Part shown: piece after piece, positions 1-64,000 of the stretch
How the letters are laid out: each line of letters opens with the position of its first letter
Position numbering within the stretch: position 1 is the first letter of the stretch
Assembly (NCBI RefSeq): GCF_000027125.1
Contig: NC_017626.1
DNA length: 64,000 nt
Strand: one strand, 5' to 3'
From: Escherichia coli 042
GTDB lineage: Bacteria; Pseudomonadota; Gammaproteobacteria; Enterobacterales; Enterobacteriaceae
Position numbers and translations under genes: made by a program
The notes under the pieces: model-generated
Told to the model about the DNA's origin: nothing
The model's input: the letters and a program-made list of their open reading frames with translations, nothing else
Database searches by the model: none

Positions 1-1247
1 CCGAGCACCAAAAATTCCTGCTTGATGGCTATGCCAATGAAACCTCTCTACTCCAGGAAATGACCGCACGTTATCAGTTGTGGCATCAAAGCTGCCGTGA
101 CCTCGCGCATCATCAACAGTTAAGTCAGGAACGCGCCGCCCGTGCAGAACTGCTGCAATACCAATTAAAAGAACTTAACGAATTTAATCCGCAGCCCGGA
201 GAGTTTGAGCAAATCGACGAAGAGTACAAACGTCTGGCGAACAGCGGTCAATTGCTGACTACCAGCCAGAATGCATTGGCAGTAATGGCCGACGGTGAAG
301 ACGCAAACCTGCAAAGTCAGCTTTACACGGCTAAACAACTGGTGAGCGAATTGATTGGCATGGACAGCAAACTGTCCGGCGTACTTGATATGCTGGAAGA
401 AGCTACCATCCAGATTGCTGAAGCCAGCGATGAACTGCGCCACTACTGCGATCGTCTGGATCTCGATCCCAACCGACTGTTTGAACTTGAACAGCGCATC
501 TCAAAACAGATTTCGCTGGCACGTAAACATCACGTCAGCCCTGAGGCATTGCCACAGTATTACCAGTCGCTACTGGAAGAACAGCAGCAACTGGACGATC
601 AGGCCGACTCACAAGAAACGCTCGCGCTGGCGGTAACGAAACATCATCAGCAGGCACTGGAAACGGCGCGCGCGTTACACCAGCAACGCCAGCACTATGC
701 AGAAGAACTTGCACAGCTGATCACCGACAGTATGCATGCACTCTCTATGCCACATGGGCAGTTTACGATTGATGTTAAATTTGACGAGCATCACCTGGGC
801 GCTGACGGTGCCGATCGTATTGAGTTTCGGGTAACCACCAACCCAGGTCAGCCAATGCAGCCTATTGCCAAAGTCGCATCCGGTGGTGAATTGTCACGCA
901 TCGCATTGGCAATTCAGGTCATCACGGCGCGTAAAATGGAAACCCCGGCACTGATTTTTGATGAAGTGGATGTAGGGATTAGCGGTCCAACAGCGGCAGT
1001 TGTCGGCAAACTGCTGCGTCAACTCGGCGAATCAACTCAAGTGATGTGTGTTACCCACCTGCCACAAGTCGCGGGATGTGGTCATCAACACTATTTTGTC
1101 AGCAAAGAAACCGATGGTGCGATGACAGAAACGCATATGCAATCCCTGGATAAAAAATCGCGGTTACAAGAGCTGGCGCGCCTGCTTGGTGGCAGTGAAG
1201 TCACACGTAACACACTGGCGAATGCGAAAGAACTACTTGCGGCGTAA
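1..1247 (+). CDS. recN: DNA repair protein RecN, C-terminal part (5' end outside window)
   Basis: Frame 3 is open from base 3 ([27 protein letters not shown]...) and runs into track ORF 60..1247. SMC-type signature [17 protein letters not shown] and Walker-B-like [13 protein letters not shown] are present. Synteny recN-bamE-ratBA-smpB-ssrA is typical of E. coli. Confidence 0.95.
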
Positions 1248-1395
1248 ACTTTTTTCCTGCTTCACGGTCAGAGTAAACAGCAAAACGCCGTAAGACCGGA
1301 AAGCAAAAGGTTTTAAAGTGATGAAAGGTCTATTATCATCGGCATATTACAGATGAGCCACGTACTGCTCGGGCCCGAAAAGGAATCAAATCACT

Positions 1396-1737
1396 ATGCG
1401 CTGTAAAACGCTGACTGCTGCAGCAGCAGTACTATTGATGTTGACCGCAGGCTGTTCCACTCTGGAGCGAGTGGTTTACCGTCCTGACATCAACCAGGGG
1501 AACTATCTGACCGCTAACGACGTATCCAAAATACGTGTTGGCATGACGCAACAACAAGTTGCGTACGCATTGGGTACACCGCTGATGTCCGATCCATTTG
1601 GTACGAATACCTGGTTCTATGTCTTCCGCCAGCAACCAGGTCATGAAGGTGTAACGCAGCAAACGCTGACGCTGACCTTTAACAGTAGCGGAGTGTTGAC
1701 CAACATTGATAACAAACCCGCGCTGAGTGGTAACTAA
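1396..1737 (+). CDS. bamE: outer membrane assembly lipoprotein BamE (SmpA)
   Basis: 113-aa ORF with signal peptide plus lipobox ([20 protein letters not shown]|S). Sequence and position match my recollection of E. coli BamE. Confidence 0.93.
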
Positions 1738-1763
1738 TCATAAAGTTGCCCTCAAAGACGTTA

Positions 1764-1791
1764 AAAAAGGTGCTCAATGAGCACCTTTTTT
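1764..1791. terminator. bidirectional intrinsic terminator between convergent bamE and ratB
   Basis: aaaaaaGGTGCTCaatGAGCACCtttttt: a 7-bp GC stem flanked by an A-run and a T-run. Confidence 0.8.
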
Positions 1792-1798
1792 CTGTCTG

Positions 1799-2089
1799 TT
1801 ATTTATTCGCTGATTTTTCTGCTCGTTGCCTGCGCAGCTCTTTCGGATCGGCAATGAGAGGACGATAAATCTCCACCCGATCGCCATCATGCACGGTATC
1901 GCTCAGTTTGGCCGGACGGCTGTAAATGCCGACTTTGTTTTTAGTTAAATCGATATCGGTACGCAATTCCAGCAAGCCACTGGCACGAATAGCTTCTTCA
2001 ACCGTCGCACCCTCCTGCAGCGTCACGCGCTGCAGGTACTGCTTCTCAGGTAGCGCATAAGCCACCTCAACGGCAATTTTACCTGGCAC
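1799..2089 (-). CDS. ratB: RnfH/UPF0125 family protein RatB (YfjF)
   Basis: The conserved sequence starts at (V)[39 protein letters not shown]... with a GTG at 2089-2087. This overlaps the ratA stop, the usual ratA-ratB arrangement. The longer track ORF (to 2173) is probably an artefact. Confidence 0.85.
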
Positions 2090-2555
2090 TGTAAACCTCT
2101 TTCGCACGAACCGTAAAAGCCTGGACCATATTAGCCGCCAGCTCTTTAAACACGCGACCAAAGGCGAGTTCAATCAACTTATTGGTAAACTCAAAGTCGA
2201 GATGAAACTCGATACGACACGCCTCCTGGCTCAGCGGCGTAAACTTCCATCCACCGATCAATTTCTTGAACGGCCCATCCACCAGATTCATAAGAATACT
2301 TTGGTTACTGGTCAACTGGTTGCGGGTAGTAAACGTTTTGCTGATCCCAGCCTTAGAGACATCTACCGCCGCAGTCATCTGCCCAGGAGTGGACTCCAGA
2401 ATCCGACTTCCGGTACAACCCGGCAAAAACTGAGGATAAGACTGAACGTCATTCACTAACTGATACATTTGCTCCGCGCTGTAGGGTACCAGTGCGGTCC
2501 GGCTAATCTGAGGCATAACAATTTCCATCAACAAAAATCCAACAAATAATATCAT
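2079..2555 (-). CDS. ratA: ribosome association toxin RatA (YfjG), SRPBCC/START-like
   Basis: 158-aa ORF ([47 protein letters not shown]...) matching remembered E. coli RatA. It is divergent from smpB. Confidence 0.9.
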
Positions 2556-2686
2556 TTATCCTGCTGTAAAAAAAACGCTATCCCGGCGCTGGGTAACATC
2601 GGGTTCATGCTAAGATAGAGCCTTGTCCCCCGCAGGATTGATATGGGGTGTTTTCGATTTCAGATTACCGATGATTCACGACGCTT

Positions 2687-3169
2687 ATGACGAAGAAAAA
2701 AGCACATAAACCTGGTTCAGCGACCATCGCGCTTAACAAGCGCGCCCGTCACGAATACTTTATCGAAGAAGAGTTCGAAGCGGGACTTGCCCTGCAAGGC
2801 TGGGAGGTTAAATCCCTGCGCGCAGGAAAAGCCAATATCAGCGACAGCTACGTCCTTCTGCGTGACGGAGAGGCATTTCTGTTTGGCGCTAACATCACGC
2901 CAATGGCCGTGGCCTCCACGCATGTGGTGTGCGATCCTACCCGTACCCGCAAGTTACTTCTCAACCAGCGCGAACTGGACTCATTGTACGGTCGCGTCAA
3001 TCGAGAAGGCTATACCGTAGTGGCGCTCTCCCTGTACTGGAAAAATGCCTGGTGCAAAGTGAAAATCGGCGTCGCCAAAGGTAAAAAACAGCACGATAAA
3101 CGTTCAGATATCAAAGAACGCGAATGGCAGGTGGATAAAGCACGTATCATGAAAAACGCCCACCGTTAA
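2687..3169 (+). CDS. smpB: SsrA-binding protein SmpB
   Basis: 160-aa ORF ([48 protein letters not shown]...) lying directly upstream of tmRNA. Confidence 0.97.
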
Positions 3170-3383
3170 ACCTGCACTCCAATTATTGACCAATTCCTCA
3201 CCGCGCCTCCCTCTCCGGCGGCGCGAATGAACATCTTATTGGCTATCACATCCGACGAAAATGTTGCCATCCCATTGCTTAATCGAATAAAAATCAGGCT
3301 ACATGGTCGCTAAATCTTTAACGATAACGCCATTGAGGCTGGTCATGGCGCTCATAAATCTGGTATACTTACCGTTACACATT

Positions 3384-3746
3384 GGGGCTGATTCTGGATT
3401 CGACGGGATTTGCGAAACCCAAGGTGCATGCCGAGGGGCGGTTGGCCTCGTAAAAAGCCGCAAAAAATAGTCGCAAACGACGAAAACTACGCTTTAGCAG
3501 CTTAATAACCTGCTTAGAGCCCTCTCTCCCTAGCCTCCGCTCTTAGGACGGGGATCAAGAGAGGTCAAACCCAAAAGAGATCGCGTGGAAGCCCTGCCTG
3601 GGGTTGAAGCGTTAAAACTTAATCAGGCTAGTTTGTTAGTGGCGTGTCCGTCCGCAGCTGGCAAGCGAATGTAAAGACTGACTAAGCATGTAGTACCGAG
3701 GACGTAGGAATTTCGGACGCGGGTTCAACTCCCGCCAGCTCCACCA
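3384..3746 (+). ncRNA. ssrA: tmRNA (SsrA), 363 nt
   Basis: Starts GGGGCTGATTCTGGATTCGACGGGATTTGCG. It contains the tag reading frame gcaaacgacgaaaactacgctttagcagcttaa (ANDENYALAA*). It ends in the tRNA-like T-arm cgcgggttcaactcccgccagctccacca. Confidence 0.98.
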
Positions 3747-3780
3747 CTTTTTAGTAAAACAAAGTCTACTAAAGACTATC

Positions 3781-3813
3781 AAGGCCGCACCTCACAAGGG
3801 TTGCGGCCTTTTT
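3781..3813 (+). terminator. intrinsic terminator downstream of ssrA
   Basis: aaGGCCGCAcctcacaagggtTGCGGCCttttt: a GC stem followed by a T-run about 35 nt after the tmRNA 3' end. Confidence 0.7.
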
Positions 3814-3858
3814 CATGTCTAGCAGAGTCTACTGAGAATTGCTAGAAGCTACGCATTA

Positions 3859-3911
3859 TGGGACCCTTATATGGACCCACCGACTGGGTCCAATAATTTG
3901 AGGGTCCAATA
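3859..3911. promoter_or_regulatory. cluster of GGACCC/GGGTCC motifs immediately upstream of int (possible Int/Xis or autoregulatory sites)
   Basis: tGGGACCC (3859-3866). Inverted pair TGGACCCAccgacTGGGTCCA (3872-3892). Direct repeat GGGTCCAAT at 3886-3894 and 3902-3910, ending 3 nt before the int ATG. Confidence 0.3.
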
Positions 3912-3912
3912 C

Positions 3913-5142
3913 ATGGCAAGGCAGACTAAAAAACTCACAGACACTGAAATCAAAAACACCAAACCAGCAGACAAAGAGATCAATCTCTTCGATGGTGATG
4001 GGCTACTGCTACGAATCGCTCCTTCATCAAAAGGAGGGAAGAAGAACTGGTATCTCAGATATCCAGTGCCAGTAACCAAGAAGCGCACCAAGATGAGCTT
4101 GGGTACCTACCCTCACCTCTCATTAGCAAAGGCAAGAGCTTTGCGTGATGAATACCTGTCGTTACTTGCTAATGGTGTTGACCCTCAAGTCCACATCACT
4201 GAAAAAACTAATGCTCTGAAAGATGCCACGGAGCACACGCTACAAGCAGTTTCTCGAAAGTGGTTAGATGAGAAAATTAAGACTTCTGGCATCTCTCTAG
4301 ACCATGCAGAAGATATCTGGCGCAGCCTCGAAAAAAACATCTTTTCAACTCTGGGTGATGTTCCTATCAAAGAGATCCGCCCCAAAATGCTCAAGCAGCA
4401 TCTTGACCCAATTGAGCAGCGCGGTGTTCTCGAAACTCTACGTCGTATAATTTCCAGACTGAATGAAATCTTTCGCTATGCTGCCACGGAAGAGCTTATA
4501 GAGTTCAATCCTGCCGACAATCTCGCTCAGCGTTTCAGTAAACCTAAGAAGCAAAACATGCCTGCCCTTCCACCTGATGAGCTACCACGCTTCATGGTTG
4601 CTTTATCTAACGCATCTATACGGTTAGAAACCCGTATGCTGATCGAGTGGCAATTGTTGACGTGGGTAAGGCCCGGTGAAGCCGTTCGGGCAAGATGGTG
4701 TGATATTGATGAAGAGAGCAGATTTTGGAATATCCCTTCAGAATTCATGAAAATGAAACGCCCACATAAGGTTCCATTGAGTAAAGAAGCTCTCCGCATT
4801 TTAGAAAACATGCGCCCTATCAGTGGTCATAGAGAATGGGTTTTCCCCAGCATCAAAGCTCCCCTCAGTCATATGCATGAACAAACAGCTAATGCAGCCA
4901 TAATTCGTATGGGGTTTGGCGGAGAGCTTGTTGCTCATGGTATGAGATCTATTGCAAGGACAGCAGCCGAAGAATACGGTAAGTTTAGAACGGAGGTGCT
5001 TGAATCCGCTCTGGCTCATACTAAAAAAGATGAAATAATAGCCGCGTATAACCGTTCGGAATACCTAGTTGAAAGAGAAGAACTAATGAAATGGTGGGGG
5101 GATTATGTCAGCAGCAAAAAATATAAGATGATGGCAGCATAA
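3913..5142 (+). CDS. P4-type tyrosine recombinase/integrase
   Basis: The N-terminus MARQTKKLTDTEIKNTKPADKEINLFDGDGLLLRIAPSSKGGKKNWYLRY is the typical P4/IntA-family arm-binding domain. The C-terminal catalytic region has ...VAHGMRSIARTAAEE... and ...ALAHTKKDEIIAAYNRSEY (R..HxxR..Y pattern). ATG 3913 is preferred over the track start 3871. Confidence 0.9.
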   Translation: MARQTKKLTDTEIKNTKPADKEINLFDGDGLLLRIAPSSKGGKKNWYLRYPVPVTKKRTKMSLGTYPHLSLAKARALRDEYLSLLANGVDPQVHITEKTNALKDATEHTLQAVSRKWLDEKIKTSGISLDHAEDIWRSLEKNIFSTLGDVPIKEIRPKMLKQHLDPIEQRGVLETLRRIISRLNEIFRYAATEELIEFNPADNLAQRFSKPKKQNMPALPPDELPRFMVALSNASIRLETRMLIEWQLLTWVRPGEAVRARWCDIDEESRFWNIPSEFMKMKRPHKVPLSKEALRILENMRPISGHREWVFPSIKAPLSHMHEQTANAAIIRMGFGGELVAHGMRSIARTAAEEYGKFRTEVLESALAHTKKDEIIAAYNRSEYLVEREELMKWWGDYVSSKKYKMMAA

Positions 5143-5163
5143 ATAAATTTTAATCATATAATT

Positions 5164-6501
5164 ATGACACAGCATAAGGTGAAAGTAATGAGAATATCAA
5201 AAACATTAGAATCATTATTTACATTTCTAAAGGAAAAAGAGCAGAAAGGTCAACTATTCAATAAAGAGGCTATACTCACAGCCACCGGTTGGAAAGCGGC
5301 TACATTTAGAACTTATTGGGTTAAAGGGCAGTTATCTGACTTTATTAGCGCAATTGATGAAGATACATTTGAGGCATCAAACTGTCAAAACATCTCAGTT
5401 ATAGAGTTTTCGAAACTATTATCTCAAAGTAAGCATAGAAGAGGGTTAGGTCATAATTGCCAGTCGAAACTAGCAAAAGCATTATTAACAAAATCTAGAG
5501 ATAATATGATGCTTGCTCTTGAATTATATAATAGACCTTCAATTGAGAATAGAATGGATGCATTTGTAATGTGTTTTTGCACTTCATGGGAACAATTATT
5601 AAAAGCTATTTTGATTGAAAAAAATGGTGAAGAGTCAATTTTCAAAAAAGAAAACAAGCGAGGATTCAGAGAAACTATTTCACTAAGAGACTGCTTAGAA
5701 AAAACATTCCCATCGAATTCAAAGGTAAGAAATAATATAGAACAAATAACAGTTTTCAGAGATCAGGCTGTACACCTTTTAATGCCAGAAATACAAGGGA
5801 TAGCCTCAAGGATATTTCAGTCTGGCGTTCTTAATTATTCATCATATTTTGAAAAATTCACAGAGGTTTCTTTTCTCAATAACAATAGCACAGGAATGAT
5901 ATCCTTGGTAGGTGAGTTTAGAACACCGCCAATATCCGTACTGAAATCCATTTATGGAGAAGTAGCGACTGATATATTAGACTTAGCAACAACTCTTCAG
6001 CAAGAAGTTGATGATAAAAATGACATAGAGTATGCAATTCCCTTAAATGTAAAACTTGTTTTTGCGACATCAGATGATGATGGGAATACCATAACCTTAG
6101 CTAAAGCTGATGAGGGAATCGAGGGGCTTAAGAAGGCTCTAATTATAGAAAAACCAGTAGATAGATCAAGAACACATCCGTATTTGCAGAAGGATGCCAT
6201 TGAGCATATAAATGAAAAAATCTACGAACTTTATAGTATAGAAAAGATAGAAAAGCATTTAGTATTCAAAGATAACAAAACAGGAAAGAAAGCGATAAAT
6301 AAAAATTGCTTTGATGCTGTTATTTGTAAGAACGGATGGAAAAAATCAAATAATAAATATCATCACAAAAACAATAATCCAGAATACCACTATTATTCAC
6401 CAGCATTAGTAGATGAATTTGTCAAGAAAGCTATGACAAACGAAGATTATCTAATGAATACAAAAAAATGGTATAATGCCAGAAGAAGTAAGAAAAAGTG
6501 A
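5164..6501 (+). CDS. DUF3644-like protein (hypothetical; candidate defence/abortive-infection-associated)
   Basis: 445-aa ORF, very AT-rich. The central segment MMLALELYNRPSIENRMDAFVMCFCTSWEQLLKAILIEKNG...ISLRDCLEKTF...VRNNIEQITVFRDQAVH resembles the DUF3644 pattern as I remember it. ATG 5188 (SD aaggtg) is an alternative start. Confidence 0.6.
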   Translation: MTQHKVKVMRISKTLESLFTFLKEKEQKGQLFNKEAILTATGWKAATFRTYWVKGQLSDFISAIDEDTFEASNCQNISVIEFSKLLSQSKHRRGLGHNCQSKLAKALLTKSRDNMMLALELYNRPSIENRMDAFVMCFCTSWEQLLKAILIEKNGEESIFKKENKRGFRETISLRDCLEKTFPSNSKVRNNIEQITVFRDQAVHLLMPEIQGIASRIFQSGVLNYSSYFEKFTEVSFLNNNSTGMISLVGEFRTPPISVLKSIYGEVATDILDLATTLQQEVDDKNDIEYAIPLNVKLVFATSDDDGNTITLAKADEGIEGLKKALIIEKPVDRSRTHPYLQKDAIEHINEKIYELYSIEKIEKHLVFKDNKTGKKAINKNCFDAVICKNGWKKSNNKYHHKNNNPEYHYYSPALVDEFVKKAMTNEDYLMNTKKWYNARRSKKK

Positions 6502-6835
6502 TGAATAGTGAAACTATGAACAGTACATATCATTTATAAGTGTGCTGTTCATAGTAATTCACAGAACATACTGATTAATTTTATTTTTTCCTAAAACCGG
6601 AAGAAAATAAACCAGTGAAATATTCTTTACATTTAAAATTCGGAGGCCACGGAAATATAAAATCTAATATTAATTACTAATTATATTTATAAAAGGTCTG
6701 CCTCTGACCATTTGAAATGAAAAACAAATCCCAATAATATAGAAAAAAATATCTGATATAATAATTTTGTAGATAAAATAGGCCTATATAAAAACATATC
6801 TTTAATTCCCCCCTTAAAAAGAGGGGCAAATACTG

Positions 6836-7882
6836 TCATTCCTCAAATCTATATAACGCGCCATCAAGATATTCTTCAACAGTATCTATACCGATCCATC
6901 TTCGGTTCAAACTCTCAGCTACAGCACCGGCAGTCATCGACCCACCAAATGGATCAAGAACTAAATCCCCTTCATCTGTAAGCATTTTAATGAAGAATTC
7001 AGGAAGCTGCATAGGGAAACGCGCAGGATGAATTTTGATACCATTAGCTTTACATTTTTTTGTATAAACGTCATTAGCTGCATTATTACCCATTTTCAAT
7101 ACATCAGACGGTGTTTCATCATCAATAAAATTAGGTGGGATAGACCCTCCATTATGGGTTTTATCAAAAGATTCATTAATATTATGTCCTGATGGTCGAA
7201 CAGTAGTTTTAACACCTTTTGCTGCAAGCCGAAGCATGTCCTTGCTATAAGGACGAAGCACTTTTTTATTACTTGCTTTTGGGTGTGGCCCTTTACTAAA
7301 CCAGAAAACATACTCTACAGAATCCTTCACTCGGACTCGTTTGACTGTAACCCATTGAGCAGGTACAGGCATCTTTGCAGGGTTGTACCAGAAAGTCTCT
7401 TGCGCTAGTCTGAATCCTACTTCCTCAACTAAAGCAATAACTAACTTAAAATGATAGATAGATCTAGTTGGCTCACCGGGATTCCAAGAGCCCCCGATGT
7501 TCAAAACGAAACTGCCATCTTCTGTCAGTATCCTTTTGATTTCTTTCGCAAAATCAACAAACCACTCAACGTAGTCCTTCTGACAGACATTACCATATTC
7601 TTTCTTAAAATGAAGTGCATATGGTGGAGATGTGAAGACTAAGTTAACCGAGTTATCAGGTATTGACTTCATCACGTCTAACGAATCGGCGTGGAAGATC
7701 GAACCCAAGTTAGATTCGTAAAACGGTTCAAACCCGTTGACTAACTTTGTAGTTGAATTTTTCTCTTTTGATGAAAAGTCAAGCGTTTTTTGAATAGTCA
7801 CAACAATAAATCTCGAAATGGGCAATCGGATTGCATTGTTGCGTACATAACACAAGGGATCAAGTACAGATGAACCAACCAC
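6836..7882 (-). CDS. beta-class DNA methyltransferase (N4-cytosine or N6-adenine), type II RM
   Basis: Motif IV VFTSPPY lies near the N-terminus. The AdoMet motif [17 protein letters not shown] lies near the C-terminus, which is the beta-class order. The first codon of the maximal ORF is GTG and the true start is unresolved (no ATG before residue 71). Confidence 0.85.
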
Positions 7883-8559
7883 AGGACTTTACAGCTCTTC
7901 TTAACAGCTTAACTCCTCAAGAGCAGCAAATGCTTTTCACGCAACTTCGCGGAAGAATTCCCATCCATCCTCTTGAACAGCAATGGAATATTACAGCAGA
8001 ATTCATTTTAGAAGCCATTGCGCGAAGCCAAGATATCACGAAACGAGGCGTAAGAGGAATCATTGCAGAGCTATGTTTCGATACATATATCATAGGTGCA
8101 ATGAAACATAAGGGCTGGATACAACATCAACTTTTTGGAGATTTACCCTATGATGCACTGATTTCTCATCCTCATGTCGGGGAAATAAAAATACAAACTA
8201 AAAACCAACGACTTGAACGTGGAGTCCCAAAATACGCAAATGGACCAATGATAAAATTCAATCCATATGTCGAAGGTTGGTATGTTTGCGAAACACAGAA
8301 AACGAGGACAGGAAAAAATGCGGAAGGGTTAGATACGAGGCCATATAGATTTGGTGAGTTTGATATACTATCAGTTTGCCTCCATCCGTCATCGGGTGAT
8401 TGGACACGATTCATGTTTTGCCCTGCATATACACTAATGCCAAGAGCGACAAATCCTGAACTAATTGCTGTTTTACAACCAGTACCACCTACACGACAAG
8501 GAAATTGGACTGATAATCTTGAGGAAGCGATTGAATGGCATTTGAACCGTAATCGTTAA
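7870..8559 (+). CDS. putative type II restriction endonuclease (PD-(D/E)xK-like)
   Basis: Divergent from, and abutting, the methyltransferase. The candidate catalytic motif is LPYD(106)[10 protein letters not shown](117)IK(119)IQTK. No recognisable family beyond this. ATG 7870 is the first ATG (the track ORF starts at TTG 7831). Confidence 0.55.
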
Positions 8560-8595
8560 AAACGGGGAATATAGCCAACTATATCTATAATATTA

Positions 8596-8615
8596 AAAGG
8601 GCCTTACGGCCCTTT
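8596..8615 (+). terminator. intrinsic terminator after the nuclease gene
   Basis: aaaGGGCCttacGGCCCtttcgtttt, 37 nt after the stop at 8559. Confidence 0.7.
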
Positions 8616-8619
8616 CGTT

Positions 8620-8720
8620 TTCCCTTAAAGGGAACTCTCCCTTGGAGAGAATACATATCCCCACACTTGGGGCAAATCAATCAGCCCATTGGGCTGTACA
8701 CCACTCCCCATACATGGGGC
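8620..8720. repeat. array of five further mini-hairpins (5-6 bp stems, 3-4 nt loops)
   Basis: TTCCCTtaaAGGGAA (8620-8634). CTCTCCcttGGAGAG (8635-8649). CCCCAcactTGGGG (8659-8672). CAGCCCattGGGCTG (8682-8696). CCCCAtacaTGGGG (8706-8719). The two CCCCA hairpins share the 3' flank GCAA(A)TCA. Confidence 0.6.
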
Positions 8721-9204
8721 AATCAGACACTTCCTGAAGTGAATATCCTCAAGGAACCATTATTAAATATAATATTAAATGTAGATTGTCAAATATATTT
8801 GAATATTTATTAAAAATATATTCACAACGACCAATCACAAATAAATTTAATCCCCCATAAATAATTAGAGGATCAAACCAAGTTCCTGATGCCTTATCTC
8901 TTTTATATCTCATGGTATATGTCTGAATGTCAAAACATGGTATATAACAACCAGAGAGCATTTTTATAGGCTGCTATTATCTGACACTCCTTTCCCCGTT
9001 GCTGTTTCCTATAAAAGAGCCAGAGATAGATAATAGCATTTTTATTTCTATCTTATTCACTCTGGATCGCTCGGCTCACAGCTTATTGGGGCGCTCGGAA
9101 CATCAACATAGGATAAAATACCTACCATTTAAATAAATCATAAGATTATACATGTCAAGATAAAGCATGAAATTATATATAGGTTTATCACGGCTATAGA
9201 TACT

Positions 9205-9516
9205 TCACTCCTGCCTCCCAATCATATCCCCAAGAAACCTTTTTCCTCGTAATTTTAATCTTGCTTTATCTTCAATGCTAATATTCGATAATTGTAATAT
9301 CAGTCCTAATATTAACTCCTTATCTACCTCTTCTACTTTACAGCCCATAGCTTTAGCTACCTCAGCACCAAGGATGATCTTCAAGCGTGTCTCTGCGCTC
9401 TTGGATAGAGATTTTTCTTTACTCTTAAGGCGATTCAGACGCATTTGAGCTGATGCTATTTTTTGCTTAATGGTTTTTTCTGATCTCGGCTTTCTACCTT
9501 TATCATCCGTATTCAT
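9205..9516 (-). CDS. TraD-like conjugal transfer / relaxosome accessory protein
   Basis: 103-aa basic protein. ...ETRLKIILGAEVAKAMGCKVEEVDKELILGLILQLSNISIEDKARLKLRGKRFL resembles the small Ti-type TraD family pattern (K-I-x-LG..V.KA.G ... LlG.LL.L). It is divergent from the relaxase gene across an 835-bp hairpin-rich spacer. Confidence 0.5.
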   Translation of the reverse strand: MNTDDKGRKPRSEKTIKQKIASAQMRLNRLKSKEKSLSKSAETRLKIILGAEVAKAMGCKVEEVDKELILGLILQLSNISIEDKARLKLRGKRFLGDMIGRQE

Positions 9517-9621
9517 AATTACTTTTCCTTCTAGTTGTCAAAAACATGGAATACAATTAAAAAAGGAAAAGGTCAAACCATAGGCAGAAGGTTGAATACT
9601 TTTTATTCCAGATTAAATAAC

Positions 9622-9695
9622 GCAGCGCGAGATGATTGTTCAAAACAATCACATTGCTGGAACAGGGTTCATCCCTGTTAATGATAGGATTCATC
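9622..9695 (+). repeat. twin-hairpin element copy R1 (candidate oriT/recombination site)
   Basis: gcagcgcgagaTGATTGTTcaaAACAATCAcattgctggAACAGGGttcatCCCTGTTaatgataggattcatc. It is repeated at 24950-25023, with 3 substitutions plus 1 indel over the 62-63 nt core. Confidence 0.85.
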
Positions 9696-9937
9696 TCAAA
9701 AAATGATGTTTTGGTTTTAAAAATATGATATTAGTAAGCTCAAAATAAAAACATGCAACACATACGAATGCAGTCACTAACATTAATTACCTGATACTCT
9801 CCGCGTTACTTATTTTATTGAATCAATGAAAACAATTTTACCTCTTGCTTTTTGACTCTGATTTCTGGTCTTAACCTGTGAATTGTGCAACACATAAAAG
9901 TATTTATAATTTTCACTATTTATTTTAAATTCTGCTT

Positions 9938-10276
9938 TCCCGCCTTACGGCGAGAGACTAATTTAACTACTTTTGCCCTTACGGGCGTTTTCTAAACACC
10001 AGAATCCAATATTATTATCCTACCTCAACCGTTTATCCGATTCCTACCTTTTTAATTTCACAGTCTGTAAAACTAGAGCTATTATTTAACTATAGAAAAA
10101 CATAAAACATTGTCGTTATTTTTAGCTCCTTTAGGAGATATAAAAATAAAGCAATGCCCACCTATACACTGCTACGCAGTGTGTGGGGTCTACCGACGGT
10201 TGCCTGCCGCAGGCTAACACCGTTTCCTTCGGAAACAAGGTCAACGTCAACACCAGAGTTTTTCTTACGAAAAACT
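9938..10276. other. hairpin-rich region upstream of the relaxase gene (candidate oriT / ssDNA-structure region)
   Basis: CGCCttacGGCG (9941-9952). GCCCttacGGGC (9975-9986). ACACTGCtacGCAGTGT (10166-10182). Nested ACGGT-tGCCTGccgCAGGCtaac-ACCGT (10196-10223). GTTTCCttcGGAAAC (10222-10236). AGTTTTTCttacGAAAAACT (10257-10276). The TTAC loop recurs. Confidence 0.45.
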
Positions 10277-10351
10277 AAAACCAGCTGAGTCGTATTGGAG
10301 ATTTATATTTTGGTTTGATATTTAAATTTATTTTGAGGTTGTTTTTATTAT

Positions 10352-11860
10352 ATGGCTATTTTTCATCTGGATTTTAAAATTGTGAAACGTTCTGAAGGCA
10401 GATCTTCCGTTGCGAAAGCTGCCTATCATGCTCGTACACGTATAACAGATGAAAGAACAGGTGATACCTATGATTATAGTCGCCGTACCGATTTATACGG
10501 ACATTTCATATTAGCACCAATTAATGCTCCAGAACATATCGTGAAAGACTCTACAGCATTGTGGAATGAAGTTGAAAGAGTTGAGCGCCAGAGCAATGGT
10601 CAAACATCCCGTTATTTCGATGTTGCCATACCTGCCGAGTTAAACAATGACGACAAGAAAAGACTTGTCCTTGAGTATTGTCAGAAAAATTTCGTTGATA
10701 AAGGCATGATTGCCGATATCGCTTTCCACGATCTTGATAGCGATAATCCTCATGCTCACGTTATGTTGACATTAAAAACCATAGGCCCTGAAGGTTTTGG
10801 TAAAAAAGAAAGAAGCTGGAACGACAGAAAAATGTCTGTTATATGGCGTGAATCATGGGCATCTATGGCTAACAGCTACCTTGCTGCCGCTGGCTCGTCA
10901 GAACGTATTGACCATCGTTCTCTTCAGGCCCAGCATGAAGAGGCATTAGAAAAAGCGGCGGTAGCTTTAGATAATGAAGAAAAAGCGCTATGGCTTGCTA
11001 AAGCCGCTGAAACAAACCGTCCTCCAATGAAGCGTATCCATAGTGCCAAATGGCGTAGTAAAGCAGCACAAGAGCAAAGAGCAGCAGAACAGGCTGTTCG
11101 TGATGCTGCCAAGCAGGAAGCGGTTGAAGTCTACAAGACTTTCAGCGAACTTGATCTTGAAATCGTCGTTGATGTCAGAAGCTTCACCGTGGCTGCTCTT
11201 GCTGAACCAGAAGAGATTGTATTACCAGAAACGCGCTCCGGCTCTTCTTCTCATGAAGCACAAAGTCCTGTATTGGTAGCGCCTATTCCTCATACTCATG
11301 TGCGTGGAGTTAAATCTTACCGCGATAAAGAAAAAGTGAGTAAAGTTGTCATTAATAATATATCAGAACCAAATGTTGCTGATGCTGACATAAACACTCT
11401 TTGGAAAACATCTCCATCTAAAACCAAAAATATGGCATCCAAAAGTACCGCTGAAAGTGTTAAAAGGAAACAGGCTAATCCGCGTCAGGATAATATCTTT
11501 AAACGCTTTACAACGCTTTTGATCGGTTTCTTCAAAGAGAAATTTATATGGGCTAAGAAGAAACCTGATCCTACCGAGATTGAACATGACAGGCATGTAG
11601 CAGAAAATTACGTCTTTGATGAAGTGCTGGGTGTCTATGTATCACGCGCTGACCATGAACAACGAGCCAGATTCAACGGTGATGATAAAGAGTTCTCTGG
11701 TTACAAGCCAACACCTGATGAGATTAAGCGTTTTCCAAGCCGTCTAGCTAATACAGCACAAACTGATAGAGAGCTCGACTACATGCCTTCGCTCGTGGCT
11801 GATAAGAAATCGTTAGCACCTAAATTGAAACCAAATGCTCCCTATAAAAATAGATTATAA
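10352..11860 (+). CDS. MobA/MobL-family (MOBQ-type) relaxase
   Basis: The N-terminus MAIFHLDFKIVKRSEGRSSVAKAAYHARTRITDERTGDTYDYS carries the catalytic Tyr region. The histidine triad HDLDSDNPHAHVMLT is present. The C-terminal half is low-complexity and no primase or helicase motifs are seen. Confidence 0.88.
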   Translation: MAIFHLDFKIVKRSEGRSSVAKAAYHARTRITDERTGDTYDYSRRTDLYGHFILAPINAPEHIVKDSTALWNEVERVERQSNGQTSRYFDVAIPAELNNDDKKRLVLEYCQKNFVDKGMIADIAFHDLDSDNPHAHVMLTLKTIGPEGFGKKERSWNDRKMSVIWRESWASMANSYLAAAGSSERIDHRSLQAQHEEALEKAAVALDNEEKALWLAKAAETNRPPMKRIHSAKWRSKAAQEQRAAEQAVRDAAKQEAVEVYKTFSELDLEIVVDVRSFTVAALAEPEEIVLPETRSGSSSHEAQSPVLVAPIPHTHVRGVKSYRDKEKVSKVVINNISEPNVADADINTLWKTSPSKTKNMASKSTAESVKRKQANPRQDNIFKRFTTLLIGFFKEKFIWAKKKPDPTEIEHDRHVAENYVFDEVLGVYVSRADHEQRARFNGDDKEFSGYKPTPDEIKRFPSRLANTAQTDRELDYMPSLVADKKSLAPKLKPNAPYKNRL

Positions 11861-12097
11861 ATGATAATATAATTCCCAAAAATATATCTTTCCCCTAAAG
11901 ATTGACCATATCATATACTAAATAACATCATGACTATATTCCTAAGTACTCAAAACCTTGAATTCTATCAACTAAAATGGTATATTATTTTGTTTTTTTG
12001 ATTTTCAATTGCATTGTGATAAGATATTTCATACATTGATTGAGAATATTAAAGAAACGATAATGTATCTTACTTTCATCAATTAGTCGAGGTTATC

Positions 12098-12628
12098 ATG
12101 TCAACTCCTGAGGATGCTTTCAAAAAAAAATTACTAGCTGCTCAACAAGAAAAAGATGAACTTGTTAGGAAAAATCAAATTGATGCAGAGCGTAAAAAAC
12201 AAATCATTGCTGAAAAAATTAGTTTTTATCAAAAACACCAAAATGATTTCATACAACAAGTTATTGAATGGGCCAGTAGTGCAGATTTAAATATCTCATC
12301 ACTTAACATTAGTTATTACGATTATGGTCATTTATTTCAAACAACAGGCATAAGCATTGAATATGATGGTAAAAAAGTTCAGTTTATTCCGCAAGGAGTA
12401 GAACGTGGAACTTTTCTAGGTATCATAAAATTAGATTTTACTAACGCAAATTCATTCATTCAATACTATTTCGGTTTGTCTGCCAATAAAAATGAAGCCG
12501 AACCATATTGGACTTTTGTTCAATATGATACTCAAAACCCTAGTGCTTGGCAGGAAAACTCAAAGCGCATGTCAAAAGAGCTATTCTTTGAAATAATTGA
12601 AAGTATATTACTTCCACCAAAATCATGA
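12098..12628 (+). CDS. hypothetical protein (N-terminal coiled coil)
   Basis: 176-aa ORF with an SD-like gaggt upstream, followed by a 10-bp-stem hairpin. No family recognised. Confidence 0.6.
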   Translation: MSTPEDAFKKKLLAAQQEKDELVRKNQIDAERKKQIIAEKISFYQKHQNDFIQQVIEWASSADLNISSLNISYYDYGHLFQTTGISIEYDGKKVQFIPQGVERGTFLGIIKLDFTNANSFIQYYFGLSANKNEAEPYWTFVQYDTQNPSAWQENSKRMSKELFFEIIESILLPPKS

Positions 12629-12640
12629 ATATTGAATATT

Positions 12641-12667
12641 AGAAAAGCACTCAAGCAGTGCTTTTCT
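12641..12667. terminator. hairpin terminator after 12098..12628
   Basis: AGAAAAGCACtcaagcaGTGCTTTTCT: a perfect 10-bp stem whose arms supply the A and T runs. Confidence 0.6.
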
Positions 12668-12947
12668 AAATACCATACTCATTTCATTATAAATGAACCT
12701 CGATTTTAATAATTTATACCCTGCCCCCATAATCTTTAATTGCCATATTTATTAATACTGAGATTTAAGCTGTGAGATATATATTTAATATAAAACCACG
12801 ATCGTGTGATAAGACGTTTTCTATATTTACTGGAAATATTAAAATCAAACTCTCCGCTTAAACATAACATTATCATTTATGCCTTGCTATTGGTAAGTAT
12901 TAATTTTTTATCTATACAAGAATCTATTATTCAGATAAAGATTCATC

Positions 12948-13208
12948 TTATTCCGCCCTGTCATAAAAATAAAATGACCAAGCATCACAGAACCATTTAA
13001 TATTTTTATCATCAGATGGATATTCATATCCTTTAAGATTCTCTTTGAGAAAAGATATTTGTGATGGCATCAGCATCCCAACAAGTATCTTTATTAGATC
13101 TTCTGAAGGATATTTATCAAACTCATCTCTGTTAATACCTGTTTTTTCTTCAATGATCACTGAAGCTTTAACTATCTCACATAAAACATCATCTTTTTTA
13201 TTTCTCAT
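12948..13208 (-). CDS. hypothetical small protein (86 aa)
   Basis: ATG 13208 is preceded by a strong SD (ataAAGGAGataata). MRNKKDDVLCEIVKASVIIEEKTGINRDEFDKYPSEDL... The track ORF extends to 13292 without an SD. Confidence 0.55.
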   Translation of the reverse strand: MRNKKDDVLCEIVKASVIIEEKTGINRDEFDKYPSEDLIKILVGMLMPSQISFLKENLKGYEYPSDDKNIKWFCDAWSFYFYDRAE

Positions 13209-13327
13209 TATTATCTCCTTTATTGTTTTATATTTAATACCATATAAACAATAAATGTCAAAAATATTTAAAGACAATTTAAGAACAATCAACCCTGAAT
13301 GTATTTGATATGTTGTTCAATACAATA

Positions 13328-13348
13328 AGCCCTGTATCAAACAGGGCT
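13328..13348 (-). terminator. hairpin downstream of the lipoprotein/membrane operon
   Basis: AGCCCTGTatcaaACAGGGCT, 32 nt after the stop at 13380. Confidence 0.5.
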
Positions 13349-13379
13349 ATATGAATTAAAGGTTACAGATTAAAAAAAC

Positions 13380-14030
13380 TTACCAGCTATCATTATTTCG
13401 CTTTTCAATTGCATCACGATAACGCTGTTGTTCCACAACATCCAGATTTGGATCAAATAACACACTTGATCCTTTCACAGCAATATCGGCATCAATCTCT
13501 GATTGGGGAGCATAGGCCTTATAACCATTAGGCTGTGAAGTGGCTGTGCGGATATATGTCCCATAGTGTTTCCCATTCATAGAACAACCGATGTAAGCCA
13601 ACAGGCAGGCAAACAGGAAAAAGAATGTCCATACTGTATTATAGCCGTTAATCGTATATCCACTTCCATTCACATCTGAAAACACGCCATTAAACCTGAC
13701 CGCATAGACAATCAGGAACGATGAAAGGATAACGGTTCTGCTTTTACCAACAGTTAAATGTTTACGCACAAATTTCACTGTTGGTAGTAGAGTGACCATA
13801 AAAAGAGCGATAGCAACACATACCAGCCATATAGGAAACAGTCCATATTTTTGTGTAATGTTCTGCGATACCGTCACCAAGGACAGCACCAAGAAGGCGT
13901 TGAGCAGAAAAAGTCTGACCGCCATCCATACCTTCACGTTCTTTTGCGTCTTACGGAGAAACAGCATCGGAGTCAGTGATGGTATGTTCATCAGCAGACC
14001 GATGATAAGCACCCAATAGATAGAGTTCAT
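13380..14030 (-). CDS. polytopic inner-membrane protein (about 5-6 TM), unknown function
   Basis: 216-aa ORF with several hydrophobic segments (e.g. VLIIGLLMNIPSLTPMLFL, LFLLNAFLVLSLVTV, IWLVCVAIALFMVTLL, VWTFFFLFACLLAYIGC) and a polar C-terminal tail. It starts 17 nt after the preceding gene's stop, so it is the last gene of a 3-gene operon. Confidence 0.7.
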   Translation of the reverse strand: MNSIYWVLIIGLLMNIPSLTPMLFLRKTQKNVKVWMAVRLFLLNAFLVLSLVTVSQNITQKYGLFPIWLVCVAIALFMVTLLPTVKFVRKHLTVGKSRTVILSSFLIVYAVRFNGVFSDVNGSGYTINGYNTVWTFFFLFACLLAYIGCSMNGKHYGTYIRTATSQPNGYKAYAPQSEIDADIAVKGSSVLFDPNLDVVEQQRYRDAIEKRNNDSW

Positions 14031-14046
14031 AGCGTTCTTCCTGTAA

Positions 14047-14601
14047 TTACCGGGCTTGCCAACCGTTATTGATTTTCACCAGAACAATTTTGGCTTCTTC
14101 TGGTTCAGACATCCCTTTCACGCCAGAGAAGGCATTTTTATCAACCCAGCCCGGCACGCCATCCAGTTTCCACGTATAGGTCACTTGCGTCATTTTAACG
14201 CCATTACCCTCACTCGGTTCAGTCCAGCTTTTAACCTCAGCTACGGCACGGTGACCAACACAGGCACCATCTTTACGATCCCAAAACTCAACCTCTTGGC
14301 CTTTGTCTGTTACTTCCAGAACATCTACGCTGCTAAAGCCGTTAGGTTGCTGCGAAACATCAAGCAGTCCCTGATTAGCCAGACCTTTCAAGATTTCATC
14401 ACTGGCACTGTATCCAGCAGAACGATAGCCATGGTTGACCTTAACCGGAAAACCTTTATTGAACGTAAAGTCATTGTCCTGAAGGGAGTAGCAGACCTTA
14501 GATTTTGATATATGCTCGTTTATCGCTTTCTCAAAGTCGCCTTTTTCACCGCAGCCTGATAACAACACGGCAAGTCCTGCAATGACTAAAAATTTACTCA
14601 T
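14047..14601 (-). CDS. lipoprotein, unknown function
   Basis: Signal peptide plus lipobox MSKFLVIAGLAVLLSGC|G. 184 aa. There is a 15-nt gap to the upstream lipoprotein gene. Confidence 0.75.
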   Translation of the reverse strand: MSKFLVIAGLAVLLSGCGEKGDFEKAINEHISKSKVCYSLQDNDFTFNKGFPVKVNHGYRSAGYSASDEILKGLANQGLLDVSQQPNGFSSVDVLEVTDKGQEVEFWDRKDGACVGHRAVAEVKSWTEPSEGNGVKMTQVTYTWKLDGVPGWVDKNAFSGVKGMSEPEEAKIVLVKINNGWQAR

Positions 14602-14615
14602 GGTTCTTATTCCTT

Positions 14616-15194
14616 TTAATGATTGATAGTGCCGTTTCTCAGAACAACCAGACGAACTGGCATATCGGCATTGTTTACTGTGGCGAAGCCACGAACTTCG
14701 AAGTTGTTGACTGTTCCAGTGACACTGACTTTCTGGCCTTTCTTGTAAGTAAGAACCGCATCATCAATACCAGAGTAGTAATCCAGCCAGACCATCCCGC
14801 CGCAGTAGCTTGTATCGGCTGTTTTAAAGAGCAGATAATAATTAGGGGCTGATTTGGGCATTCCCGTCATCATATCGCTGGCACTTCTGCCCTTCGTAAC
14901 CTCAAGAACAGTGGCATTGGTGATAGCGATCCTTTTGCCAGTCCATTTTTTTTCTGCTGCCATCGCATTTTCTTCATAGTCTTTGCAGACAGCACCAAGG
15001 CCAGTAATGGACGTCGCTGGACCACTATCCTGACCGGAAGCTGAAACCCGCAGCGCTTTATCAACGGTGCTGTTCAATGATGCCAGTGAAGAGTTAATTG
15101 CCCCATTAACGCTATTCACGCCTTCGTTGAGTTGCTGGCAGCCAGAAAGAAACACCAGAGAGATCGCCAGTGGTAAGAAGTTATGTCCTTTCAT
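14616..15194 (-). CDS. lipoprotein with C-terminal OB-fold (tRNA_anti-like lipoprotein family) domain
   Basis: Lipobox MKGHNFLPLAISLVFLSGC|Q. The C-terminal region ...WTGKRIAITNATVLEVTK...YYLLFKTADTSYCGGMVWLDYYSGIDDAVLTYKKGQKVSVTGTVNNF resembles the OB-fold putative-lipoprotein pattern as I remember it. Confidence 0.7.
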   Translation of the reverse strand: MKGHNFLPLAISLVFLSGCQQLNEGVNSVNGAINSSLASLNSTVDKALRVSASGQDSGPATSITGLGAVCKDYEENAMAAEKKWTGKRIAITNATVLEVTKGRSASDMMTGMPKSAPNYYLLFKTADTSYCGGMVWLDYYSGIDDAVLTYKKGQKVSVTGTVNNFEVRGFATVNNADMPVRLVVLRNGTINH

Positions 15195-15319
15195 TTATTC
15201 CTCAAGGATTTAGTCAGATTCGTATACCCCAATCCCGGCGCACTGACCTATAGATCAGGAGTTATCGTCTAATCAATTGATAGAATTGAATTATTTTTAG
15301 TGTTCGTCACATCGTTTAA

Positions 15320-15452
15320 ATCGATCGATATAAAACAAATGATAGACTCAGGCTATCATAGATAATATATCGATCGATAATATCAATTAAAAAACCGATC
15401 GATAAATCACTTTCAATCGTTAATGCCTATCAATATAAATTTATCGATCGAT
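15320..15452. promoter_or_regulatory. four ATCGATCGAT-type palindromes in the divergent promoter region (operator array; each contains a Dam GATC site)
   Basis: aATCGATCGATa (15320-15329). TATCGATCGATA (15368-15379). cCGATCGATA (15395-15404). TATCGATCGATt (15442-15452). Centre-to-centre spacing is 49/25/49 bp. An extra IR ATGATAGactcaggCTATCAT lies at 15339-15359. Confidence 0.6.
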
Positions 15453-15529
15453 TTTACAGATCATTTTGCTTGAGTATGTTGGCACTGGCGGCTATGCTGG
15501 GCTGAGATAAAGCAGTAAAACAGAGAGGG

Positions 15530-15985
15530 ATGAGCATGGAAAACAACAACGAGCGAAGCTCTATGGAAATCTTCGAAAAAGATCAAAAAATCGCTTTTGT
15601 TGACTCGTTCAGCGATGCTGCTTTGTCTTACGAATACGAACAGGCGGGCTTCACCATTAATTTAATGCAACGCTCGGTTCTTCTCTTTAACCATAATATA
15701 AAGAAAAACGTAACTGCCAAGCAGTTGCGTAAAAATAATATAAAGAATAACGTAATGTCTTCGACATTGCGTAAAAATATGAACAGCACATTTATATATT
15801 CATATAACAACATCAGGGAAATCAACTACTCGCTGCCTGATTGCAGATCCGATGATGCCGAGAACTGTATTATGATTGATGATGTATTAAATCCAGTCTG
15901 GACGTTCAGGGTTCCATCTCACGCACATTATATTTGCGAGCAATGGGTGGAAGTATTTAATAACCATATTTTCTTTGACCCATAA
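15530..15985 (+). CDS. hypothetical protein
   Basis: 151-aa ORF with SD gagaggg upstream. No family recognised. Confidence 0.55.
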   Translation: MSMENNNERSSMEIFEKDQKIAFVDSFSDAALSYEYEQAGFTINLMQRSVLLFNHNIKKNVTAKQLRKNNIKNNVMSSTLRKNMNSTFIYSYNNIREINYSLPDCRSDDAENCIMIDDVLNPVWTFRVPSHAHYICEQWVEVFNNHIFFDP

Positions 15986-16110
15986 ACAAAGTATTAAGCA
16001 AAAGGAAAATAAATATCTGACTAATGATATTAATTAATAGAATTATTTGCTTTTTAGCAAATTAATGTTTAATTATATACACATAGAATAATTGATATCG
16101 AGGTATATTT

Positions 16111-16581
16111 ATGTCTGGGAAAAATCCTTTTTGGAATTATGATTATAATGCGGCGCAACGTAATAGAGAAATTGTAGACTCTTACCAACAGGCAAATGAG
16201 GCAAGGCTGGATTCTCAACAGGCGCAGTTTGAAGCGTCTATGGCTAATGACAGGGTTAGCAGAATACAGATGCAGTTGAATAACACAATCAATAGCCATA
16301 AGAAGGTTGTGGCTGATTATGAGCAACGTCTTGAAGAATATAAACAAAATTTCTTTCGTGTAGCTTTACATAAAAACATTCTCTTCAGAACGGTTCGCAG
16401 ACTTCAGGAGGAATGGCCGGATAAAAATGAATTCATCCTTGATGAAATGCAAAGACAAAGAATTTTGTGTAATCAGCAGGACTATAGAGAAAGATGGTGG
16501 AATGCCATAAAAGATAATAATCTTGCTGACGATTATCTTGAGTTTCCATTTCCTAATAGAGAGATAAAAAACAAACCATAA
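16111..16581 (+). CDS. hypothetical protein (coiled-coil rich)
   Basis: 156-aa ORF (MSGKNPFWNYDYNAAQRNREIVDSYQQANEARLDSQQAQFEASM...). No family recognised. Confidence 0.55.
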   Translation: MSGKNPFWNYDYNAAQRNREIVDSYQQANEARLDSQQAQFEASMANDRVSRIQMQLNNTINSHKKVVADYEQRLEEYKQNFFRVALHKNILFRTVRRLQEEWPDKNEFILDEMQRQRILCNQQDYRERWWNAIKDNNLADDYLEFPFPNREIKNKP

Positions 16582-16695
16582 TAAGTAATTAACTATTCGT
16601 TCATAACATTATATTTATTTTAATAAGACACTAACCTGCTGTGTCTCCTAAAAACACGCCTATACATCAACCATCCATTTTATGGAATACTCATC

Positions 16696-16974
16696 ATGAC
16701 AACTACTTTGCATCCAAATTACGTTGTTGTATCAAAGCTAATATCTAAGTTTGACATTACACATGATAGTAGAGATGAGAATATTAATATCTTGATTTCT
16801 GTCATTTATGACTTGGATAACGGCAATACAATCGAATACTACATTAATAATCAGGAAGAGGCCGAGAAAAAATGCATTGAGAAAAACAGATTTTCAAGGA
16901 AATTTAAAAACCGCATTGATAATATATCACCTGAAGAAATCCGCTCGGCTAAAGATAATCACAAACCCAAATAA
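16696..16974 (+). CDS. hypothetical small protein
   Basis: 92-aa ORF. No family recognised. Confidence 0.45.
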   Translation: MTTTLHPNYVVVSKLISKFDITHDSRDENINILISVIYDLDNGNTIEYYINNQEEAEKKCIEKNRFSRKFKNRIDNISPEEIRSAKDNHKPK

Positions 16975-17097
16975 TAAATTTGAACTCAGGATGGAACTAA
17001 TGTCTATACCGTATAATGTATTGATTTTGTGCACAGGAACGATTAAAACTATGATGTTATTGCTTGTATTCTTTACCACAAACATTAGGGAAATCGC

Positions 17098-17505
17098 ATG
17101 TCTGATGCTTTAAAGATCATCAACAATATTCGTACTCTCCGTGCTCAGGCTCGTGAACTGACACTCGAAACCTTGGAAGAGATGTTAGAAAAACTCACTA
17201 TCGTTGTAGAAGAACGTCGTGAAGAAGAGGCCTCATTTCTAAAACAGCAGGAAGAGAAACAGGCCAAGCTGGAAGCATTCCGTCAGAAGTTGTTGGAAGA
17301 TGGCATAGACCCGGCAGAGTTGCTTTCAACTGTTAGCCCATCTTCTTCCAAGACAGGAGCGAAACGCGCCCCACGTCCAGCTAAGTATAAATATGTTGAT
17401 ACCGATGGTTCGGAAAAGACGTGGACAGGTCAGGGCCGAACTCCTCGTGCTATCGCTGCTGCGCTCGAAGCCGGTAAGACACTGGAAGATTTCGAGATCA
17501 AGTAA
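17098..17505 (+). CDS. H-NS family nucleoid-associated protein (island-encoded full-length paralogue)
   Basis: [44 protein letters not shown]... is the N-terminal oligomerisation domain. The C-terminal DNA-binding motif is [17 protein letters not shown]. 135 aa. It is distinct from the core stpA at 50350-50754. Confidence 0.92.
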
Positions 17506-17580
17506 TCTTCATACCATATGTCTACCAAATCCGCTCATTTTTCTTGGGCGGGTTTGTTGAACCAACCTACAGGGATTAAC

Positions 17581-18066
17581 ATGCCAATAAAAGAGTTCTT
17601 AATTATGAAATCAAAAGCCTTTATTAACTTCATGCGCACTGAACTAAAAAACACATTTACAACTTCTCCTTGCGAAAATAAATTAAGAAAGGCTATTTTT
17701 ATTTTTTCTTTATTAAATGCCTTAAATATCATAGGTTATTACATCCTCACATATAGTATGCAAATCCTGTTCCTGTTGCCTATTATTTGGGGAGGGTTAT
17801 TAGCACACGGGACTTACAAACGCTATGGAGATTTGCTTAGATCTGGTTCTGATTGTGCTCTTTTTCTGGTGGCTACTATTACATCAGCATATCTCGTCAT
17901 TAACACAGCAAGTGATGATGTCGATTTTTTTGAAAAGCATATGATAAATGGATTAGGTTTTTTGATTACATATGTTTTTGCTGTAGCTGCATCCGTTCGT
18001 TTTTATATCAGTGCAATAGATTTATATAATAGCTTTATTTCTTTTAAAAAATCAAAAGAAAAATGA
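17581..18066 (+). CDS. small membrane protein, unknown function
   Basis: ATG 17581 is preceded by cagggattaac. About 4 hydrophobic segments (e.g. IFIFSLLNALNIIGYYILTY, ILFLLPIIWGGLLAHG, LFLVATITSAYLVI, FLITYVFAVAASV). Confidence 0.5.
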   Translation: MPIKEFLIMKSKAFINFMRTELKNTFTTSPCENKLRKAIFIFSLLNALNIIGYYILTYSMQILFLLPIIWGGLLAHGTYKRYGDLLRSGSDCALFLVATITSAYLVINTASDDVDFFEKHMINGLGFLITYVFAVAASVRFYISAIDLYNSFISFKKSKEK

Positions 18067-18068
18067 AA

Positions 18069-18251
18069 TCACTCATCCTTAGAGTCCATATCTGCCCTGA
18101 GGATGATATACCAAAATACATGTATAAAGATAAACAATAAATTAAATGCATAAACCTTTTGATTCATTGCTATTAAGTTCACAAAAACACTCACAATAAG
18201 AAATAAATAGTTCTTTTTTCTATGTTCTTTTAGATACCTGATGAATAACAT
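18069..18251 (-). CDS. possible 60-aa two-TM membrane peptide
   Basis: ATG 18251 is preceded by a strong SD (atatGGAGGttatt). MLFIRYLKEHRKKNYLFLIVSVFVNLIAMNQKVYAFNLLFIFIHVFWYIIL... It is convergent with the previous gene. Confidence 0.4.
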   Translation of the reverse strand: MLFIRYLKEHRKKNYLFLIVSVFVNLIAMNQKVYAFNLLFIFIHVFWYIILRADMDSKDE

Positions 18252-18324
18252 AATAACCTCCATATTGAAAATATGGAAATTATTTAACATCTATCATTAA
18301 TAAGTCAAGGCAGTCTACAGGAAT

Positions 18325-19578
18325 TTATTCACTTGCCTGAGTCGCTCTTGTCGCATTTGTTTTTAAATTATTCAGCATTTGCTTATCAACCGGTTGCAGT
18401 TGTTGTCCTAACAGAGCCGCAAGCAAAATATTTGTGTCTTCTGTTCTTTCGATTTGAAGCATTTGTAATCTTAAATCAAGTGCCTGCATTCTTGCCTGCT
18501 CATGCGCAGTTTCTTTTTCATCAGCACTACTGATTTTTACCTGCCAAGCGTCAGCACCTGTTGTATCTGCATAGCGTGAATAGATCTCATATCTTAACAT
18601 TTCCCACTCTGAAGGATTATCCGGGAATGTTGTGCCGGGAAATAAGGTCGCATACTTGTTTTTTACGGAAGCATCTGACCAAGCAAGGTTTGCTCCCTGC
18701 GTAGAGCCCAATGTGGATCCTATTTTGGCCCCTCTGGAGTTCACTGATATATTACTTGCTTTTTTCATTGCCAGTACGGAATCAATGGCGTTTGTTCCAG
18801 CAGTGCTTCTGGAGACAAAGCTCGAAAAGGCCGATAAATATTCTCGACCTTCATTTGTGTCTTCTAATCCTTTGTTCTTCAATGGTTCAACGGGCAAGTT
18901 CCCTATAAGATTTCTTTTTGCCGCTTCAGCAACCTCAATCTGCTCAACAGAATAGGACTGATTCGAAACCTTATTAGACAATGCATCGGATTTAGATAAT
19001 GGTGGTGTAATCAGGCTTGATGCCGACTTATCTTTATCAGGATACTGACCTATAGTATTACACCCACCTCTGTTATATTTCACATCATCTTCGGAGCAAA
19101 CATTTATTGATACTCTGCCCATGATGTTTTTCTTGGCCTCATTTATTCTGGTATTTGCTTGTGTAAACATCTTAACGCTGTTTTCAGATAAAGCCTCTTT
19201 AGCTGAGCTTGTATTCGATCCTGCTGCACCACGACCACCTGCGCTCGTGACTTCTTCACAGGCGTTGGCATCAGGTATTCTGTTTAAGATATTTTTCATG
19301 CGCTGTTCTTGGATTGCCTGACTGGCATTACTGACAACCGCATTCTTCTGATTCTCACTGGCTGTTATGGTTGCTTGTGCCAGCTTGTCGTTCATTGAGA
19401 CTAATGTTTCAATTATTCCATTGCCCATAGATTGGGGTGAAGCCCCCATAAGATACGGTGTCAAAACCTCTTCTGTGACGGGCCAGACAGCGAAAGCTGT
19501 ATTTGTATATAATACAGAAAAACACAAAGCTGAAACCACTGTTATTCTCTTTACTTTAAATTTATTATTACTCATCAC
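18325..19578 (-). CDS. secreted/periplasmic protein, unknown (possibly IcmX/TraW-like partner of the TraY-like protein)
   Basis: 417 aa with signal peptide MMSNNKFKVKRITVVSALCFSVLYTNTAFA|V. It is Cys-containing, Ser/Asn/Ala-rich and has a C-terminal coiled coil. The functional guess rests only on neighbourhood and general features. Confidence 0.6.
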   Translation of the reverse strand: MMSNNKFKVKRITVVSALCFSVLYTNTAFAVWPVTEEVLTPYLMGASPQSMGNGIIETLVSMNDKLAQATITASENQKNAVVSNASQAIQEQRMKNILNRIPDANACEEVTSAGGRGAAGSNTSSAKEALSENSVKMFTQANTRINEAKKNIMGRVSINVCSEDDVKYNRGGCNTIGQYPDKDKSASSLITPPLSKSDALSNKVSNQSYSVEQIEVAEAAKRNLIGNLPVEPLKNKGLEDTNEGREYLSAFSSFVSRSTAGTNAIDSVLAMKKASNISVNSRGAKIGSTLGSTQGANLAWSDASVKNKYATLFPGTTFPDNPSEWEMLRYEIYSRYADTTGADAWQVKISSADEKETAHEQARMQALDLRLQMLQIERTEDTNILLAALLGQQLQPVDKQMLNNLKTNATRATQASE

Positions 19579-19924
19579 AACACTCCTGTTAACTTATTAC
19601 CTTCTTTATTATTTAACCAATTAAATATGAACTGTCAATTTTAACAAAAATATTCATCTGGCATCCAACTTTAAAATTATTATAAAAGAAGCGTATAAAT
19701 CCAACGAAGTAGATTCCATGAACTAGCGTGGTGCTTTTATAGCTTTATCGATGAAGATAGATAGCATGAAATAACTTTACTTTTACGGGAGCATAAAACT
19801 TTATAAAAGTAATGTTTCCATTCAAAAAAGCCGTAGCAATATTTTATTTTAGATGCAGCCATTTCAACTTTGTTTATAAGAAAAAATATAAAGTGAGTTT
19901 CATTGCAGATAATAATCAGTTAGA

Positions 19925-19944
19925 AAGAGGACCGAAGCCCTCTT
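19925..19944 (-). terminator. UUCG-loop hairpin after the TraY-like gene
   Basis: The minus strand reads AGAGGGCttcgGTCCTCTttct, starting about 5 nt after the stop at 19949. Confidence 0.6.
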
Positions 19945-19948
19945 AATA

Positions 19949-22609
19949 TCACATTCCATCATTACCTTCTTTTGATGATGAACTACCACCGGAAGATCCA
20001 CTACCGCTCCCTTTCTCTGGAGCCTTAAAGCTTTCAATTGGTGAAGCTTGGGCCTGTAAACTTACAGGCAGCAACGGTCTGTTATGTTCACCAAACGATA
20101 CCGCTCTGTTAGCAGCCTTTTGAGCTACATTCATATAACCTGCTGCGCCTGCTGTATCACCAATAGCATCTGCTGCCTCAGCTGCATGGTAAGCCGAGTT
20201 AGCACTTTCAAGAGACTGATATTCATCCTGCTGATCAAGTGGGCCAGCATTACTCATATGAGTTCTGAATGCAGATCCCGTATCATTGGCTTTATTAGCC
20301 GCCAGTGCTTTCCCCTGTTGAGCCTGTTGCTGTTGTTGAAGCTCACGTTGCTGTTCACGGTCTTTGTTAATTTGCGCATTCCTGATCTGATTACCCATCG
20401 CATTTGAGGTATGGGAAACCTGATCCAACACGGTTTTGGTAAACATAGCACCTTCAACACCTTTTGATGCCGACTGTGCGTAACCCGACATGCTCTGACC
20501 ACCATGAACACCAAGCCACTTCATAATTTCATCAGGGATGATGTGAATCAGTGAAAGTGATTTCTTCACTACCGTGAACATCATTGCAATATAAACAGCA
20601 ATGAGAGCCAGTGACTCGATGATACCTATCCCGGCATTGGCTGACATCATGCCAAAAGCGCCGGAGAATGTTTCGTTGACGATCCCACCAAGGATAGGGA
20701 GCATCGTATAGGCTGCTATTAATCCTGTTATCATTAGCGCTGGTCGCATGGTTAACGATAAAACCAGACCATAACCAGCGCCACCACGACCCACTACGCC
20801 ATCACCATCTGGATGTAAATGTGTTATTACCCATAATGGTGCTGCGACCATTGCTTCAAGGCACAGGATCATCCAGCCTACGCAAACACCAAACCACATG
20901 ACGTAAGGCAGCATAGGAATGACGACGGCTAAAGTATCGCCAGCTATCCATAAAGGGATAACCAGTGGCATAACAATCCCCATAGCGCCAAATGCACCCG
21001 ATACCCAGCTTGCAGTCGCTGATGTCCATGCGCCAAGACCTGCCCCAACAACAGCAGAACTCCCTAATAACGTCCAGCCAGCGGCACTGATCGTATCCCC
21101 AAGCCCTTTAACAGCTAATAACGGGTTTATTGCCTGTAAATTGGCAGCGGTTGTGTCCGTCGAGAACGAGACGATTTTCCCTTGTTTTCTTCCATTGATA
21201 ACGCTGGAACTGAGAAAACCCGCCATTGCACCAGAAATGCTCTTATTGGCTTCACTTTGAAGAGAAGAAACTATTTTTCCAGCATCATCTGTTTTAGGGC
21301 CTACACCACTTTTACCACTGGTATTGGCTTCCGTTCGGTTTTGCGCATCAATACCATTCGCATATCTTGAAGCTGTCGTTGATTTCGCCATATCTTGAGC
21401 CACTTTTGCCATAATCGCGTTCAGGCTGTTATCGAATATATCTCCGTATTCCATTGTCGCTTGCCCGGCTACAGGAAGATTATGAGCTGCTCCATTAATC
21501 GCATCCTGCACACGGATCAGTTTCATACTCCATGCGCCAGCCATAAACCATCCGTCTTTCTGGACATTCTCTTTGAAATCATCCCACTGGTCGCCAGTGG
21601 AGAAAACTGTTCGTACTGCAGTATCAATAATGGATACATATGAGGCCGTTGCGCTGTTTATTCCGGTCTGAATATCAATATTATTATCGGCCACATACTG
21701 TTCAGCCAGCGTTTTCATACTATTATCAAGGCCGATAAATGCGGCATTGTGTGCCTCAATAACATCTGAAATATTCGTCTTTATATCCTGTGGCATATAA
21801 GCCATATACATGCCGCCAGCAGCAATGGTAGCCTGAGCTTTAGCCTGTTCGTCATAAGAAGCTTTGGCCTTCGGGTCTGTAAGCGTGATGCTTCCACATG
21901 CAGCCTTGGATACCAGTAAATTTTTATTCATATCATTACCGGCATTGCTGGCTCCATAACTGTATGTGTATAAATAGGCACCTTTCTCCGGTGTCATTTC
22001 AAACGCAGGCGTGACGTGCGGGAAGGGATCGGCTGCTGCTGATTTCTTCCATAATTCTCCCGCCTTTAACATACAGACGTTATTGATAAAGGCGGTTTTC
22101 GCTATGCGATCAAGCTCCTGATAAGATGCAGATGTGGTAATAACAGCCCCATCTGAGGGGTTGGATGCATAGGTATTCCAGACGGTATCTGCCAGACCGA
22201 CTCCCTGATTAATCATCCACAGCACCATAACCTGAGCGGCACAGAAACCACCTGCTGCCGGGAGTATCATTGCCGTGCCTAATGCAGTTCTTACGGGCAA
22301 CCACATGGAAGACCATTTCTTACCCAGCATTTCTCCGTCATGTGCCGTTGACATGGTTCCGGCAATCAGTGTGTAGGCAGCTAAAATGCCACCAACCAGT
22401 AAAACAGCGCTGTTAAGGATTGTCATTGTGCTGGCTAAGGGACTTTCCGCTAAATTGTCCGGGAATAAGATATCCAGAAACCACAGCTTTGATTTGTCTG
22501 TCTCCGGGACGGTAAATAAATCTGCGGCATAAGCTGACTGAGTTAATAACAGGCAAGCTAATATTACTAATAATATCGATACTTCTTTTTTCTTTATATT
22601 TATCATCAT
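19949..22609 (-). CDS. DotA/TraY-family type IVB secretion integral membrane protein (orphan)
   Basis: 886 aa with an N-terminal signal/TM. The conserved-looking block is ...TAHDGEMLGKKWSSMWLPVRTALGTAMILPAAGGFCAAQVMVLWMINQGVGLADTVW..., followed by a long periplasmic-like region, then about 6 C-terminal TM segments and a Q-rich/Gly-Ser tail. The pattern matches what I remember of IncI TraY and Legionella DotA. Confidence 0.7.
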   Translation of the reverse strand: MMINIKKKEVSILLVILACLLLTQSAYAADLFTVPETDKSKLWFLDILFPDNLAESPLASTMTILNSAVLLVGGILAAYTLIAGTMSTAHDGEMLGKKWSSMWLPVRTALGTAMILPAAGGFCAAQVMVLWMINQGVGLADTVWNTYASNPSDGAVITTSASYQELDRIAKTAFINNVCMLKAGELWKKSAAADPFPHVTPAFEMTPEKGAYLYTYSYGASNAGNDMNKNLLVSKAACGSITLTDPKAKASYDEQAKAQATIAAGGMYMAYMPQDIKTNISDVIEAHNAAFIGLDNSMKTLAEQYVADNNIDIQTGINSATASYVSIIDTAVRTVFSTGDQWDDFKENVQKDGWFMAGAWSMKLIRVQDAINGAAHNLPVAGQATMEYGDIFDNSLNAIMAKVAQDMAKSTTASRYANGIDAQNRTEANTSGKSGVGPKTDDAGKIVSSLQSEANKSISGAMAGFLSSSVINGRKQGKIVSFSTDTTAANLQAINPLLAVKGLGDTISAAGWTLLGSSAVVGAGLGAWTSATASWVSGAFGAMGIVMPLVIPLWIAGDTLAVVIPMLPYVMWFGVCVGWMILCLEAMVAAPLWVITHLHPDGDGVVGRGGAGYGLVLSLTMRPALMITGLIAAYTMLPILGGIVNETFSGAFGMMSANAGIGIIESLALIAVYIAMMFTVVKKSLSLIHIIPDEIMKWLGVHGGQSMSGYAQSASKGVEGAMFTKTVLDQVSHTSNAMGNQIRNAQINKDREQQRELQQQQQAQQGKALAANKANDTGSAFRTHMSNAGPLDQQDEYQSLESANSAYHAAEAADAIGDTAGAAGYMNVAQKAANRAVSFGEHNRPLLPVSLQAQASPIESFKAPEKGSGSGSSGGSSSSKEGNDGM

Positions 22610-22625
22610 TACATTCCTTTGCCTC

Positions 22626-23150
22626 TTACTTCATTGAATTACTGATGCTGCTCCAGACATCGTTTCCGTTGACTGTTGCTCCCGATCCTGATGAAGAGCC
22701 AGTTCCTGTAGAAACACTTCCATTTGCGATATTCCCAATCACGGGCATATCAATAGAAATGCTTTCGGATATACTTCCGGTCAGTTGACTTACTTTTTCC
22801 CTCGCAATCGAACAGGCTTTACTTATTGCTGCTTCCTTCGTTTTTTTAATTATTGAATCCACAGATGGCAGGCTGATGCCGAGGTTACCCACAGGCCAAG
22901 CGTCCGTACAACCAATCGTCTCAAGTGACTGATTGATGTTATCCATGAAATTCTTCGCTACCGGCTCTAACTGAGCCGCATCCTGCTTCATTGCGTTATA
23001 TTGCGCTTGTTTTAATGATGAGCTGACATCCGGGCTACAGACTGCTGCATTAGCTGTGGTTGCTGAAATTAATATTGTTGCGGGAAGGATTATTTTGAAA
23101 ATGCGGACACAGACATTTGTTCGCCATTTATTTTTATTAAGTTTATTCAT
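22626..23150 (-). CDS. small secreted protein co-transcribed with the TraY-like gene
   Basis: 174 aa with a signal peptide (...ILPATILISATTANA|A), 4 Cys and a Gly/Ser-rich C-terminus. Its stop is 16 nt upstream of the TraY-like start. Confidence 0.6.
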   Translation of the reverse strand: MNKLNKNKWRTNVCVRIFKIILPATILISATTANAAVCSPDVSSSLKQAQYNAMKQDAAQLEPVAKNFMDNINQSLETIGCTDAWPVGNLGISLPSVDSIIKKTKEAAISKACSIAREKVSQLTGSISESISIDMPVIGNIANGSVSTGTGSSSGSGATVNGNDVWSSISNSMK

Positions 23151-23470
23151 TTGATACTCCTTTAATTTATTACATTTTATTCACCATATTTTCTTCTTGT
23201 GATTAAATAAAAATACAATGCCTTATTAATATATATTAAATAAAATAGAATTAATCAAGAGAACGATCATTTAATTTGACAATGACTTTATTTTTGATTA
23301 CTGTTTAAAAGTAAATAAATGATTACTCCAAAAAATTTATTACAATACTCTGAAGAGGCCAGTTTATCTGGCTTCTTTTAATTTAATAAGGATTTCACCT
23401 TCCACATTCCAACGTTTAAAATATGAATATATGTGTATAAAAAGTTCAGAGAAGTCGCGTTAATGGATCA

Positions 23471-24235
23471 CTAAATATTATCCCAATCTAACGGTTCTTC
23501 TGGTGGCACAAGACTTGTGTTCTCTACAGAAGGGATTTCATTTATACTTTCACTCTTCACTAACCCTTGAGACTTTTTAGCCTGCAATCTTGCGATTAAC
23601 AAATCTATCTCATCTTGGTTATTAACTTCTTGTATAACTGCTTCAATTGACCTGTTTTTATCTTTAAGTATGCTATTGCCACCGCCATTGACGACTATGC
23701 TTTCGGGTTGTTCTTCCATTGCTTCTTTCTTTTTTATAATCTCTGATACAAAGCGAGCACGATCACCATTGAAGACAATAGCAGGGTTTATGAAATACCA
23801 GTTTTTCTCATTGGTTTTAGCAATAATACGTTTTTCGATGAGTTCTTTGATACCTCTGTAAAAGATAGATTCAGACAAAACAAAGTGATCTATCTTTTCC
23901 GCAAGAGACATTGCCTTTTTACAGCTCAGGTAGAAATGATCTTTGCCTATCGCATCCTGATATATTCGTAAAAATATGAAAAACACTTTGTATGCTGTTT
24001 TCGTGAGATCAAAATATGCTTTTATCTGAGAGGTATAGAGTTTAATGAACTCTTCTTTATCGACCTCTTGTGTATGCACGATATTGGCGAAGTAGCTTTT
24101 ACCTGTATCTTTCTTTTCGATAAGTTCTGTGCCTCTTGAAACGGTCAGATTTTTCTTTCGTGTTTCAATCTTTAGCTCTGTCTCAAAGCAAAAAGGATTT
24201 AACCCTAAATCTAAGTCAACGTCTATTTCATTCAT
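23471..24235 (-). CDS. RepL-like winged-helix protein (candidate replication initiator/regulator) 1
   Basis: 254 aa. ...FVLSESIFYRGIKELIEKRIIAKTNEKNWYFINPAIVFNGDRARF... resembles the RepL-family pattern (wHTH followed by 'y.iNP...f.G'). A 4-unit iteron array lies 170-250 bp upstream. Confidence 0.55.
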   Translation of the reverse strand: MNEIDVDLDLGLNPFCFETELKIETRKKNLTVSRGTELIEKKDTGKSYFANIVHTQEVDKEEFIKLYTSQIKAYFDLTKTAYKVFFIFLRIYQDAIGKDHFYLSCKKAMSLAEKIDHFVLSESIFYRGIKELIEKRIIAKTNEKNWYFINPAIVFNGDRARFVSEIIKKKEAMEEQPESIVVNGGGNSILKDKNRSIEAVIQEVNNQDEIDLLIARLQAKKSQGLVKSESINEIPSVENTSLVPPEEPLDWDNI

Positions 24236-24401
24236 TTCATTATTACCTCTTGTTGTTTTATTTATAATAAATTAAATACCATGCACAAAAAAGATATCAA
24301 GTTTTTTGCATATTTTTTTGCGAAAATATTTTCAAAATCGCAACTATTCCAGTGACGATACTTTAAAGCACTGTCGTTTTTAAGCTAAAAATGACATAGA
24401 A

Positions 24402-24483
24402 ACTGACTGCAAAGTCAGGAAAGCTCACCGTGCAGTCAGGAATACTGACTATAGAGTCAGGAACACTGACTGTACGGTCAGTC
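24402..24483. repeat. iteron array 1: four tandem 20-21 bp units, each an inverted repeat ACTGAC-N5-AGTCAGGA
   Basis: ACTGACtgcaaAGTCAGGAa / gctcaccgtgcAGTCAGGAat / ACTGACtatagAGTCAGGAac / ACTGACtgtacGGTCAGTCgt. Unit starts are at 24402, 24423, 24443 and 24463. Confidence 0.85.
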
Positions 24484-24949
24484 GTATATTTTCGTTCTAA
24501 GCCTTATGCCGTAAGGGCTACAGGCCGGTTTTTTCTTAATTTAATTTTGCAAGAAGTAAGAGATAATACTTAATAGGATTAAAAGAAACCGGGCGATTTT
24601 TATAATCGCCATACAGGGTTTCAATATTTTAAATGATTAGTTTTTTTGAGTGCAATATTTATTTTTATTGCGAAGCATTTCTTTCTATTTCACTAACATC
24701 TTTTTTTTGAAAATCACCACCATCTATGAGCTGAAGCTCATGTGCTGACGCACGGCTACGCCCTAACTCTGAAATATGTATTTTTATCTTGATGAGGTGT
24801 CTTATTAATATTGATAGTAAAAAGAGGAAAGATCTTTTCCAGATCATTTCATCATAAAAAACAAAATTGATCCTATGTTTGAACATAGCATTACCGCAAT
24901 AACATATAGCATTTTCCCTTAAACGAATAGGAAAATTATATTTTCAGTA

Positions 24950-25023
24950 GCAGCACTTAGTGATTGTTCAAGACAATCACATTGCTGGAACAGGGTTCAT
25001 CCCTGTCAATGATGGATTTATCC
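24950..25023 (+). repeat. twin-hairpin element copy R2
   Basis: gcagcacttagTGATTGTTcaagACAATCAcattgctggAACAGGGttcatCCCTGTcaatgatggatttatcc. It has the same orientation as R1 (9622-9695). Confidence 0.85.
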
Positions 25024-25090
25024 ATAAAGAATTGCGGCGATAGCCGCTATGAAATAAAGGAGAAACAATTTCATCTGTACTCATATATAA

Positions 25091-25128
25091 GCAGTGCTAA
25101 GTGATTGTTTAAAACAATCACTTCGCTG
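25091..25128 (+). repeat. partial copy R3 (first hairpin only)
   Basis: gcagtgctaaGTGATTGTTtaaAACAATCACttcgctg. It shares the gcag-N7 leader, the 9-bp-stem hairpin and the CA(c/t)T(t/c)GCTG tail. It lacks the AACAGGG/CCCTGTT hairpin. Confidence 0.7.
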
Positions 25129-25166
25129 TAATAACATTATAGTAAAAATAAAATAGGTAGCACAAG

Positions 25167-25311
25167 GTGCCATTTTCATAAGGCACAAATGAGTTTCATA
25201 GCAAAACGTTTCTGGATAGATCAATTAAGAAATATTTCAATACAATTCATCCTTCATTGCTGAAAACCTCCAACGCCATTCATAAAACAGCAGGTGCCAT
25301 TCAACAGGCAC
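25167..25311. repeat. two copies of a GGTGCC-N8-10-GGCAC inverted repeat
   Basis: aaGGTGCCattttcataaGGCACaaa (about 25165-25190) and caGGTGCCattcaacaGGCACaca (about 25291-25314). Confidence 0.6.
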
Positions 25312-25391
25312 ACATTCCCTTTTACTATATTAAACTTATTACTATATTACAGCTGTTATTTCTCATATAAAACAACATATTACAGAAAAAA

Positions 25392-25485
25392 GGTTATAGG
25401 TTCCTATAACTATGGTTATCGATATCTATAACTCGGATTATAGTTTACTATAACCATAATTAGCAAAAACTATAACTATAGTTCC
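25392..25485. repeat. iteron array 2: about 8 copies of CTATAAC/GTTATAG with roughly 21-23 bp periodicity
   Basis: aGGTTATAGgttcCTATAACtatGGTTATcgatatCTATAACtcggATTATAGtttaCTATAACcataattagcaaaaaCTATAACTATAGtt. Direct copies start at 25404, 25425, 25448 and 25470. The array lies 200-300 bp upstream of the second RepL-like gene. Confidence 0.8.
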
Positions 25486-25692
25486 GCACTGAAACTAATC
25501 TTTAAAACTGGCGAGCATTCCACTCTCAATAAACTTATTCCAGTCACGAATCAATAACGGCTTCAATTTATCCTGTTCTGTGGATGGTTTTCCACTATAT
25601 TAAAACTTTTTCCACTTATTTTTGACTTTGTTATTGACCATAGTGTTTAATCTGTTATGTATTAATAAAAACAATAACAAAAGGAAAATACA

Positions 25693-26391
25693 ATGACACA
25701 AATAGATTTTCAATCTCTTAGCAGTTTATCCCCCTTTCAGCTAACACAGTATATTGATGATCATCTTTTCACTAATGAACAGAAAGTGCAGATATTCGAA
25801 CATTATCACAGCACACATAAAGACACTACCAATATCTATTCGAGAAAAGAAAACATTAAATCTATTAAAAAAGATGTTGATTATGTCCATATGTTCACAA
25901 AAAACTTCCAGCAACTCGCAGAACTTGATATTTCCAAGAATGAGTTGAAGGTTATCGCAAGGATTTTAAACATCATGGAGTTTGGAAACTGCTTTCATAT
26001 ATCGCAAGCAAAGCTATGCCGCGACTTAGATATTAAAAAATCAAATATGTCTCTTGTCTTTAAAAAGCTCAAAAAGAAAGGGATCATTATTGATAAAGAT
26101 GGAGATCTCTTTATGAACTCCAACATATTTCTTAAGGGACAAGCGCATTCTATCAATGCCAAACAACGCCCTAATGTTAAAAAGGCACAGGGATTTAACG
26201 CTAATAATGAACCAGTATTTGATAATGTTTATACATTTAATCAAACAAATGATTCTGACAATCAACCTACAGAAGGAATGACTACATCTGAGCCACCAAA
26301 AACATCTGATAGCTGTTCTAACAAAGAAACAGATCCAGCACTGACGCTGCAGTATCCTAAAACAGAAGAGCCAGCTTATGATGATGTTTAA
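25693..26391 (+). CDS. RepL-like winged-helix protein (candidate replication initiator/regulator) 2
   Basis: 232 aa. ...ISKNELKVIARILNIMEFGNCFHISQAKLCRDLDIKKSNMSLVFKKLKKKGIIIDKDGDLFMNSNIFLKGQA... shows the same wHTH plus 'mNsNif.kG' pattern. It is divergent from RepL-like 1 across 1.46 kb of repeats. Confidence 0.5.
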   Translation: MTQIDFQSLSSLSPFQLTQYIDDHLFTNEQKVQIFEHYHSTHKDTTNIYSRKENIKSIKKDVDYVHMFTKNFQQLAELDISKNELKVIARILNIMEFGNCFHISQAKLCRDLDIKKSNMSLVFKKLKKKGIIIDKDGDLFMNSNIFLKGQAHSINAKQRPNVKKAQGFNANNEPVFDNVYTFNQTNDSDNQPTEGMTTSEPPKTSDSCSNKETDPALTLQYPKTEEPAYDDV

Positions 26392-26422
26392 TATATAAGC
26401 GAAGAAGCAACATAGTGACTGG

Positions 26423-26689
26423 CTACTGCCAGTCAATGAGATCCTCTGGTGATATCCTATCCTTCTCCATCAATTTGAGGATCTTTTTCATTTTTAACTT
26501 ACGTGCCTTTTTCTCACCAATCTCCTGATAGTATTCTTCCCGCCGTTCCGCTACTACCTTGCGGAACTTCTTCAAGAGTTTGTTCAATGTCTTTATATCA
26601 GTGGTAGCCGCTTCAGCTTGGATTTTTCTATACATATACATAACGTGGAATTCATCAATCATATTAAACCTCTTAGTTTTATCATTCAT
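26423..26689 (-). CDS. truncated H-NS family protein (H-NST-like; oligomerisation domain only)
   Basis: 88 aa from ATG 26689 (SD gaGGGAaatcac). ...IKTLNKLLKKFRKVVAERREEYYQEIGEKKARKLKMKKILKLMEKDRISPEDLI parallels H-NS ...[19 protein letters not shown]...LIADGIDPNELL. There is no [12 protein letters not shown]-binding domain. Confidence 0.65.
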   Translation of the reverse strand: MNDKTKRFNMIDEFHVMYMYRKIQAEAATTDIKTLNKLLKKFRKVVAERREEYYQEIGEKKARKLKMKKILKLMEKDRISPEDLIDWQ

Positions 26690-26731
26690 GTGATTTCCCT
26701 CTTTCGAGGGAATACTCATTACATCTAAATA

Positions 26732-27082
26732 TCAAATAACTGTCATTTTTAGCTTCCAGTAAATCGGATCTTCATTTTCATCCTGATTTATATTTTTTGA
26801 AACAAGTTCAATGATGTGTTCTTGATGCCAATACAAGATTGTGGCTTTTAAATCTCTTCTATTGATATCAGATACATCATTTTTGACAGAGTATTTCTTC
26901 ATCTCACGAGCAATCAAAACGTCATATGTGATGCCTGAAAGGAAACCATCATTCAAAATATCTATTGCTGTTTCAGGATGTTTTTCATAAATACCATATA
27001 TCTCATCACAGTATCCTTGTAAGATGTTAGCAACAAGTTCGTTTTTTGTTTCCTCATAACTATTCAATATAATCTCTTTCAT
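26732..27082 (-). CDS. hypothetical small acidic protein
   Basis: 116-aa ORF in a co-directional array. No family recognised. Confidence 0.5.
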   Translation of the reverse strand: MKEIILNSYEETKNELVANILQGYCDEIYGIYEKHPETAIDILNDGFLSGITYDVLIAREMKKYSVKNDVSDINRRDLKATILYWHQEHIIELVSKNINQDENEDPIYWKLKMTVI

Positions 27083-27121
27083 CTTTAATCCTTTTATTTT
27101 GTTAATGGTTAGTAAAAATAA

Positions 27122-27358
27122 TTAGTTGTTATAACCGATATTGATGATAACGGAGCCATATTCCAAATCTAACTCATCAACTAAATCGTTATTGACATGT
27201 CTATTTAAAGCATCAATCAAGTTCTTATCCCCTATCATTTCTTCTACTGAATACCCACTTAGAGCAACAAATACATCAAAGCTTTCTTGAATAGTATTCA
27301 TTACGTTAGGAGTTCCTTCGCACAGCATACTTACTACTACAGATATTTTATTTGTCAT
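27122..27358 (-). CDS. hypothetical small acidic protein
   Basis: 78-aa ORF with SD aaggaaa upstream. No family recognised. Confidence 0.5.
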   Translation of the reverse strand: MTNKISVVVSMLCEGTPNVMNTIQESFDVFVALSGYSVEEMIGDKNLIDALNRHVNNDLVDELDLEYGSVIINIGYNN

Positions 27359-27385
27359 TTATATTTTCCTTTATTACTAATCTTA

Positions 27386-27399
27386 GCCCCTTGCGGGGC
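27386..27399 (-). other. intercistronic GNRA-loop hairpin
   Basis: The minus strand reads GCCCCgcaaGGGGC followed by UAA. It lies 12 nt after the stop of 27411..27707. The motif TTAGCCCCTT(G/C)CGGGGC is shared with 27755-27772. Confidence 0.6.
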
Positions 27400-27410
27400 A
27401 AAATGGATTC

Positions 27411-27707
27411 TTATTTTCTGAAGCTGTCTGAATATCTAACCAACATAGCAGCAACCATTTCAAAGTTAACCTGATTAATATCACCGTTATTACCCTCTTG
27501 GGCAGTGAATATTTCAAAGTTGTTCTGAATGTGGTCAATCGCATGGATAATAAATGGACTCATAAAATCCGGGTCATCTAGATAATCATTAGCATCCCCA
27601 TCGCCATTAACTTCCATGAACATATTCCAGCTTGTGGCAAATGATCTACATGCAAGGTCATAGAACAGTTCAGTTGATTTATTAATACCTATCTTCTCTT
27701 TAAACAT
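27411..27707 (-). CDS. hypothetical small acidic protein
   Basis: 98-aa ORF, Asp/Asn-rich (…EVNGDGDANDYLDDPDFMSPF…). No family recognised. Confidence 0.5.
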   Translation of the reverse strand: MFKEKIGINKSTELFYDLACRSFATSWNMFMEVNGDGDANDYLDDPDFMSPFIIHAIDHIQNNFEIFTAQEGNNGDINQVNFEMVAAMLVRYSDSFRK

Positions 27708-27758
27708 ATTTATATCCTCATAGTTAAATGCTTATTTAATTCATTGTGTTTTTTATTA

Positions 27759-27772
27759 GCCCCTTCCGGGGC
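27759..27772 (-). other. intercistronic GNRA-loop hairpin
   Basis: The minus strand reads GCCCCggaaGGGGC followed by UAA. It lies 15 nt after the stop of 27787..28146. Confidence 0.6.
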
Positions 27773-27786
27773 CGAATACGCGGTTA

Positions 27787-28146
27787 TTAGCTCATACTAA
27801 AAAGTAATGCTTGAGTATGTACATATCTCATTTCATGCATAACTTTATCCATATCAACATAAATCAGTCTTTCTCTTTTACCTGCCTCTTCCATATGTTT
27901 ATCAAAGCGCTTTTCCAGATATTCTTTAACATGCAAAAGATATGATTCAGTTCTATTACTATCTAACATTATGGCTTCCAATACCTCATACTCTTCCTGC
28001 TCTTTATATATACGTATTCCTGTGATATAAAGATTCTTCGCCATAGCAGTAAAAACTTTAGTTGATGAGTCCTTAATGTTATTTAGTTCTTCAGTATTCA
28101 TATAGTTACTCCATATTTTTTGATATATAGCCCCCTGCATTTTCAT
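27787..28146 (-). CDS. hypothetical protein
   Basis: 119-aa maximal ORF. The internal ATG 28101 has a better SD (tatGGAGtaactat). No family recognised. Confidence 0.5.
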   Translation of the reverse strand: MKMQGAIYQKIWSNYMNTEELNNIKDSSTKVFTAMAKNLYITGIRIYKEQEEYEVLEAIMLDSNRTESYLLHVKEYLEKRFDKHMEEAGKRERLIYVDMDKVMHEMRYVHTQALLFSMS

Positions 28147-28280
28147 GCATTATTTTGAGAGCAGCTTATTTTTTCGTTTTATTATGATGATAAGTTCGAT
28201 TGTGTTTACATATGACCTCCCACGTTTATATTTTTAGTTAATAGACTAACCAGCTACCGAAACCATTATTATTTTGATTT

Positions 28281-28499
28281 TTATGCTACTTTATTACGTG
28301 ATAAAGTAATCTTTTCATCAATCCACTTATCTATATCACTCTCTAAGAATGCTATTGCTCTTTCACCAAGTTTTATTGGCGATGGGAATTCATTACGACT
28401 AATCAAACGATAAATCCACGCTTTACATAAACCAGTACGATTTAATACTTCTGGTAAACGAATAAGTCTTTTACTGTTTGATACTACATTAGTATTCAT
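28281..28499 (-). CDS. AlpA-family (MerR-superfamily) phage/island transcriptional regulator or excisionase
   Basis: 72 aa from ATG 28499 (SD gtgAAGGAGataaag). ...KRLIRLPEVLNRTGLCKAWIYRLISRNEFPSPIKLGERAIAFLESDIDKWI is the classic AlpA/Xis HTH pattern. Confidence 0.85.
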   Translation of the reverse strand: MNTNVVSNSKRLIRLPEVLNRTGLCKAWIYRLISRNEFPSPIKLGERAIAFLESDIDKWIDEKITLSRNKVA

Positions 28500-28654
28500 C
28501 TTTATCTCCTTCACGTTGTTCTCGATAGAGATAATTATCGTATTTTTTCTAGGAGCTAACTAGGGGTGTTCAGGCGAGAGATTTTAACGCTAAAGTGAGT
28601 TTTGATGAGTTTCGGGGAAGTTCAACCGGAGTGAAGTTCCCCATTTTTTGCTTT

Positions 28655-29521
28655 TTACTTTTCTTGTTCTTCTTGCTCGTCTTCGGGTAAGTAGTAGTTG
28701 ATGAAACTCCACACTTTCCAATCCCTGTCAGAGTCGTATTTAACTATAAAATCGCCTAACGATTTGATGTAGCTCTGGTTGGTCATAAAACCTACAGCCA
28801 AAGGATAATCAGTATCTTTTACCATGCCTTCACTGCGGTTATTTTCACTAATCAGATGAGGGTAAAGCAACCTCGTCAGCAGCGCTATACCAATTTTGGT
28901 GTTGTTCTTTTTCTCCCAGAACATGAGATCAAACATCGGTATAAGATTATATTTCATAACTTTTTTGATCGTACCGACCCCAAAACGATAACCTCTTTCT
29001 TCATGGGGCCTCACCTTAAGCTCCTTCTTCCATCGCGGTATCATCGTTTTCAGATGCTCAATGATGTCTTCTGTAGAAGCCTCTGAGAGATGAATTTCAA
29101 CAAACATGACATCTTTACTGATGCCCGCTTGATTAAGGTATTGCGAAAGCTGCCTTGACCTCTTAGCCTCTTCTTGCGGGCCAATAAGTCTATTCACCAT
29201 ATCAACAGCCCCAATAACATCTTTCGCACCAGCAATAGTCAGTGGATTTGCTATGTAGCTTGATGAAAGGATTTCTTCTGGCTTGTCAATTTTAGCGTCC
29301 TCATTAAAGAGGACTTGCCCGGACTGTATCTTCTGCTCATGATCATCAACAAGAGCTTTAAGTTGGGGTTTAAGCGAATCGTATTGGGTGAGCAGATTGT
29401 AAGCAAGAACACGTCTTTCTACTTCTATGTATATCTGTTCAACCGTCAGCTCGTTCAGCACATTATACTTGTCAACGTCGAACCATTTAGTCACTACCTT
29501 TACTATTTCTGTTCTCGTCAT
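28655..29521 (-). CDS. hypothetical protein (288 aa)
   Basis: Long ORF translationally coupled to the upstream gene by an ATGA overlap at 29518-29521. No family recognised. Confidence 0.65.
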   Translation of the reverse strand: MTRTEIVKVVTKWFDVDKYNVLNELTVEQIYIEVERRVLAYNLLTQYDSLKPQLKALVDDHEQKIQSGQVLFNEDAKIDKPEEILSSSYIANPLTIAGAKDVIGAVDMVNRLIGPQEEAKRSRQLSQYLNQAGISKDVMFVEIHLSEASTEDIIEHLKTMIPRWKKELKVRPHEERGYRFGVGTIKKVMKYNLIPMFDLMFWEKKNNTKIGIALLTRLLYPHLISENNRSEGMVKDTDYPLAVGFMTNQSYIKSLGDFIVKYDSDRDWKVWSFINYYLPEDEQEEQEK

Positions 29522-29889
29522 TTTTTCCTCAACTCATTCACAGCAATTTGCGGAAGCGTCAATACTGACTTAAGACTTACTTCAATTCGACTGATGATTG
29601 CTTCTCGTGGGCCACTACGCCAACCCGCACTTGCGTAGAAATCATCAAGAATGCTTTTCATCTGTTCTTCACTTTCAAAAGCCCGTATGAGGTAGTAGCT
29701 GTCAGCATCGTGCAGAGAGTTTCCATACGCAACCACATCTATACCGTTCCGGGTATGAAGTGGAACACTGACTTCATACATGATCTGATGGAACTCCTCA
29801 CCAGAATCTTTTTTCAGGGTGTATTGTAGTATTTCGACGATCCTATCCTTCATACCTTCTCCATCAATGACCATGAGAAACTGTTTCAA
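29518..29889 (-). CDS. NIPSNAP-like / dimeric alpha-beta barrel protein
   Basis: ...DRIVEILQYTLKKDSGEEFHQIMYEVSVPLHTRNGIDVVAYGNSLHDADSYYLIRAFESEEQMKSILDDFYASAGWRSG... fits the NIPSNAP-type pattern as I remember it. The start may be an internal Met. Confidence 0.5.
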   Translation of the reverse strand: MKQFLMVIDGEGMKDRIVEILQYTLKKDSGEEFHQIMYEVSVPLHTRNGIDVVAYGNSLHDADSYYLIRAFESEEQMKSILDDFYASAGWRSGPREAIISRIEVSLKSVLTLPQIAVNELRKK

Positions 29890-30248
29890 TGACGCTAACG
29901 CATTCGGTAGGTTAAATGAAGAAAAGCTGACGCAGAGGATGTGAGTTCAACTTCGAGTAGGTAGCTGAACTGTTGAATGTGTTATCTTTCAGCATTGTTT
30001 GACGTCAAACGTTCAGCAGTTTCGCTAAATGGTTCCACAATTGAACCCTTAATTAAAAATTAAATCAAAATTCCAATATAAATCAATTTATTAAAGCACT
30101 AATTACAGGGACGCCAGCCAATCATGATTGGACGGTGCAAGGACAACACCAACAAAAACAGGAAGTTAGAAGTCTCAGCAAGACACCGACCAGACGGTGA
30201 GGAGACATAAAAGGATACGCAAAGGAGCCGCGGCTCCTGGTGATATGA

Positions 30249-30272
30249 AAGCCCACAGATGTGGGCTTTTTC
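30249..30272 (+). terminator. intrinsic terminator (plus-strand orientation), abutting the ypjA stop
   Basis: aAGCCCACagatGTGGGCTttttcg. The T-run is on the plus strand only. Confidence 0.7.
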
Positions 30273-30280
30273 GTTGATGG

Positions 30281-33200
30281 TTAGAACGACCAGTTCACAC
30301 CAGCTACCGCGTTCCACGGGGATTCCACACCGGCACCATGGCTATACCCCACCCCGAGATGCCCGCTTAATGAACTGCTGAATGAGGCTTTAATACCTGC
30401 CTGGTATATTCCACGTCTGCCCGACAAATCATTGACAAAATTACCGTCATTATTCACTTTCACCCGGTTATCATCGACAAATTCTTTGCGCACAGCCGCC
30501 TTCAGCCACGGCTCAACTTCCATACCGTTCCCCAGACGCATGTTGTAACTCAGCGTTGCGCCCAGTTCACGATATATACTGCGGGTATCGACTGATTTCG
30601 ATTCCATGCCATTGGATAAATGATATTCGGGGTTATCAGCGGTGAACCCCGTTAACGATGCATACGGCGTCAGGTTCCAGTTACCATCGGTAAATCGCAT
30701 CCCGGTTTCAATGTGACCGCCCAGCCCGTTGCTGCGATAACTGCCGTTGGCGGCTCCACCGCTGCTCATTTTACCGGCTACGTTACTTTCAAAACGGTTC
30801 AGCTTCACGATACCGTCCAGATAGAAACCACTTTCATGTTCCCAACTGGCATAGCCGCCCAGAGAATAACTGCCCACACTGCCATGTCCTCCGCGATCAA
30901 AACCGATATGTGAATGGGAATAACCCATAAAAGCGCCCAGCGTGGCAATTCCTTCAGGAATATCATTACGGCTGTCGATCCCCACGGTCATTCCGGTCAG
31001 CGTCTGCTCAAACCCGGCACCCGCATCGGTGGTGACATTATTACGGGTGTTATACGTCGCCCCCCAGACATTATTGTTGTGTGGACTCGCTTTCATTATG
31101 TTCAACCGCTCGCGAATACTGTTTAGCTCAGCATCAAATACCAACGGTAATGTTGCTGCCATATTGAGTACGGCTGCCGTAGAAGGCGTGATGCGTTTCT
31201 CCGGGACGGGTGTCGGCGTTGGATCGGGAGTCGGGTCTGGTTTCGGATCCGGTTTTGGGTCTGGTTTTGGATCCGGTTTCGGATTTGGGTTGGGGTCCGG
31301 GTTGGGTTTGACATCATTGGTCAGGTTCCAGTTGCTGTTGCCGTCGCTTTTCAGGACATACTCATAGGTCCCAAGATCAACGAAACCGCCGGTATTACCC
31401 AGCGTAAACGAAGCATCCCCTCCCCCTGTTTTCACCAGCGTCATCGCGTCGTCAGACTGAGGGCTGACGCCGGTATCCTGAACAAAGATTTTAAAATTAC
31501 CAGTGGCGTTGTTGTTGACGACCAGTTGATCGCCCCGGGAGCCTGCAACGTTGGTATGCAGGTAGAAATTACCGCTGCCGGAAAGTTCACTGGTGGTCAG
31601 CGTATTGTAGATACCGTTAGTTGTGGCAGGCGCTGCTGTTTGTGCTGATAAATAAACATCACCGTCGTTGAGAAGCAAACTGTTTACTCTATATTCGCAG
31701 TTGCTGGTGCCTGCACAGGAATTATTGCTGTTAAGCCAGACACTGCCCCGGCTGGCAGCCGTCAGGTCGGCAAGCGTCGTATCGACGCCATTTCCGATAG
31801 TTAATGTCGCGCTATCGGTAATCCGGACCACCCCTTCAAGTTTAACTGGCGTAACATTATCCCGTGGCGTCATTAACGACAGGCTTCCTGTCGCGCCACT
31901 GACCGATGCATCCGCCAGCGTACCTGCGTAGACGATTGCCGTCCCGCCAGCGATCAGTAGATCTTCTGCCCGGGCCAGAGCCTGAAACTCATCTTTTGAC
32001 CGACCGAGGGTATATTGCCCACCGGAATTAACCTTTGTGGCGAAGTCCTGACCCAGGTTTTGCATTGCCCCACCGTTGCCAACCGTGGAATCGCGAGCTT
32101 CGGTACCTGCTAATACCAATAAATTACCGCCATTTTCCAGCAGCACATTGGTCGCTAAATTTCCGGCAATGGAAAAGGTGCCGTACTGGTGAGTACCGCT
32201 GATTTCAATACCGTTAGCCGTGCTCGTCTGGAGAGCGGCACCGCTGTTCTGGATGATATCTGTCGCTTTGCCATTATCGTTGACTGTCAGCGTACCGCCT
32301 TCATTAATCGTTGTTTTTACTGCCTCACCGTTAGCCGAAACTGTTTGTATTCCGCCGTCGTTAATCGTTGTCTCATTCGCCACCCCCTCGACGATTTGTT
32401 CGCCGCCGGTGAGCGTCGTGCCTGTCGCAGTGGCTTTTGTTTTGACGATCTCCCGCCCGCCCGCATTGACCTGTGTTTTGGCGGAAGTGGTGTCTGACTC
32501 CACGGTTAACACGCCGCCATTTGCCAGCAGGATATTGTTCGCCGCATCCTGCTCAATGCTGAACGCGACGCCATCAGCGCGTGTCCCTGTGACCCGCGTC
32601 GCTCTGGTGGTTGCAACCAACGCGCCCTGGCTACTTTGCTGTATCCCCGTTGCGCTGCCTTTCTCCCGCACATCGAGAGTGCCGCCTTCATTAAGCACCG
32701 AGTTTTCAGCCAGACCGCCCTCATTAACTACCTGTGAACCGCCATTAATAATGGAACCTTCCGCTGTCCCGTTTACCATAATTTGTTGTAGGCCAGAGAC
32801 GATATCGGTATTGATCGCCTTACCATAATTCTGAACGGTTTGCGTACCGCCATTGATGTGCGTTTTGTCTGTTGACCCACCATCAACAATTTGTTCACCA
32901 CTTTCAATATTTGCATCAGTGGCTAAACCATATACCGTTTGCTTGCCACCTTTGATATTTGCTTTTTCAGAAGTGGCACTGGCATATATTGTTTGGGTAC
33001 CAGCACTATTAAGTACAGTACCAACATCTTTTCCATAAACATCCATTTTGCCGTTGGCATTAATAATCGTGTCAACTGCCCGGGAACCAGTGACGACTGT
33101 TAATGAGCCAGCGTTTTCCAGCACTACATTTTTAGCTTCTGAATTCCTGATGTAGAAAACATCACCATAACTGTTGGTTCCTTCGATAAGTGTTCCGGAA

Positions 33201-34855
33201 GTCGTGGAAGCAATTAATGCGCCGCCGGATTGTTGCTCAACATGCTTAGCCTCACCACCGTCCTGAACCTCCAGAACGCCACCATTATTAAGTCTGATGG
33301 TATCTGTTTTAGCCTCCTTCTGGACAATCAGCTTACCGCCAGCATCAACGGTAGTATTTTTCGCCGAGGTTTTAGCCATTACCGTCAGTTCGCCGGTATT
33401 TTCCAGCACAACATAATTAGCCTCTCCTCCGGTAATAGTGAAGTGAGAGAGCTTGTTGTATCCTTCGATATCAGTCCCTGCGCCCGTGTTGGCAACTAAA
33501 GCACTGCCCGTCTCCTGGTTAACCCCATGTGCAATACCGCCGGTATAGACAATCAGCGAGCCTCCGGCGCTAATATTGCTGCCAGTTGCCGTACCATCTT
33601 TCTCAACAACCTGCCGGCTCCCAGAGGATATATTTGTCGTGTCAGCTTTCCCGCCGCTCTTGATATTTTGTGTTCCGCTGTTGATATTGGTGCCCGTGGC
33701 AATACCATAATTATTAATATTCTGTGTGCCACCATTAATTATGGTATTTGTCGCTTTTCCGGCAACATCCATAACGCCGCCATTATCTATTCGGGTCGCA
33801 TCAGCTTTAGCATTCGTTAAAACTGACATTGTTCCTTTATCTTTAATAATCGTCTTATTTGCCGAACCATATGCGTTTATGTCTAAATGACCACCGTTTT
33901 CCAGCAACACATTCTCTGCCACGGTATTGTGGATGGAGAATGCCCCTTCACTATTCGTACCGCTCACCGTCGTACCGTTAGTGTTTGTTTTTAAAATTGC
34001 ACCATCGTGCTGGGTAACATTTGTTGCCGTACCACCACTAACATCAAGCACGCCACCGGAATAAACTTCAATAACATCCGAGGTGCTGGTGTAATCAACA
34101 ATTTGCGTACCACCAGAATAGATCTGAGTATTTTTTGCCGTTGACTTACTATTCAGAGACTGAGTTCCGCCTTCAATCGTCGTGTCCAGCGCACGGCTCT
34201 CATATACTCTTTGCTCACCGCCATTTTTAATGGTGGTTGTTTCTACTGTGCTCTGTTCAACATACTGTCGACCACCATTTATGGTTGTGTTCGTCGCCAG
34301 ACTTCCTTGCGTGATGTCCTGATAACCGGACTTATTTATCGTTGTACCATCAACATGCCCCTGAGTTGATACTGACTGGCCTCCACCATCAATGATTGTT
34401 CCATTTGCAGTCCCCCCCTCTATGCGTGAAGTACCGCCCTTAATTGTCGTGTCATTGCTGGTACCACCTTTATAAACATATTGATTACCACTTTCGATTA
34501 TCGTGCCAGTAGAAATTCCTCCGTACTCAATTGACTGTCTGCCTCCATTAATGGTTGTATTATTAGCTTGCCCGTTAATATCGGCATGGATTGATACTAG
34601 TTGCTCGCCACCAGTTTCAATAATACTACTATTAGATATCCCACCATAGACCTCCTGCCGGCCATGGTTGATAATATGTGTGTTATTTGTTGTACCTCGT
34701 TCATCTACTCGTTGGTTGCCATCTACAGTCTCATCGTTTACCACACCAATAACATTAGTAGTGAAGGCCGCCATCCCGGGCTGGGCATATATTAAGGCAG
34801 ATATCAATAAGGAAAGTACTGAGCGGCGAAAATAATAGGGACTGGTCCTGTTCAT
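30281..34855 (-). CDS. ypjA: AIDA-I/Ag43-type autotransporter adhesin (YpjA-position orthologue)
   Basis: From ATG 34855: MNRTSPYYFRRSVLSLLISALIYAQPGMAA signal peptide. About 1000 aa of imperfect roughly 19-aa beta-helix repeats (…GG.Q.V..GG.A..T.I..GG…). A Pro-rich linker PNPDPNPNPKPDPKPDPKPDPKPDPTPDPTPTPVP. A C-terminal beta-barrel ending ...GVESPWNAVAGVNWSF. It occupies the same chromosomal position as K-12 ypjA. Confidence 0.85.
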   Translation of the reverse strand: MNRTSPYYFRRSVLSLLISALIYAQPGMAAFTTNVIGVVNDETVDGNQRVDERGTTNNTHIINHGRQEVYGGISNSSIIETGGEQLVSIHADINGQANNTTINGGRQSIEYGGISTGTIIESGNQYVYKGGTSNDTTIKGGTSRIEGGTANGTIIDGGGQSVSTQGHVDGTTINKSGYQDITQGSLATNTTINGGRQYVEQSTVETTTIKNGGEQRVYESRALDTTIEGGTQSLNSKSTAKNTQIYSGGTQIVDYTSTSDVIEVYSGGVLDVSGGTATNVTQHDGAILKTNTNGTTVSGTNSEGAFSIHNTVAENVLLENGGHLDINAYGSANKTIIKDKGTMSVLTNAKADATRIDNGGVMDVAGKATNTIINGGTQNINNYGIATGTNINSGTQNIKSGGKADTTNISSGSRQVVEKDGTATGSNISAGGSLIVYTGGIAHGVNQETGSALVANTGAGTDIEGYNKLSHFTITGGEANYVVLENTGELTVMAKTSAKNTTVDAGGKLIVQKEAKTDTIRLNNGGVLEVQDGGEAKHVEQQSGGALIASTTSGTLIEGTNSYGDVFYIRNSEAKNVVLENAGSLTVVTGSRAVDTIINANGKMDVYGKDVGTVLNSAGTQTIYASATSEKANIKGGKQTVYGLATDANIESGEQIVDGGSTDKTHINGGTQTVQNYGKAINTDIVSGLQQIMVNGTAEGSIINGGSQVVNEGGLAENSVLNEGGTLDVREKGSATGIQQSSQGALVATTRATRVTGTRADGVAFSIEQDAANNILLANGGVLTVESDTTSAKTQVNAGGREIVKTKATATGTTLTGGEQIVEGVANETTINDGGIQTVSANGEAVKTTINEGGTLTVNDNGKATDIIQNSGAALQTSTANGIEISGTHQYGTFSIAGNLATNVLLENGGNLLVLAGTEARDSTVGNGGAMQNLGQDFATKVNSGGQYTLGRSKDEFQALARAEDLLIAGGTAIVYAGTLADASVSGATGSLSLMTPRDNVTPVKLEGVVRITDSATLTIGNGVDTTLADLTAASRGSVWLNSNNSCAGTSNCEYRVNSLLLNDGDVYLSAQTAAPATTNGIYNTLTTSELSGSGNFYLHTNVAGSRGDQLVVNNNATGNFKIFVQDTGVSPQSDDAMTLVKTGGGDASFTLGNTGGFVDLGTYEYVLKSDGNSNWNLTNDVKPNPDPNPNPKPDPKPDPKPDPKPDPTPDPTPTPVPEKRITPSTAAVLNMAATLPLVFDAELNSIRERLNIMKASPHNNNVWGATYNTRNNVTTDAGAGFEQTLTGMTVGIDSRNDIPEGIATLGAFMGYSHSHIGFDRGGHGSVGSYSLGGYASWEHESGFYLDGIVKLNRFESNVAGKMSSGGAANGSYRSNGLGGHIETGMRFTDGNWNLTPYASLTGFTADNPEYHLSNGMESKSVDTRSIYRELGATLSYNMRLGNGMEVEPWLKAAVRKEFVDDNRVKVNNDGNFVNDLSGRRGIYQAGIKASFSSSLSGHLGVGYSHGAGVESPWNAVAGVNWSF
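31200..31315 (-). repeat. short tandem repeats encoding the (K/T)PDP proline-rich linker
   Basis: ggatccggttttgggtctggttttggatccggtttcggatttgggttggggtccgggttgggt: 6- and 12-nt periodic units within the autotransporter gene. Confidence 0.7.
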
Positions 34856-35252
34856 AAATTTCATCCTCTGAAAAGTGAATACTGAGTAGCGTTTAAGCGA
34901 CCTTAGCTTTGCTGCAACATCAGCCCACAGGCACCAGACCAGGGGATTCATCCTGAAGAGACAGCGCAAGTGTATTGTGTTCACCGCTCATCAAAGACAT
35001 CATGATGAAATGATGATATTCCGCATAAGAATGAGGCATTTTTTTAAGACATTGTGCTGAAGGATGATTGGATAAAAAAGTCAATCTTTTCAGGAAATAC
35101 GGCGTATTCTTTTCTTTCGACATTGAAGCCGTCGGAAAAATAAAATGATTTACATAATCGTTTCTGATGAATATCTTCTGCTCACATAAAAATCACACAA
35201 TAACATTGAGATTGCAGATTGTTTTACTTTTACAGCTTTCGTCCCCTCATTG

Positions 35253-35381
35253 TTGGGCAAATATTGGTAGAGTCAGAGCACGAAAGTTAATACCACGTTC
35301 GCACAGCTCCTCCAACAGCACGGCAAGATGCCGCATACTGCGCCCCAGTAGGTTCAGTTTGCAGACAACCAGTGTGTCACC
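35253..35381 (-). pseudogene. pinH: serine recombinase/invertase fragment (pinH-like remnant)
   Basis: The minus strand translates to [43 protein letters not shown]. This is the central segment of Pin/Hin/resolvase-type recombinases (…GDTLVV.KLDRLGRS..HL…L..RGI.F.SL). The N- and C-termini are missing. Confidence 0.75.
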
Positions 35382-35384
35382 TAC

Positions 35385-35515
35385 CGATAATGTCCTGAGC
35401 CGTTTGTTCAGTCCGGCCCTGCTGCCACGGTTTTACGTTGAAGTGGTAACCCTGAGCACGCAGTTCATCAGTCAGGCATGGTGCACCATAACGCTGTTGT
35501 TGCTGGGTAAGATCA
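35385..35515 (-). mobile_element. IS3-family transposase (OrfB N-terminal) fragment fused to the pin remnant
   Basis: The minus strand translates to ...[25 protein letters not shown]..., the characteristic YGxxR(L/I)t.eLr..G...n.k segment of IS3-family OrfB. It is frameshifted thereafter and no IS ends are visible. Confidence 0.6.
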
Positions 35516-35618
35516 AAAAACTTTCAGGCAGCTAAGGAAAGTTGAATCAGACATTAGATGAAATATTTCAACCAATTACAGCACCAATTTAAACTCAGTA
35601 AATCACAGCGCAGATCAA

Positions 35619-35650
35619 GGGGTTACGTGAAAGCGTAGCCCCTTTTTCTT
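35619..35650 (+). terminator. orphan intrinsic terminator (plus strand)
   Basis: GGGGTTACGtgaaagCGTAGCCCCtttttcttt: a 9-bp stem including one G-T pair, then a T-run. No intact plus-strand gene lies upstream. Confidence 0.55.
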
Positions 35651-35788
35651 TGGTAGTAGCAGCAAAATGGTTGTAGTGTAAAAAATAATCCCGTTTAATC
35701 AATCAATAATACATATTGTTTCAATCTACGTTATTATCTCTTTGTAAAACCTGCAGTTTATTTATCATTGAAAACTGCTTTTAGAACT

Positions 35789-37243
35789 TTATACAAGGGG
35801 ACGATTCTCAATGGGACTATCCTCAGGGGAATTTTCCTCAGAGGAACTATCATCAAAGTCATCATCCATAGATGAAATACCATCGAATGGTGCCACGCCC
35901 GTGATTAGTTTTATTTTATTATTACGATCAGTCAAGACTCCATTTAAACCATTTTCGCTGACGGATTTTAATAATTTATCATAACTCTTATTGTCATCAG
36001 GCACATTAAAAACACACGGAGTATCAACATCAAACAATGACGTTCCCCAGTTCACATATTGAATATCATAGTTACTGAAGTTCTGTCCAGAAAAGAAGCA
36101 TCCCTTAAAATCCAATCCACGTAAATTATATAAACCACCCTCTTCTTTTGGGAGAGCAATTTTAATTCTGGCTATCTCCCAGACAAAATTGCCATTTTTG
36201 TATTTGAATACCGTTTCAAGCTCTCCTCCAGACAACTTGACTTCTGGAAATAATTTGAAATTAAACCCTACATTATTATGTGTCAACGTAGATGAACAAA
36301 AGATGGAAAAAGCTTGCAGTGCTGAATTATAGCTATCGATTTTATCTTGAGGCTGCGCTCTTGGTAAAAACTTATAGCAACACTCATAAAAATTAAGTAG
36401 AAACTCTGATGACCTTCCATTTTTATCAAATAATACCCGCTGAAAATGCTGCACAAACTTATTCGTTTTTTCTTGAATATCTATGGTGTGTTCCTTTGAC
36501 TCTAACAAAGATGAATCCTGTTGAAGTGCATTGCTCATCTGGTTGAGGAACAACTGCATTTCTTTCAACTTATCTCCATAGTGACCTTTAACTTGCTGAG
36601 AATTTTTAGTTACAGTTGAAACCTTATCTGTGTGGTTTTCATATAAATTATGTGATTCCATACAGTCATTTGGCGGCGTTTCTGAAATAACACTACGCGT
36701 TCTACCTGGCTGAAGTGAAGCAACATGAAAATCACTTTTTCTTATATTGCCGAATAGGGTCTGTTCATTTCTCTTAGCGCATTCAATAAACTGATCAACA
36801 TTATTTTTATTAGATGACAGGTTAATTTCAGAAACCGCATTTTCTTTGTTCTCCAGCTTTAGTTTAACGAGAAGGTCTTCCCACACCGTTTTTTTTTAAA
36901 ATACTACGTCAGGCTCACCATCAGCAACTAACTCTTGATTATTATCAAAGTGTACGTTGTGTACTTTTAATTTATTTTCATTAGCATCATATTTAATACG
37001 TTTTAATTGTTCTCCGGCTCCCATAATGACAAAAGCATTGCCTTCATGATATTTACATTCAGACATCATTTTTTGTAAAATTTCAAGAGCACCGTTATAC
37101 GTCCCTGAGGCAGCTTCTTTACAAATTAATTTTATAATACCATAAGCTAGTAACTCCATGGATTTAGAAGATTTTCTTTCATTACAATTTCCACTATTTA
37201 TAAATGTGCTAGTGTTAATTTCGTTGCTTTTACTAACTAACAT
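35789..37243 (-). pseudogene. large hypothetical gene (ypjB/ypjC position) split by a single in-frame TAA into 115-aa and 365-aa ORFs
   Basis: ORF 36896..37243 ends ...GAC GTA GTA TTT TAA. The same frame continues AAA AAA ACG GTG TGG GAA... into ORF 35789..36886, whose first codon is GTG. The stop is created at a T4A9 tract (36889-36901). The C-terminal part has a pentapeptide-repeat-like stretch (LRGLDFKGCFFSGQNFSNYDIQYVNW) and an acidic tail. Confidence 0.6.
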
Positions 37244-37781
37244 TGTCTTTTCCTCAGTTAATGTCTACATGGCTATTTTTAATGTTATTATTGTTTGTCA
37301 CTATAAAAAATCGCTCATTTGAGACAATTGCTGGCATTAACAGCTTCATATGCTATACATGGTACTTTTAATTAATTTAGCACAAGAATGTTAAATTTAA
37401 TAAGCAAAAGGTTATTTCACTGTATGATAAAAACCACCCGTTATAATTTATTCGTGAGAATCGTTTTTTGAGTGTTAGAAATTTATATCTAAATAGCGTT
37501 GATTAATGACCAAAGCCAGACTCCTGTAATGCTCACAAGACTCTTCTGCATTCGACGGCGGTTCTAGTCAGTAGTAGATGTTTAAGGCGTGGCAGAGACA
37601 TTTCATCCTTACTCTAAGGCATTGTTCTACATACATTGGTCGTGGTACTCACTCAGCATAAGTGAGCGAAAAGAGAATAGTTCAGTGATTTGAGTAATTA
37701 ACCTGATTAAATGAAGGGGTATAATAAATGATAATACTCTGTCTTTATCGTTAATTACTTAATTCCACATGTAAGCAATTT

Positions 37782-37808
37782 GCCCGCTTGGCATAGCGGG
37801 CATTTTTT
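37782..37808 (+). terminator. orphan intrinsic terminator (plus strand) in the ypjC-side/ileY spacer
   Basis: GCCCGCttggcataGCGGGCatttttt. Confidence 0.65.
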
Positions 37809-37994
37809 CCAGGTACTTTTGAATGAGTACTGATGGATAAATACATTGCAGTGGCGTGCCACGTACCAAAACACCAGCCCTCATTCGAAACCACCCACCA
37901 CACTTCTTCCTTGAAATGGCGTTAGTCGTGAAATATAGACCGCCATCGAGTACCCCTTGTACCCTTAACTCTTCCTGATACGTGAATGATGATT

Positions 37995-38070
37995 TGGTGG
38001 CCCCTGCTGGACTTGAACCAGCGACCAAGCGATTATGAGTCGCCTGCTCTAACCACTGAGCTAAAGGGCC
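37995..38070 (-). tRNA. ileY: tRNA-Ile2 (anticodon CAU, lysidine-modified class), 76 nt with encoded CCA
   Basis: The reverse complement is ggccctttagctcagtggttagagcaggcgactCATaatcgcttggtcgctggttcaagtccagcaggggccacca. The cloverleaf is intact (U6-G67 wobble). It matches my recollection of E. coli ileX/ileY, and the position next to ygaQ-csiD identifies ileY. From the anticodon alone it would be read as Met. Confidence 0.9.
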
Positions 38071-38629
38071 TTGAGTATGCAATAACAATACTTATAAACC
38101 ACGCAATAAACATGATGATCTTATGATGTAAATAACAGATTTTTATGCGTTCTCATTCATCCTGGGTCGTCATTACCTGCGACATAAAACCCGACACCGC
38201 CTCCATTCGCAAAGTCGATACTCGCAGTCAACAAGCAAATGTTAATAATTAGCAATATCTATAGTTATCATCGATTCAATGATACTTTGTAATGATTTTG
38301 TATCTAATAATATAACTTTATTACATTAGCTGAAGAGTTTTCGCATCATTATGATATCTGTTACTTTTCACTCCATAAAAATAAACTTCATATAGCAATA
38401 TATTCTTTCATAGATCTTATTCTGCTAATCATTAGTTTCGTATGAGCGATTTTTGACAGTTGCCTCTCCAGACCACATCGATAATTAAAAAAACAGATTT
38501 AAGCATTATCCTTTTCCATATAAATATTGGATAAAAGTAGGACATCTGTTTGCAATTACTTTCACAACAATTAAACATTTTTATGTTTCCGTATACACCA
38601 TATTACTCTACCATTAGAGGAACTTTATT

Positions 38630-40882
38630 ATGTTTTCTATAAAACCAGGACCAAGAAATTTACCTATCGGCAACCCCACATTGTTATCATGGAACATTAC
38701 TGACGGGGATCTAAATTCCAAATTAAATACATTAGAATATCTAAACTGTATAACAAATATTATTAATTCTTGTGGAGTTTATCCTCAGGATTTAAAACAC
38801 AGAGAGATTATATCAACTTTTCATGCAGAAAAAGTCATTAATGATCTGTTAAAAAACGATTATAAAATTTCCCTTTTTCCAGATACAACTTACCGAGAGT
38901 TGAATAAAGCAGCACAGCGTAGCATTACAGCGCCAGACAGGATAGGAGAAGGAAAAACATGGGTTTATCAACGAGATACAATGGTTGAAAGAGGTGATAA
39001 CAGCGGTGTTCATCAGTATGGTCCAGCTGAACATTTCACTCACATTATATCTGACAAACCGTCCCCAAAAGATAAGTATGTTGCATATGCTATTAACATT
39101 CCTGACTATGAACTGGCAGCTGATGTATATAATATTAACGTAACGTCACCTACCGGCCAGCAAGAAACATTTAAAATATTAATCAATCCAGAACATCTAC
39201 GGCAAACACTTGAGCGTAAATCTCTTACTGCTGTTCAGAAATCACAATGTGAAATCATCACCCCCAAAAAACCTGGCGAAGCGATTCTTCATGCTTTTAA
39301 TGCCACCTATCAGCAAATCAGGAAAAATATATCTGAGTTTGCACGTTGTCATTATGGGTATATACAAATCCCTCCCGTAACCACTTTCCGCGCCGACGGA
39401 CCTGAAACTCCCGAAGAAGAAAAAGGTTACTGGTTTCACGCTTATCAACCCGAAGATCTTTGTACTATCCATAATCCAATGGGAGATTTGCAGGATTTTA
39501 TCGCATTGGTTAAAGATGCCAAAAAATTTGGTATCGATATCATCCCTGATTATACATTTAACTTTATGGGAATCGGGGGTAGTGGTAAAAATGATCTGGA
39601 TTATCCCTCTGCCGATATACGAGCGAAGATCAGTAAAGATATAGAAAGTGGTATCCCTGGCTATTGGCAAGGTCAGGTCTTGATTCCCTTTATTATAGAT
39701 CCATTAACAAAAGAACGTGACCAAATCCATCCAGAAGATATACATCTCACTGCAAAAGACTTCGAAGCAAGTAAAGATAATATTTCTAAGGATGAATGGG
39801 AAAACCTCCATGCATTAAAAGAAAAGCGTTTAAATGGAATGCCTAAAACAACACCCAAAAGTGACCAGGTTATTATGTTGCAAAATCAATACGTTCGTGA
39901 AATGCGAAAATATGGCGTACGAGGTTTACGTTATGATGCAGCAAAACACTCAAAACATGAACAAATAGAGAGGTCGATAACCCCACCGCTTAAAAATTAT
40001 AATGAGCGGTTGCACAATACAAATTTATTTAATCCAAAATATCAAAAAAAAGCTGTTATGAATTACATGGAATACCTGGTAACTTGTCCGTTAGATGAAC
40101 AACAAATGTCATCGCTGCTTTATGAAAGAGATGATTTAAGCGCCATTGATTTTTCATTGCTCATGAAGACGATAAAAGCCTTTTCATTCGGTGGAGATCT
40201 CCAAACCCTTGCATCAAAACCGGGCTCCACAATCTCAAGCATTCCATCAGAAAGACGGATATTGATTAACATCAACCACGATTTCCCTAACAATGGTAAT
40301 CTTTTCAATGACTTTTTATTTAACCATCAGCAAGATGAACAATTAGCAATGGCATATATGGCCGCTCTCCCGTTCAGCAGGCCTTTAGTTTACTGGGATG
40401 GTCAGGTATTAAAATCAACGACTGAGATTAAAAATGATGATGGGTCCACTCGTGTCGGCGGTGAGGCGTGGCTTAATAAAGGTTGCTCTACCTATCAGCA
40501 GCTCTACAATGAATTCCACGCATTATATATAGATAAAGCAGGAATATGGAGCGCATTTGAGGGTGTATTTGCAACTAAAAATGTTCTGGCCTTTAGTCGT
40601 GGGGATTCTGTGAACATTAATCACTCTCCTCATGATGGACTAGTTATAATAAATAAAGGAAACGAAGAAGTTGAAGGTACCTGGCCTAACAAATTGCAAC
40701 CTGGAATATATAAAAACATGGGGAGTAATAGCGCTAACATTATTATTAATAATACCCGCAAAAGTATCCCCCCAGGTAAAGCATTTATGCTTAGAGGCGG
40801 AACTCTAAATATCAATATTCCTGGGCGTAGCGCTCTTCTTTTAGGGAAAACTGGAGAACCGCCGAACTATCTCTATTTGTAA
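38630..40882 (+). CDS. ygaQ: GH13 alpha-amylase-family protein, intact 750-aa form of YgaQ
   Basis: GH13 region II-like GVRGLRYDAAKH and region I-like GIDIIPDYTFNFMG are present. There is no signal peptide. It sits between ileY and csiD as ygaQ does in K-12, where it is annotated as a pseudogene. Confidence 0.75.
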   Translation: MFSIKPGPRNLPIGNPTLLSWNITDGDLNSKLNTLEYLNCITNIINSCGVYPQDLKHREIISTFHAEKVINDLLKNDYKISLFPDTTYRELNKAAQRSITAPDRIGEGKTWVYQRDTMVERGDNSGVHQYGPAEHFTHIISDKPSPKDKYVAYAINIPDYELAADVYNINVTSPTGQQETFKILINPEHLRQTLERKSLTAVQKSQCEIITPKKPGEAILHAFNATYQQIRKNISEFARCHYGYIQIPPVTTFRADGPETPEEEKGYWFHAYQPEDLCTIHNPMGDLQDFIALVKDAKKFGIDIIPDYTFNFMGIGGSGKNDLDYPSADIRAKISKDIESGIPGYWQGQVLIPFIIDPLTKERDQIHPEDIHLTAKDFEASKDNISKDEWENLHALKEKRLNGMPKTTPKSDQVIMLQNQYVREMRKYGVRGLRYDAAKHSKHEQIERSITPPLKNYNERLHNTNLFNPKYQKKAVMNYMEYLVTCPLDEQQMSSLLYERDDLSAIDFSLLMKTIKAFSFGGDLQTLASKPGSTISSIPSERRILININHDFPNNGNLFNDFLFNHQQDEQLAMAYMAALPFSRPLVYWDGQVLKSTTEIKNDDGSTRVGGEAWLNKGCSTYQQLYNEFHALYIDKAGIWSAFEGVFATKNVLAFSRGDSVNINHSPHDGLVIINKGNEEVEGTWPNKLQPGIYKNMGSNSANIIINNTRKSIPPGKAFMLRGGTLNINIPGRSALLLGKTGEPPNYLYL

Positions 40883-40892
40883 TTTAATGTTA

Positions 40893-40920
40893 TATCTGCC
40901 CCGCTAAAACGGGGCAGATA
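40893..40920 (+). terminator. hairpin terminator after ygaQ
   Basis: TATCTGCCCCGctaaaaCGGGGCAGATA: a perfect 11-bp stem with a weak T-tract. Confidence 0.6.
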
Positions 40921-41104
40921 ATATGTTTAGTTTACTAACGGTCATTTTGCAGTGAAGCCATTTACCGTTTTTTATCGACCAGATAATCTGTTCTCTGATG
41001 GTAATCCACCCCTAACCTGTTGCTTTAGTTATTCATTTCCTGTCTCACTTTGCCCTAATACCCTACGTTAAATGTTACCAATTTGTTGCTTTTGATCACA
41101 ATAA

Positions 41105-42196
<1,092 letters not shown>

Positions 42197-42214
42197 AGCA
42201 AAGGAATTGAGCGG

Positions 42215-43483
42215 ATGTATGATTTTGTGATTATTGGCGGTGGCATCATCGGCATGTCGACCGCCATGCAACTGATTGATGTCTACCCGGACGCCCGCAT
42301 TGCGTTGCTGGAAAAAGAGTCCGGCCCGGCCTGTCACCAGACGGGCCACAACAGCGGCGTGATCCATGCCGGGGTTTATTACACGCCCGGTAGCCTGAAG
42401 GCACAGTTTTGCCTGGCGGGAAACCGCGCCACCAAAGCCTTTTGCGATCAAAACGGCATTCGCTATGACAACTGCGGCAAGATGCTGGTCGCCACCTCTG
42501 AACTCGAAATGGAACGGATGTGCGCGTTGTGGGAACGTACGGCGGCGAATGGTATCGAGCGCGAGTGGCTAAACGCCGAGGAACTGCGCGAGCGCGAACC
42601 GAATATCACCGGGCTCGGCGGCATTTTTGTGCCGTCCAGCGGCATTGTCAGCTATCGCGAAGTGACGGCGGCGATGGCAAAAATCTTCCAGGCCAGAGGC
42701 GGCGAGATTATTTATAACGCCGAAGTCAGCGCCCTCAGTGAGCATAAAAACGGCGTGGTGATACGTACCCGTCAGGGCGGTGAATATGAAGCATCGACGC
42801 TGATTAGCTGTTCCGGGCTGATGGCTGACCGGCTGGTGAAAATGCTCGGCCTCGAACCGGGCTTTATTATCTGCCCGTTCCGTGGCGAGTATTTCCGCCT
42901 TGCGCCGGAGCATAACCAGATTGTTAACCACCTGATTTACCCCATTCCCGACCCCGCGATGCCATTTTTGGGCGTGCATCTCACCCGCATGATCGATGGC
43001 AGCGTGACCGTCGGGCCAAACGCGGTGCTGGCTTTTAAACGCGAAGGCTATCGCAAGCGCGATTTCTCGTTTAGTGACACGCTGGAGATTTTAGGCTCGT
43101 CGGGGATTCGCCGGGTGCTGCAAAACCATCTACGCTCAGGATTGGGCGAGATGAAAAACTCGCTGTGCAAAAGCGGCTATCTGCGGCTGGTGCAAAAATA
43201 TTGTCCCCGGCTTTCGTTAAGCGATCTCCAGCCCTGGCCCGCCGGTGTGCGGGCGCAGGCGGTATCGCCGGACGGCAAGCTGATTGACGATTTTCTGTTT
43301 GTCACCACCCCGCGCACGATCCACACCTGCAATGCGCCCTCCCCGGCAGCGACATCAGCAATTCCTATTGGTGCGCATATTGTCAGCAAGGTACAAACGC
43401 TGTTGGCAAGCCAGAGTAACCCCGGACGCACGCTGCGAGCGGCACGTAGTGTGGATGCCTTACACGCCGCATTTAATCAATAA
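42215..43483 (+). CDS. lhgO: L-2-hydroxyglutarate oxidase/dehydrogenase LhgO (YgaF)
   Basis: 422 aa with the FAD motif MYDFVIIGGGIIGMSTA. Synteny supports the call. Confidence 0.93.
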   Translation: MYDFVIIGGGIIGMSTAMQLIDVYPDARIALLEKESGPACHQTGHNSGVIHAGVYYTPGSLKAQFCLAGNRATKAFCDQNGIRYDNCGKMLVATSELEMERMCALWERTAANGIEREWLNAEELREREPNITGLGGIFVPSSGIVSYREVTAAMAKIFQARGGEIIYNAEVSALSEHKNGVVIRTRQGGEYEASTLISCSGLMADRLVKMLGLEPGFIICPFRGEYFRLAPEHNQIVNHLIYPIPDPAMPFLGVHLTRMIDGSVTVGPNAVLAFKREGYRKRDFSFSDTLEILGSSGIRRVLQNHLRSGLGEMKNSLCKSGYLRLVQKYCPRLSLSDLQPWPAGVRAQAVSPDGKLIDDFLFVTTPRTIHTCNAPSPAATSAIPIGAHIVSKVQTLLASQSNPGRTLRAARSVDALHAAFNQ

Positions 43484-43505
43484 CCTTTGAAAACAGGACG
43501 TAACA

Positions 43506-44954
43506 ATGAAACTTAACGACAGTAACTTATTCCGCCAGCAGGCGTTGATTAACGGGGAATGGCTGGACGCCAACAATGGCGAGGTCATCGACGTCACCAA
43601 TCCGGCGAACGGCGACAAGCTGGGTAGCGTACCCAAAATGGGCGCTGATGAAACCCGCGCCGCTATCGACGCCGCCAACCGCGCTCTGCCCGCCTGGCGT
43701 GCGCTCACCGCCAAAGAACGCGCCAACATTCTGCGCAACTGGTTCAATTTGATGATGGAGCATCAGGACGATTTAGCGCGCCTGATGACCCTCGAACAGG
43801 GTAAACCGCTGGCTGAAGCGAAAGGTGAAATCAGCTACGCCGCCTCCTTTATTGAGTGGTTTGCTGAAGAAGGCAAACGCATTTATGGCGACACCATTCC
43901 TGGTCATCAGGCCGATAAACGCCTGATTGTTATCAAGCAGCCGATTGGCGTCACCGCGGCTATCACGCCGTGGAACTTCCCGGCGGCGATGATTACCCGC
44001 AAAGCCGGTCCGGCGCTGGCGGCAGGCTGCACGATGGTGCTGAAACCTGCCAGTCAGACGCCGTTCTCTGCGCTGGCGCTGGCGGAACTGGCGATTCGCG
44101 CAGGCGTTCCGGCTGGCGTATTTAACGTGGTCACCGGTTCGGCGGGCGCGGTCGGTAACGAACTGACCAGCAATCCGCTGGTGCGCAAGCTGTCGTTTAC
44201 CGGCTCGACCGAAATTGGCCGCCAGTTAATGGAACAGTGCGCGAAAGACATCAAGAAAGTGTCGCTGGAGCTGGGCGGCAACGCGCCGTTTATCGTCTTT
44301 GACGATGCCGACCTCGACAAAGCCGTGGAAGGCGCACTGGCCTCGAAATTCCGCAACGCCGGGCAAACCTGCGTCTGCGCCAACCGTTTATATGTGCAGG
44401 ACGGCGTGTATGACCGCTTTGCCGAAAAATTACAGCAGGCGGTGAGCAAACTGCACATCGGCGACGGGCTGGAGAAAGGCGTCACCATCGGGCCGCTGAT
44501 TGATGAAAAAGCGGTAGCAAAAGTGGAAGAGCATATTGCCGATGCGCTGGAGAAAGGTGCGCGTGTGGTTTGCGGCGGTAAAGCACACGAACGCGGCGGC
44601 AACTTCTTCCAGCCGACCATTCTGGTGGACGTTCCGGCCAACGCCAAAGTGTCGAAAGAAGAGACATTCGGCCCCCTCGCCCCGCTGTTCCGTTTTAAAG
44701 ATGAAGCCGATGTGATCGCGCAAGCCAATGACACCGAATTTGGTCTTGCCGCCTATTTCTACGCCCGTGATTTAAGCCGCGTCTTCCGCGTGGGCGAGGC
44801 GCTGGAGTACGGCATCGTCGGCATTAATACTGGCATTATTTCCAATGAAGTGGCCCCGTTCGGTGGCATTAAAGCCTCGGGTCTGGGTCGTGAAGGTTCG
44901 AAGTATGGCATCGAAGATTACTTAGAAATCAAATATATGTGCATCGGTCTTTAA
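43506..44954 (+). CDS. gabD: succinate-semialdehyde dehydrogenase (NADP+) GabD
   Basis: 482 aa with aldehyde dehydrogenase motifs (…VSLELGGNAPFIV…, …FRNAGQTCVCANR…). Synteny supports the call. Confidence 0.96.
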   Translation: MKLNDSNLFRQQALINGEWLDANNGEVIDVTNPANGDKLGSVPKMGADETRAAIDAANRALPAWRALTAKERANILRNWFNLMMEHQDDLARLMTLEQGKPLAEAKGEISYAASFIEWFAEEGKRIYGDTIPGHQADKRLIVIKQPIGVTAAITPWNFPAAMITRKAGPALAAGCTMVLKPASQTPFSALALAELAIRAGVPAGVFNVVTGSAGAVGNELTSNPLVRKLSFTGSTEIGRQLMEQCAKDIKKVSLELGGNAPFIVFDDADLDKAVEGALASKFRNAGQTCVCANRLYVQDGVYDRFAEKLQQAVSKLHIGDGLEKGVTIGPLIDEKAVAKVEEHIADALEKGARVVCGGKAHERGGNFFQPTILVDVPANAKVSKEETFGPLAPLFRFKDEADVIAQANDTEFGLAAYFYARDLSRVFRVGEALEYGIVGINTGIISNEVAPFGGIKASGLGREGSKYGIEDYLEIKYMCIGL

Positions 44955-44967
44955 CTGGAGAACGCGA

Positions 44968-46248
44968 ATGAGCAGCAATAAAGAGTTAATGCAGCGCCGC
45001 AGTCAGGCGATTCCCCGTGGCGTTGGGCAAATTCACCCCATTTTCGCTGACCGCGCGGAAAACTGCCGGGTGTGGGACGTTGAAGGCCGTGAGTATCTTG
45101 ATTTCGCGGGCGGCATTGCGGTGCTCAATACCGGGCACCTGCATCCGAAAGTGGTTGCGGCGGTGGAAGCGCAGTTGAAAAAGCTGTCGCACACCTGCTT
45201 CCAGGTGCTGGCTTACGAACCGTATCTGGAGCTGTGCGAGATTATGAATCAGAAGGTGCCGGGAGATTTCGCCAAAAAAACGCTGCTGGTTACGACCGGT
45301 TCCGAAGCGGTGGAAAACGCGGTGAAAATCGCCCGCGCCGCCACCAAACGCAGCGGGACCATCGCCTTTAGCGGTGCATATCACGGGCGCACGCATTACA
45401 CGCTGGCGCTGACCGGCAAGGTGAATCCGTACTCTGCGGGCATGGGACTGATGCCTGGGCACGTTTATCGCGCGCTTTATCCTTGCCCGCTGCACGGCAT
45501 CAGTGAAGATGACGCTATCGCCAGCATCCACCGGATCTTTAAAAATGACGCCGCGCCGGAAGATATCGCAGCCATCGTGATTGAGCCCGTTCAGGGCGAA
45601 GGCGGTTTCTACGCCGCGACGCCAGCCTTTATGCAGCGTTTACGCGCTCTGTGTGACGAGCACGGGATCATGCTGATTGCCGATGAAGTGCAGAGCGGCG
45701 CGGGGCGTACCGGCACGCTGTTTGCGATGGAGCAGATGGGCGTTGCGCCGGATCTTACCACCTTTGCGAAATCGATCGCAGGCGGCTTCCCGCTGGCGGG
45801 CGTCACCGGGCGCGCGGAAGTGATGGATGCCGTCGCTCCAGGCGGTCTGGGCGGCACCTATGCCGGTAACCCGATTGCCTGCGTGGCTGCGCTGGAAGTG
45901 TTGAAGGTGTTTGAGCAGGAAAATCTGCTGCAAAAAGCCAACGATCTGGGGCAGAAGTTGAAAGACGGATTGCTGGCGATAGCCGAAAAACACCCGGAGA
46001 TCGGCGATGTACGCGGGCTGGGAGCGATGATTGCCATCGAGCTGTTTGAAGATGGCGATCACAGCAAACCGGACGCCAAACTCACCGCCGAGATCGTGGC
46101 GCGTGCTCGCGATAAAGGCCTGATTCTTCTCTCCTGCGGCCCGTATTACAACGTGCTGCGCATCCTTGTACCGCTCACCATTGAAGACGCTCAGATCCGT
46201 CAGGGTCTGGAGATCATCAGCCAGTGTTTTGATGAGGCGAAGCAGTAG
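44968..46248 (+). CDS. gabT: 4-aminobutyrate aminotransferase GabT
   Basis: 426 aa, class III PLP aminotransferase (…LIADEVQSGAGRTGTLFAMEQMGVAPDLTTFAKSIAGG…). Synteny supports the call. Confidence 0.96.
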   Translation: MSSNKELMQRRSQAIPRGVGQIHPIFADRAENCRVWDVEGREYLDFAGGIAVLNTGHLHPKVVAAVEAQLKKLSHTCFQVLAYEPYLELCEIMNQKVPGDFAKKTLLVTTGSEAVENAVKIARAATKRSGTIAFSGAYHGRTHYTLALTGKVNPYSAGMGLMPGHVYRALYPCPLHGISEDDAIASIHRIFKNDAAPEDIAAIVIEPVQGEGGFYAATPAFMQRLRALCDEHGIMLIADEVQSGAGRTGTLFAMEQMGVAPDLTTFAKSIAGGFPLAGVTGRAEVMDAVAPGGLGGTYAGNPIACVAALEVLKVFEQENLLQKANDLGQKLKDGLLAIAEKHPEIGDVRGLGAMIAIELFEDGDHSKPDAKLTAEIVARARDKGLILLSCGPYYNVLRILVPLTIEDAQIRQGLEIISQCFDEAKQ

Positions 46249-46257
46249 CACCGCACC

Positions 46258-46422
46258 CATGCCGGAGGCGACGCTGCGCGTCTTGTCCGGCCCACGAAAA
46301 TGTAGGTCGGATAAGGCGTTTACGCCGCATCCGACATTCGGCGCACCATGCCGGAGGCGACGCTTTGCGTCTTGTCCGGCCTACGAGAATCCAGGTCGGG
46401 TAAGGCGGAGCCGCTCTCCGGC
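46258..46422. repeat. REP/BIME cluster between gabT and gabP
   Basis: Canonical REP tgtaggtcggataaggcgtttacgccgcatccgaca (46301-46336). Three GC-rich REP-like palindromic units flank it (gccggaggcgacgct(g/tt)gcgtcttgtccggcc twice, and ccaggtcgggtaaggcggagccgctctccggc). Confidence 0.85.
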
Positions 46423-46511
46423 AAAAAGAATCAATAACAATTAAACGCGTGACCCGACGCGGGAAATGTCGGGGCGCTCTCCCAAGTGACACACTTTCGA
46501 GAGGATTCAGG

Positions 46512-47912
46512 ATGGGGCAATCATCGCAACCACATGAGTTAGGCGGCGGGCTGAAGTCACGCCACGTCACCATGTTGTCTATTGCCGGTGTTATCGGCGC
46601 AAGTCTGTTTGTCGGTTCCAGCGTCGCCATCGCCGAAGCGGGCCCGGCGGTATTACTGGCCTATTTGTTCGCCGGATTACTGGTGGTTATGATCATGCGG
46701 ATGCTGGCGGAAATGGCGGTTGCCACGCCCGACACGGGTTCGTTTTCCACCTATGCCGATAAAGCTATTGGCCGTTGGGCGGGTTATACCATCGGCTGGC
46801 TGTACTGGTGGTTTTGGGTACTGGTTATCCCGCTGGAAGCCAACATCGCCGCCATGATCCTGCACTCGTGGGTTCCAGGCATTCCCATCTGGTTATTTTC
46901 CCTCGTCATTACCCTCGCCTTAACTGGCAGTAATTTATTAAGCGTTAAAAACTACGGCGAATTTGAATTCTGGCTGGCGCTGTGCAAAGTCATCGCTATC
47001 CTGGCCTTTATTTTCCTTGGTGCAGTCGCAATTAGCGGTTTTTACCCTTATGCCGAAGTGAGCGGGATCTCAAGATTGTGGGATAGCGGCGGCTTTATGC
47101 CCAACGGCTTCGGTGCGGTATTAAGCGCGATGTTGATCACCATGTTCTCGTTTATGGGCGCAGAAATTGTCACCATTGCCGCCGCGGAATCCGACACGCC
47201 GGAAAAACATATTGTCCGCGCCACCAACTCGGTTATCTGGCGTATCTCTATTTTCTATTTGTGTTCTATTTTTGTCGTTGTGGCATTAATACCGTGGAAT
47301 ATGCCGGGGCTGAAAGCCGTTGGATCTTATCGCTCGGTTCTGGAATTGCTCAATATTCCCCATGCGAAATTAATCATGGACTGCGTGATATTACTTTCCG
47401 TAACCAGTTGCCTGAACTCGGCGCTGTATACCGCTTCCAGAATGCTCTACTCCTTAAGCCGTCGCGGTGATGCTCCCGCGGTAATGGGTAAAATCAACCG
47501 CAGTAAAACCCCGTATGTGGCGGTATTACTCTCCACCGGCGCGGCATTTTTAACGGTGGTGGTGAACTATTACGCGCCTGCGAAAGTGTTTAAATTTCTT
47601 ATCGACAGCTCCGGCGCTATCGCCCTGCTGGTTTATTTAGTCATCGCCGTTTCACAATTGCGGATGCGTAAAATTCTGCGAGCAGAAGGAAGCGAAATTC
47701 GCCTGCGGATGTGGCTTTATCCGTGGCTCACCTGGCTGGTCATCGGTTTTATAACCTTTGTGTTGGTAGTGATGCTATTCCGCCCGGCGCAACAGTTAGA
47801 AGTGATCTCCACCGGTTTATTAGCGATAGGGATAATCTGTACCGTGCCAATTATGGCTCGCTGGAAAAAGCTGGTATTGTGGCAAAAAACACCCGTTCAT
47901 AATACGCGCTAA
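46512..47912 (+). CDS. gabP: GABA permease GabP (APC family)
   Basis: 466 aa from ATG 46512 (MGQSSQPHELGGGLKSRHVTMLSIAGVIGASLFVGSS...). 12-TM amino-acid permease. Confidence 0.95.
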   Translation: MGQSSQPHELGGGLKSRHVTMLSIAGVIGASLFVGSSVAIAEAGPAVLLAYLFAGLLVVMIMRMLAEMAVATPDTGSFSTYADKAIGRWAGYTIGWLYWWFWVLVIPLEANIAAMILHSWVPGIPIWLFSLVITLALTGSNLLSVKNYGEFEFWLALCKVIAILAFIFLGAVAISGFYPYAEVSGISRLWDSGGFMPNGFGAVLSAMLITMFSFMGAEIVTIAAAESDTPEKHIVRATNSVIWRISIFYLCSIFVVVALIPWNMPGLKAVGSYRSVLELLNIPHAKLIMDCVILLSVTSCLNSALYTASRMLYSLSRRGDAPAVMGKINRSKTPYVAVLLSTGAAFLTVVVNYYAPAKVFKFLIDSSGAIALLVYLVIAVSQLRMRKILRAEGSEIRLRMWLYPWLTWLVIGFITFVLVVMLFRPAQQLEVISTGLLAIGIICTVPIMARWKKLVLWQKTPVHNTR

Positions 47913-47932
47913 TAATGATCAGGAGTCACACC

Positions 47933-48595
47933 ATGACCATTACGTCTCTGGATGGCTATCGCTGGCTGAAGAACGATATTATTCGCGGAAACTTTCAACC
48001 GGATGAAAAATTACGGATGAGTTTGCTGACATCGCGTTATGCACTTGGCGTTGGGCCGTTGCGGGAAGCGCTTTCGCAACTGGTAGCAGAACGACTGGTC
48101 ACGGTGGTGAATCAAAAAGGGTATCGGGTGGCGTCTATGTCAGAGCAGGAACTGCTCGATATTTTCGACGCCCGCGCCAATATGGAAGCGATGCTGGTCA
48201 GTCTGGCGATTGCCCGCGGTGGGGATGAGTGGGAGGCAGACGTTCTCGCAAAAGCGCATCTGCTCAGTAAGCTGGAAGCCTGTGACGCCAGCGAGAAAAT
48301 GCTTGATGAGTGGGATCTGCGTCATCAGGCGTTTCATACTGCAATTGTGGCGGGCTGTGGTTCTCACTATTTGCTGCAAATGCGTGAACGGTTGTTTGAT
48401 CTGGCGGCGCGCTATCGATTTATCTGGCTGCGGCGAACAGTGCTTTCGGTGGAAATGCTGGAAGATAAACACGATCAGCACCAGACCCTGACTGCGGCGG
48501 TACTGGCGCGAGATACCGCGCGCGCCAGTGAGTTAATGCGCCAGCATTTACTGACGCCAATTCCCATTATCCAGCAGGCAATGGCTGGCAATTAA
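47933..48595 (+). CDS. csiR: GntR-family repressor CsiR (YgaE/GabC)
   Basis: 220 aa from ATG 47933 (SD aggag). It has an N-terminal GntR wHTH and an FCD domain. Synteny supports the call. Confidence 0.9.
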   Translation: MTITSLDGYRWLKNDIIRGNFQPDEKLRMSLLTSRYALGVGPLREALSQLVAERLVTVVNQKGYRVASMSEQELLDIFDARANMEAMLVSLAIARGGDEWEADVLAKAHLLSKLEACDASEKMLDEWDLRHQAFHTAIVAGCGSHYLLQMRERLFDLAARYRFIWLRRTVLSVEMLEDKHDQHQTLTAAVLARDTARASELMRQHLLTPIPIIQQAMAGN

Positions 48596-49045
48596 CTACT
48601 CTTCAGGAATACGCAACACTTGCCCCGGGTAAATTTTATCCGGGCTTTTTAGCATCGGTTTATTCGCTTCGAAGATTTTATTGTACAGATTGGCGTTACC
48701 GTAGACCTGTTTGGAAATGGCACTCAGAGTGTCGCCAGACTTAACGGTATAAAACTGGCTGGCAGTGGCTGGTGTCGCCGTTTTCACCTGATCATCGACA
48801 CTGGCAATACCGGAAATATTCCCCACCGCAACAAGGATTTTCTCCTTTGCCTCCTGACTCAGGCCATCACCCGTGACCGTCGCTTTGCCGTCGGCGATTT
48901 GAATGTTCACTTTATCGGCATCAGGTATACCGGTTTTGTTCAGATGCTCCTGCACCTTCTTCGCCTGATCGTCTTTATCGTGCTGACCTGTAACCGCGTC
49001 CCAGAGTTTTTCTCCGGCATCTTTCACAAAATTGAACAGACCCAT
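48596..49045 (-). CDS. kbp: potassium-binding protein Kbp (YgaU), BON + LysM domains
   Basis: 149 aa from ATG 49045 ([18 protein letters not shown]...). The C-terminal LysM is [49 protein letters not shown]. Confidence 0.93.
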
Positions 49046-49128
49046 AGCTACCTCATTCGTTAACGGAAACACTCAGAAAGTGTAGCAGAGGAACGCGGCG
49101 CGTTAACGCCGCGGGGGTGAGGACAGGT

Positions 49129-49287
49129 TTAATCGCGGGTTTGCACCCAGAAAGCGTGAATCAAACCGGGGATATACCCAAGCAGTGTCAGCAGAATATT
49201 AATAATGAACGCCCAACCGAACCCTTTACCGAGCAGCACGCCGAGCGGCGGCAGAATGATGGTGATGACGATTCTCCAGAAACCCAT
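49129..49287 (-). CDS. yqaE: Pmp3/YqaE-family small membrane proteolipid (52 aa)
   Basis: It is not in the ORF track (<60 aa). The minus strand reads ATG GGT TTC TGG AGA ATC GTC ATC ACC..., giving MGFWRIVITIILPPLGVLLGKGFGWAFIINILLTLLGYIPGLIHAFWVQTRD*. A GC hairpin (49094-49116) follows. The track ORF 49117..49302(+) is its antisense shadow. Confidence 0.88.
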   Translation of the reverse strand: MGFWRIVITIILPPLGVLLGKGFGWAFIINILLTLLGYIPGLIHAFWVQTRD

Positions 49288-49469
49288 ATGTACTCCCTAT
49301 AAGAAAATTACTCATTGTTTAAAAAGAGATTTTATCTCTTAAGCGTAGTAATTTTAGCGGAGCCTGCCAGTTTCAGCTTACGCTTTTACTCTCATTTACG
49401 CTGCTGATGCTGGCATATGTTATATTTTTAGTTTAGAGTTTACTTAATTTAGAAAATGCTTAAATAACT

Positions 49470-49769
49470 ATGACTGAACTCGCGCAATTACAGGCTAGTG
49501 CCGAACAGGCAGCGGCCTTATTGAAAGCAATGAGCCACCCTAAACGGTTGCTGATTCTGTGCATGCTTAGCGGTTCCCCCGGCACCAGTGCGGGAGAGCT
49601 GACGCGCATTACCGGACTGAGTGCCTCTGCGACATCACAGCATCTCGCTCGTATGCGGGACGAAGGGCTTATCGACAGCCAACGGGATGCCCAACGCATT
49701 CTATATTCCATTAAAAATGAGGCGGTAAATGCCATTATCGCCACCCTGAAAAATGTCTATTGTCCGTAA
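49470..49769 (+). CDS. ygaV: ArsR/SmtB-family transcriptional regulator YgaV
   Basis: 99 aa with HTH ...AGELTRITGLSASATSQHLARMRDEGLI... Operon with ygaP. Confidence 0.92.
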   Translation: MTELAQLQASAEQAAALLKAMSHPKRLLILCMLSGSPGTSAGELTRITGLSASATSQHLARMRDEGLIDSQRDAQRILYSIKNEAVNAIIATLKNVYCP

Positions 49770-49778
49770 GGAGTCACT

Positions 49779-50303
49779 ATGGCTTTGACAACCATTTCGC
49801 CGCATGATGCACAAGAATTAATCGCACGCGGCGCAAAGTTAATCGATATTCGTGACGCTGATGAATATCTTCGTGAACATATTCCTGAAGCAGATCTGGC
49901 TCCATTATCCGTGCTGGAACAGTCAGGTCTTCCGGCTAAATTACGTCGCGAGCAAATTATATTCCACTGCCAGGCAGGTAAACGCACCAGTAATAACGCT
50001 GATAAATTAGCAGCGATTGCCGCACCCGCAGAAATCTTTTTACTCGAAGATGGGATTGATGGCTGGAAAAAAGCAGGATTGCCCGTTGCGGTAAATAAGT
50101 CTCAACCCTTGCCGTTAATGCGCCAGGTGCAGATCGCCGCGGGTGGTTTAATATTAATCGGCGTTGTACTGGGTTATACCGTAAATAGTGGTTTCTTCTT
50201 ATTAAGCGGCTTTGTTGGTGCCGGGTTACTGTTTGCAGGAATTAGCGGTTTTTGTGGGATGGCAAGGTTGTTAGATAAGATGCCGTGGAACCAACGAGCT
50301 TGA
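49779..50303 (+). CDS. ygaP: membrane-anchored rhodanese YgaP
   Basis: 174 aa with a rhodanese domain, active-site loop HCQAGKRTS and two C-terminal TM helices. Confidence 0.92.
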
Positions 50304-50349
50304 GAAGCGACGCCGGACGCGCCATAGCAGCGACATCCGGCCTCAGTAA

Positions 50350-50754
50350 TTAGATCAGGAAATCGTCGAGAGATTTACCTTCTGCCAGCGCCTGAGCGAT
50401 TGGCTTCGGTGTACGGCCCTGACCGGTCCAGGTTTTAGTTTCACCGTTAACATCGGTGAATTTATATTTTGCCGGACGCGGCTGGCGTTTTTTACCAGCG
50501 CGTGGTGCAGCAGCAGAGCTATTACCCAATAACTCTTCCGGGTTAATTCCGTCAGCTTTCATCAGCTCCAGCCAGGTGCTAATTTTTTCCTGGCGCTCTG
50601 CCAGTTCACGCTGCTGCTGTTCTTCTTCTTCACGTCTTTCTTTAGTGACAACCCTGAATTTTTCGAGCATTTCTTCAAGAACGTCAATGGAGAATTCGCG
50701 AGCCATCGCACGGAGAGTGCGAATGTTATTTAAACTTTGTAACATTACGGACAT
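50350..50754 (-). CDS. stpA: H-NS paralogue StpA
   Basis: 134 aa: [46 protein letters not shown]...[17 protein letters not shown]. Core-genome position. Confidence 0.96.
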
Positions 50755-51421
50755 AATAAAGAAAACCTTTTAACGCCAAAACAAAAAAGTATTTCGTCGC
50801 GTAGTGTAAGCGATCACTTATTATATTTCCACAAAATTTAATCTATTTACAGTCCTGCGCGAGATTATTTCAGCTGTTATTTTCTGAAACTCTCAGAATA
50901 ATTTCAAGATTATATATTAGCCATTTTGATGAGTAATTTAGATTATTGGTGAACAGAGCGGCGCTCTCTGCTCGCTAATTCCGCAAGCCTGACAAAACCG
51001 AAGTGAATAAAAATGCAATATAACAGAATAAAAGAAAACACCCCTCACTGGTGCTTTCTGCTGTTAATGTACATTTTCTGGCATAAAAAATGCTGTAAAT
51101 GACCCGGTCACGACATACACCGAATTCTCTACGCTTATAGCGTTACCTCACCCCCAAACTTTCATTAGTTAAATTAAAGGTAATCTCATATCTAATTGAT
51201 TTAATTGAAAATAAATCATATCGGCATGTAAAAATCCACAATGTACAAAAAACGCGCCGTTACGGAATATTTTATCTACAAAAACTGACTAAATAAAAAT
51301 TTTTCACTAATTGATTAGTCATAGCTAGCGATATACGCTATGCGAAAATGCAGATGGCAATGAGATCCACTGTTTTCATCTCCATTAACATCCCATTACG
51401 CTTTTATTAAGGAGCATTAGC

Positions 51422-51871
51422 ATGTTCTCACCGCAGTCACGCTTGCGTCATGCAGTTGCAGATACGTTCGCGATGGTTGTTTACTGTTCTGTCGTGAACA
51501 TGTGTATTGAAGTTTTCCTCTCCGGAATGAGCTTCGAACAGTCTCTTTATTCCAGATTGGTAGCGATTCCGGTGAACATCTTAATTGCATGGCCATACGG
51601 TATGTACCGCGATCTGTTTATGCGCGCAGCACGCAAAGTTAGCCCGTCGGGCTGGATAAAAAATCTGGCGGATATCATGGCTTATGTGACGTTCCAGTCA
51701 CCGGTGTATGTGGCGATCTTGTTAGTGGTGGGCGCAGACTGGCATCAGATTATGGCGGCGGTCAGTTCAAACATCGTTGTTTCGATGTTGATGGGGGCGG
51801 TTTATGGCTACTTCCTCGATTATTGCCGCCGACTGTTTAAAGTCAGCCGTTACCAGCAGGTAAAAGCCTGA
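51422..51871 (+). CDS. alaE: L-alanine exporter AlaE (YgaW)
   Basis: 149-aa 4-TM protein ([41 protein letters not shown]...). Synteny supports the call. Confidence 0.92.
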
Positions 51872-51907
51872 GCCTTCTTTTCGCGACTGGCATCGCCAGT
51901 CGCGTCT

Positions 51908-52252
51908 TTAACTGGCTTCGCCAAATAAACCATTCAAATAACGTTCAAGCGCAACACGCGAACTAAAGCCATGGGGGATACCGTAATGCTCATGACGTTC
52001 ACCCGCTAAATAGAGCGGAAATTGCTGGTAATGATCGCAAGTTTTAATATCGGAAGCGGGTTCAGCCAGTGTCGAACTACGTTCTTTTAATGTTGGATGA
52101 ATTACCAGGGCGGTACGTCCCATTCGTGCTTCACGATTAACATAGACATAATTTTCCCCACGGCGGTAACCATACGCTTTCTGGGTTACCACATCGACAG
52201 TAAAACCGACTTTTTCAAGTACGCGCGCCACCTCGTCTGGTCGTAAATACAT
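51908..52252 (-). CDS. ygaC: DUF2002 protein YgaC
   Basis: 114 aa: [53 protein letters not shown]... Synteny supports the call. Confidence 0.9.
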
Positions 52253-52403
52253 ATTTGATCCTCGTTATTATCAACCGCGGGCCTACCTTACCTGATTGCG
52301 CATTCACAACGCTTTCAGAAAAGTCCATAAAGCCGCGATGAACCTCAGTTAAGAAAATTATGGTCTACACTGAAAATTACATCGAATTCTAATGGGGGAT
52401 CAT

Positions 52404-52733
52404 ATGTTTAACCGACCGAACCGCAACGACGTCGATGATGGCGTGCAGGATATCCAGAATGATGTCAATCAATTAGCTGACAGCCTCGAATCTGTATTGA
52501 AGTCCTGGGGCAGCGACGCCAAAGGGGAAGCCGAAGCCGCTCGTAGTAAAGCGCAGGCTCTACTGAAAGAAACCAGAGCGCGAATGCATGGTCGTACTCG
52601 CGTCCAGCAAGCCGCGCGCGATGCCGTTGGCTGCGCGGATTCTTTTGTTCGTGAAAGACCCTGGTGTAGCGTGGGTACAGCAGCTGCGGTTGGTATTTTT
52701 ATCGGCGCACTGTTAAGCATGCGCAAATCGTAG
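52404..52733 (+). CDS. ygaM: ElaB/YqjD/YgaM-family tail-anchored stress protein
   Basis: 109 aa from ATG 52404 (MFNRPNRNDVDDGVQDIQNDVNQLADSLESVLKSWGSD...) with a C-terminal TM WCSVGTAAAVGIFIGALL. Confidence 0.9.
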   Translation: MFNRPNRNDVDDGVQDIQNDVNQLADSLESVLKSWGSDAKGEAEAARSKAQALLKETRARMHGRTRVQQAARDAVGCADSFVRERPWCSVGTAAAVGIFIGALLSMRKS

Positions 52734-52789
52734 TGCAATAATGATATTAAATACGCGTCTTTGACCCCGAAGCCTGGCTTCGGGGTTTT

Positions 52790-54124
52790 TTAGCTTAAGG
52801 CTTTACGTAATTGTTGTGCTACCTGTCGCGCCATACCTTCGTTAACGATATTAGTAAACGAGAGCAGTAATCCACCTTCCCCACTTGAACGGATACGCCA
52901 GTCGCTAAGTGCCTGCACCGCAAGGCCTGCAGCATTGGCTTTACGCGCATGGGCAATATCATCGCCTATCATTCTGATCACCATCTGGATACCACCTTTC
53001 TGCGGCACAACCTGAAATCCTTGCTGCGTCAACGCTTGCTCAATCCATTGCCGACGTTGAGCATAATGCTGACGCATTTTCTTCAGATGCCGCCAGAAAT
53101 GCCCCTCGCGAAGAAAGTCTGCCAGTGTGTTCTGCCATAGAACAGGTACCGCACATGGAGCCAGTGACGCCTGGTGGCGGAATTGTGCAATTTGCTTCAC
53201 CGGCAACACCAGCCACGCACAGCGCAATGCAGGAAATAGCGCTTTGCTGAATGTTCCGGCATAAATTACCCGCTGCGGTGCGTCGAGACTTTTTAACGCC
53301 GGTAACGGCTTACCGTGATAGCGAAACTCACTGTCATAATCATCTTCAATAATCCATGCCTGACTACGATCTGCCCATTCCAGTATCTGATGCCTGCGCG
53401 CTAAAGAGAGCGCCACACCCAGCGGACTTTGGTGTGCTGGTGTTATCAGGGCAAAACGCGCATCAGGATAATTTTGTATTCCGCTTGTGATATCCAGTCC
53501 ATTGTCATCAACCGGCACAGGCAAAATTTCCACATCATGGCGAGTGACAATCGGGCGAATCAGTGGAAAGCCGGGATCTTCTATCCACATCCCGTTTCCC
53601 GGTTTCGCCAGCGCGTGCAGAATTAAAGCTATTGAGGCCGCATAACCGTGAGTGATAAAGACCTGCTCTGGCTGACAATCAATCCCACGTGAAACGCGTA
53701 AGTAATCAACTATTGCCTCGCGCAACGCCACCTCACCGCAGACATCGCCTAACGCCAAATCAAAGCGCGTCTGGGTACGAAGGCGACGCCCCATCACCCG
53801 CGCCCACAGCTCTCGCGGAAAGAGATCGAGTGCGGGTAATCCCATTTGAAATGGCAACGGTTGCTGACTTTCACCGGCAAAAGCTAAAACTTGTACAGTA
53901 GATTGTTGCGGATATATCCGCTCACTGACAAATGTGCCAGCCTGTCCCCGCCTGATCAGCCATCCTTGCGCCACCAGCTCAGCATACGCATTTTCGACAG
54001 TGGATCGAGACACCCCCAGCTCCTGCGACCAGGTACGACTTGAAGGCAGCCTTGCGCCGGGTTTCAGTTCCCCTTGCTCAATAGCCGTTTTTAACTGACG
54101 GGCGATATCCTGATAGCGCGGCAT
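52790..54124 (-). CDS. MocR/GabR-type regulator (GntR HTH fused to a PLP aminotransferase-like domain)
   Basis: 444 aa. The N-terminal wHTH is MPRYQDIARQLKTAIEQGELKPGARLPSSRTWSQELGVSRSTVENAYAELVAQGW. A fold-type I aminotransferase-like domain follows, with the PLP-lysine context YAGTFSKALFPALR. Confidence 0.88.
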   Translation of the reverse strand: MPRYQDIARQLKTAIEQGELKPGARLPSSRTWSQELGVSRSTVENAYAELVAQGWLIRRGQAGTFVSERIYPQQSTVQVLAFAGESQQPLPFQMGLPALDLFPRELWARVMGRRLRTQTRFDLALGDVCGEVALREAIVDYLRVSRGIDCQPEQVFITHGYAASIALILHALAKPGNGMWIEDPGFPLIRPIVTRHDVEILPVPVDDNGLDITSGIQNYPDARFALITPAHQSPLGVALSLARRHQILEWADRSQAWIIEDDYDSEFRYHGKPLPALKSLDAPQRVIYAGTFSKALFPALRCAWLVLPVKQIAQFRHQASLAPCAVPVLWQNTLADFLREGHFWRHLKKMRQHYAQRRQWIEQALTQQGFQVVPQKGGIQMVIRMIGDDIAHARKANAAGLAVQALSDWRIRSSGEGGLLLSFTNIVNEGMARQVAQQLRKALS

Positions 54125-54211
54125 ATGGTCTGCTTTTTTAGGTAATTTATGGCTCTCTTTAGCAGTCCATTATAGTGCTACATTGCGGGCGTTAATAAGA
54201 GGAGAAACTGT

Positions 54212-54643
54212 ATGACTACATTACGTCAGCCTTACTACGAACTTAGCCCGGCAGTGTATAACGCACTAGTGCAGGCCAAAACGGCACTGGAAAATAGCAC
54301 GCTGGATACCACGTTGATGGAGTTAGTTTATTTGCGCGTCTCGCAAATCAACGGCTGCGCATTTTGTCTGGAGATGCACAGCAAAGCATTGCGCAAATCC
54401 GGCGTGCCACAGCACAAACTGGACGCCCTGGCAGGTTGGCGCGTAAGCCATCATTTTGATGAACGCGAGCGGGCGGCGCTGGCATGGGCGGAATCGGTAA
54501 CCGAAATTGCCAGAACCCATGCGGAAGACGAGGTTTATCAGCCTTTGCTTGAGCATTTCAGCGCAGCAGAGATCAGCGACTTAACGTTTGCCATCGGGCT
54601 GATGAATTGTTTTAACCGTCTGGCCGTTTCCATGCGGATGTAA
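54212..54643 (+). CDS. carboxymuconolactone decarboxylase / AhpD-like family protein
   Basis: 143 aa with the family CxxC motif (QINGCAFCLEMH). It is divergent from the MocR-type regulator. Confidence 0.85.
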   Translation: MTTLRQPYYELSPAVYNALVQAKTALENSTLDTTLMELVYLRVSQINGCAFCLEMHSKALRKSGVPQHKLDALAGWRVSHHFDERERAALAWAESVTEIARTHAEDEVYQPLLEHFSAAEISDLTFAIGLMNCFNRLAVSMRM

Positions 54644-54733
54644 CTTCTTGATGCCGGGTATTCGCCCGGCAAAAAAACACAAAATCCCCTACCCCGTTGA
54701 GCCATTCATCGGTGGCGTAATCAATCTAAAATT

Positions 54734-54781
54734 CCCATATCTTGTATGGTTGAATCTTTTTTCAACTACATCTAGTATCTC
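54734..54781. promoter_or_regulatory. probable pair of NrdR boxes in the nrdHIEF promoter
   Basis: cccATATcttgTATgg (54734-54749) and ctacATcTAgTATctc (54766-54781). These are two 16-bp AT-centred imperfect palindromes 32 bp apart, about 3 helical turns, as expected for NrdR operators. About 70-120 bp upstream of nrdH. Confidence 0.45.
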
Positions 54782-54851
54782 TGTATCAACAGAGATACAA
54801 CCCGACGCGTATCATCGCGCCGTATCTTCATTTTAAACGGAAATACGAATC

Positions 54852-55097
54852 ATGCGCATTACTATTTACACTCGTAACGATTGCGTTCAGTGCCACGCCA
54901 CCAAACGGGCGATGGAAAACCGGGGCTTTGATTTTGAAATGATTAATGTCGATCGCGTTCCTGAAGCGGCAGAAGCGCTGCGTGCTCAGGGCTTTCGTCA
55001 GTTGCCGGTTGTGATTGCAGGCGATCTTAGCTGGTCTGGTTTCCGTCCGGACATGATTAACCGTCTGCATCCAGCGCCACACGCGGCCAGTGCATGA
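54852..55097 (+). CDS. nrdH: glutaredoxin-like protein NrdH
   Basis: 81 aa: [34 protein letters not shown]... (CVQC redox motif). Confidence 0.96.
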
Positions 55098-55495
55098 GCC
55101 AGCTCGTCTACTTCTCCAGTAGCTCCGAAAATACGCAGCGTTTTATCGAACGTTTAGGACTGCCCGCGGTGCGCATCCCGCTCAATGAGCGGGAACGGAT
55201 TCAGGTAGACGAGCCTTACATCCTGATCGTGCCCTCTTACGGCGGCGGCGGTACGGCTGGCGCAGTGCCACGACAGGTCATTCGCTTTTTAAACGACGAG
55301 CACAACCGGGTGTTGCTGCGCGGCGTTATTGCTTCGGGTAATCGCAACTTTGGTGAGGCGTATGGCCGCGCCGGAGATGTGATAGCCCGGAAATGCGGCG
55401 TGCCGTGGCTGTACCGCTTTGAACTCATGGGTACGCAAAGCGATATCGAAAACGTTCGTAAAGGAGTAACCGAATTTTGGCAACGACAACCGTAG
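55094..55495 (+). CDS. nrdI: flavodoxin-like NrdI
   Basis: 133 aa: [30 protein letters not shown]... It overlaps the nrdH stop (ATGA) and the nrdE start. Confidence 0.95.
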
Positions 55496-57621
55496 AACGC
55501 CTGACGCAGGAAACGATGGATTATCACGCTCTGAATGCGATGCTTAACCTTTACGATAGTGCAGGTCGCATTCAGTTCGATAAAGACCGCCAGGCCGTTG
55601 ACGCCTTTATTGCGACGCATGTGCGTCCGAACAGTGTGACCTTCAGTAGCCAACAGCAGCGCCTGAACTGGCTGGTCAACGAAGGTTACTATGATGAAAG
55701 CGTTCTTAATCGGTACTCTCGCGACTTTGTCATTACGCTGTTTGCCCACGCACACACCAGCGGTTTTCGTTTCCAGACATTCCTCGGGGCATGGAAGTTT
55801 TACACCAGCTATACGCTGAAAACATTCGACGGTAAGCGTTATCTGGAAGATTTTGCCGATCGCGTCACGATGGTGGCGCTGACGCTGGCACAAGGCGATG
55901 AAACACTGGCGACGCAGCTCACTGATGAGATGCTGTCAGGACGCTTTCAGCCAGCCACGCCGACATTCCTCAACTGCGGTAAGCAGCAGCGCGGCGAACT
56001 GGTTTCCTGTTTTCTACTGCGTATTGAAGACAATATGGAGTCGATTGGCCGGGCGGTAAATTCCGCACTGCAACTGTCGAAACGCGGCGGCGGCGTAGCA
56101 TTTTTGCTGTCGAATCTGCGAGAAGCGGGCGCGCCAATTAAACGTATTGAAAATCAATCTTCTGGCGTGATTCCGGTGATGAAAATGCTGGAAGACGCAT
56201 TTTCCTATGCCAACCAGCTCGGCGCGCGTCAGGGTGCTGGCGCAGTCTATTTACATGCCCATCATCCCGATATTCTGCGTTTTCTCGATACAAAGCGGGA
56301 AAATGCCGACGAGAAAATCCGCATTAAAACACTGTCGCTGGGCGTGGTGATCCCGGATATCACTTTCCATCTGGCAAAAGAGAATGCGCAGATGGCACTG
56401 TTTTCGCCTTATGACGTTGAGCGGGTTTATGGCAAGCCGTTTGCTGATATCGCCATCAGTGAACACTATGCCGAACTGGTTGCCAATGAACGCATCCGCA
56501 AAAAATACATCAACGCCCGTGATTTCTTCCAGCGACTGGCAGAAATCCAGTTTGAGTCCGGCTATCCCTACATCATGTATGAAGACACGGTTAACCGTGC
56601 TAACCCTATCGCCGGGCGCATAAATATGAGCAATCTCTGCTCAGAAATTTTGCAGGTTAACAGCGCCTCAGAGTATGACGAGAATCTCGACTATGCCCGC
56701 ACAGGCCATGATATTTCCTGCAATTTAGGTTCGTTGAATATTGCCCACACCATGGATTCCCCCGACTTTGCCCGCACGGTAGAGACTGCCATGCGCGGTT
56801 TAACGGCAGTATCAGATATGAGTCATATCCGCAGCGTGCCGTCCATCGAAGCCGGAAATGCCGCCTCGCACGCCATCGGCCTGGGGCAGATGAATTTACA
56901 CGGTTATCTGGCGCGAGAAGGCATCGCTTATGGATCGCCGGAAGCACTGGATTTCACTAATCTCTATTTCTATACCATCACCTGGCACGCACTGCGTACC
57001 TCGATGTTGCTGGCGCGCGAACGCAGTGAAACCTTCGCCGGGTTCAAACAGTCACGCTATGCCAATGGTGAATATTTTAGCCAATATCTGCAAGGGAACT
57101 GGCAGCCGAAAACGGCGAAAGTTGGCGAACTGTTTACCCGTAGCGGTATTACGTTACCTACCCGTGAGATGTGGGCGCGGCTGCGCGACGACGTGATGCG
57201 CTACGGCATTTACAACCAGAATCTTCAGGCGGTGCCGCCAACCGGTTCTATCTCTTATATCAACCATGCTACGTCGAGTATTCATCCGATTGTGGCGAAA
57301 GTAGAGATACGCAAAGAGGGCAAAACAGGACGCGTTTACTACCCTGCCCCGTTTATGACTAACGAGAATCTGGCGCTGTATCAGGACGCTTACGAAATTG
57401 GCGCAGAAAAGATCATCGACACTTACGCGGAAGCGACTCGCCATGTCGATCAGGGGCTGTCGCTGACGCTGTTTTTCCCCGATACCGCCACCACTCGCGA
57501 TATCAACAAAGCGCAGATTTACGCCTGGCGCAAAGGTATCAAAACGCTCTATTACATCCGCCTGCGTCAGATGGCGCTGGAAGGCACTGAAATTGAAGGC
57601 TGCGTCTCGTGTGCACTTTAA
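55477..57621 (+). CDS. nrdE: class Ib ribonucleotide reductase alpha subunit NrdE
   Basis: 714 aa. TTG start at 55477 with SD aaggag 10 nt upstream. (M)[26 protein letters not shown]... The C-terminus is ...EGCVSCAL. Confidence 0.96.
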
Positions 57622-58590
<969 letters not shown>

Positions 58591-58946
58591 GGGTGTTATT
58601 TTTCAAAAATATCACTACCCGCAGCAGGGAAATAATTCCCACCAAATAGCTTTTTATCACGCAAATATTTTGTGGTGATCTACACTGACACTCTGTTGCA
58701 TTATTCGCCTGAAACCACAATATTCAGGCGTTTTTTCGCTATCTTTGACAAAAAATATCAACTTTTCTCGATTTGCTCTCAGCCCTTATATCATGGGAAA
58801 TTCCGGCGATTTGCTCACATCAATATTCATGCCACATTTGCCATCAGGGGTTGCCTCAGATTCTCAGTATGTTAGGGTAGAAAAAAGTGACTATTTCCAT
58901 TGGGTAATGTATCGACATAAACAAATAACAGGAATCTTTCTATTGC

Positions 58947-60149
58947 ATGGCAATTAAATTAGAAATTAAAAATCTTTATAAAATATTTGGTGAGCATCCA
59001 CAGCGAGCTTTCAAATATATCGAACAAGGACTTTCAAAAGAACAAATTCTGGAAAAAACTGGGCTATCGCTTGGCGTAAAAGACGCCAGTCTGGCCATTG
59101 AAGAAGGCGAGATATTTGTCATCATGGGATTATCCGGTTCGGGTAAATCCACAATGGTACGCCTTCTCAATCGCCTGATTGAACCCACCCGCGGGCAAGT
59201 GCTGATTGATGGTGTGGATATTGCCAAAATATCCGACGCCGAACTCCGTGAGGTGCGCAGAAAAAAGATTGCGATGGTCTTTCAGTCCTTTGCCTTAATG
59301 CCGCATATGACCGTGCTGGACAATACTGCATTCGGTATGGAATTGGCCGGAATTAATGCCGAAGAACGCCGGGAAAAAGCCCTTGATGCACTGCGTCAGG
59401 TCGGGCTGGAAAATTATGCCCACAGCTACCCGGATGAACTCTCTGGCGGGATGCGTCAACGTGTGGGATTAGCCCGCGCGTTAGCGATTAATCCGGATAT
59501 ATTATTAATGGACGAAGCCTTCTCAGCACTCGATCCATTAATTCGCACCGAGATGCAGGATGAGCTGGTAAAATTACAGGCGAAACATCAGCGCACCATT
59601 GTCTTTATTTCCCACGATCTCGATGAAGCTATGCGTATTGGCGACCGAATTGCCATTATGCAAAATGGTGAAGTGGTACAGGTCGGCACACCGGATGAAA
59701 TTCTCAATAATCCGGCGAATGATTATGTCCGTACCTTCTTCCGTGGCGTCGATATTAGTCAGGTATTCAGTGCGAAAGATATTGCTCGCCGGACACCGAA
59801 CGGCTTAATCCGTAAAACCCCCGGCTTCGGCCCGCGTTCGGCACTGAAATTATTGCAGGATGAAGATCGCGAATATGGCTACGTCATCGAACGCGGTAAT
59901 AAGTTTGTCGGCGCAGTGTCTATCGATTCGCTTAAAACCGCGTTAACGCAGCAGCAAGGTCTTGATGCGGCGCTGATTGATGCGCCGTTAGCGGTCGATG
60001 CACAAACGCCTCTTAGCGAGTTGCTCTCTCATGTCGGACAGGCCCCCTGTGCGGTGCCCGTGGTCGACGAGGACCAACAGTATGTCGGCATCATTTCGAA
60101 AGGAATGCTGCTGCGCGCTTTAGATCGTGAGGGGGTAAATAATGGCTGA
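58947..60149 (+). CDS. proV: glycine betaine/proline ABC transporter ATPase ProV
   Basis: 400 aa with Walker [10 protein letters not shown], signature [15 protein letters not shown] and C-terminal tandem CBS region. Confidence 0.97.
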
Positions 60150-61206
60150 TCAAAATAATCCGTGGGATACCACGCCAGCGGCGGACAGTGCCGCACAGTC
60201 CGCAGACGCCTGGGGTACACCGGCTGCTGCACCGACTGACGGCGGTGGTGCTGACTGGCTGACCAGTACGCCTGCGCCAAACGTCGAGCATTTTAATATT
60301 CTCGATCCGTTCCATAAAACGCTGATCCCGCTCGACAGTTGGGTCACTGAAGGGATCGACTGGGTCGTTACCCATTTCCGTCCCGTCTTCCAGGGCGTGC
60401 GCGTTCCGGTTGATTATATCCTCAACGGTTTCCAGCAATTGCTGCTGGGTATGCCAGCGCCAGTGGCGATTATCGTTTTCGCTCTCATCGCCTGGCAGAT
60501 TTCCGGGGTCGGAATGGGCGTGGCGACGCTGGTTTCGCTGATTGCCATCGGCGCAATCGGTGCCTGGTCACAGGCAATGGTTACTCTGGCGCTGGTGCTA
60601 ACCGCCCTGCTGTTCTGTATCGTCATCGGTTTGCCGTTGGGGATCTGGCTGGCGAGAAGTCCACGAGCGGCGAAAATTATTCGTCCACTGCTTGATGCCA
60701 TGCAGACCACGCCAGCGTTTGTTTATCTGGTACCAATCGTCATGCTGTTTGGTATCGGTAACGTGCCGGGCGTAGTGGTGACGATCATCTTTGCTCTGCC
60801 GCCGATTATCCGTCTGACAATTCTGGGGATTAACCAGGTTCCGGCGGATCTGATTGAAGCCTCGCGCTCATTCGGTGCCAGCCCGCGCCAGATGCTGTTC
60901 AAAGTTCAGTTACCGCTGGCGATGCCGACCATTATGGCGGGCGTTAACCAGACGCTGATGCTGGCCCTTTCTATGGTGGTCATCGCCTCGATGATTGCAG
61001 TCGGCGGGCTGGGTCAGATGGTACTTCGCGGTATCGGTCGTCTGGATATGGGGCTTGCCACCGTTGGCGGCGTCGGGATTGTGATCCTCGCCATTATCCT
61101 CGACCGCCTGACGCAGGCCGTTGGGCGCGACTCACGCAGTCGCGGCAACCGTCGCTGGTACACCACTGGCCCTGTTGGTTTGCTGACCCGCCCATTCATT
61201 AAGTAA
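60142..61206 (+). CDS. proW: glycine betaine/proline ABC transporter permease ProW
   Basis: 354 aa polytopic permease. It overlaps the proV stop by 8 nt. Confidence 0.96.
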
Positions 61207-61263
61207 CTCTGCACTTGCCCGGTGACGCCGGGCATTATCACCCTGCCAAAAAAAGGAATAACA

Positions 61264-62256
61264 ATGCGACATAGCGTACTTTTTGCGACAGCGTTTGCCA
61301 CGCTTATCTCTACACAAACTTTTGCTGCCGATCTGCCGGGCAAAGGCATTACTGTTAATCCAGTTCAGAGCACCATCACTGAAGAAACCTTCCAGACGCT
61401 GCTGGTCAGTCGTGCACTGGAGAAATTAGGTTATACCGTCAATAAACCCAGCGAAGTGGATTACAACGTTGGCTACACCTCGCTTGCTTCCGGCGATGCA
61501 ACCTTCACCGCCGTGAACTGGACGCCGCTGCATGACAACATGTACGAAGCTGCCGGTGGCGATAAGAAATTTTATCGTGAAGGAGTATTTGTTAACGGCG
61601 CGGCACAGGGTTACCTGATCGATAAGAAAACTGCCGACCAGTACAAAATCACCAACATCGCGCAACTGAAAGATCCGAAGATCGCCAAACTGTTCGATAC
61701 CAACGGCGACGGTAAAGCGGATTTGACTGGCTGTAACCCTGGCTGGGGCTGCGAAGGTGCGATCAACCACCAGCTTGCCGCGTATGGACTGACCAATACC
61801 GTGACGCATAATCAGGGGAACTACGCAGCGATGATGGCTGACACCATCAGTCGTTACAAAGAGGGTAAGCCGGTGTTTTACTACACCTGGACGCCGTACT
61901 GGGTGAGTAACGAACTGAAACCGGGGAAAGATGTGGTCTGGTTGCAGGTGCCGTTCTCCGCACTGCCGGGCGATAAAAATGCCGATACCAAACTGCCGAA
62001 TGGCGCGAATTACGGCTTCCCGGTCAGTACCATGCATATCGTTGCCAACAAAGCCTGGGCCGAGAAAAACCCGGCAGCAGCGAAACTGTTTGCCATTATG
62101 CAGTTACCAGTGGCAGATATTAACGCCCAGAACGCCATTATGCATGACGGCAAAGCCTCAGAAGGCGATATTCAGGGCCACGTTGATGGCTGGATCAAAG
62201 CCCACCAGCAGCAGTTCGATGGCTGGGTGAATGAGGCGCTGGCAGCGCAGAAGTAA
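61264..62256 (+). CDS. proX: periplasmic glycine betaine-binding protein ProX
   Basis: 330 aa from ATG 61264 ([21 protein letters not shown]|ADLPGKG...). The track start 61222 lies upstream of the signal peptide. Confidence 0.96.
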
Positions 62257-62708
62257 ATATTGATAACCGCGCAGATAATGCTCATGTGAGTAAAACAATT
62301 GCAGCGATGGTTTTAATCCGGCTGAAAATCGATGAGACGTTTTCTGAAGGCCGGGGCGACGCGCAGGGATGCGCGGCGAGGGCGCGTCTTACAGGGATGT
62401 TACCTCGCGCCCGTACCCGATAGCCGTAAGAAATAAGTCGAATGTACCGCGTAGCGGCGATTTTGTGCCAAAAGCCTGGGTCGCCAGGGCGGTGGCGACT
62501 GAGCCACCCTGGCACGTTCACCAGCAAAATAGTGACAAAGTAGCTATAATCTGGAAGTGAACGTAACATTTGCCTTAGTGGCATATTTCACCTTCAAATA
62601 CCCTCTCCCCATTACCCGCACATTTTAACAATCTATCTTTCGCCCCATATTCATAAACATCCGCTATTATTGATTCCCAGCTTAATCATCACCTGATGAA
62701 CAAAAATA

Positions 62709-63893
62709 ATGACTAAAACAAACCATGAGCTTAGCCCGGCGCTGATCGTGCTGATGTCTATCGCCACCGGTCTGGCGGTAGCCAGTAACTATTACGCCCA
62801 GCCATTACTCGACACCATCGCGCGTAACTTTTCCCTTTCCGCCAGTTCGGCGGGCTTTATTGTTACCGCCGCGCAGTTGGGCTATGCCGCAGGTCTGCTG
62901 TTTCTTGTTCCCCTCGGTGATATGTTTGAACGCCGCCGCCTGATTGTCTCGATGACCTTACTGGCAGCGGGCGGTATGTTAATCACTGCCAGCAGTCAGT
63001 CACTGGCGATGATGATCCTCGGTACGGCATTGACCGGTTTATTCTCGGTCGTGGCACAAATTCTGGTTCCGCTGGCAGCGACGCTGGCTTCACCAGACAA
63101 ACGCGGCAAAGTGGTCGGCACCATTATGAGCGGGCTGCTGTTGGGGATCTTGCTGGCACGAACCGTTGCCGGGTTGCTGGCAAACCTCGGCGGCTGGCGC
63201 ACCGTCTTTTGGGTTGCCTCGGTGTTAATGGCACTGATGGCGCTGGCATTATGGCGTGGTCTGCCACAAATGAAATCAGAAACCCACCTCAACTACCCAC
63301 AGTTGCTTGGTTCCGTTTTCAGCATGTTTATCAGCGATAAAATTCTGCGCACCCGCGCGTTGCTGGGCTGCCTGACCTTTGCCAACTTCAGCATTCTCTG
63401 GACCTCAATGGCCTTTTTGCTTGCCGCTCCACCTTTTAACTACAGCGATGGTGTAATTGGTCTGTTTGGACTTGCGGGAGCTGCCGGAGCGTTGGGTGCT
63501 CGTCCGGCGGGCGGTTTTGCCGATAAGGGTAAATCGCACCACACCACTACTTTCGGTCTGCTGCTGCTATTACTTTCATGGCTGGCGATCTGGTTTGGCC
63601 ACACTTCCGTACTGGCGTTGATTATCGGCATCCTGGTGCTGGATCTCACCGTGCAGGGCGTGCATATCACTAACCAGACGGTAATTTATCGAATACACCC
63701 TGATGCGCGTAATCGCCTGACCGCAGGTTACATGACCAGCTACTTTATTGGCGGTGCCGCCGGTTCGCTAATTTCAGCCTCAGCCTGGCAACATGGCGGT
63801 TGGGCTGGCGTTTGTCTGGCTGGCGCGACGATTGCCCTGGTTAACTTACTGGTCTGGTGGCGAGGTTTTCATCGTCAGGAAGCTGCAAATTAA
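62709..63893 (+). CDS. ygaY: MFS transporter, intact YgaY
   Basis: 394 aa, 12-TM MFS (…LGDMFERRRLI… motif A-like). It occupies the position after proX where K-12 has the ygaX/ygaY pseudogene. Confidence 0.8.
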   Translation: MTKTNHELSPALIVLMSIATGLAVASNYYAQPLLDTIARNFSLSASSAGFIVTAAQLGYAAGLLFLVPLGDMFERRRLIVSMTLLAAGGMLITASSQSLAMMILGTALTGLFSVVAQILVPLAATLASPDKRGKVVGTIMSGLLLGILLARTVAGLLANLGGWRTVFWVASVLMALMALALWRGLPQMKSETHLNYPQLLGSVFSMFISDKILRTRALLGCLTFANFSILWTSMAFLLAAPPFNYSDGVIGLFGLAGAAGALGARPAGGFADKGKSHHTTTFGLLLLLLSWLAIWFGHTSVLALIIGILVLDLTVQGVHITNQTVIYRIHPDARNRLTAGYMTSYFIGGAAGSLISASAWQHGGWAGVCLAGATIALVNLLVWWRGFHRQEAAN

Positions 63894-64000
63894 GCAATCA
63901 GCAACCGTTTTCGTGGCTTTACACTTATAAGGGTGTTAAGAAGCCCATCAGTCTGATAAGGTTAAGATATTCATTCAGTCTATTTATAATATTAACAATC

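Follow-up and report, generated by a model that had tools for sequence, protein, structure and literature searches.

The interval between ssrA and ileY in Escherichia coli 042 raises the question of what has taken the place of CP4-57, which K-12 carries there. In the window (the whole stretch of 64,000 nucleotides that was analysed), the tmRNA gene ssrA, an integration target, is located at 3384-3746 on the plus strand by ARAGORN and Rfam, and ileY, the gene of tRNA-Ile2 with a CAT anticodon, at 37995-38070 on the minus strand, so that their 3′ ends are opposed, as the initial annotation had stated. That annotation also took all 34 kb between them to be non-core. The interval is indeed accessory, but it is not a single 34-kb block; it comprises two separate things, a 26.4-kb element (3747-30120) and 7.9 kb of DNA (30121-37994) common to K-12 and most E. 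coli. Homology to MG1655 ends at the last base of ssrA (3746) and restarts at 30118, just past the psaA/attR of CP4-57 in K-12; the element sits exactly in the CP4-57 slot, with identical boundaries. No CP4-57 DNA was found between ssrA and 30118 by blastn against MG1655, in agreement with the earlier view that CP4-57 is missing and other DNA stands in its place. The predicted AT-richness was confirmed, the GC content being a uniformly low 37.7% along 3747-30120 compared with 50% in the left core and 51.7% at 41101-64000. Both ends of the element map to a single empty site, and this vacant site is known in other strains such as MRSN346638, where ssrA is directly followed by the ypjA flank. The integrase/attL segment is present in 65 of 5,426 complete E. 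coli genomes, and strain AHB1 has a near-identical element. The 3′ end of ileY has no repeat or att-like copy anywhere in the window. All of the modules listed earlier were located, in the form of integrase, DUF3644, methylase, TraD, relaxase, H-NS, AlpA array, DUF6387, ypjA, split gene and pinH/IS3.

The DNA at 30121-37994 is older accessory DNA, partly decayed and unrelated to the element, and is about 94% identical to K-12. It begins with an intact gene for the AIDA-type autotransporter adhesin YpjA (30281-34984, minus strand; Pfam AIDA, Pertactin and Autotransporter), which directly follows ssrA in empty-site strains. Matches to the 3′ flank of ypjA, among which paralogues may have been counted, occur in 4,816 of the 5,426 genomes of E. 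coli. A fragment of the pinH invertase (35250-35432, minus strand; Resolvase, 2.3e-8), annotated at the matching place in relatives as 'recombinase family protein, incomplete' by RefSeq, abuts a fragment weakly matching an IS3-family transposase (35380-35523, minus strand; HTH_21, 0.0039). The split gene is ypjCB (35789-37243, minus strand; DUF5507 and DUF5508 by Pfam), in which frame check and translation revealed one in-frame TAA at 36893-36895; in CFSAN061763 it is intact and encodes 484 aa. The pinH-ypjCB-ileY block is found at coverage of at least 80% in 3,024 of 5,426 complete E. coli genomes (at least 56%).

We propose, with a probability of roughly 0.8, that 3747-30120 is one integrative mobilizable element that combines a ROD21/EARL backbone with a different, ssrA-specific P4-type integration module. 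By gene order and protein similarity the backbone is collinear with the ROD21/EARL islands (PMC6035254; PMC10763509 Table 1): P4-type integrase, defence cargo, TraD, candidate oriT, MobQ, lipoproteins, H-NS, RepL-like gene with iteron-like repeats, truncated H-NS, AlpA and DUF6387. Identities to an Asn-type EARL island of E. coli range from 32 to 83%, with 34% for DUF6387, 32% for the RepL-like protein and 74% for H-NS. The same backbone recurs as one unit next to ssrA in at least six other species, and also at serU and leuX in E. coli; variation is limited to the cargo spots. The initial annotation had named, as contrary to its reading, an annotated island whose att sites are defined and whose cargo is characterised; half of this description applies, in that the family has been described, but for tRNA-Asn only. 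We found no paper on an ssrA form of these islands, and most of the cargo here consists of uncharacterised genes.

The integrase (3913-5142, plus strand, in an ORF open from 3871; Pfam Arm-DNA-bind_3, Phage_int_M and Phage_integrase) falls into a clade of ssrA-specific P4-type tyrosine integrases and shows 49% identity to IntA of K-12 and only 32% to the integrase of the tRNA-Asn EARL island. Relatives with 80-89% identity begin about 166 nt past the tmRNA gene in most of 50 loci scanned, and the clade adjoins ssrA in about 45 other Enterobacterales species, in six of which TraD and/or MobQ homologues lie downstream. At the other end, the product of 28281-28499 (minus strand; Pfam Phage_AlpA, 9.5e-18) is a putative recombination directionality factor (RDF) of the AlpA family, with 52% identity to AlpA of an Asn-type EARL island and 31% to that of K-12. 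In ROD21, characterisation of SEN1998 showed it to be an RDF (PMC8844411). The int and alpA genes had been regarded as equivalents of those of CP4-57; related genes they are, but at 49% and 31% identity they are not leftovers of it. Next to alpA lie a DUF6387 gene (28655-29521, minus strand; Pfam, 1.1e-47), whose product is 34-41% identical to its EARL and serU homologues, and a small NIPSNAP-like gene (29518-29853, minus strand). The DUF6387 gene corresponds to the conserved companion of the RDF in EARL islands, about 850 bp long (PMC6035254).

The attL core is the last 14 nt of ssrA, CGCCAGCTCCACCA (3733-3746, plus strand), followed by the element arm CTTTTTAGTAAAAC; it is placed by the end of K-12 homology and is conserved among relatives in about 45 species. 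The earlier statement that the 3′ end of ssrA lacks a clean repeat is literally true, since the window contains neither an exact repeat of at least 12 nt nor a 24-mer match with up to three mismatches, but a remnant of attR is present. Comparison with the empty site of MRSN346638, the K-12 attR and relatives defines it at 30095-30120 (plus strand) as the conserved element arm TAATTACAGGGA and the core remnant CGCCAGC-CA, followed by chromosomal ATCATGATTGG. The degenerate site reads ACAGGGACGCCAGC-CA at 30105-30120, and its chromosomal junction is that of K-12 psaA. Right after CGCCAGC, only the last 2 nt of the expected TCCACCA remain, the 5 nt before them being lost, which leaves just 7+2 nt in common with ssrA. 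This loss is one step of a deletion series across relatives, none of which (0 of 18) has an intact att repeat; the same allele is found in three further elements, two of which are only about 92% identical in the right-end segment. The same attR arm occurs in Serratia, Kluyvera, Klebsiella, Pantoea and Erwinia. Because of the 5 nt missing from its attR core, excision of the 042 copy is probably blocked, and if it did excise, ssrA would be left short of part of the acceptor stem. A search for the excised form (attP) among metagenome and viral contigs gave no match. As neither 042 nor the 18 relatives have a clean att pair, the case for mobility of this integrase clade rests on its distribution.

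The mobilisation module opens with a small Ti-type TraD (9205-9516, minus strand; Pfam TraD, 7.1e-13), a predicted relaxosome accessory rather than a coupling protein, with 54% identity to TraD of the tRNA-Asn EARL island. The MOBQ relaxase (10352-11860, plus strand; Pfam MobA_MobL, 1.7e-56; NCBIfam MobQ, 1.6e-77) is 75% identical to the relaxase of that island. A candidate oriT lies 60-200 nt upstream of mobQ (10150-10290, plus strand), with an inverted repeat, CCTATACACTGC/GCAGTGTGTGGG, at 10161-10187 and a second hairpin. It is the best-conserved part of the TraD-MobQ spacer in 12 elements including divergent serU-type ones, and lacks the RSF1010 and Ti nick motifs. Among the element genes, none was found for a VirB4-type ATPase or a coupling protein.

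Two genes encode relatives of conjugation-channel proteins. The product of 19949-22609 (minus strand; NCBIfam TIGR04346, 2.3e-125) is a polytopic inner-membrane protein of the DotA/TraY family, the VirB6 equivalent of type IVB systems, with about eight hydrophobic segments. It is collinear with IncI TraY over 750 aa (22% identity, 5e-23) and about 20-27% identical to TraY of IncI/L/M-type plasmids, and no close relative was found on plasmids; one apparent plasmid match was rejected as a mislabelled piece of chromosome. The TraW-like protein (18325-19575, minus strand; 'TraW family' in RefSeq), a counterpart of IncI TraW, IcmX and VirB5, is predicted to be secreted, with a signal peptide and no TM segment. 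Its homology to TraW is reached by way of intermediates: a search with a profile of the island protein retrieves two proteins, P0044 (6.7e-58) and P0087 (1.3e-16), which match IncI1 TraW by BLASTP at 1.9e-11 and 4.8e-12. A direct hhalign comparison was weak (0.047), and tblastn against plasmids returned nothing real. TraY (DotA, VirB6) and TraW (IcmX, VirB5) belong to the central channel (PMC12624023, PMC12857230), transfer of R64 and pCTX-M3 needs both, and TraY is the partner of the exclusion protein ExcA in I-type plasmids (PMC6112013). Always upstream of DotA/TraY, and conserved beside it in five related loci, is a gene for a 174-aa protein (22626-23150, minus strand) without a family match, whose N-terminal hydrophobic segment suggests a secreted or membrane-anchored product. 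Other envelope genes encode a 5-TM membrane protein (13380-14030), a 'SEN1982-family' lipoprotein (RefSeq name; 14047-14601) and a second lipoprotein (14616-15194), all on the minus strand, and a 3-TM protein (17518-18066, plus strand). Each lipoprotein has a lipobox, and the pair is 75-83% identical to the genes of the tRNA-Asn EARL island.

The plus-strand segment 15536-18066 holds backbone genes without assigned function together with the 3-TM gene and a gene for a full-length H-NS paralogue of 135 aa (17098-17505; Pfam Histone_HNS_N, 4.4e-25, and Histone_HNS, 2e-16), 74-76% identical to H-NS of the EARL and serU islands. A truncated, H-NST-type protein (26423-26662, minus strand), with only the N-terminal oligomerisation domain (Histone_HNS_N, 2.9e-17), shows 69-76% identity to its short counterpart in the serU islands. 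Between the two lies a replication-like region. The putative replication or maintenance protein encoded at 23471-24235 (minus strand) has no direct Pfam match and is called RepL-like by its 29-32% identity (about 1e-18) to serU/Asn-type island proteins that score above the Pfam RepL cut-off. It borders a 1.46-kb AT-rich non-coding hub (24236-25692), in which a repeat search detected four CTGACTn6AGTCAG repeats spaced by 21 bp (24402-24481), two 42-nt palindrome-containing repeats (24949-25131) and three to four TTATAGn5CTATAAC repeats spaced by 22 bp (25394-25477). The 21-bp array is kept in six related elements and the 22-bp array in five of those six. The hub is a candidate origin or operator region. 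Beyond it, a 232-aa protein (25693-26391, plus strand) shows replication-initiator-type wHTH matches (DnaD_N, 0.0013; HTH_36, 0.0015; phrog_345 'replication initiation O-like', 0.0017), all three weak and under curated cut-offs; the RepL-like and initiator-like assignments are both weak. Four small conserved genes (26732-28101, minus strand; ORFs, RefSeq annotation), without a family match, form an array that is present in relatives too.

Cargo varies between otherwise collinear relatives at four spots, namely the int-TraD interval, the region past MobQ, the surroundings of TraW/DotA and the stretch preceding the small-gene array. At the first, the DUF3644 gene (5188-6501, plus strand; Pfam, 5.5e-47) is a PADLOC candidate defence gene (PDC-S19, 2.6e-68), and the C-terminus of its product has a weak EC042_2821 REase-like match (0.0034, under the family cut-off). 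By positional analogy, it would occupy the 'SpnT' slot of ICEKp258.2 (PMC10763509 Table 1). A type II N6/N4 DNA methyltransferase gene (6836-7801, minus strand; Pfam N6_N4_Mtase, 5.5e-43; PADLOC MTase_II, 2e-102) is divergent from a gene (7870-8559, plus strand) for a protein of 229-242 aa with no family match in Pfam or PADLOC, possibly the restriction partner of the methylase, as the gene arrangement suggests. The second spot (12098-13292) holds two small genes, 12098-12628 (plus strand) and 12948-13208 (minus strand), with no match in Pfam, PADLOC or PHROGs; in relatives this place is taken by ApeA or by a reverse transcriptase accompanied by HTH and TIR proteins.

Taken as an integrative mobilizable element, the island would form a circle when Int and the AlpA-type factor recombine attL with attR, and this circle may be maintained for a time with the help of the RepL-like protein and the iteron-like repeats. 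MobQ and TraD would nick oriT in the conserved block upstream of mobQ, and the nicked DNA would leave by the type IV secretion system that a conjugative plasmid in the same cell provides. This helper would probably be of the I type (MPF_I), because the element has its own TraY (DotA) and TraW (IcmX) homologues and sister islands carry the I-type thin-pilus PilV and pilin; as DotA/TraY shares only about 22% identity with TraY of plasmids, this choice of helper is a guess. H-NS and its truncated form could tune silencing of the AT-rich island, while the variable spots would carry anti-phage cargo such as DUF3644/PDC-S19 and the type II methylase with its possible nuclease partner.

The strongest competing explanation, to which we give slightly less than an even chance, is a fixed, domesticated defence or regulatory island whose transfer genes are relics and which spreads in E. 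coli only by homologous recombination of its flanks. The shortened attR core shared with three further elements, the lack of an attP junction and the near-constant location of the element at one locus within E. coli all favour it, and the 'fixed' half of the earlier suggestion that the region is fixed or serially built agrees with the eroded attR. However, the transfer, excision and replication-like genes are all intact ORFs, 75-98% conserved in relatives, and the occurrence of integrase and backbone at ssrA in many species requires recent site-specific integration. Fixation concerns the 042 copy alone and is compatible with a mobile family. The other half of that suggestion, a mosaic built in place by serial insertions of unrelated pieces that never lived as a unit, is improbable. 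Relatives do differ strongly in cargo at several spots, and the integrase lineage differs from that of Asn-type EARL islands, which implies that modules were exchanged during the history of the family; but the backbone follows the gene order of described EARL islands throughout, it recurs together with this integrase at ssrA in at least six other species, and two ends matching one empty site and uniformly low GC do not suit a patchwork. Complete elements with the same att junctions in unrelated hosts have in part been seen already.

A reading of the region as a decayed cryptic prophage or satellite, CP4-57-like or P4-like, with swapped cargo is very hard to credit. It would account for the integration site, the right junction, the related P4-type integrase and the AlpA-family gene, but 3747-30117 shares no nucleotide similarity with CP4-57, Pfam, PHROGs and NCBIfam detect no phage or P4-type genes, relaxase, TraD, DotA/TraY and TraW homologues are found instead, and AlpA lies at the far end beside DUF6387, as in EARL, rather than beside int. 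A further alternative leaves the element as it is and assigns DotA/TraY and the TraW-like protein a role other than its own transfer, as a barrier or decoy against incoming I-type plasmids or in another envelope function. The great distance from plasmid TraY and TraW, the accompanying island-specific envelope proteins and the pairing of TraY with ExcA (PMC6112013) speak for this rather unlikely option; the genes are, however, linked to the relaxase/oriT module and, in sister islands, to PilV/pilin of the same plasmid type, a pattern that appears to fit helper exploitation better than defence.

Among known systems, ROD21 of Salmonella Enteritidis, ICEKp258.2 of K. pneumoniae ST258 and IE3 of EPEC E2348/69 are of the same kind (PMC6035254, PMC10763509). 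They share with the 042 element the size of 26 kb, the low GC, a P4-type integrase at one end and an AlpA-type RDF with DUF6387 at the other, TraD, the MOBQ relaxase, the lipoprotein pair, a RepL-type gene, full-length and truncated H-NS, a DUF3644/'SpnT'-position gene beside the integrase and restriction-modification cargo. EARL islands excise, and transfer of ROD21 has been reported (PMC6035254). In contrast to the 042 element, they integrate in tRNA-Asn with a distant integrase, are flanked by direct repeats of 24-37 bp instead of a 14-nt core eroded at attR, and carry a PilV/pilin pair where 042 has DotA/TraY and the TraW-like gene, which the EARL papers do not mention. The serU island of B2 E. 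coli (the tcpC island; ATCC 25922, H22) has the same backbone, sharing in H22 DotA/TraY (87%), TraW-like (80%), RepL, H-NS, short H-NS, AlpA and DUF6387, but it uses a tRNA-Ser site with an unrelated integrase at the opposite end and carries PilV/pilin and TIR or TcpC cargo. CP4-57 excision leaves ssrA without T357 (PMC10107115), the first step of the same deletion series, and its attR core is shortened too (CGCCAGC-CCACCA). CP4-57 resembles the element in its target, the ssrA 3′ end, its right junction, integrase and AlpA family, whereas it has alpA beside intA, no common cargo or nucleotide similarity, and no relaxase, TraD, DotA/TraY, TraW or H-NS genes. SGI1-type mobilizable islands re-tool the mating apparatus of their IncC helper; as the 042 element may do, they combine their own versions of a few helper mating-apparatus subunits with a relaxase or oriT, but they differ in integration site, relaxase family and helper type. 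Set beside these systems, the 042 island is fairly ordinary apart from its two conjugation-channel genes and its eroded right attachment site.

ARAGORN and Rfam place the tmRNA gene at 3384-3746 on the plus strand and a tRNA gene with anticodon CAT at 37995-38070 on the minus strand, which, judged from its context, is ileY. When the window was compared by blastn with the ssrA-gabD region of MG1655, homology to K-12 reached 3746, the last base of ssrA, and ended there; it restarts at 30118, equivalent to the base after the 14-nt psaA pseudogene that is the attR of the cryptic prophage CP4-57, and runs at ~94% identity across ypjA, pinH, ypjB/C, ileY, ygaQ and glaH. Zero blastn matches to CP4-57 DNA were obtained within 3747-30117, and the slot of that prophage is filled by other DNA, confirming the observation of the initial annotation that the ssrA-ileY interval is accessory and that CP4-57 is missing. 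The part of its interpretation that did not stand is the treatment of the interval as one block: it is two separate things, a mobilizable island inserted in ssrA (3747-30120, 26.4 kb) and ordinary accessory DNA common to other E. coli (30121-37994). In many E. coli, exemplified by the empty site of strain MRSN346638, ypjA lies immediately 3' of ssrA and is joined to it via ATCATGATTGG, which puts the ypjA side outside the ssrA insertion. The GC content is 37.7% in 3747-30120, 49.2% in ypjA and 36.4% in 34985-37994, with flanking core at ~50-52%. Among 5,426 complete E. coli genomes, the pinH-ypjCB-ileY block is present at a coverage of at least 80% in 3,024, and the ypjA 3' flank has matches in 4,816, a count that ypjA paralogues may inflate. 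The integrase/attL segment of the window occurs in only 65 of these genomes and the right-end segment of the element in 66; its TraW-DotA-RepL block occurs in 192, of which 64 have at least 80% coverage.

The ypjA side might itself have been an ileY-integrated island occupying 30-38 kb with surviving att sites. This is unsupported, since the search for ileY remnants recommended by the initial annotation found no ileY 3'-end repeat anywhere in the window. The split gene on this side is ypjCB, broken by a single in-frame TAA that lies away from 36515-36614, a stretch of ~100 bp missing in K-12, where its deletion separates ypjB from ypjC. What had been called pinH/IS3 debris comprises two adjoining fragments, one of a resolvase (2.3e-8) and one of IS3 type that matches HTH_21 weakly (0.0039). 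Just upstream of ypjA, 34985-35234 is ~83-85% identical to the ymgJ region in many E. coli genomes, suggesting a paralogous autotransporter-upstream region. The AT-rich zone runs past ileY (38071-41100, 36.6% GC) and takes in ygaQ; this gene, a pseudogene in K-12, is in the window an intact alpha-amylase-like ORF of 750 aa (38630-40882). Farther on, 46305-46381 matches Rfam naRNA4 (nucleoid-associated non-coding RNA 4, CssrE) with 70.4 bits, above the gathering score.

It had been stated that no clean repeat of the ssrA 3' end marks attR, and searches with exact 12-mers and with 24-mers allowing up to three mismatches indeed gave none; an attR remnant nevertheless surfaced by alignment to K-12, to the empty site and to relatives. 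The attL reads ...CTCCCGCCAGCTCCACCA|CTTTTTAGT, the empty site ...CGCCAGCTCCACCA|ATCATGATTGG and the attR of the window TAATTACAGGGACGCCAGC-CA|ATCATGATTGG, so that what was a vague accessory mosaic becomes a defined element with exact ends. The attR arm ACAGGGACGCCAGC is kept in the E. coli relatives and in Serratia, Kluyvera, Klebsiella, Pantoea and Erwinia, with ACAGAGA at one locus. Past the arm, all junctions but one irregular case have what is left of the expected TCCACCA after loss of n nucleotides, counted from the CGCCAGC boundary: n is 1 in PA45B, 400625, SaT040 and two other species, 3 in CFSAN061763 and a Klebsiella, 4 in MS 21-1, a Kluyvera and a Pantoea, 5 in the window, AHB1, MLI104K1 and EC36, and 8 in E500002 and KC-Dl-1. 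None of the 18 interpretable junctions has an intact attR core. The CP4-57 attR of K-12 is in the n=1 state; excision of CP4-57 leaves an ssrA without T357 and an inactive tmRNA, and CP4So of Shewanella shows the equivalent single-nucleotide deletion (PMC10107115). The loss of T357 on excision places the crossover at, or left of, CGCCAGC. Excision of the window element would leave the 3' end of ssrA five bases short.

The n=5 allele is seen with three different flank haplotypes, so that simple vertical descent and a single deletion event both fit poorly. Our best guess for the anchored deletions is abortive cleavage by the integrase followed by repair, together with the survival of copies that are locked in. 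Searches for the attP junction gave no match in metagenome contigs, and a looser attP pattern hit 72 viral-contig loci, all by chance. The element of E. coli AHB1 also lies at ssrA and is 99.5% identical to that of the window; beyond it, window 30272-41006 (ypjA through ygaQ, with ileY) is replaced by 320 bp of other sequence (16094-16413 of the AHB1 locus). The right junction in AHB1 was considered as the end of the element and is ruled out by this secondary ypjA-ygaQ deletion beyond attR.

The gene list of the initial annotation proved correct in domain searches, and the element can now be read in order. A P4-type integrase adjoins attL, followed by DUF3644, which PADLOC assigns to PDC-S19, and a type II methylase with a divergently oriented partner to which domain search and PADLOC give no assignment. 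Next come a Ti-type TraD, a MOBQ relaxase (Pfam and NCBIfam), a membrane protein and two lipoproteins recognised from sequence features, a 135-aa H-NS on the plus strand (Pfam), a 417-aa protein with a signal peptide that RefSeq names TraW family, a DotA/TraY protein (NCBIfam TIGR04346, 2.3e-125, over the 100-bit cut-off) and a RepL-like protein similar to the RepL-type proteins of relatives. A 1.46-kb non-coding region then carries two arrays of palindromic repeats, spaced by 21 and 22 bp; of six close relatives examined, all keep the 21-bp array and five the 22-bp array. Between these iteron-like arrays a 42-nt repeat occurs twice in 24949-25131, at a distance of 141 nt, and each copy has the palindrome AGTGATTGTT...AACAATCAC. 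The remaining genes encode an initiator-like wHTH protein (weak domain matches), an H-NS on the minus strand with the N-terminal part only (Pfam), four small proteins, AlpA (28281-28499) and an 867-bp DUF6387 gene (28655-29521), both near attR and both identified by Pfam, and finally a small NIPSNAP-like protein.

In domain searches the element shows an integrase of its own, AlpA, MobQ and TraD. A prophage reading is rejected, as no phage gene was found with Pfam or PHROGs. The reading as an integrative and conjugative element is rejected too, since the complete type IV secretion system is missing, only DotA/TraY and the TraW-like protein being there; a VirB4/TraU-type ATPase or a coupling-protein domain was found in none of 30 ORFs searched with Pfam or 10 searched with NCBIfam. 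Lacking a VirB4-type ATPase, a coupling protein and the genes of a core complex, it is by its sequence an integrative mobilizable element (IME) with a candidate oriT. The candidate oriT is drawn from conservation of the TraD-MobQ spacer, in which RSF1010 and Ti nick motifs gave no convincing match. Relatives sharing the backbone carry differing genes at fixed spots, including a Dcm-type methylase with an ATPase, ApeA, a reverse transcriptase with an HTH protein, TIR proteins, GmrSD, DUF4365 and DUF3800, and the cargo of the window is DUF3644/PDC-S19 and the methylase pair. The element is a vehicle of anti-phage genes that vary between strains.

With each species represented by a single genome, a scan for the integrase clade yielded 80 loci, and the distance to the tmRNA gene was checked in 50 of them. 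Relatives at 80-89% identity occur in Serratia, Yersinia, Klebsiella, Citrobacter, Enterobacter, Kluyvera, Dickeya, Pantoea, Photorhabdus and others, and in most of the 50 loci the integrase starts ~166 nt past the tmRNA gene, as in the window. The clade is ssrA-linked, and the ssrA module is present in ~45 Enterobacterales species. TraD and/or MobQ homologues follow the integrase within 10 kb in six species; at other loci AlpA follows it within 7-10 kb, indicating that the islands there are short. Tandem ssrA arrays are seen in other Enterobacterales (L023 4235-9860; L027 1-9860; L035, L036, L038 and L051, all compared loci). At these loci the ssrA 3' end recurs, in part or in full (15 to 40 nt or more), ahead of this integrase type, and the element thus often comes after another ssrA island.

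The DotA/TraY protein is collinear with IncI TraY over 750 residues (22% identity, E 5e-23), and no close relative of it was found on plasmids. The lone 87% match labelled as plasmid is to CP088875.1 ("plasmid pF17EC0245-1", 393 kb), of which the examined stretch contains the ybt island, mtfA, zinT, msrQ and a serU island; this record is probably a mislabelled chromosome fragment. For the TraW-like protein, the one tblastn match among plasmids was again to a plasmid entry that proved to be a piece of chromosome. Its direct comparison with IncI1 TraW is weak (hhalign E 0.047), and its AlphaFold2 model, from a 25-sequence alignment, is unusable (pLDDT 38). A profile search found 109 relatives among 1.84 billion representatives, several of which, including the intermediates P0044 and P0087, match IncI1 TraW with BLASTP at ~1e-11 and support the homology transitively. 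In R64, TraY corresponds to DotA/VirB6 and TraW to IcmX/VirB5, and in the Dot/Icm machine DotA and IcmX form a pentameric central channel (PMC12624023, PMC12857230). Transfer of R64 and pCTX-M3 needs both TraY and TraW, and entry exclusion involves TraY together with ExcA (PMC6112013). PilV and pilin, products of thin-pilus genes of I-type plasmids, are encoded by sister islands. From the channel pair here and the PilV/pilin genes there, we infer that the island family may exploit I-type conjugative plasmids.

We tentatively propose, at a probability of roughly one in four, that a private channel pair retools an I-type helper while chew-back of attR locks the island in ssrA. DotA/TraY and the IcmX-like TraW would replace the central channel and tip of the machine of a co-resident IncI/K/B/O/L/M-like plasmid; such a hybrid would work to the island's advantage and evade ExcA-type entry exclusion acting via TraY, and PilV/pilin would serve the same purpose in sister islands. 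The attR of ssrA islands would be chewed back stepwise, always starting at the site after CGCCAGC where the strand is putatively cut, and excision would then give the tmRNA gene a truncated 3' end, holding ssrA hostage and the island in place. Such locking would also promote exchange of the island for a different element that targets and restores ssrA, which would explain how the present element came into the CP4-57 slot with the same scar. The deletion series carries the switch known from CP4-57, in which excision inactivates tmRNA, over to the whole island clade, and an IME with only the DotA/TraY and TraW(IcmX) pair, which in recent structures is central to type IVB machines, offers a direct handle on the question of which plasmids mobilise this large family of islands.

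By itself the island is unremarkable for E. coli, and its RefSeq annotation is generic. The order of its genes agrees with the published ROD21/EARL description and the ICEKp258.2 gene table (PMC6035254, PMC10763509). Enterobacteriaceae-associated ROD21-like (EARL) islands are defined by a site at the tRNA-Asn 3' end and conserved direct repeats of 24-37 bp (PMC6035254), whereas the element sits in ssrA and its attL and attR have only CGCCAGC and CA in common. Proteins were compared with the tRNA-Asn EARL island of E. coli Ec-042-T5. EARL islands have a ROD21-type (SEN1970-like) P4-family integrase next to attL; the P4-type integrase in that position here is only 32% identical to its counterpart in this E. 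coli island, which served as the reference in place of SEN1970. Like EARL islands, the element has a MobA/MobL (MOBQ) relaxase with TraD (75% and 54% identity to the Asn-type proteins, respectively), both a full-length (74%) and a truncated H-NS, homologues of which are frequent and not universal in EARL islands, and at the far end an AlpA-type RDF (52%) and a counterpart of the conserved ~843-bp gene (DUF6387, 34%), both adjoining attR. The two lipoproteins are 75% and 83% identical and the RepL-like protein 32%. By these identities the backbone, but not the integration module, is homologous. A type IV pilin and PilV pair, a further EARL trait, is present in Asn- and serU-type relatives; no type IV pilin or PilV was matched by Pfam or NCBIfam among the scanned genes of the element, and none is RefSeq-named in the AHB1 copy.

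The backbone also occupies serU in ATCC 25922 (tcpC island) and in H22, where DotA/TraY is 87% and the TraW-like protein 80% identical to those of the window, and leuX in strain DEF10, ~95% identical across the TraW-DotA-RepL block. The right end of the DEF10 locus (~20640-21600) holds a fragment read as the leuX 3' end, GTTCGAGTCCGGCCTTCGCACCA, which implies that the backbone has exchanged integration modules; it is thus not bound to tRNA-Asn and is associated with at least four of them (tRNA-Asn, serU, leuX and ssrA). In our literature search no publication described a ROD21-like island integrated in ssrA, or the DotA/TraY and TraW genes of ROD21/EARL-type islands. The element differs from CP4-57 too, its integrase being 49% identical to IntA and blastn giving no match to CP4-57 DNA, with its yfj, rnlAB and cbtA-type cargo. 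By the published definition (tRNA-Asn site, 24-37 bp repeats, ROD21-type integrase promoter) it is not an EARL in the strict sense; by its backbone it is clearly a member of the wider ROD21/EARL family. Two features merit a specialist's attention, the pair of channel proteins and the anchored attR erosion. The ROD21/EARL-type mobilizable island is known, and its ssrA-integrated form with a DotA/TraY and TraW-like pair is new.

Follow-up and report, generated by a model that had tools for sequence, protein, structure and literature searches.

A stretch of DNA directly behind the integrase of a mobile element in Escherichia coli 042 is a variable cargo slot, which probably holds two independent defence modules: a single protein with a HEPN (DUF3644) domain and a Type II restriction-modification (R-M) pair consisting of a methyltransferase, M, and a nuclease, R. 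The slot extends from the integrase to the traD-mobQ genes of an element of about 26 kb integrated at ssrA, and the arrangement of two modules beside the integrase is real and of a known kind. All coordinates given here refer to the window, which is the whole stretch of 64,000 nucleotides that we analysed.

The mobile element and its cargo slot

The chromosomal attachment site of the element is the tmRNA gene ssrA (3384..3746, + strand), identified by ARAGORN, by Rfam (RF00023, 292.8 bits) and in the RefSeq annotation; an Rfam scan of positions 3000-10500 returned the tmRNA only. The gene for a tyrosine integrase follows (3913..5142, + strand, with the PGAP start; maximal open reading frame from 3871), with the Pfam domains Arm-DNA-bind_3, Phage_int_M and Phage_integrase. 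The right border of the variable slot is a conserved backbone block with several hairpins (8586..8800), including a terminator-like one at 8596-8615. Other E. coli elements share this block at 88-92% identity, and in strain R1 it lies directly after a Type III res gene. Beyond the border are the backbone genes for TraD (9205-9516, - strand; Pfam TraD) and for a MobQ relaxase (10352-11860, + strand; Pfam MobA_MobL; NCBIfam MobQ, 1.6e-77). The element also carries a few T4SS-like genes, and TraW and DotA/TraY are annotated. Core genes start again near 30 kb in the window. An integrase at a tmRNA site, a relaxase, transfer genes and bounding core genes together identify an integrative mobilisable or conjugative element. 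No attR was found, in that no direct repeat of at least 12 nt of the ssrA 3' end occurs between 20 and 34 kb in the window.

E. coli AHB1 is 100% identical to the window and is annotated in the order ssrA-int-DUF3644-M-R-traD-mobQ. The E. coli lineage carrying the islet is a blood-culture lineage. The gene order in sister elements is int-DUF3644-traD in EC0026B, int-hyp-Type III mod/res-traD in strain R1, and int-DUF3644-DUF6387 in Pluralibacter. The match to the EC0026B element ends at window position 6555 (query position 1556), which puts the left edge of the R-M cassette near 6556. An earlier note on this DNA had called the region an integrase-proximal defence islet. Its open reading frame positions agree with ours, and the description is apt, given that the slot from int to traD-mobQ holds differing defence cargo across the sister elements.

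The methyltransferase

The M gene lies on the - strand (6836..7801; maximal open reading frame 6836-7882). Translation from GTG 7801 gives a protein of 321 amino acids, the length of the Burkholderia orthologue. The protein matches Pfam N6_N4_Mtase (5.5e-43) and PADLOC MTase_II (2e-102), and is a full-length homologue of M.PvuII (PDB 1boo, E 9.8e-91, 50.5% identity over 287 amino acids), with the identity spread evenly and reaching 53% in the central part. The sequence SPPY occurs at residue 58 (nucleotides 7619-7630) and FGGS at residue 285 (6938-6949), so that motif IV comes before motif I, as in the beta permutation. SPPY/F is typical of N4C enzymes. Given its homology to M.PvuII and this motif order, M is by sequence a beta-class DNA methyltransferase and probably an N4-cytosine enzyme. 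The DUF3644 gene does converge on a beta-class (SPPY ... FGGSMT) methyltransferase, as had been noted earlier.

The nuclease and its family

The 229-amino-acid protein encoded divergently from M (7870..8559, + strand; maximal open reading frame from 7831) is a nuclease of the PD-ExK fold and the true R partner of M. We assign it as a Type II restriction endonuclease candidate, in an I-Ssp6803I-like branch of the PD-(D/E)XK fold, with the combination of nuclease fold and conserved catalytic residues found in Type II R-M nucleases. In an alignment of 48 sequences, E67 (8068-8070), D95 (8152-8154), Q109 and K111 (8194-8202 for Q109-x-K111), and E141 and Q143 (8290-8298 for E141-x-Q143), all on the + strand, are invariant. 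The core fold carries a variant motif, D95...Q109-x-K111. The D-X10-E-X-K signature proposed previously (D95...E105-x-K107) is not the motif, because E105 and K107 vary. The variant D...QxK pattern is without the usual second acidic residue; by analogy, we propose that E141 may replace it.

The R protein has no match in Pfam (even at E<=10), in NCBIfam or among the PADLOC nuclease models, consistent with the earlier statement that the divergent partner had no nameable family. A sequence search of the PDB gave no meaningful match except a weak alignment with I-Ssp6803I, which in a profile alignment has a YD...QVK pattern in common with R. By fold, R is closest to a homing endonuclease and to Holliday-junction resolvases. 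Against PDDEXK_5 (PF11645), R falls below the Pfam gathering threshold, and its distant homologues reach 26.4-28.6 bits with a cut-off of 26.1.

The genomic context of R supports its assignment. In 78 of 80 genome loci, from many phyla, the R homologue is paired with an orthologous methyltransferase (55-86% identity) located immediately upstream and divergently oriented. Clustered at 50% identity, the family falls into about 466 clusters. It is mostly chromosomal in metagenome-assembled genomes (MAGs), with housekeeping neighbours, and nearly absent from sequenced plasmids. The missing curated endonuclease match, the nearest structures and the non-canonical QxK motif could all be taken to mean that M is an orphan and that the 229-amino-acid protein is a nuclease that has degenerated, a selfish gene akin to a homing endonuclease, or a repair or resolvase protein. 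We consider this very unlikely, as the pairing is near-obligate across phyla, most members have a controller-like helix-turn-helix (HTH) gene or an HTH fusion at the start of R, and every residue at a catalytic position is invariant. In addition, neither an intron nor an intein surrounds the gene, and I-Ssp6803I, an active enzyme, has the same D...QxK layout in the profile alignment. The pairing also bears out the proposal of the earlier note that the two genes form a methyltransferase/PD-ExK nuclease pair, with a methyltransferase that is not an orphan.

In a restriction-modification pair of this kind, the target of M would be the N4 position of cytosine within a short recognition sequence, probably a palindrome. 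R would use E67, D95, Q109-x-K111 and E141 to cut that sequence wherever it lacks the methyl group. Type II R-M systems are established as post-segregational killers of a selfish kind, and the main role of the pair might be to stabilise the mobile element through addiction, rather than to keep foreign DNA out. Its position by the integrase of an integrative mobilisable element would suit that role, as would its occurrence in a discrete cassette of about 2 kb (6556-8585) whose borders are separately common to other elements. Such a role is compatible with defence, however, and the chromosomal location of most relatives in MAGs and their near absence from sequenced plasmids speak against it as the chief function; on balance we think it unlikely, although well within possibility.

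Control of M and R expression

The starts that homologues support, GTG 7801 for M and ATG 7870 for R, are separated by a divergent spacer of 68 bp (7802..7869). The head-to-head overlap (7831-7882) and interleaved starts described earlier are found only in the maximal open reading frames. An alignment of four proteobacterial spacers from loci without a controller (C) gene revealed a conserved block, GCATTGTTGCGTACAT (7833-7848). On the M strand, the spacers of this clade have a conserved TTG(A/C)TC-17/18-nACAAT sequence, and the putative M promoter in the window (bottom strand), assigned from the consensus only, has a -35 element TTGATC (top-strand positions 7858-7863) and a -10 element AACAAT (top-strand positions 7835-7840) 17 nt apart. 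The R gene has a Shine-Dalgarno sequence AAGGGA (7854-7859), and an inverted repeat at 7822-7834 is confined to E. coli. A generic promoter scan of the spacer called no consensus promoter and gave no convincing R promoter.

As the earlier note had observed, there is no C-protein gene: the spacer contains no open reading frame, and tblastn with three HTH proteins of the family found nothing in the window. In 59 of the 80 related loci a small HTH_17-type gene ends at the R start, which is the classical controller position, and in-frame HTH-R fusions exist in the R family. The window copy belongs to a part of the family that lacks the C gene. Asking whether R is unusually controlled relative to M was fair, but C-less variants have turned up in several clades of the family, so this is variation of a known sort and not peculiar to this locus.

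We infer from the sequence that the control of M versus R could be promoter-based. The 68-bp spacer probably contains a sigma-70-like promoter that drives M. Its -35 element abuts and overlaps the R ribosome-binding site, an arrangement that would give M the advantage over R when the pair enters a new cell. A methylation switch like that of CfrBI was also considered. It is not supported, because the E. coli spacer contains no 6-bp palindrome and none is common to the four C-less proteobacterial spacers.

Recognition specificity

Of 3,867 hexamers in the 642 kb surrounding R-M-bearing loci, CAGCTG showed the strongest depletion (O/E 0.46). The depletion persisted in each of two subsets by taxon and after masking of the R-M genes. 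The same hexamer ranked first at 80 control GlmS loci from soil metagenomes (893 kb, no R/M matches; O/E 0.56), and the difference between the two values had p = 0.17. We therefore rejected this palindrome avoidance as evidence for the specificity. As controls for hexamer avoidance, the DUF3644 loci and the window itself offered too little sequence to be of use.

The DUF3644 protein

Directly behind the integrase, as the earlier note had it, is an AT-rich open reading frame of 445 amino acids (5164-6501 at its maximal extent, + strand; GC 0.32). The most likely start is the ATG at 5188, giving a protein of 437 amino acids (5188..6501). All 46 homologues start at M9 of the 445-residue frame, PGAP places the start at the same position, and a Shine-Dalgarno sequence, AAGGTGA, precedes it at 5176-5182. 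Residue numbers below refer to the 445-residue frame. The profile search that had been proposed confirmed the DUF3644 core (Pfam, E 5.5e-47, residues 107-281; 5482..6006). PADLOC identifies the gene by itself as a PDC-S19 candidate, through PDLC04952 (2.6e-68 over residues 102-435) and eight other PDC-S19 models. The motif R199-x4-H204 (5758-5775) is invariant in the homologues, and the DUF3644 profile match, the Rx4-6H motif and the HEPN fold place the protein in the HEPN/EC042_2821 family.

The N- and C-terminal parts, which had been left unassigned, fit the published architecture of the EC042_2821 family, a winged helix-turn-helix (wHTH) followed by HEPN and restriction endonuclease (REase) domains (PMC3710099; Anantharaman et al. 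2013). In the AlphaFold2 (AF2) model, residues 13-71 (5200..5376) form a three-helix module with a beta-hairpin (helices 13-28, 34-41 and 45-53; strands 61-65 and 68-71; pLDDT about 90), in which W43, Y51, K54 and Q56 are conserved. We describe this module as winged-helix-like and take the wHTH label from PMC3710099; a fold search with the full-length protein returned the HEPN domain only. The C-terminal REase-like domain (residues 333-428; 6160..6447) matches PF18740 weakly in the window copy (E 0.0034), and 25 of 47 full-length homologues match at E<=0.001, the best at 1.2e-08. It has no clear canonical catalytic motif. The C-terminal part is poorly modelled by AF2, with pLDDT of 40-60 at residues 295-333.

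The protein is probably a single-protein defence system of the EC042_2821/DUF3644 HEPN family. Most likely, its winged-helix-like module and REase-like domain would bind or sense foreign nucleic acid, and the HEPN domain (R199-x4-H204) would be the effector RNase, an activity suggested by the family as a whole (PMC3710099) and by mutagenesis of HEC-08. Once triggered, it would cut RNA, so that infection is aborted or plasmids are cured. In three related elements with different attachment sites the gene is directly behind the integrase, and it could therefore be an element function and not cargo, acting mainly in exclusion or curing of rival plasmids or elements, or in maintenance control, instead of in anti-phage defence of the host. 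The Ishtar HEPN proteins (DUF4145 or DUF3644), which cure the conjugative plasmid RP4 while few cells die, would accord with this. The sister element in strain R1, however, has Type III R-M in place of DUF3644, and HEC-08, which has the same HEPN domain, is anti-phage. Family members are also found in Vibrio, where one closes a Type I hsdRMS operon within a Tn7-like CRISPR transposon, in both temperate and satellite phages, and alone in the cyanobacterium Picosynechococcus. We consider a mainly element-directed function rather improbable.

Independence of the two modules

The DUF3644 gene and the R-M pair are independent cargo. None of the 80 R-M loci has a DUF3644 gene within 4 kb, the int-DUF3644 arrangement is found, 96% identical, in E. 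coli EC0026B and E500002 with no R-M pair beside it, and likewise without the pair in Pluralibacter, and sister elements carry either module alone. The earlier note had offered two roles for the DUF3644 protein, an independent single-gene defence or a specificity/sensor partner of the R-M pair; this distribution fits the former and contradicts the latter. A single three-gene system could draw on the adjacency of the convergent DUF3644 and M genes, on the 2013 HEPN survey, which reports EC042_2821-family genes in R-M operons, and on the Vibrio homologue beside hsdRMS. It is largely refuted by the distribution, to which the solitary Picosynechococcus homologue can be added, and we regard it as extremely improbable. 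Moreover, the DUF3644 and M genes converge on an AT-rich intergenic region (6502..6835; GC 0.26) and so are not co-transcribed, and the modules differ in composition (GC 0.32 against 0.40, with M and R at 0.39-0.41).

Implications

Defence annotation built on Pfam, NCBIfam and PADLOC would probably miss this R-M system, since R matches no curated model in these collections and M could be taken for an orphan. The pairing count of 78 of 80 rescues the system and defines a family of several hundred clusters that can be added to HMM libraries. The R family ties the homing endonuclease I-Ssp6803I to R-M nucleases by sequence, beyond fold alone, and bears on the exchange of scaffolds between homing and restriction enzymes. 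With HTH-controlled, HTH-fused and HTH-less variants, the R-M family also offers a natural comparison. Small mobilisable elements integrated at ssrA, yaeI and tRNA-Leu shuffle defence cargo in one integrase-side slot, with HEPN protein, Type II R-M, Type III R-M and RT/TIR genes among that cargo.

A more far-reaching reading can be put forward tentatively, although we lean somewhat against it. R would belong to an unrecognised Type II restriction endonuclease family of about 466 clusters that the Pfam, NCBIfam and PADLOC nuclease models do not detect. This family would be the sister group, in cellular genomes, of the homing endonuclease I-Ssp6803I, with M.PvuII-like N4C partners throughout and mostly with a controller of HTH_17 (excisionase/MerR-type) and not Xre type, sometimes fused. 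The E. coli clade would have lost the controller and would rely on the 16-nt element at 7833-7848, with its overlapping M-promoter and R ribosome-binding signals. Separately, the wHTH-HEPN-REase-like protein would be an Ishtar-like plasmid-curing factor directed against rival plasmids.

Comparison with known systems

While M is homologous to M.PvuII, R is not detectably similar in sequence to R.PvuII (no PDB sequence match), and the lengths differ, 229 amino acids for R and 157 for R.PvuII. C.PvuII is of the Xre type; relatives of the window R-M pair carry an HTH_17 (excisionase/MerR-like) gene, and the window copy has no HTH gene. CfrBI is a C-less Type II R-M system with divergent genes, a short shared promoter region and an N4-cytosine methylase, and it is regulated through a copy of its own recognition site within the spacer. 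The window pair is similar in having divergent M and R genes some 70 bp apart, in lacking a C gene and in its probable N4-cytosine methylase, and the overlapping signals in its spacer suggest competition between M and R expression. It differs in that the E. coli and Zoogloea spacers lack any 6-bp palindrome. I-Ssp6803I (PDB 2ost; PF11645) is an intron-encoded homing enzyme of 150 amino acids that recognises a 23-bp target and has no accompanying methylase (PMC3384342). Compared with it, R has an additional N-terminal four-helix region of about 55 amino acids, and the R family is paired with a methylase (78 of 80 loci).

The DUF3644 protein shares its HEPN domain, the Rx4H motif and the REase-like domain at its C-terminus with EC042_2821/PDC-S19. 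The PDC-S19 profiles, of 323-357 positions, cover only residues 102-435, and the window subfamily adds a conserved N-terminal region of about 100 amino acids; no naming paper for PDC-S19 was found in the literature searched. HEC-08 is a single-gene phage defence with a DUF3644 HEPN domain and requires the HEPN histidine (Payne et al., preprint 2024). Ishtar Ist1/Ist2 combine a HEPN domain (DUF4145 or DUF3644) with an alpha/beta C-terminal domain and cure RP4 (2026 preprint). HEC-08, Ishtar and the window protein are all single-gene with a HEPN effector, a likeness at the level of the Pfam domain. HEC-08 has zinc-ribbon-like C-terminal domains, whereas the window protein has a PF18740 REase-like C-terminus and not a zinc ribbon; and Ishtar has its HEPN domain at the N-terminus, without a wHTH, where the window protein has its winged-helix-like module.

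The integrase-proximal end of a mobilisable element

The chromosomal order recN, bamE, yfjF, ratA, smpB, ssrA (tmRNA; 3384-3746) leads directly to a tyrosine integrase gene (3913-5142) and then to a low-GC island (GC 0.38 versus 0.49-0.50 in the core) that encodes traD, a MobQ relaxase, TraW-like and DotA/TraY-like proteins, and H-NS paralogues. The core genes glaH, lhgD, and gabDTP return near window position 30 kb. The region containing the DUF3644 gene, the methylase gene (M), and the nuclease gene (R) is therefore the integrase-proximal end of an integrative mobilisable or conjugative element of about 26 kb. With only a few T4SS-like genes, the element is perhaps mobilisable rather than self-transmissible. 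A search of the distal end of the island (window 3747-30000) for the right attachment site found no direct repeat of at least 12 nt matching the ssrA 3' end.

Window positions 5000-8800 are 100% identical in E. coli AHB1 (NZ_OZ547150.1); of the 5,426 complete E. coli genomes, only 4 contain this entire stretch. Parts of it occur in sister elements with other cargo. The integrase-DUF3644 segment is found at 96% identity in E. coli EC0026B and E500002, with homology ending at window 6555; in EC0026B the element lies at yaeI and has the order int-DUF3644-traD-hyp-mobQ. Other E. coli elements have, behind different cargo, a version (88-92% identical) of the 215-bp block at 8586-8800, which contains several GC-rich hairpins, one of them terminator-like (8596-8615). 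In the E. coli R1 element, located at tRNA-Leu, the order is int-hyp-Type III mod/res, this 215-bp block, and then traD-mobQ. The block is the right edge of a variable slot, and it could be a cluster of terminators or a hotspot of recombination. Comparison of the sister elements shows that the DUF3644 gene and the M/R pair are both cargo, carried in the defence hotspot of a mobilisable element, and it gives a clear, new picture of the cargo slot of this element family.

Beyond mobQ, the EC0026B element encodes a reverse transcriptase accompanied by an HTH gene, as well as a TIR-domain protein (L175:14896-18001 of the fetched locus), and the R1 element carries a phosphorothioate-dependent restriction enzyme fragment and an HNH endonuclease (L176:14965-15901). 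Elsewhere in the window, a two-gene insert at about 58106-59922, annotated "ATP-binding protein" and "RNA ligase family protein", separates luxS from emrB, which are neighbours in E. coli K-12; this insert is perhaps a further small accessory or defence islet. An ARAGORN tRNA-Met call on the minus strand (37995-38070) is probably a false positive: in the identical RefSeq genome the position falls within the csiR coding sequence, and no tRNA is annotated at it.

The methylase and nuclease form a restriction-modification pair

M (6836-7801, minus strand) matches Pfam N6_N4_Mtase (5.5e-43) and PADLOC MTase_II (2e-102). It was correctly placed in the beta class by the earlier note, with SPPY (aa 58) ahead of FGGS (aa 285); N4-cytosine methylases typically carry SPP(Y/F) rather than (D/N)PPY. 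The nearest solved structure is that of the N4-cytosine methylase M.PvuII (1boo, E 9.8e-91), with 50.5% identity spread evenly over 287 aligned residues (53% in the central region). The M and R reading frames exist as described, but their proposed head-to-head overlap (7831-7882) involves only the maximal ORFs. M and R are divergent and separated by a 68-bp spacer, given the PGAP starts (M, GTG 7801; R, ATG 7870), the methylase of the orthologous Burkholderia locus, also of 321 aa, and R homologues whose alignments begin at residue 1 of the 229-aa protein.

We fetched 80 reference-genome loci with an R homologue, from Proteobacteria, Acidobacteriota, Planctomycetota, Verrucomicrobiota, Bacteroidota, Nitrospirota, Ignavibacteria, Fibrobacteres, Leptospiraceae, and Trueperaceae, and sought the M orthologue by tblastn. 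An orthologue of the window methylase (55-86% identity) lies directly upstream on the opposite strand in 78 of them; in one of the two unpaired loci, R is 450 nt from the contig end. Spot checks in Burkholderia cepacia, a deltaproteobacterial MAG, and metagenome contigs likewise found a divergent 321-330-aa N6_N4 methylase beside the R homologue (3/3). Nuclease identity is 41-76%, and a methylase better conserved than its nuclease is usual in restriction-modification (R-M) pairs. By comparative genomics, then, M and R are a real R-M pair of standard Type II design, as had been proposed, and the methylase is not an orphan. The gene pairing, the nuclease fold, and the conserved residues are established by the analysis; as to chemistry, site, and oligomeric state, we infer that M would methylate cytosine at N4 in a short site, and that a dimeric or tetrameric PD-(D/E)XK enzyme would cut unmodified sites in a Mg-dependent manner.

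The nuclease family

The R sequence (7870-8559, plus strand) had no match in Pfam, NCBIfam, PADLOC, or the PDB. It has 1,361 homologous clusters at 90% identity, and an exhaustive profile search recovered 466 at 50%; a few distant members barely pass Pfam PDDEXK_5 (26.4-28.6 bits against a cut-off of 26.1). The family is nearly absent from sequenced plasmids, with one distant archaeal match. The AlphaFold model of R is confident (pLDDT 92.3, pTM 0.86). The D-X10-E-X-K signature suggested previously (D95...E105-x-K107) is not conserved, as homologues differ at E105 and K107; E67, D95, Q109, K111, E141, and Q143 are the invariant positions.

In a profile alignment with I-Ssp6803I, PYD...IQvK of the R family aligns with SYD...VQVK, and E-t-q-k-t-R with D-N-R-R-T-R. 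R thus shares its D...QxK arrangement with an enzyme of known activity. Among restriction enzymes, I-Ssp6803I "particularly resembles R.PvuII" (PMC3384342), which fits the partnership of the R family with M.PvuII-like methylases. This is a sizeable, newly recognized restriction endonuclease family, sequence-related to I-Ssp6803I, for which there is no curated model.

Prompted by the M.PvuII homology, we tested the host DNA around the R-M pair for avoidance of CAGCTG. This was the most depleted of 3,867 testable hexamers (75 observed versus 162.5 expected, O/E 0.46), and it ranked first by O/E in Acidobacteriota-like loci, in other phyla separately, and with the R-M genes masked. However, CAGCTG had the same top rank (O/E 0.56) in 80 control GlmS loci from soil metagenomes (L094-L173; 893 kb, no R or M matches), and this value did not differ significantly from the 0.48 of the matched R-M-positive set (p = 0.17). 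Because the R-M-free control shows it too, we rejected the avoidance signal as evidence for the specificity of this pair. As a separate observation, Acidobacteriota-like soil contigs with or without the pair (L094-L173, L002-L086) have CAGCTG as their most under-represented 6-bp palindrome (O/E about 0.5), which may reflect either R-M systems specific for CAGCTG that are widespread in these phyla or a compositional effect.

A putative controller and the intergenic spacer

In 59 of the 80 loci, a conserved gene of 66-87 aa (motif W-I-S-Q-A-E-A-A-R-L-R-G-V-S-R-Q-A-I; WISQAEAARLRGVSRQAI...) ends at or overlaps the R start; examples among the fetched relatives (L003-L086) are L005:5801-6004 and L004:1108-1326. 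Its product matches Pfam HTH_17 (E 5.9e-12 to 9e-05) rather than HTH_3, the Xre-type family. In some R-family proteins (P0243, P0253, and P0318) the HTH is fused in frame to the nuclease, which ties it functionally to R. Since known R-M controller proteins are Xre-type, the HTH_17-type gene may represent another class of controller. This putative controller in most R-family members, with natural HTH-fused and HTH-less variants, is new.

The earlier note saw no C-protein gene, and the window indeed belongs with Burkholderia, Zoogloea, Variovorax, and Limnohabitans in a class with spacers of 59-75 bp and no HTH gene. It is not alone: the HTH-less state recurs within the R family, in separate groups from Pyrinomonadaceae/Blastocatellia, Planctomycetota, Leptospiraceae, and Bacteroidota (gaps 21-126 bp). 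Four C-less proteobacterial spacers share two invariant blocks, G-ATTGT-GCGTAC-T (7833-7848) and GGGA-CAAG, and are otherwise variable; the Variovorax spacer lacks the block. Read on the M strand, the blocks give TTG(A/C)TC, 17-18 nt, and nACAAT. In E. coli this is a candidate M -35 element, TTGATC (top strand 7858-7863), 17 nt, and a -10 element, AACAAT (7835-7840), 33 nt ahead of the GTG. The R Shine-Dalgarno sequence AAGGGA (7854-7859) adjoins the -35 element and overlaps with it. The arrangement suggests a constitutive M promoter whose occupancy would interfere with R expression. A generic promoter scan made no call on an M promoter in the spacer, and no R promoter was found. A promoter alone does not account for the invariant GCGTAC core. 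A CfrBI-style methylation switch is unsupported, because the C-less spacers have no 6-bp palindrome in common.

The E. coli spacer also has a perfect 5-bp inverted repeat, GCAAT-CGG-ATTGC (7822-7834), which overlaps the expected region of the putative M transcript start. The repeat is specific to E. coli; the spacers of Burkholderia, Zoogloea, and Limnohabitans do not conserve it.

The DUF3644 protein

The 445-aa ORF reported behind the integrase is present at 5164-6501, but its true start is most likely ATG 5188, giving 437 aa: the equivalent of M9 is the first residue in all 46 aligned homologues, PGAP chose this start, and AAGGTGA is found 5 nt upstream of it, with no Shine-Dalgarno sequence at 5164. 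The suspected DUF3644 core was confirmed by the Pfam match (aa 107-281 of the 445-aa form, E 5.5e-47). Its full-length homologues, 430-450 aa long and 51-83% identical, come from Enterobacterales, Vibrio, Pseudoalteromonas, Shewanella, Methylophaga, and cyanobacteria. Both HEPN Rx4H residues, R199 and H204, are invariant across a 47-homologue alignment, in which the N-terminal 100 or so residues are likewise conserved (W43, Y51, K54, Q56, and SQSK 87-90). The C-terminus has a sub-threshold match to the Pfam EC042_2821 REase-like family (aa 333-428, E 0.0034); as 25 of the 47 full-length homologues reach E<=0.001 with PF18740, this homology is real.

The idea that this protein is a sensor or specificity partner of the R-M pair finds no support: at all 80 R-M loci, the 4 kb around the pair are free of DUF3644 genes. 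The two modules are not linked. They differ in composition (GC 0.39-0.41 for the R-M cassette, about 6556-8585, versus 0.32 for DUF3644), and DUF3644 homologues have varied neighbours. Pluralibacter has int-DUF3644-DUF6387-AlpA...MobA, and in Picosynechococcus the gene stands alone among housekeeping genes. In Vibrio albus (L090:1-16372) a 67% identical homologue, preceded by an unannotated 331-aa gene, closes a Type I hsdR-hsdM-hsdS operon, and the whole block is within a Tn7-like CRISPR-associated transposon with TniQ and Csy2/3/4. Phages of Gram-positive bacteria, both temperate and satellite, carry more distant HEPN-domain relatives.

The protein belongs to a known kind. It matches the PADLOC candidate single-gene system PDC-S19 (2.6e-68, aa 102-435), and the wHTH-HEPN-REase architecture of DUF3644 proteins was already described in 2013. 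Given its demonstrated domains and motif, it would act as a stand-alone sensor-effector, whose wHTH-like and REase-like domains would bind nucleic acid and whose HEPN domain would cut RNA. Two systems described in preprints are functional precedents and suggest its activity and trigger by analogy. Ishtar proteins, likened here by description, combine a HEPN domain of the DUF4145 or DUF3644 type with an alpha/beta C-terminal domain and cause rapid loss of plasmid RP4. HEC-08, with DUF3644 and zinc-ribbon-like domains, is anti-phage and loses its activity when the HEPN histidine is mutated.

Follow-up and report, generated by a model that had tools for sequence, protein, structure and literature searches.

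The analyzed window, a 64,000-nucleotide stretch of Escherichia coli 042 DNA, harbors a MOBQ relaxase gene and, pointing away from it, a small traD-like gene, which are separated by a non-coding and hairpin-rich spacer of 835 bp (positions 9517-10351; Table 1). This divergent arrangement, already proposed in a sequence-only reading, is confirmed by the two open reading frames and by profile matches to PF06412 for the traD-like product and to PF03389 and NF041496 for the relaxase.

Table 1. Positions in the window of the mobilization module, its hairpins and neighboring island features
Feature	Positions	Strand	Remarks
ssrA	3384-3746		followed by P4-type integrase gene
End of traD transcription unit	8596-8745	-	six short hairpins (8617-8745), then intrinsic terminator (8596-8615)
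traD-like gene	9205-9516	-	103 aa, pI 10.1
R1 twin hairpin	9633-9685		hairpins 9633-9651 and 9661-9679
Inverted repeats, G+C-rich TTAC-loop hairpins	9938-9955 and 9974-9987		first, 7 bp; second, terminator-like on +
Promoter-like site, relaxase gene	10057-10085	+	TTCACA-17-TATTAT
Weaker divergent promoter-like site	10116-10089	-	
Predicted oriT core	10100-10290	-	best-conserved stretch of the locus (46 loci compared), consecutive hairpins
Inverted repeat, hairpin Ha	10108-10156		CATTG...CAATG; inner 10116-10124 / 10141-10149 and 10126-10137; starts at the predicted nick
Nic-like core	10152-10166	-	5'-TATAGGTGGG/CATTG-3'
Inverted repeat, putative recognition hairpin Hb	10157-10187	-	inner stem 10166-10172 / 10176-10182
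Hb outer stem	10157-10161 / 10183-10187		CCCAC/GTGGG
Inverted repeat, hairpin Hc	10188-10197		
Inverted repeat, hairpin Hd	10202-10214		
Inverted repeat, hairpin He	10222-10236		optional, with or without it in different loci
GTCAAC, two copies	10240-10251		
Inverted repeat, hairpin Hf	10257-10276		8-bp stem, TTAC loop
MOBQ relaxase gene	10352-11860	+	502 aa
Relaxase domain	10352-10939	+	residues 1-196
Truncated H-NS gene	26423-26719		
AlpA-type excisionase (RDF) gene	28281-28514		
DUF6387 gene	28655-29521		

Relaxase, TraD-like protein and the ssrA island

The relaxase consists of an N-terminal relaxase domain and a C-terminal region of ~300 residues in which no domain was recognized. Pfam MobA_MobL (PF03389) matches residues 17-196 (E 2e-56, 192 bits against a cut-off of 26.7), and the NCBIfam MobQ equivalog NF041496 scores 259.7 bits over a cut-off of 200, which assigns the protein to the MOBQ family; the TraA_Ti model TIGR02768 reaches 180 bits on the N-terminus, under its own cut-off. 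As no second domain was detected, the relaxase has no primase or helicase, in agreement with the previous claim. When the protein is aligned to the solved MOBQ domains of NES (4HT4) and MobA (2NS6), Tyr25 falls in their N-terminal Tyr region and the His motif HDLDSDNPHAH (residues 126-136) is likewise in register; the two correspond to the single catalytic Tyr near the N-terminus and the metal-binding His motif of the family. The sequence-only reading had located both the Tyr region and the His motif, but its pattern HxDxDNPHxH implies 10 residues where the protein has 11. The closer solved relative is NES of pLW1043 (E 5e-26), with RSF1010 MobA (2NS6) as a weak match (E 9e-7). Among plasmids, the closest relaxases belong to small E. 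coli MobQ and MobC plasmids, with 50% identity over the domain.

The TraD-like protein matches Pfam TraD (PF06412) over residues 38-95 (E 7e-13, 48.6 bits against a cut-off of 22.3) and PHROG 24342 (E 1e-49). BLASTP against the Ti-type TraD of pArA4 gave no alignment, so that the homology holds at the profile level only, and our search found no relative of solved structure. The traC and traG companions of the Ti operon are absent beside the gene. In a comparison set of 46 Enterobacterales loci, tblastn placed a traD homologue upstream of the relaxase gene in 34, on the opposite strand every time. The terminator at the 3' end of the traD unit has an 8-bp stem and a GUAA loop on the - strand, and is bidirectional. 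The hairpin array and terminator are kept downstream of traD in five other loci, with two doubly compensated pairs and eight pairs that use G.U on the - strand.

The two genes and the spacer constitute the mobilization (relaxosome) module of an integrative mobilizable island at ssrA on the E. coli chromosome. EARL islands, exemplified by the island of E. coli SF-088, Salmonella Enteritidis ROD21 and ICEKp258.2 (Pina-Iturbe et al. 2018, PMC6035254), carry a TraD and MobA/MobL pair, and the transfer of ROD21 uses a helper plasmid (PMC6035254). Similar to them, the ssrA island possesses a TraD homologue paired with a MobA/MobL relaxase, a comparable layout (integrase, restriction-modification, traD, mobQ, lipoproteins, Rep-like gene, H-NS, AlpA-type RDF and DUF6387), and an AlpA-type RDF gene with an adjacent gene of ~850 bp in addition to H-NS homologues, of which a full-length one is also listed in the RefSeq annotation of a 99.9%-identical locus. 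The ssrA island and the EARL/ROD21-like islands share one mobilization lineage; the relaxases of the window and of the SF-088 EARL island are 75% identical overall and almost identical over the first ~260 residues. However, the island differs from EARL members in several respects. It sits at ssrA and not at the 3' end of tRNA-Asn with a direct repeat, and its integrase and DUF6387 protein are only 32% and 34% identical to those of SF-088, respectively. It carries DotA/TraY-family and TraW-family genes and an AIDA-type autotransporter gene. Moreover, the pilin and pilV genes that adjoin traD in SF-088 and plasmid-borne relatives are absent; RefSeq lists neither at the 99.9%-identical locus, and the scanned open reading frames yielded no pilin or PilV match.

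Islands bearing the module occur in 787 of 5,426 complete E. coli genomes (~14%), always on the chromosome, and in many other Enterobacterales. The module is an unexceptional representative of a family of islands that is already known, and the standard pipeline gives both of its genes correct annotations (RefSeq labels at the 99.9%-identical locus: ‘MobQ family relaxase’ and ‘conjugal transfer protein TraD’). This family, which holds Salmonella ROD21 and ICEKp258.2 of K. pneumoniae ST258, comprises islands associated with virulence and fitness. The sequence-only reading had missed the ssrA-integrated EARL/ROD21-type island, as well as the 190-bp core and the recurrence of R1 described below.

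A conserved core and a predicted nick site

Within the spacer, we predict that the functional core is the 190-bp block at 10100-10290, narrower than the whole spacer. Alignments of spacer blocks, which used 43-45 of the 46 loci, included a distant group, in which the relaxase-domain DNA is 76-79% identical to that of the window; compared to this value, the 66 nt at 10150-10215 are 83-98% identical in the same group. The block is 89% identical in the SF-088 EARL island. In E. coli it was found at 847 places and the relaxase gene at 826, the block travelling with the gene. Orphan oriT copies as a common E. coli feature were accordingly discarded, as was mimicry of the oriT of a conjugative plasmid, since no more than 3 of 72,556 plasmids contain the block, and all three have a MobQ gene of their own next to it. 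We also rejected a hidden small gene in the spacer, because the open reading frames of 40-48 residues are broken by indels in homologues.

That the island is an immobile relic, in which the hairpins are leftovers or ordinary terminators, seems quite unlikely. In its favor are the loss of pilin and pilV, which canonical EARL islands carry on the flanks of traD, the missing small gene (an unrelated gene upstream of traD in the distant group, with no trace in the window), an attR-type direct repeat of the ssrA 3' end that was not found within the 64-kb window, and the bidirectional terminator formed by one TTAC-loop hairpin. On the other hand, both open reading frames are intact, with the presumed catalytic Tyr25 and His triad in place, and the first 260 residues of the relaxase are nearly those of SF-088. 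In addition, the non-coding core is more constrained than coding DNA across the 46 loci, and at least 90% of the E. coli copies retain block and relaxase gene together.

At least eight inverted repeats lie within 9938-10276, where the earlier count had been at least six. Folding of 10100-10300 as single-stranded DNA gave z = -5.5 on either strand, and hairpins with stems of at least 5 bp reach ~10 per kb in this region, the remainder of the window having 3.1 per kb. The top of hairpin Hb is swapped among homologues, reading ACACTGC-TAC-GCAGTGT or ACACTCAC-TTCG-GTGAGCGT; the majority variant pairs fully on the - strand only, via a G.T wobble, and the loop is flipped to the other strand in two loci. 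In the distant group, Ha is replaced at the same place by a 7-bp CATTGTT/AACAATG hairpin, so that the structure is kept while length and sequence differ. In five loci, two pairs of Hc are doubly compensated (GTC/GAC to CCC/GGG), and Hc is 100% paired. The stem of Hf is nearly invariant among homologues, whereas its loop varies (19 TTAC, 22 TTGC, 1 TTTC, 2 TGAC, 2 TGGC and 1 TTGA). As most base pairs of the block are invariant, covariation support is thin, consisting of the two Hc pairs and the Hb swap.

The strand antisense to the relaxase gene reads hairpin-ATAGGTGGG/CATTG. RSF1010 is nicked at TAAGTGCG/CCCT, 3' of an inverted repeat (PMC4814116), and we took a MOBQ-type oriT to be an inverted repeat followed ~8 nt on by a nic core of this kind on the relaxase-antisense strand. 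The - strand of the window presents such an arrangement, the hairpin arm running into the nic core as GCAGTGT-A-TAGGTGGG/CATT, from which we predict a nick between 10157 and 10156. Of the 9 nucleotides of RSF1010 TAAGTGCGC, the window has 7 in common and the distant group 8. The distant group also shares 11 of 11 nucleotides with ATAAGTGGGCA, the core predicted for pMARC3/pMOS6. Nic motif and 5' hairpin further agree with the MOBQ consensus and a predicted MOBQ3 oriT, pMARC3/pMOS6 reading ATAAGTGGGCACTT (PMC3832669). The G after GTG in the window departs from the canonical GTGCG/C. TARGTGSGC has one match in the 64-kb window, namely this core, with 1.6 expected, so that the 9-mer alone is insignificant; what lends it weight is where it lies and how well it is conserved.

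The same motif, spacing and orientation are found in a Ti-type plasmid (ATAATTGCGCCCTT, with the presumed cut ATAATTGCG/CCCT) and in a small E. coli MobQ plasmid (ATAAGTGCGCACTT, with the presumed cut ATAAGTGCG/CACT). The literature search found neither a usable Ti nic sequence nor a staphylococcal GTGCGCCCTTACGGG string, and the Ti-type sequence was therefore taken from the plasmid record; nor did it find a description of a mapped oriT for EARL/ROD21-like islands. In all comparators a hairpin immediately precedes the motif, which is carried by the strand antisense to the relaxase gene.

A nick elsewhere in the spacer appears very unlikely. One candidate, TTTTG/CCCTTACGGGCG on the + strand (9971-9987), is similar to Gram-positive MOBQ nic regions in their 3' half (GCG/CCCTTA) and has the 7-bp hairpin 9938-9955 upstream; the Gram-positive oriT consensus NcgtNtaAgtGCGCcCTta has CCCTTA in common with 9976-9981 (PMC10333310). 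However, 9965-9975 lacks TAAGTG, the 5' half that serves recognition, the distance from hairpin to site is ~20 nt instead of 8-9, and the two hairpins are separated by a variable stretch. One locus (L035) has moreover lost hairpin 9974-9987, which is hence not essential. A second candidate, on the + strand 3' of hairpin 10257-10276, profits from an almost invariant stem, but the two groups do not agree in sequence beyond 10276. Either site would put the nick on the relaxase-sense strand, whereas RSF1010 and Ti have it on the other one.

It is also unlikely that block 10100-10290 is mainly a structured 5' leader or promoter-operator of the relaxase gene, with the nick elsewhere or with the leader as the main cause of conservation. 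The promoter-like site at 10057-10085 would leave a leader of ~260 nt that includes the whole block, and part of the conservation could thus be related to RNA or promoter function. Both hexamers and the 17-nt gap are kept in the distant group (TTTACA-17-TATTAA) with a different spacer sequence, one Hb variant has a UUCG loop on the + strand, and the fold is equally strong on that strand. Nevertheless, a leader would account neither for a MOBQ nic motif that follows a hairpin in canonical position and orientation nor for the wobble pairs confined to the - strand, and an Rfam scan of 8000-12500 at E values up to 5 returned two chance-level matches only and no known RNA family. As the promoters of RSF1010 and Ti overlap oriT, the leader and oriT readings are not exclusive.

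Comparison with plasmid systems and a proposed mechanism

Protein domains, divergent synteny, the conserved hairpin-plus-nic motif and the match to RSF1010-type, Ti-type and small MobQ plasmids support a Ti/RSF1010-style MOBQ module with a putative oriT in the spacer, as the sequence-only reading had suggested; the motif lies on the same strand as in the comparators. In Ti plasmids oriT is located between traA and traCDG, is related to that of RSF1010 and shows stronger conservation than the Tra proteins do (PMC4700958). The module resembles the Ti/Ri Dtr region (traA - oriT - traC traD traG, MOBQ2) in that a divergent relaxase gene and a PF06412 TraD gene flank the predicted oriT, in the nic strand being antisense to the relaxase gene, and in a hairpin followed by ATAgGTGgG/C compared to ATAAtTGcG/C in Ti. 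By contrast, the relaxase has 502 residues and no helicase domain, compared to ~1100 residues in Ti; TraC and the TraG coupling protein are missing, extra hairpins occur between nick and relaxase gene, and the module resides in a chromosomal island of Enterobacterales instead of a repABC plasmid.

RSF1010/R1162 (IncQ, MOBQ1; mobA - oriT - mobC) has an identical topology and strand logic, a single-Tyr relaxase with an H-x-H motif, and a 5' inverted repeat followed by TAAGTGCG/CCCT, corresponding to TAGGTGGG/CATT in the window. It differs in the primase fused to its MobA and in having MobB and MobC in place of TraD as accessory proteins. The small E. coli MobQ and MobC plasmids (~4 kb, for example NZ_CP141203.1) share the position and orientation of GATTGT-ATAAGTGCG/CACTT, whereas their accessory gene is mobC and their oriT region, which is plasmid-borne, spans ~180 bp compared to 835 bp.

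We propose that, upon excision of the island, the MOBQ relaxase binds hairpin 10157-10187 and cuts the - strand ~9 nt 3' of the inner stem, at 10157/10156, within 5'-TATAGGTGGG/CATTG-3', Tyr25 becoming covalently joined to the 5' end. As an oligonucleotide, the predicted cleavage substrate of the relaxase domain would be 5'-CCCACACACTGCGTAGCAGTGTATAGGTGGGCATTGCT-3'. The relaxase would then pilot the nicked strand through the T4SS of a co-resident conjugative element, since the island lacks a coupling protein or complete T4SS; neither a coupling protein nor VirB4 was found among island open reading frames of at least 150 residues. Transfer would proceed away from the relaxase gene, such that the traD side is the first part to reach the recipient and the relaxase gene the final one, and the hairpin, being the last to transfer, would serve termination and re-ligation. 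The TraD-family protein may act as an accessory factor and as an autorepressor of the divergent promoters beside the nick, similar to TraC/TraD of Ti and MobC of RSF1010. The other G+C-rich hairpins with GNRA or GNA caps might stabilize the transferred single-stranded DNA, the traD-sense RNA, or both. We assign a probability of about 80% to this reading as a whole, namely an ssrA-island mobilization module whose relaxase nicks the - strand at 10157/10156 for transfer by a helper T4SS. The module itself will not surprise a specialist, and the new part is the nick site predicted to the base. Together with the 190-bp core, this prediction offers a testable handle on island mobilization and on helper plasmids, and the conserved core provides a sequence signature for locating such islands.

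TTAC-loop hairpins and the R1 element

All four TTAC-loop hairpins previously described are present, at 8596-8615 (8 bp), 9941-9952, 9975-9986 and 10257-10276 (8 bp). Four in 1.8 kb compares to 0.07 expected under a first-order Markov model, and none of 5000 simulations reached three; the 64-kb window contains five, four of them in or around the module. Loops of the GNRA or GNA type in the region number six on the - strand and none on the + strand, compared to 38 and 29, respectively, in the rest of the window. The clustering and strand bias lend partial support to the proposal that a conserved loop on freely varying stems reflects selection for structure. At each site, however, the pattern between homologues is the reverse, the stem being kept while the loop changes, and 8596-8615 is simply a terminator. 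The loops drift mostly as TTNC, which is GNAA on the - strand, and ~10-15% of loops are not GNRA. In the close group, the hairpins at 9938-9987 are conserved with TTAC, TTGC, TTTC, TCAC or TAC loops. On the strand predicted to be nicked, C(GNRA)G or C(GNA)G loops are seen at 8596-8615, 9938-9987, 10166-10182, 10222-10236 and 10257-10276.

R1 proved to be two hairpins as described, with the sequences TGATTGTT-CAA-AACAATCA and AACAGGG-TTCAT-CCCTGTT, and is probably a protein-binding operator. It recurs in the island as a 96%-identical copy at 24961-25013 and as a half copy at 25102-25121. It is doubtful that the transferred strand has its strand-biased caps by design, forming with the six-hairpin array ultra-stable mini-hairpins of a leading region, and that R1 couples transfer to replication. 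Were this so, the capped hairpins could prime complementary-strand synthesis, be single-strand promoters or protect the incoming DNA, and R1, which occurs both in the oriT spacer and in the Rep-like region with iterons at 24.2-25.7 kb, would link transfer to island replication. In homologues the arms of R1 are conserved and its loops vary; many loci have it ~700 nt upstream of the start codon (ATG) of the relaxase gene, and second copies are located close to Rep-like genes.

Relaxase, TraD-family gene and the island that carries them

The sequence-only reading described a Ti/RSF1010-style mobilisation module, in which divergent TraD-like and MOBQ relaxase genes flank an oriT-like spacer, and this is real and, in its main point, correctly interpreted. 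An ORF check placed both genes and the 835-bp spacer where that reading had them, and a domain search of the 502-aa relaxase revealed MobA_MobL/MobQ and no other domain, in agreement with its claim that no primase or helicase is attached. The relaxase exceeds the cut-off of the NCBIfam MobQ equivalog. Among solved structures, the NES relaxase domain (4HT4) aligns best (E 5e-26), and RSF1010 MobA (2NS6) also aligns (E 9e-7); both alignments include Tyr25 and the motif HDLDSDNPHAH (residues 126-136).

Features of the module and its island (window coordinates, unless a locus is named)
Feature	Position	Strand	Details
ssrA (tmRNA)	3384-3746		ARAGORN
P4-type tyrosine integrase gene	3871-5142		
DUF3644 gene	5164-6501		
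N6/N4 DNA methyltransferase gene	6836-7882	-	
ORF	7831-8559	+	242 aa
TTAC-loop hairpin	8596-8615		loops across homologues: TTAC 3, TTTC 3, ATAC 1
TraD-family product	9205-9516	-	103 aa, basic, pI 10.1; Pfam TraD PF06412 match, E 7e-13
Twin hairpin R1	9633-9685		
TTAC-loop hairpin	9941-9952		loops across homologues: TTAC 32, TAC 5, TCAC 1, TAAC 1
TTAC-loop hairpin	9975-9986		loops across homologues: TTAC 21, TTGC 2, TTTC 2, TCGC 1, TGAC 1, ATAC 1
Promoter-like site TTCACA-17-TATTAT	10057-10085		upstream of relaxase gene
Weaker divergent promoter-like site	10116-10089	-	
Hairpin Hb	10157-10187		
Hairpin Hc	10188-10197		
TTAC-loop hairpin	10257-10276		loops across homologues: TTAC 19, TTGC 22, TTTC 1, TGAC 2, TGGC 2, TTGA 1
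MOBQ relaxase	10352-11860	+	502 aa; MobA_MobL match over residues 17-196, E 2e-56
H-NS family gene	about 17098-17505	+	full-length
TraW-family gene	18325-19578	-	
DotA/TraY-family gene	19949-22609	-	
H-NS paralogue	26423-26719	-	truncated: N-terminal domain only, 98 aa
AIDA-type autotransporter adhesin gene	30281-34984	-	1567 aa; near island's far end
Small gene upstream of traD (example)	L049:3789-4046	-	position of Ti traC

The ssrA gene of the E. coli chromosome is immediately followed by the integrase gene, and the module therefore sits within a genomic island integrated at ssrA. In RefSeq, a locus of E. coli AHB1 with 99.9% identity bears the annotations ‘MobQ family relaxase’ and ‘conjugal transfer protein TraD’; the island around it also encodes H-NS paralogues, a DUF6387 protein, an HTH regulator and members of the DotA/TraY and TraW families. 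Among 5,426 complete E. coli genomes, 787 match the 3.1-kb module, at 904 places, every one of them chromosomal; among 72,556 plasmids, only 3 do. A scan of ORFs of at least 150 aa found neither a coupling protein nor a complete T4SS in the window's island, which is therefore mobilisable, not conjugative. The TraW- and DotA/TraY-family genes, whose families are IncI/type IVB secretion components, stand isolated without the rest of a T4SS, and related islands have IncI-type PilV and pilin genes adjoining traD. Together, these genes hint at an IncI-type plasmid as helper, its apparatus possibly modified by the island, much as SGI1 substitutes IncC subunits.

The EARL/ROD21-like family of islands, defined by integration at tRNA-Asn, shares an excision module, a TraD homologue with a MobA/MobL relaxase, type IV pilin genes and H-NS paralogues (PMC6035254). 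Its authors considered these islands mobilisable and mentioned a ‘cognate oriT’ that was not mapped (PMC6035254), and the later EARL RDF paper makes no mention of oriT. In the SF-088 EARL island, a block 89% identical to window 10100-10290 lies upstream of a relaxase 75% identical to the window's, with the first 260 residues nearly identical, and the gene order runs parallel. However, the integrase is only 32% identical and the DUF6387 protein 34%, and the window's island differs from EARL in its integrase and attachment site and is devoid of the pilin genes. The comparison with SF-088 thus makes the window's island a relative with a common mobilisation lineage and general layout. Annotation and the EARL literature already account for a module of this kind. 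New here are the limits of the predicted oriT core, a nic prediction to the base that gives the strand and the direction of transfer, a more cautious view of the TTAC loops and the recognition of R1 as a repeated island element.

The truncated and full-length H-NS genes correspond to the pair described for EARL islands (PMC6035254). The interval between integrase and module (5164-8559) looks like a variable defence-cargo position, the equivalent slot in SF-088 being occupied by a type III restriction-modification system. The AIDA-type gene is missing from the otherwise near-identical AHB1 island.

Conserved block and predicted nick site

A genome scan with the relaxase yielded 46 loci from genera of the Enterobacterales (among them Brenneria, Yersinia, Enterobacter, Citrobacter, Klebsiella, Pectobacterium, Dickeya, Serratia, Photorhabdus and Xenorhabdus), 34 of which have a traD-like gene upstream of the relaxase gene on the opposite strand. 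Spacers of the close group (relaxase 70-96% identical) are mostly collinear, with lengths of ~700-840 bp; those of the distant group (~60% identical) are longer, often with an additional small gene before traD. This ~85-aa gene (L020-L033, L042-L044 and L049) is immediately upstream of traD, with which it overlaps, has no Pfam or PHROG match, and is not present in the window or the close group.

When the 300 nt preceding the relaxase ATG are aligned, a single block stands out as near-invariant in every locus; it corresponds to window 10100-10290. Between the distant group and the window, the relaxase-domain DNA is 76-79% identical, compared to 83-98% for the 66 nt of 10150-10215, where most differences amount to a swapped hairpin top. 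Judged by its distribution, the block is a cis element of its own relaxase, because it occurs at 847 places in E. coli against 826 for the relaxase domain, and all three plasmid copies lie directly upstream of a MobQ gene. Since it tracks the relaxase gene in both E. coli and plasmids, a mimic of some plasmid's oriT is ruled out.

Read antisense to the relaxase gene, the window's block is 5'-CCCAC ACACTGC GTA GCAGTGT ATAGGTGGG CATTG-3', and that of the distant group 5'-...GTGAGTGT ATAAGTGGG CATTG-3'. The RSF1010 substrate in experimental use is CAGTTTCTCGAAGAGAAACCGGTAAGTGCG/CCCTCCC (PMC4814116), the published MOBQ consensus is NWACCNNTAAGTGCGCCCTYNN, and the predicted oriT of the MOBQ3 plasmids pMARC3/pMOS6 starts with ATAAGTGGGCACTT (PMC3832669). 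A 4-kb E. coli MobQ plasmid, the relaxase of which is the closest plasmid relative (50% identity), reads ...GATTGT ATAAGTGCG CACTTCG, and a Ti-type plasmid record has ACGTCGC GCCA GCGACGT ATAATTGCG CCCTTGG between traA and traC-traD-traG. In the RSF1010-type record, mobA/mobB lie on one side, and the nic strand and mobC are co-directional. All comparators have the motif directly after a hairpin, on the strand antisense to the relaxase gene and pointing toward the accessory gene. The window has exactly this topology of hairpin, motif, strand and orientation. From the alignment we predict a nick between 10157 and 10156 on the minus strand, with 5'-CCCACACACTGCGTAGCAGTGTATAGGTGGGCATTGCT-3' as the predicted cleavage substrate of the relaxase. 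The argument draws on position, conservation, adjacent hairpin and orientation combined; the 9-mer TARGTGSGC has a single match in the window against 1.6 expected, which is not significant alone.

Both hexamers and the spacing of the promoter-like site upstream of the relaxase gene are retained in the distant group (TTTACA-17-TATTAA) despite its differing spacer sequence. The distance from the relaxase promoter down to the predicted nick would thus be ~65 nt, which fits a relaxosome acting as repressor of its own divergent promoters; for Ti TraA/TraC/TraD, such repression is reported in work cited in PMC4700958. Given this arrangement, the reading of the block as a structured leader is a partial rival that does not exclude an oriT core.

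Folding strand and hairpin loops

The region 10100-10300 folds much more stably than shuffled sequences (z = -5.5), and hairpins around the module are ~3 times as dense as elsewhere in the window. Covariation is sparse because most base pairs of the block are invariant. In Hc, GTC/GAC is replaced by CCC/GGG in five loci, with every cell still paired. The top of Hb is exchanged wholesale (TGC-TAC-GCA versus TCAC-TTCG-GTGAGC); its majority variant is fully paired only on the minus strand, with a G.T wobble there and an A.C mismatch on the plus strand, and one locus has a fully compensated form. In the close group, the hairpin starting at the predicted nick (CATTG...CAATG, 10108-10156) is long and rich in A+T; its distant-group counterpart is a 7-bp CATTGTT/AACAATG hairpin. 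In the hairpin 9938-9955, the window's own mismatch is a G.T wobble on the minus strand only. These wobbles and structure-keeping changes favour the minus strand as the one that would fold, in agreement with the strand predicted to be nicked and transferred.

The four TTAC-loop hairpins of the sequence-only reading are present as described, being four of only five in 64 kb; for their 1.8-kb stretch 0.07 were expected, and none of 5000 simulations reached three. At every TTAC site the stem is kept among homologues and the loop drifts, so that TTAC itself is not fixed. Most loop variants read on the minus strand as GNRA (GTAA, GCAA, GAAA, GTGA and GCGA) closed by C-G, with a non-GNRA share of about 10-15% among counted loops, and the module region has two further minus-strand triloops, C(GTA)G and C(GAA)G. 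When closed by C-G, loops of the GNA and GNRA types have unusual stability in both DNA and RNA. The module region has six GNRA/GNA loops on the minus strand and none on the plus strand, compared to a balanced 29 on plus and 38 on minus in the rest of the window. As a counter-example to a strict strand bias, two loci (L034 and L036) have a flipped top of the nic-proximal hairpin Hb (equivalent to 10166-10182; GC-GTA-GC instead of GC-TAC-GC), which puts the GNA loop on the other strand; one Hb variant has UUCG on the plus strand. Half of the distinct loop variant types keep GNRA versus one third expected from random single changes, a weak signal, uncorrected for phylogeny. The suggested selection for a structure is thus partly right: a strand-biased preference for stable caps exists, but between homologues the conserved elements are the stems, not the TTAC loop. 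Such caps are compatible with ssDNA of the transferred strand or with a traD-sense RNA.

Stretch 3' of traD and repeated elements

The 8596-8615 hairpin is an ordinary bidirectional intrinsic terminator. On the minus strand, 8596-8745 has six short hairpins in succession and then this terminator, at a distance of about 460-590 nt downstream of traD. Five other loci conserve the stretch at 83-89%, in a position nearer to traD. Two of its pairs are doubly compensated, and eight rely on a G.U that exists on the minus strand alone. It has no Rfam match, and may represent a structured 3' UTR of the traD unit or a small RNA from it.

R1 recurs at 24961-25013 with 96% identity, plus a half copy at 25102-25121, within a long intergenic region (24236-25692) between divergent genes at 23471-24235 (minus strand) and 25693-26391 (plus strand). 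This region has iteron-like repeats, GTCAGGAA four times at about 24401-24485 and TATAAC-type at about 25394-25485. The product of 25693-26391 weakly matches a ‘replication initiation O-like’ PHROG, and in SF-088 the corresponding position is taken by a RepL gene. The region looks like a replication or regulatory region with an operator in common with the oriT spacer. In addition, the spacer has two copies of an 11-nt direct repeat, TGCAACACATA (9754-9764 and 9886-9896); both are largely kept in the close group and may represent a protein-binding site.

Follow-up and report, generated by a model that had tools for sequence, protein, structure and literature searches.

The 64,000-nt stretch of Escherichia coli 042 DNA analysed here (the window) carries three co-oriented copies of a hairpin element, termed R1, R2 and R3. 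The element belongs to a known family of mobilisable genomic islands of E. coli and Salmonella, in which it is a conserved DNA signal not described before. From the observed anatomy, conservation, covariation and distribution of the copies, and from the absence of recombinants in the genomes and metagenome matches searched, we infer a function. R is tentatively explained, with a little less than even confidence, as a protein-recognised cis-acting DNA-processing hairpin, either a relaxosome accessory or a strand-priming site, and not as the nic site or as a recombination site for a sub-circle.

The R copies reside on a mobilisable island of the ROD21-like (EARL) family, located at ssrA and assigned by the definition of the family in PMC6035254. 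The tmRNA gene (3384-3746) and a P4-type tyrosine integrase gene (3871-5142) adjoin each other, and an AlpA-type RDF gene is located at the far end (28281-28514; Pfam Phage_AlpA, 9.5e-18). A TraD homolog and a MobA/MobL (MOBQ) relaxase are encoded without a complete T4SS, the only T4SS-related genes being DotA/TraY-like and TraW-like. The profile matches of the relaxase (Pfam MobA_MobL, 1.7e-56; NCBIfam MobQ, 1.6e-77) place it in the MOBQ class, and to this extent support the initial annotation. The accessory backbone of the family, read from the RefSeq annotation of a 99.9%-identical island, was also present and comprised an H-NS-like gene, a SEN1982-type lipoprotein, a SEN1990/RepL-like gene and DUF6387. 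The mobilisation genes and the R copies are as follows.

9205-9516, - strand: traD-like gene (Pfam TraD PF06412), divergent from mobQ
10352-11860, + strand: MOBQ relaxase gene (mobQ), N-domain at residues 1-200
9622-9704, + strand: R1, full element, within the traD-mobQ spacer
24950-25032, + strand: R2, full element
25091-25135, + strand: R3, half element, extended hairpin 1 only (outer stem CAGTG/CGCTG), then the tail TAATAAC

A repeat search recovered R1 and R2 as a direct repeat of 83 nt, with 81% ungapped identity and 15,328 bp apart. The three substitutions and one indel counted initially come close to this: the 51-nt core (9632-9682 vs 24960-25010) differs at three positions, and the third hairpin adds an A indel and one more substitution. 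The flanks had been described as unrelated, but the 5' GCAGC... belongs to the element. R1 consists of an outer stem CAGC(G) (9623-9627), an inner stem ATGATTGT/ACAATCA, hairpin 2 (9661-9679) and a degenerate third hairpin, GGATTCATC. The corresponding parts of R2 are the outer stem (24951-24955/24983-24987), the inner stem (24960-24967/24973-24980), hairpin 2 (24989-25007) and hairpin 3, which is TGGATttATCCA (25013-25024). Hairpin 1 thus exceeds its earlier description, as an outer 5-bp stem encloses the inner 8-bp stem (outer letters CAGCA...TGCTG in R2 and CAGCG...CGCTG in R3 types). Because of this outer stem, the CAYTGCTG tail, previously taken to be single-stranded, is largely paired. 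Exactly three sites in the 64 kb carry the hairpin-1 palindrome GTGATTGTT-N-AACAATCAC (9632, 24960 and 25101), where 0.01 would be expected, and hairpin 2 (AACAGGGttcatCCCTGT) was confined to R1 and R2 in a search of the window. R3 keeps a constant position, 138-142 bp after R2, and DNA folding of the copies gave z-scores of -4 to -6 relative to shuffles.

Comparison across islands revealed selection on stem-loop pairing. Stem cells were paired in 93.3% of cases, against 33-56% when the partner was slid, and 14 double-change cells were observed against 3.2 in shuffles (0/500 shuffles). Hairpin 2 carried compensatory changes at four of its seven pairs and therefore appears to be kept by structure, not by sequence, while the outer stem showed a compensatory A-T to G-C change between paralogs. 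The inner stem of hairpin 1 behaved differently: six of its eight pairs never vary across at least eight genera, whereas the loops vary freely. We count this invariance as suggestive of sequence-specific recognition.

R2 and R3 are located in an origin-like region, as had been annotated initially; around them lie initiator-like genes of the winged-helix type and a pair of iteron-like arrays.

23471-24235, - strand: SEN1990/RepL-like gene (winged helix), flanking the R2/R3 block on the left
24396-24490, unstranded: iteron-like array of CTGACT/AGTCAG half-sites, moving with the left winged-helix gene
24724-24770, + strand: block A, inverted repeat ATGAGCTgaAGCTCAT, then invariant GTGCTGACGCACGGCTACGCCCT, ending in CGCCCT
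25034-25047, unstranded: hairpin 4 (GCGGC/GCCGC), between R2 and R3; GCGTC/GACGC in other islands
25166-25186, unstranded: hairpin 5 (GTGCC...GGCAC), after R3, conserved in most islands
25390-25485, unstranded: iteron-like array of CTATAAC/GTTATAG half-sites, moving with the right winged-helix gene
25693-26391, + strand: Lambda-O-like / DnaD_N-like winged-helix gene (wHTH232), right neighbour of the R2/R3 block

Block A lies within the same conserved non-coding block as R2 and R3, 203-224 bp upstream of R2, and accompanies 25 of the 31 R2-type copies and none of the R1-type copies. The SEN1990/RepL-like product is 29% identical to the RepL of E. coli 536 (E = 6e-22), which itself passes the Pfam RepL cut-off, and homologs of wHTH232 carry the annotation 'replication protein'. 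Deletion of SEN1990 in ROD21 left the island copy number unchanged (PMC10655114), which weakens a replication role for the region, though it does not exclude it. The spacing of block A, R2 and R3 is constant across three unrelated families of downstream rep-like genes, while the iteron-like arrays swap with those genes, which speaks against the variable rep-like proteins as the factor that binds R. A reading of R as theta-type iterons, tandem direct repeats of about 17-22 bp expected to co-vary with their initiator gene, was rejected, R being unchanged while the initiator-like genes are swapped; it is the two arrays that behave like iterons.

The position of the copies and the half-sites would also suit a duplex operator, through which a conserved dimeric or tetrameric island or host protein would co-regulate traD/mobQ and the rep-like genes from two divergent promoter regions. 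Every copy lies within two divergent intergenic regions, the inner half-sites form an invariant palindrome whose spacer is free to vary, and Ti-type relaxosome proteins autorepress divergent oriT promoters, according to the account of Cho and Winans (2007) given in PMC4700958. However, none of the sigma-70 promoters predicted in a consensus-only scan overlapped R1, R2 or R3, and about 565 bp separate R3 from the next start codon downstream. A simple operator would not be expected to show a conserved asymmetric internal loop, outer-stem compensation specific to paralogs or a covarying second hairpin. The neighbouring winged-helix genes, moreover, come with iteron-like arrays of their own, and these genes are swapped while R stays the same. 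We therefore regard the operator as unlikely. It is very unlikely that R acts as RNA, in the form of small-RNA hairpins, a leader or terminator-insulators across the intergenic block. The compensatory changes would suit RNA stems, and seven terminator-like hairpins were found in 24200-25750 against 0.8 expected, mostly on the - strand and including hairpin 4, which is terminator-like on that strand. Yet R matched no Rfam family, its hairpins are not followed by T-runs, and no promoter is placed to transcribe R1. One-sided changes, few in number, showed no strand bias (G.T vs A.C, 6 to 4, p = 0.75), and an invariant 8-bp stem would be unusual in a purely structural RNA helix.

The copies differ in their distribution. 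The R2+R3 pair is the universal copy, found in every EARL island examined (at least eight genera) and in about 780-790 of 5,426 E. coli genomes, where it occupies a conserved non-coding block of about 450 bp between initiator-like genes, regardless of the rep-like gene downstream. Among the roughly 790 genomes with the cognate relaxase, R2/R3 was present in about 780, while R1 was in place in the traD-mobQ spacer in 220, or about a quarter of islands. E. coli 536 and an entire group of distant islands lack R1, although their traD and mobQ are intact. Given these absences and the lower genome count, R1 is an extra copy specific to one lineage, added later and not ancestral. Every fetched island with R1 has a relaxase whose N-domain shares 94% identity or more with that of the window, and this co-occurrence with one N-domain clade makes the relaxase a candidate reader of the element. 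The N-domain, 72-97% identical across islands, is also the best-conserved protein segment, compared with 41-95% for TraD, 43-83% for AlpA and 31-83% for the integrase.

True copies were restricted to EARL contexts in nine species loci, 37 stretches of a viral collection, 11 metagenome contigs and a plasmid database, whose lone case is an integrated island. In the databases searched, then, R does not behave as the generic intergenic element unrelated to relaxases that the initial annotation had allowed for. The R1+R2+R3 trio recurs elsewhere with different content and an R1-R2 spacing of 6.2 to 15.3 kb, so the junctions of two fused small plasmids, also raised initially, do not fit. It is true that the island backbone joins MOBQ mobilisation and rep-like modules, like the 4-kb MOBQ4 plasmids. 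Nevertheless, stems are conserved across at least eight genera while loops drift, the R2-R3 and block A-R2 spacings are fixed, and R1 was added later with no shared junction; hence passive scars, whether fusion junctions or a generic repeat, are extremely unlikely.

The initial annotation had proposed that the copies are MOBQ-type oriT/nic sites, and that co-oriented R1 and R2 would let processing begin at one copy and end at the other, or would serve relaxase-catalysed oriT-specific recombination, with release or transfer of the 15.3-kb segment. R1 does adjoin the relaxase gene within the divergent traD-mobQ spacer, which is the canonical position, as Ti-type and MOBQ4 oriTs sit in divergent spacers between an accessory gene and the relaxase gene (PMC4700958, PMC6856555). 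A hairpin followed by a conserved 3' sequence is the expected architecture, and the order hairpin, tail, mobQ matches the inverted repeat-nic-mobA of the MOBQ4 plasmid L017. The N-domain of the relaxase is related to NES (4HT4, 5e-26, the closest solved structure), MobA (2NS6, 9e-7) and the Ti TraA model (7e-53). That one relaxase can serve two oriTs is known from ICEclc (PMC6561031).

The sequence of R itself speaks against the nic site. The core GTGCGCCCT, present in the genuine MOBQ4 oriT of L017, is absent from R; a search of R and of all conserved spacers of six islands gave no match to the MOBQ nic core (..GTG|CGCCCT..) with at most one mismatch. The tail CAYTGCTG agrees with the MOBQ core at about three of nine positions when aligned by hand, and most of it pairs within the outer stem; the sequences 3' of R2 and R3 differ. 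No similarity to known oriTs, including the 178-bp MOBQ4 oriT, was found. R2/R3 lies 13 kb from mobQ here and 5-10 kb from it in other islands, and the 536-type and distant islands, whose traD and mobQ are intact, do without R1. A second element shares the spacer with R1.

10151-10217, + strand: mobQ-proximal block of 67 nt, covarying hairpin ACACTGC-tac-GCAGTGT and near-invariant tail

This block, which is universal, may rival R as the primary oriT/nic, or may be a mobQ leader. Together with block A it would be a better nic candidate than R, both fitting a hairpin with an invariant tail more closely. As the core is missing and these two invariant blocks fit better, R is probably not where the relaxase nicks.

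The recombination part of the proposal fared no better. None of 5,426 complete E. coli genomes contained the R1/R2 deletion junction that the proposal predicts, nor the corresponding circle or tandem junction, and all 11 metagenome matches were parental, with no R1xR2 hybrid. The two large sequence collections therefore contain no stable product of excision of a 15-kb sub-circle; such an in silico search reports on stable products, transient circles being outside its reach. Either sub-segment would also lack the integrase or the relaxase. Taken with the missing core, these results leave the oriT/nic proposal quite unlikely. More improbable still is a restricted version, in which R would be a second relaxase recognition or termination site in the R1-bearing relaxase lineage and the island would be processed in two parts, starting near mobQ and ending at R2/R3, or the reverse; we give it very little credence. 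If it were true, the 15.3-kb segment with the relaxase, cargo and DotA/TraY genes would be transferred or replicated as a sub-element without the integrase, providing a modular route, an 'island within an island', by which defence and virulence cargo could be shuffled among EARL islands.

Under the preferred reading, a DNA-processing hairpin, R would be a backbone cis-element of EARL integrative mobilisable islands. It is a composite of the extended hairpin 1 (outer 5-bp stem, internal loop and fixed-sequence inner 8-bp stem), the structure-kept hairpin 2 and, in R2, hairpin 3. It would function in transfer or replication of the island, on the DNA of the island itself, either as an extruded cruciform or as a fold within the single strand unwound by the relaxase. 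R points the same way as mobQ in each of the 12 islands that carry both, an agreement that conserved synteny keeps from counting as independent evidence, and the 6-to-4 split of one-sided changes does not single out a strand for folding. A conserved protein would bind it, the relaxase N-domain being the best candidate. The site may then serve as a relaxosome-accessory or termination site, or for priming of the complementary strand (ssi/sso-like).

Relaxase-catalysed oriT-specific recombination between direct repeats is known for R1162 MobA and R388 TrwC. The island resembles these systems in that direct oriT-like repeats flank a segment on a relaxase-encoding element; it differs in that the recombinants are absent from the 5,426 genomes and the metagenome contigs, and in that R is probably not a nic site. 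The relaxase N-domain is homologous to those of the MOBQ origins (RSF1010/R1162, NES of pSK41/pLW1043, MOBQ4 plasmids and the Ti traA-traC oriT). R1 shares with them its place between a divergent accessory gene and the relaxase gene and, as in L017, an inverted repeat followed by conserved sequence facing the relaxase gene. Unlike these origins, R has a paired tail, neither the core nor similarity to the MOBQ4 oriT, universal copies 9-15 kb away from the relaxase gene, and 2.5 copies per island.

In ICEclc, a self-transmissible MOBH element, oriT1 and oriT2 are both functional and served by one TraI relaxase (PMC6561031). The EARL island similarly has several related cis sites on one integrative element, and in ICEclc one of them is linked to replication of the element once it has excised; R differs in that it is known here from sequence and in that R1 is found in only a fraction of islands. 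IncQ plasmids carry ssi hairpins (ssiA/ssiB) beside the oriV iterons, which are used by the MOBQ relaxase-primase. R likewise lies beside iteron-like arrays and initiator-like genes, although MobQ differs in having no detectable primase signature or domain in its C-terminus. ICEBs1 has a multi-stem-loop, orientation-specific sso1 with a redundant second site; single-strand origins act in an orientation-specific manner, and in most RCR plasmids the sso is upstream of the dso (PMC4595007). R is comparable as a stem-loop cluster with conserved sequence, strictly co-oriented and with a redundant second copy, and the order of R1 and the candidate nic block near mobQ, with R1 upstream on the same strand, is that of sso and dso.

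The twin-hairpin direct repeat described in the initial annotation was recovered by both a repeat search and a palindrome count. The repeat search aligned R1 (9622-9704) with R2 (24950-25032) over 83 nt, at 81% ungapped identity and a spacing of 15,328 bp, and the two copies differed at 3 positions of a 51-nt core. The palindrome of hairpin 1 occurred at exactly three sites of the 64-kb window (9632, 24960 and 25101), where 0.01 was expected, while hairpin 2 was restricted to R1 and R2. DNA folds of all three copies, including the half-copy R3, were 4-6 SD more stable than those of shuffled sequences. An outer 5-bp stem (CAGCA...TGCTG) encloses hairpin 1, so the tail previously taken as single-stranded is largely paired, and the 5' flank GCAGC, previously regarded as unrelated between copies, is part of the element. 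A third hairpin, TGGATttATCCA, is present in R2.

The window is a segment of the E. coli chromosome in which a low-GC island immediately follows ssrA. This island is also present in strain S1-KEN-05-A. Strain AHB1 carries a 99.9%-identical island annotated with an integrase, TraD, a MobQ relaxase, a SEN1982-family lipoprotein, an H-NS-like protein, TraW-family and DotA/TraY-family proteins, an AlpA-type regulator and DUF6387. Such a gene set bears the hallmarks of the ROD21-like (EARL) excisable, mobilisable islands (PMC6035254), which are also found in Salmonella, Klebsiella ST258 and plant pathogens (PMC6035254, PMC10763509). The region was matched in 792 of 5,426 complete E. coli genomes (~15%). 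The relaxase was assigned to the MOBQ class (Pfam MobA_MobL, 1.7e-56; NCBIfam MobQ, 1.6e-77; Ti TraA model, 7e-53), and its closest solved structures were NES 4HT4 (5e-26) and MobA 2NS6. The attR site was not recognisable, because a second copy of the ssrA 3' end (at least 17 nt with at most 2 mismatches, 3722-3746 as source) was not found in the window; the right end of the island (~29,850-29,900, in the noted stretch ~29850-30300) was placed solely by comparison with AHB1. The ypjA autotransporter region comes after it. Further along, a low-GC stretch past the island holds a tRNA gene (37995-38070, - strand) with a CAT anticodon, called Met by ARAGORN and Rfam and tRNA-Ile by RefSeq in the homologous locus L014. 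Two 62-nt direct repeats of 89% identity lie at 46257-46407, one of which overlaps an Rfam match to the REP-type naRNA4 (46305-46381).

To follow the repeat in relatives, the R copies were located in comparison loci. A plasmid-borne EARL island of Klebsiella repeats the trio: a single copy separates traD from mobA, and a pair with 140-bp spacing lies upstream of the gene for a "replication protein"; its R1-R2 distance is just 6.2 kb and it lacks the DotA/TraY module. The tcpC island of E. coli 536 carries R2 and R3 and no R1. A survey of the neighbouring gene covered 10 gene copies from Pectobacterium, Erwinia, Cedecea, Kluyvera, Serratia and Enterobacter. A full R2 was observed beside eight of them, with a half R3 138-142 bp downstream in seven of those eight, the exception being a contig-truncated Erwinia locus (L006); no hairpin-1 match was found in the two most distant surveyed loci (L011 and L012, 53-61% identity). 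In Pectobacterium colocasium (L004, 7400-10700), the unit of R2, R3 and rep-like gene occurs as a tandem duplicate, and the extra R2 copy has the symmetric stem variant GTGATTGC/GCAATCAC. A palindrome scan of viral contigs returned 37 stretches, in which all outer-stem matches lay in EARL context and the remainder were unrelated palindromes.

Within E. coli, the R2/R3 block was found in 780 genomes and R1 in its own context in 220. All fetched islands with 94-97% relaxase N-domain identity to the window carry R1; among the fetched islands, R1 was absent from 536 (80% identity in this domain) and from the distant group (72-75%). R1-type and R2-type copies each displayed their own sequence signatures. 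By these comparisons, R2/R3 is the ancestral, universal site and R1 a lineage-specific addition. This order rules out the suggestion that R1 and R2 are the junctions of two fused plasmids in the window island.

We aligned 29 distinct full R copies and counted pairs over four helices. Standard pairs made up 93.3% of cells, as against 33-56% when the partners were slid, and 14 cells had changed on both sides, compared with 3.2 in shuffles (a count reached in 0 of 500). Hairpin 2 showed compensatory changes in four of its seven pairs, with the variants CAGGG/CCCTG, CAGTG/CACTG, CAGGA/TCCTG, GGAG/CTCC and TAGGG/CCCTA. The inner stem of hairpin 1, by contrast, has six invariant pairs out of eight and another that shifts symmetrically from T-A to C-G; pair 5 of the outer stem is A-T in R2-type copies and G-C in R3-type copies. 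The covariation counts and the invariant inner stem indicate that pairing or dyad symmetry is selected throughout R, and that hairpin 1 is additionally read for its sequence. A passive scar is scarcely credible as an explanation of R. One-sided stem changes leaving G.T on either strand numbered 6 versus 4 (p = 0.75); the folded strand cannot be called from such counts, and our impression that it was the + strand was withdrawn. Hairpins acting at the RNA level are a further explanation, which we consider very improbable; Rfam scans at gathering and E-value thresholds gave nothing credible for R (StyR-143 reached 15 bits, where the cut-off is 176).

The R2/R3 copies lie in a 1.46-kb spacer between two divergent winged-helix genes, which holds the following elements in order.

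24396-24490: CTGACT/AGTCAG half-site array, about 7 half-sites, iteron-like
24724-24770: block A, the inverted repeat ATGAGCTgaAGCTCAT followed by the invariant GTGCTGACGCACGGCTACGCCCT
between block A and R2: palindrome CCTATGTTTGAACATAG
24950-25032 (+): R2, then covarying hairpin 4
25091-25135 (+): R3, then hairpin 5
25390-25485: CTATAAC/GTTATAG half-site array, about 8 half-sites, iteron-like

The left gene is a homologue of SEN1990/RepL, whose 536 homologue passes the Pfam RepL model, and the right gene (wHTH232, 25693-26391) is weakly lambda-O/DnaD-like; given these neighbours, the initial label of a replication-origin-like region is a fair one. In ROD21, deletion of SEN1990 left the island copy number unaltered (PMC10655114). 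Each half-site array co-occurs only with the adjacent winged-helix gene family (RepL-like or lambda-O-like), and the arrays are probably the cognate binding sites of the adjacent proteins. Whichever of the three gene families is found downstream, block A, R2 and R3 accompany it, and in 25 of 31 modules block A precedes R2 by 203-224 bp. Because R and block A stay constant while the gene families and their arrays are swapped, the variable rep-like proteins are unlikely to read R; as R-binding factors they are disfavoured by the presence of three unrelated families at the site, each with its own array. In the 97%-identical island of E. coli 4/1-1 (L055, 11978-12285 and 28292-28840), traD is frameshifted and a RepL-type gene directly follows R3 in place of the lambda-O-like gene; this replacement marks the right edge of the R2/R3 block as a module boundary. 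The small leftward ORFs beside R2 were considered as TraD paralogues and gave no family match.

Recombination between R1 and R2 had been proposed to release the intervening segment. Queries were built for two products, the junction left by deletion (traD side, R, rep side) and the reciprocal circle or tandem junction, and no complete E. coli genome among the 5,426 covered at least 80% of either. Metagenomes were screened with a degenerate pattern able to match R1, R2 or either hybrid; all 11 matched contigs were parental in core signatures and flanks, with no hybrid R among them. The search thus found no fixed recombinants. A sharp crossover after R3, as BLAST end-points at ~25133-25149 had implied, was rejected, since the identity profile decays gradually across the block before homology is lost. 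By this profile, the end of homology between close relatives just past R3 reflects a module boundary and not a nic-type junction or a point crossover.

R had been likened to a MOBQ-type oriT. The closest plasmid relaxases (46-49% identity) belong to 4-kb MOBQ4 plasmids, in which the oriT has been located in the 178-bp mobC-mobA spacer (PMC6856555). This spacer in the MOBQ4 plasmid L017 contains ...GATTGTGTGCGCCCTGCGGGGC, the canonical MOBQ core, and TraA of pIP501 cuts at GpC in its own nic site (PMC4981023). When the experimentally defined L017 oriT was aligned globally and locally with the whole island, the scores fell inside the range of shuffled sequences. Island matches to the nic core GTGCGCCCT were only non-conserved ones in coding or irrelevant places, and none with at most one mismatch occurred in any conserved spacer of six islands. 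The R tails are poor matches to this core. A 67-nt block (10151-10217), 140-200 bp upstream of mobQ, is 97-100% identical across all mobQ-bearing EARL islands and occurs in 786 E. coli genomes. In the distant group its hairpin ACACTGC-tac-GCAGTGT (7-bp stem, 3-nt loop) covaries, and its 35-nt tail is nearly invariant. Its position is that expected from Ti-type and MOBQ4 systems (PMC4700958, PMC6856555), making it the best positional candidate for a primary EARL oriT. A terminator-like hairpin on the - strand (10173-10150) lies within it, so the block may alternatively act as a leader or antisense RNA. The segment 10226-10285 was noted together with this block. The end of block A, ...CTACGCCCT, has CGCCCT, the six bases 3' of the canonical MOBQ cut. 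With the core absent, poor tails and two blocks that suit the pattern of covarying hairpin and invariant tail better, R is unlikely to hold the nick. The model put forward in the initial annotation, true dual nic sites with processing of the sub-element, for which ICEclc offers a precedent (PMC6561031), is given a low probability. The traD-mobQ spacer also holds two conserved GC hairpins with a common TTAC loop (9936-9992), CCCGCCttacGGCG(A/G)G and GCCCttacGGGC; the second resembles the GCCC-N4-GGGC hairpin overlapping the nic core in the L017 oriT.

All R copies are co-oriented with the relaxase gene, and no predicted promoters overlap them. Together with the confinement of R to one mobilisable island family, its fixed composite layout, selected pairing, invariant inner stem and independence of the downstream rep-like gene, these features tentatively favour a cis-acting DNA-processing signal, a reading to which we give slightly less than an even chance. 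R would act as a hairpin or cruciform recognised by a protein, serving as a relaxosome accessory or termination site or, alternatively, as a priming site for the complementary strand. The relaxase N-domain would be the leading candidate reader because it is the best-conserved protein segment of the island. An IncQ-like relaxase-primase was rejected, as the MobQ C-terminus gave no PDB or Pfam match and no primase signature. A duplex operator coupling the transfer genes to the rep-like genes is a rival that we regard as unlikely, if less so than the dual nic sites. The TraW-family (18325-19578, - strand) and DotA/TraY-family (19949-22609, - strand) genes occur in the island without other T4SS parts, and IncI1 R64 mobilises the MOBQ4 plasmids that carry the closest relaxases. 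These two observations suggest, by analogy to SGI1 with IncC, possible remodelling of an IncI-type helper secretion system by the island.

Virulence genes (TcpC/TlpA TIR proteins) are found on ROD21-like islands, together with anti-phage systems and H-NS-like silencers. This island family is already known, as are its relaxase and its mobilisable nature; in the literature searched, no oriT or other cis-acting site had been defined for it despite known excision and mobilisation, and the R module, block A and the 67-nt block had not been described. With these three non-coding candidates, the long-missing cis sites can be tested directly for a common family of virulence and defence islands, and R2/R3 is the copy to examine first, ahead of R1. 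R is best filed among the cis-acting hairpin signals of mobilisable elements, and nothing among the findings is mechanistically unprecedented. The ssi hairpins of IncQ plasmids, which adjoin iterons, provide one precedent for the role proposed for R. Another is the sso of ICEBs1, which is orientation-specific, built of multiple stem-loops and redundant (PMC4595007).
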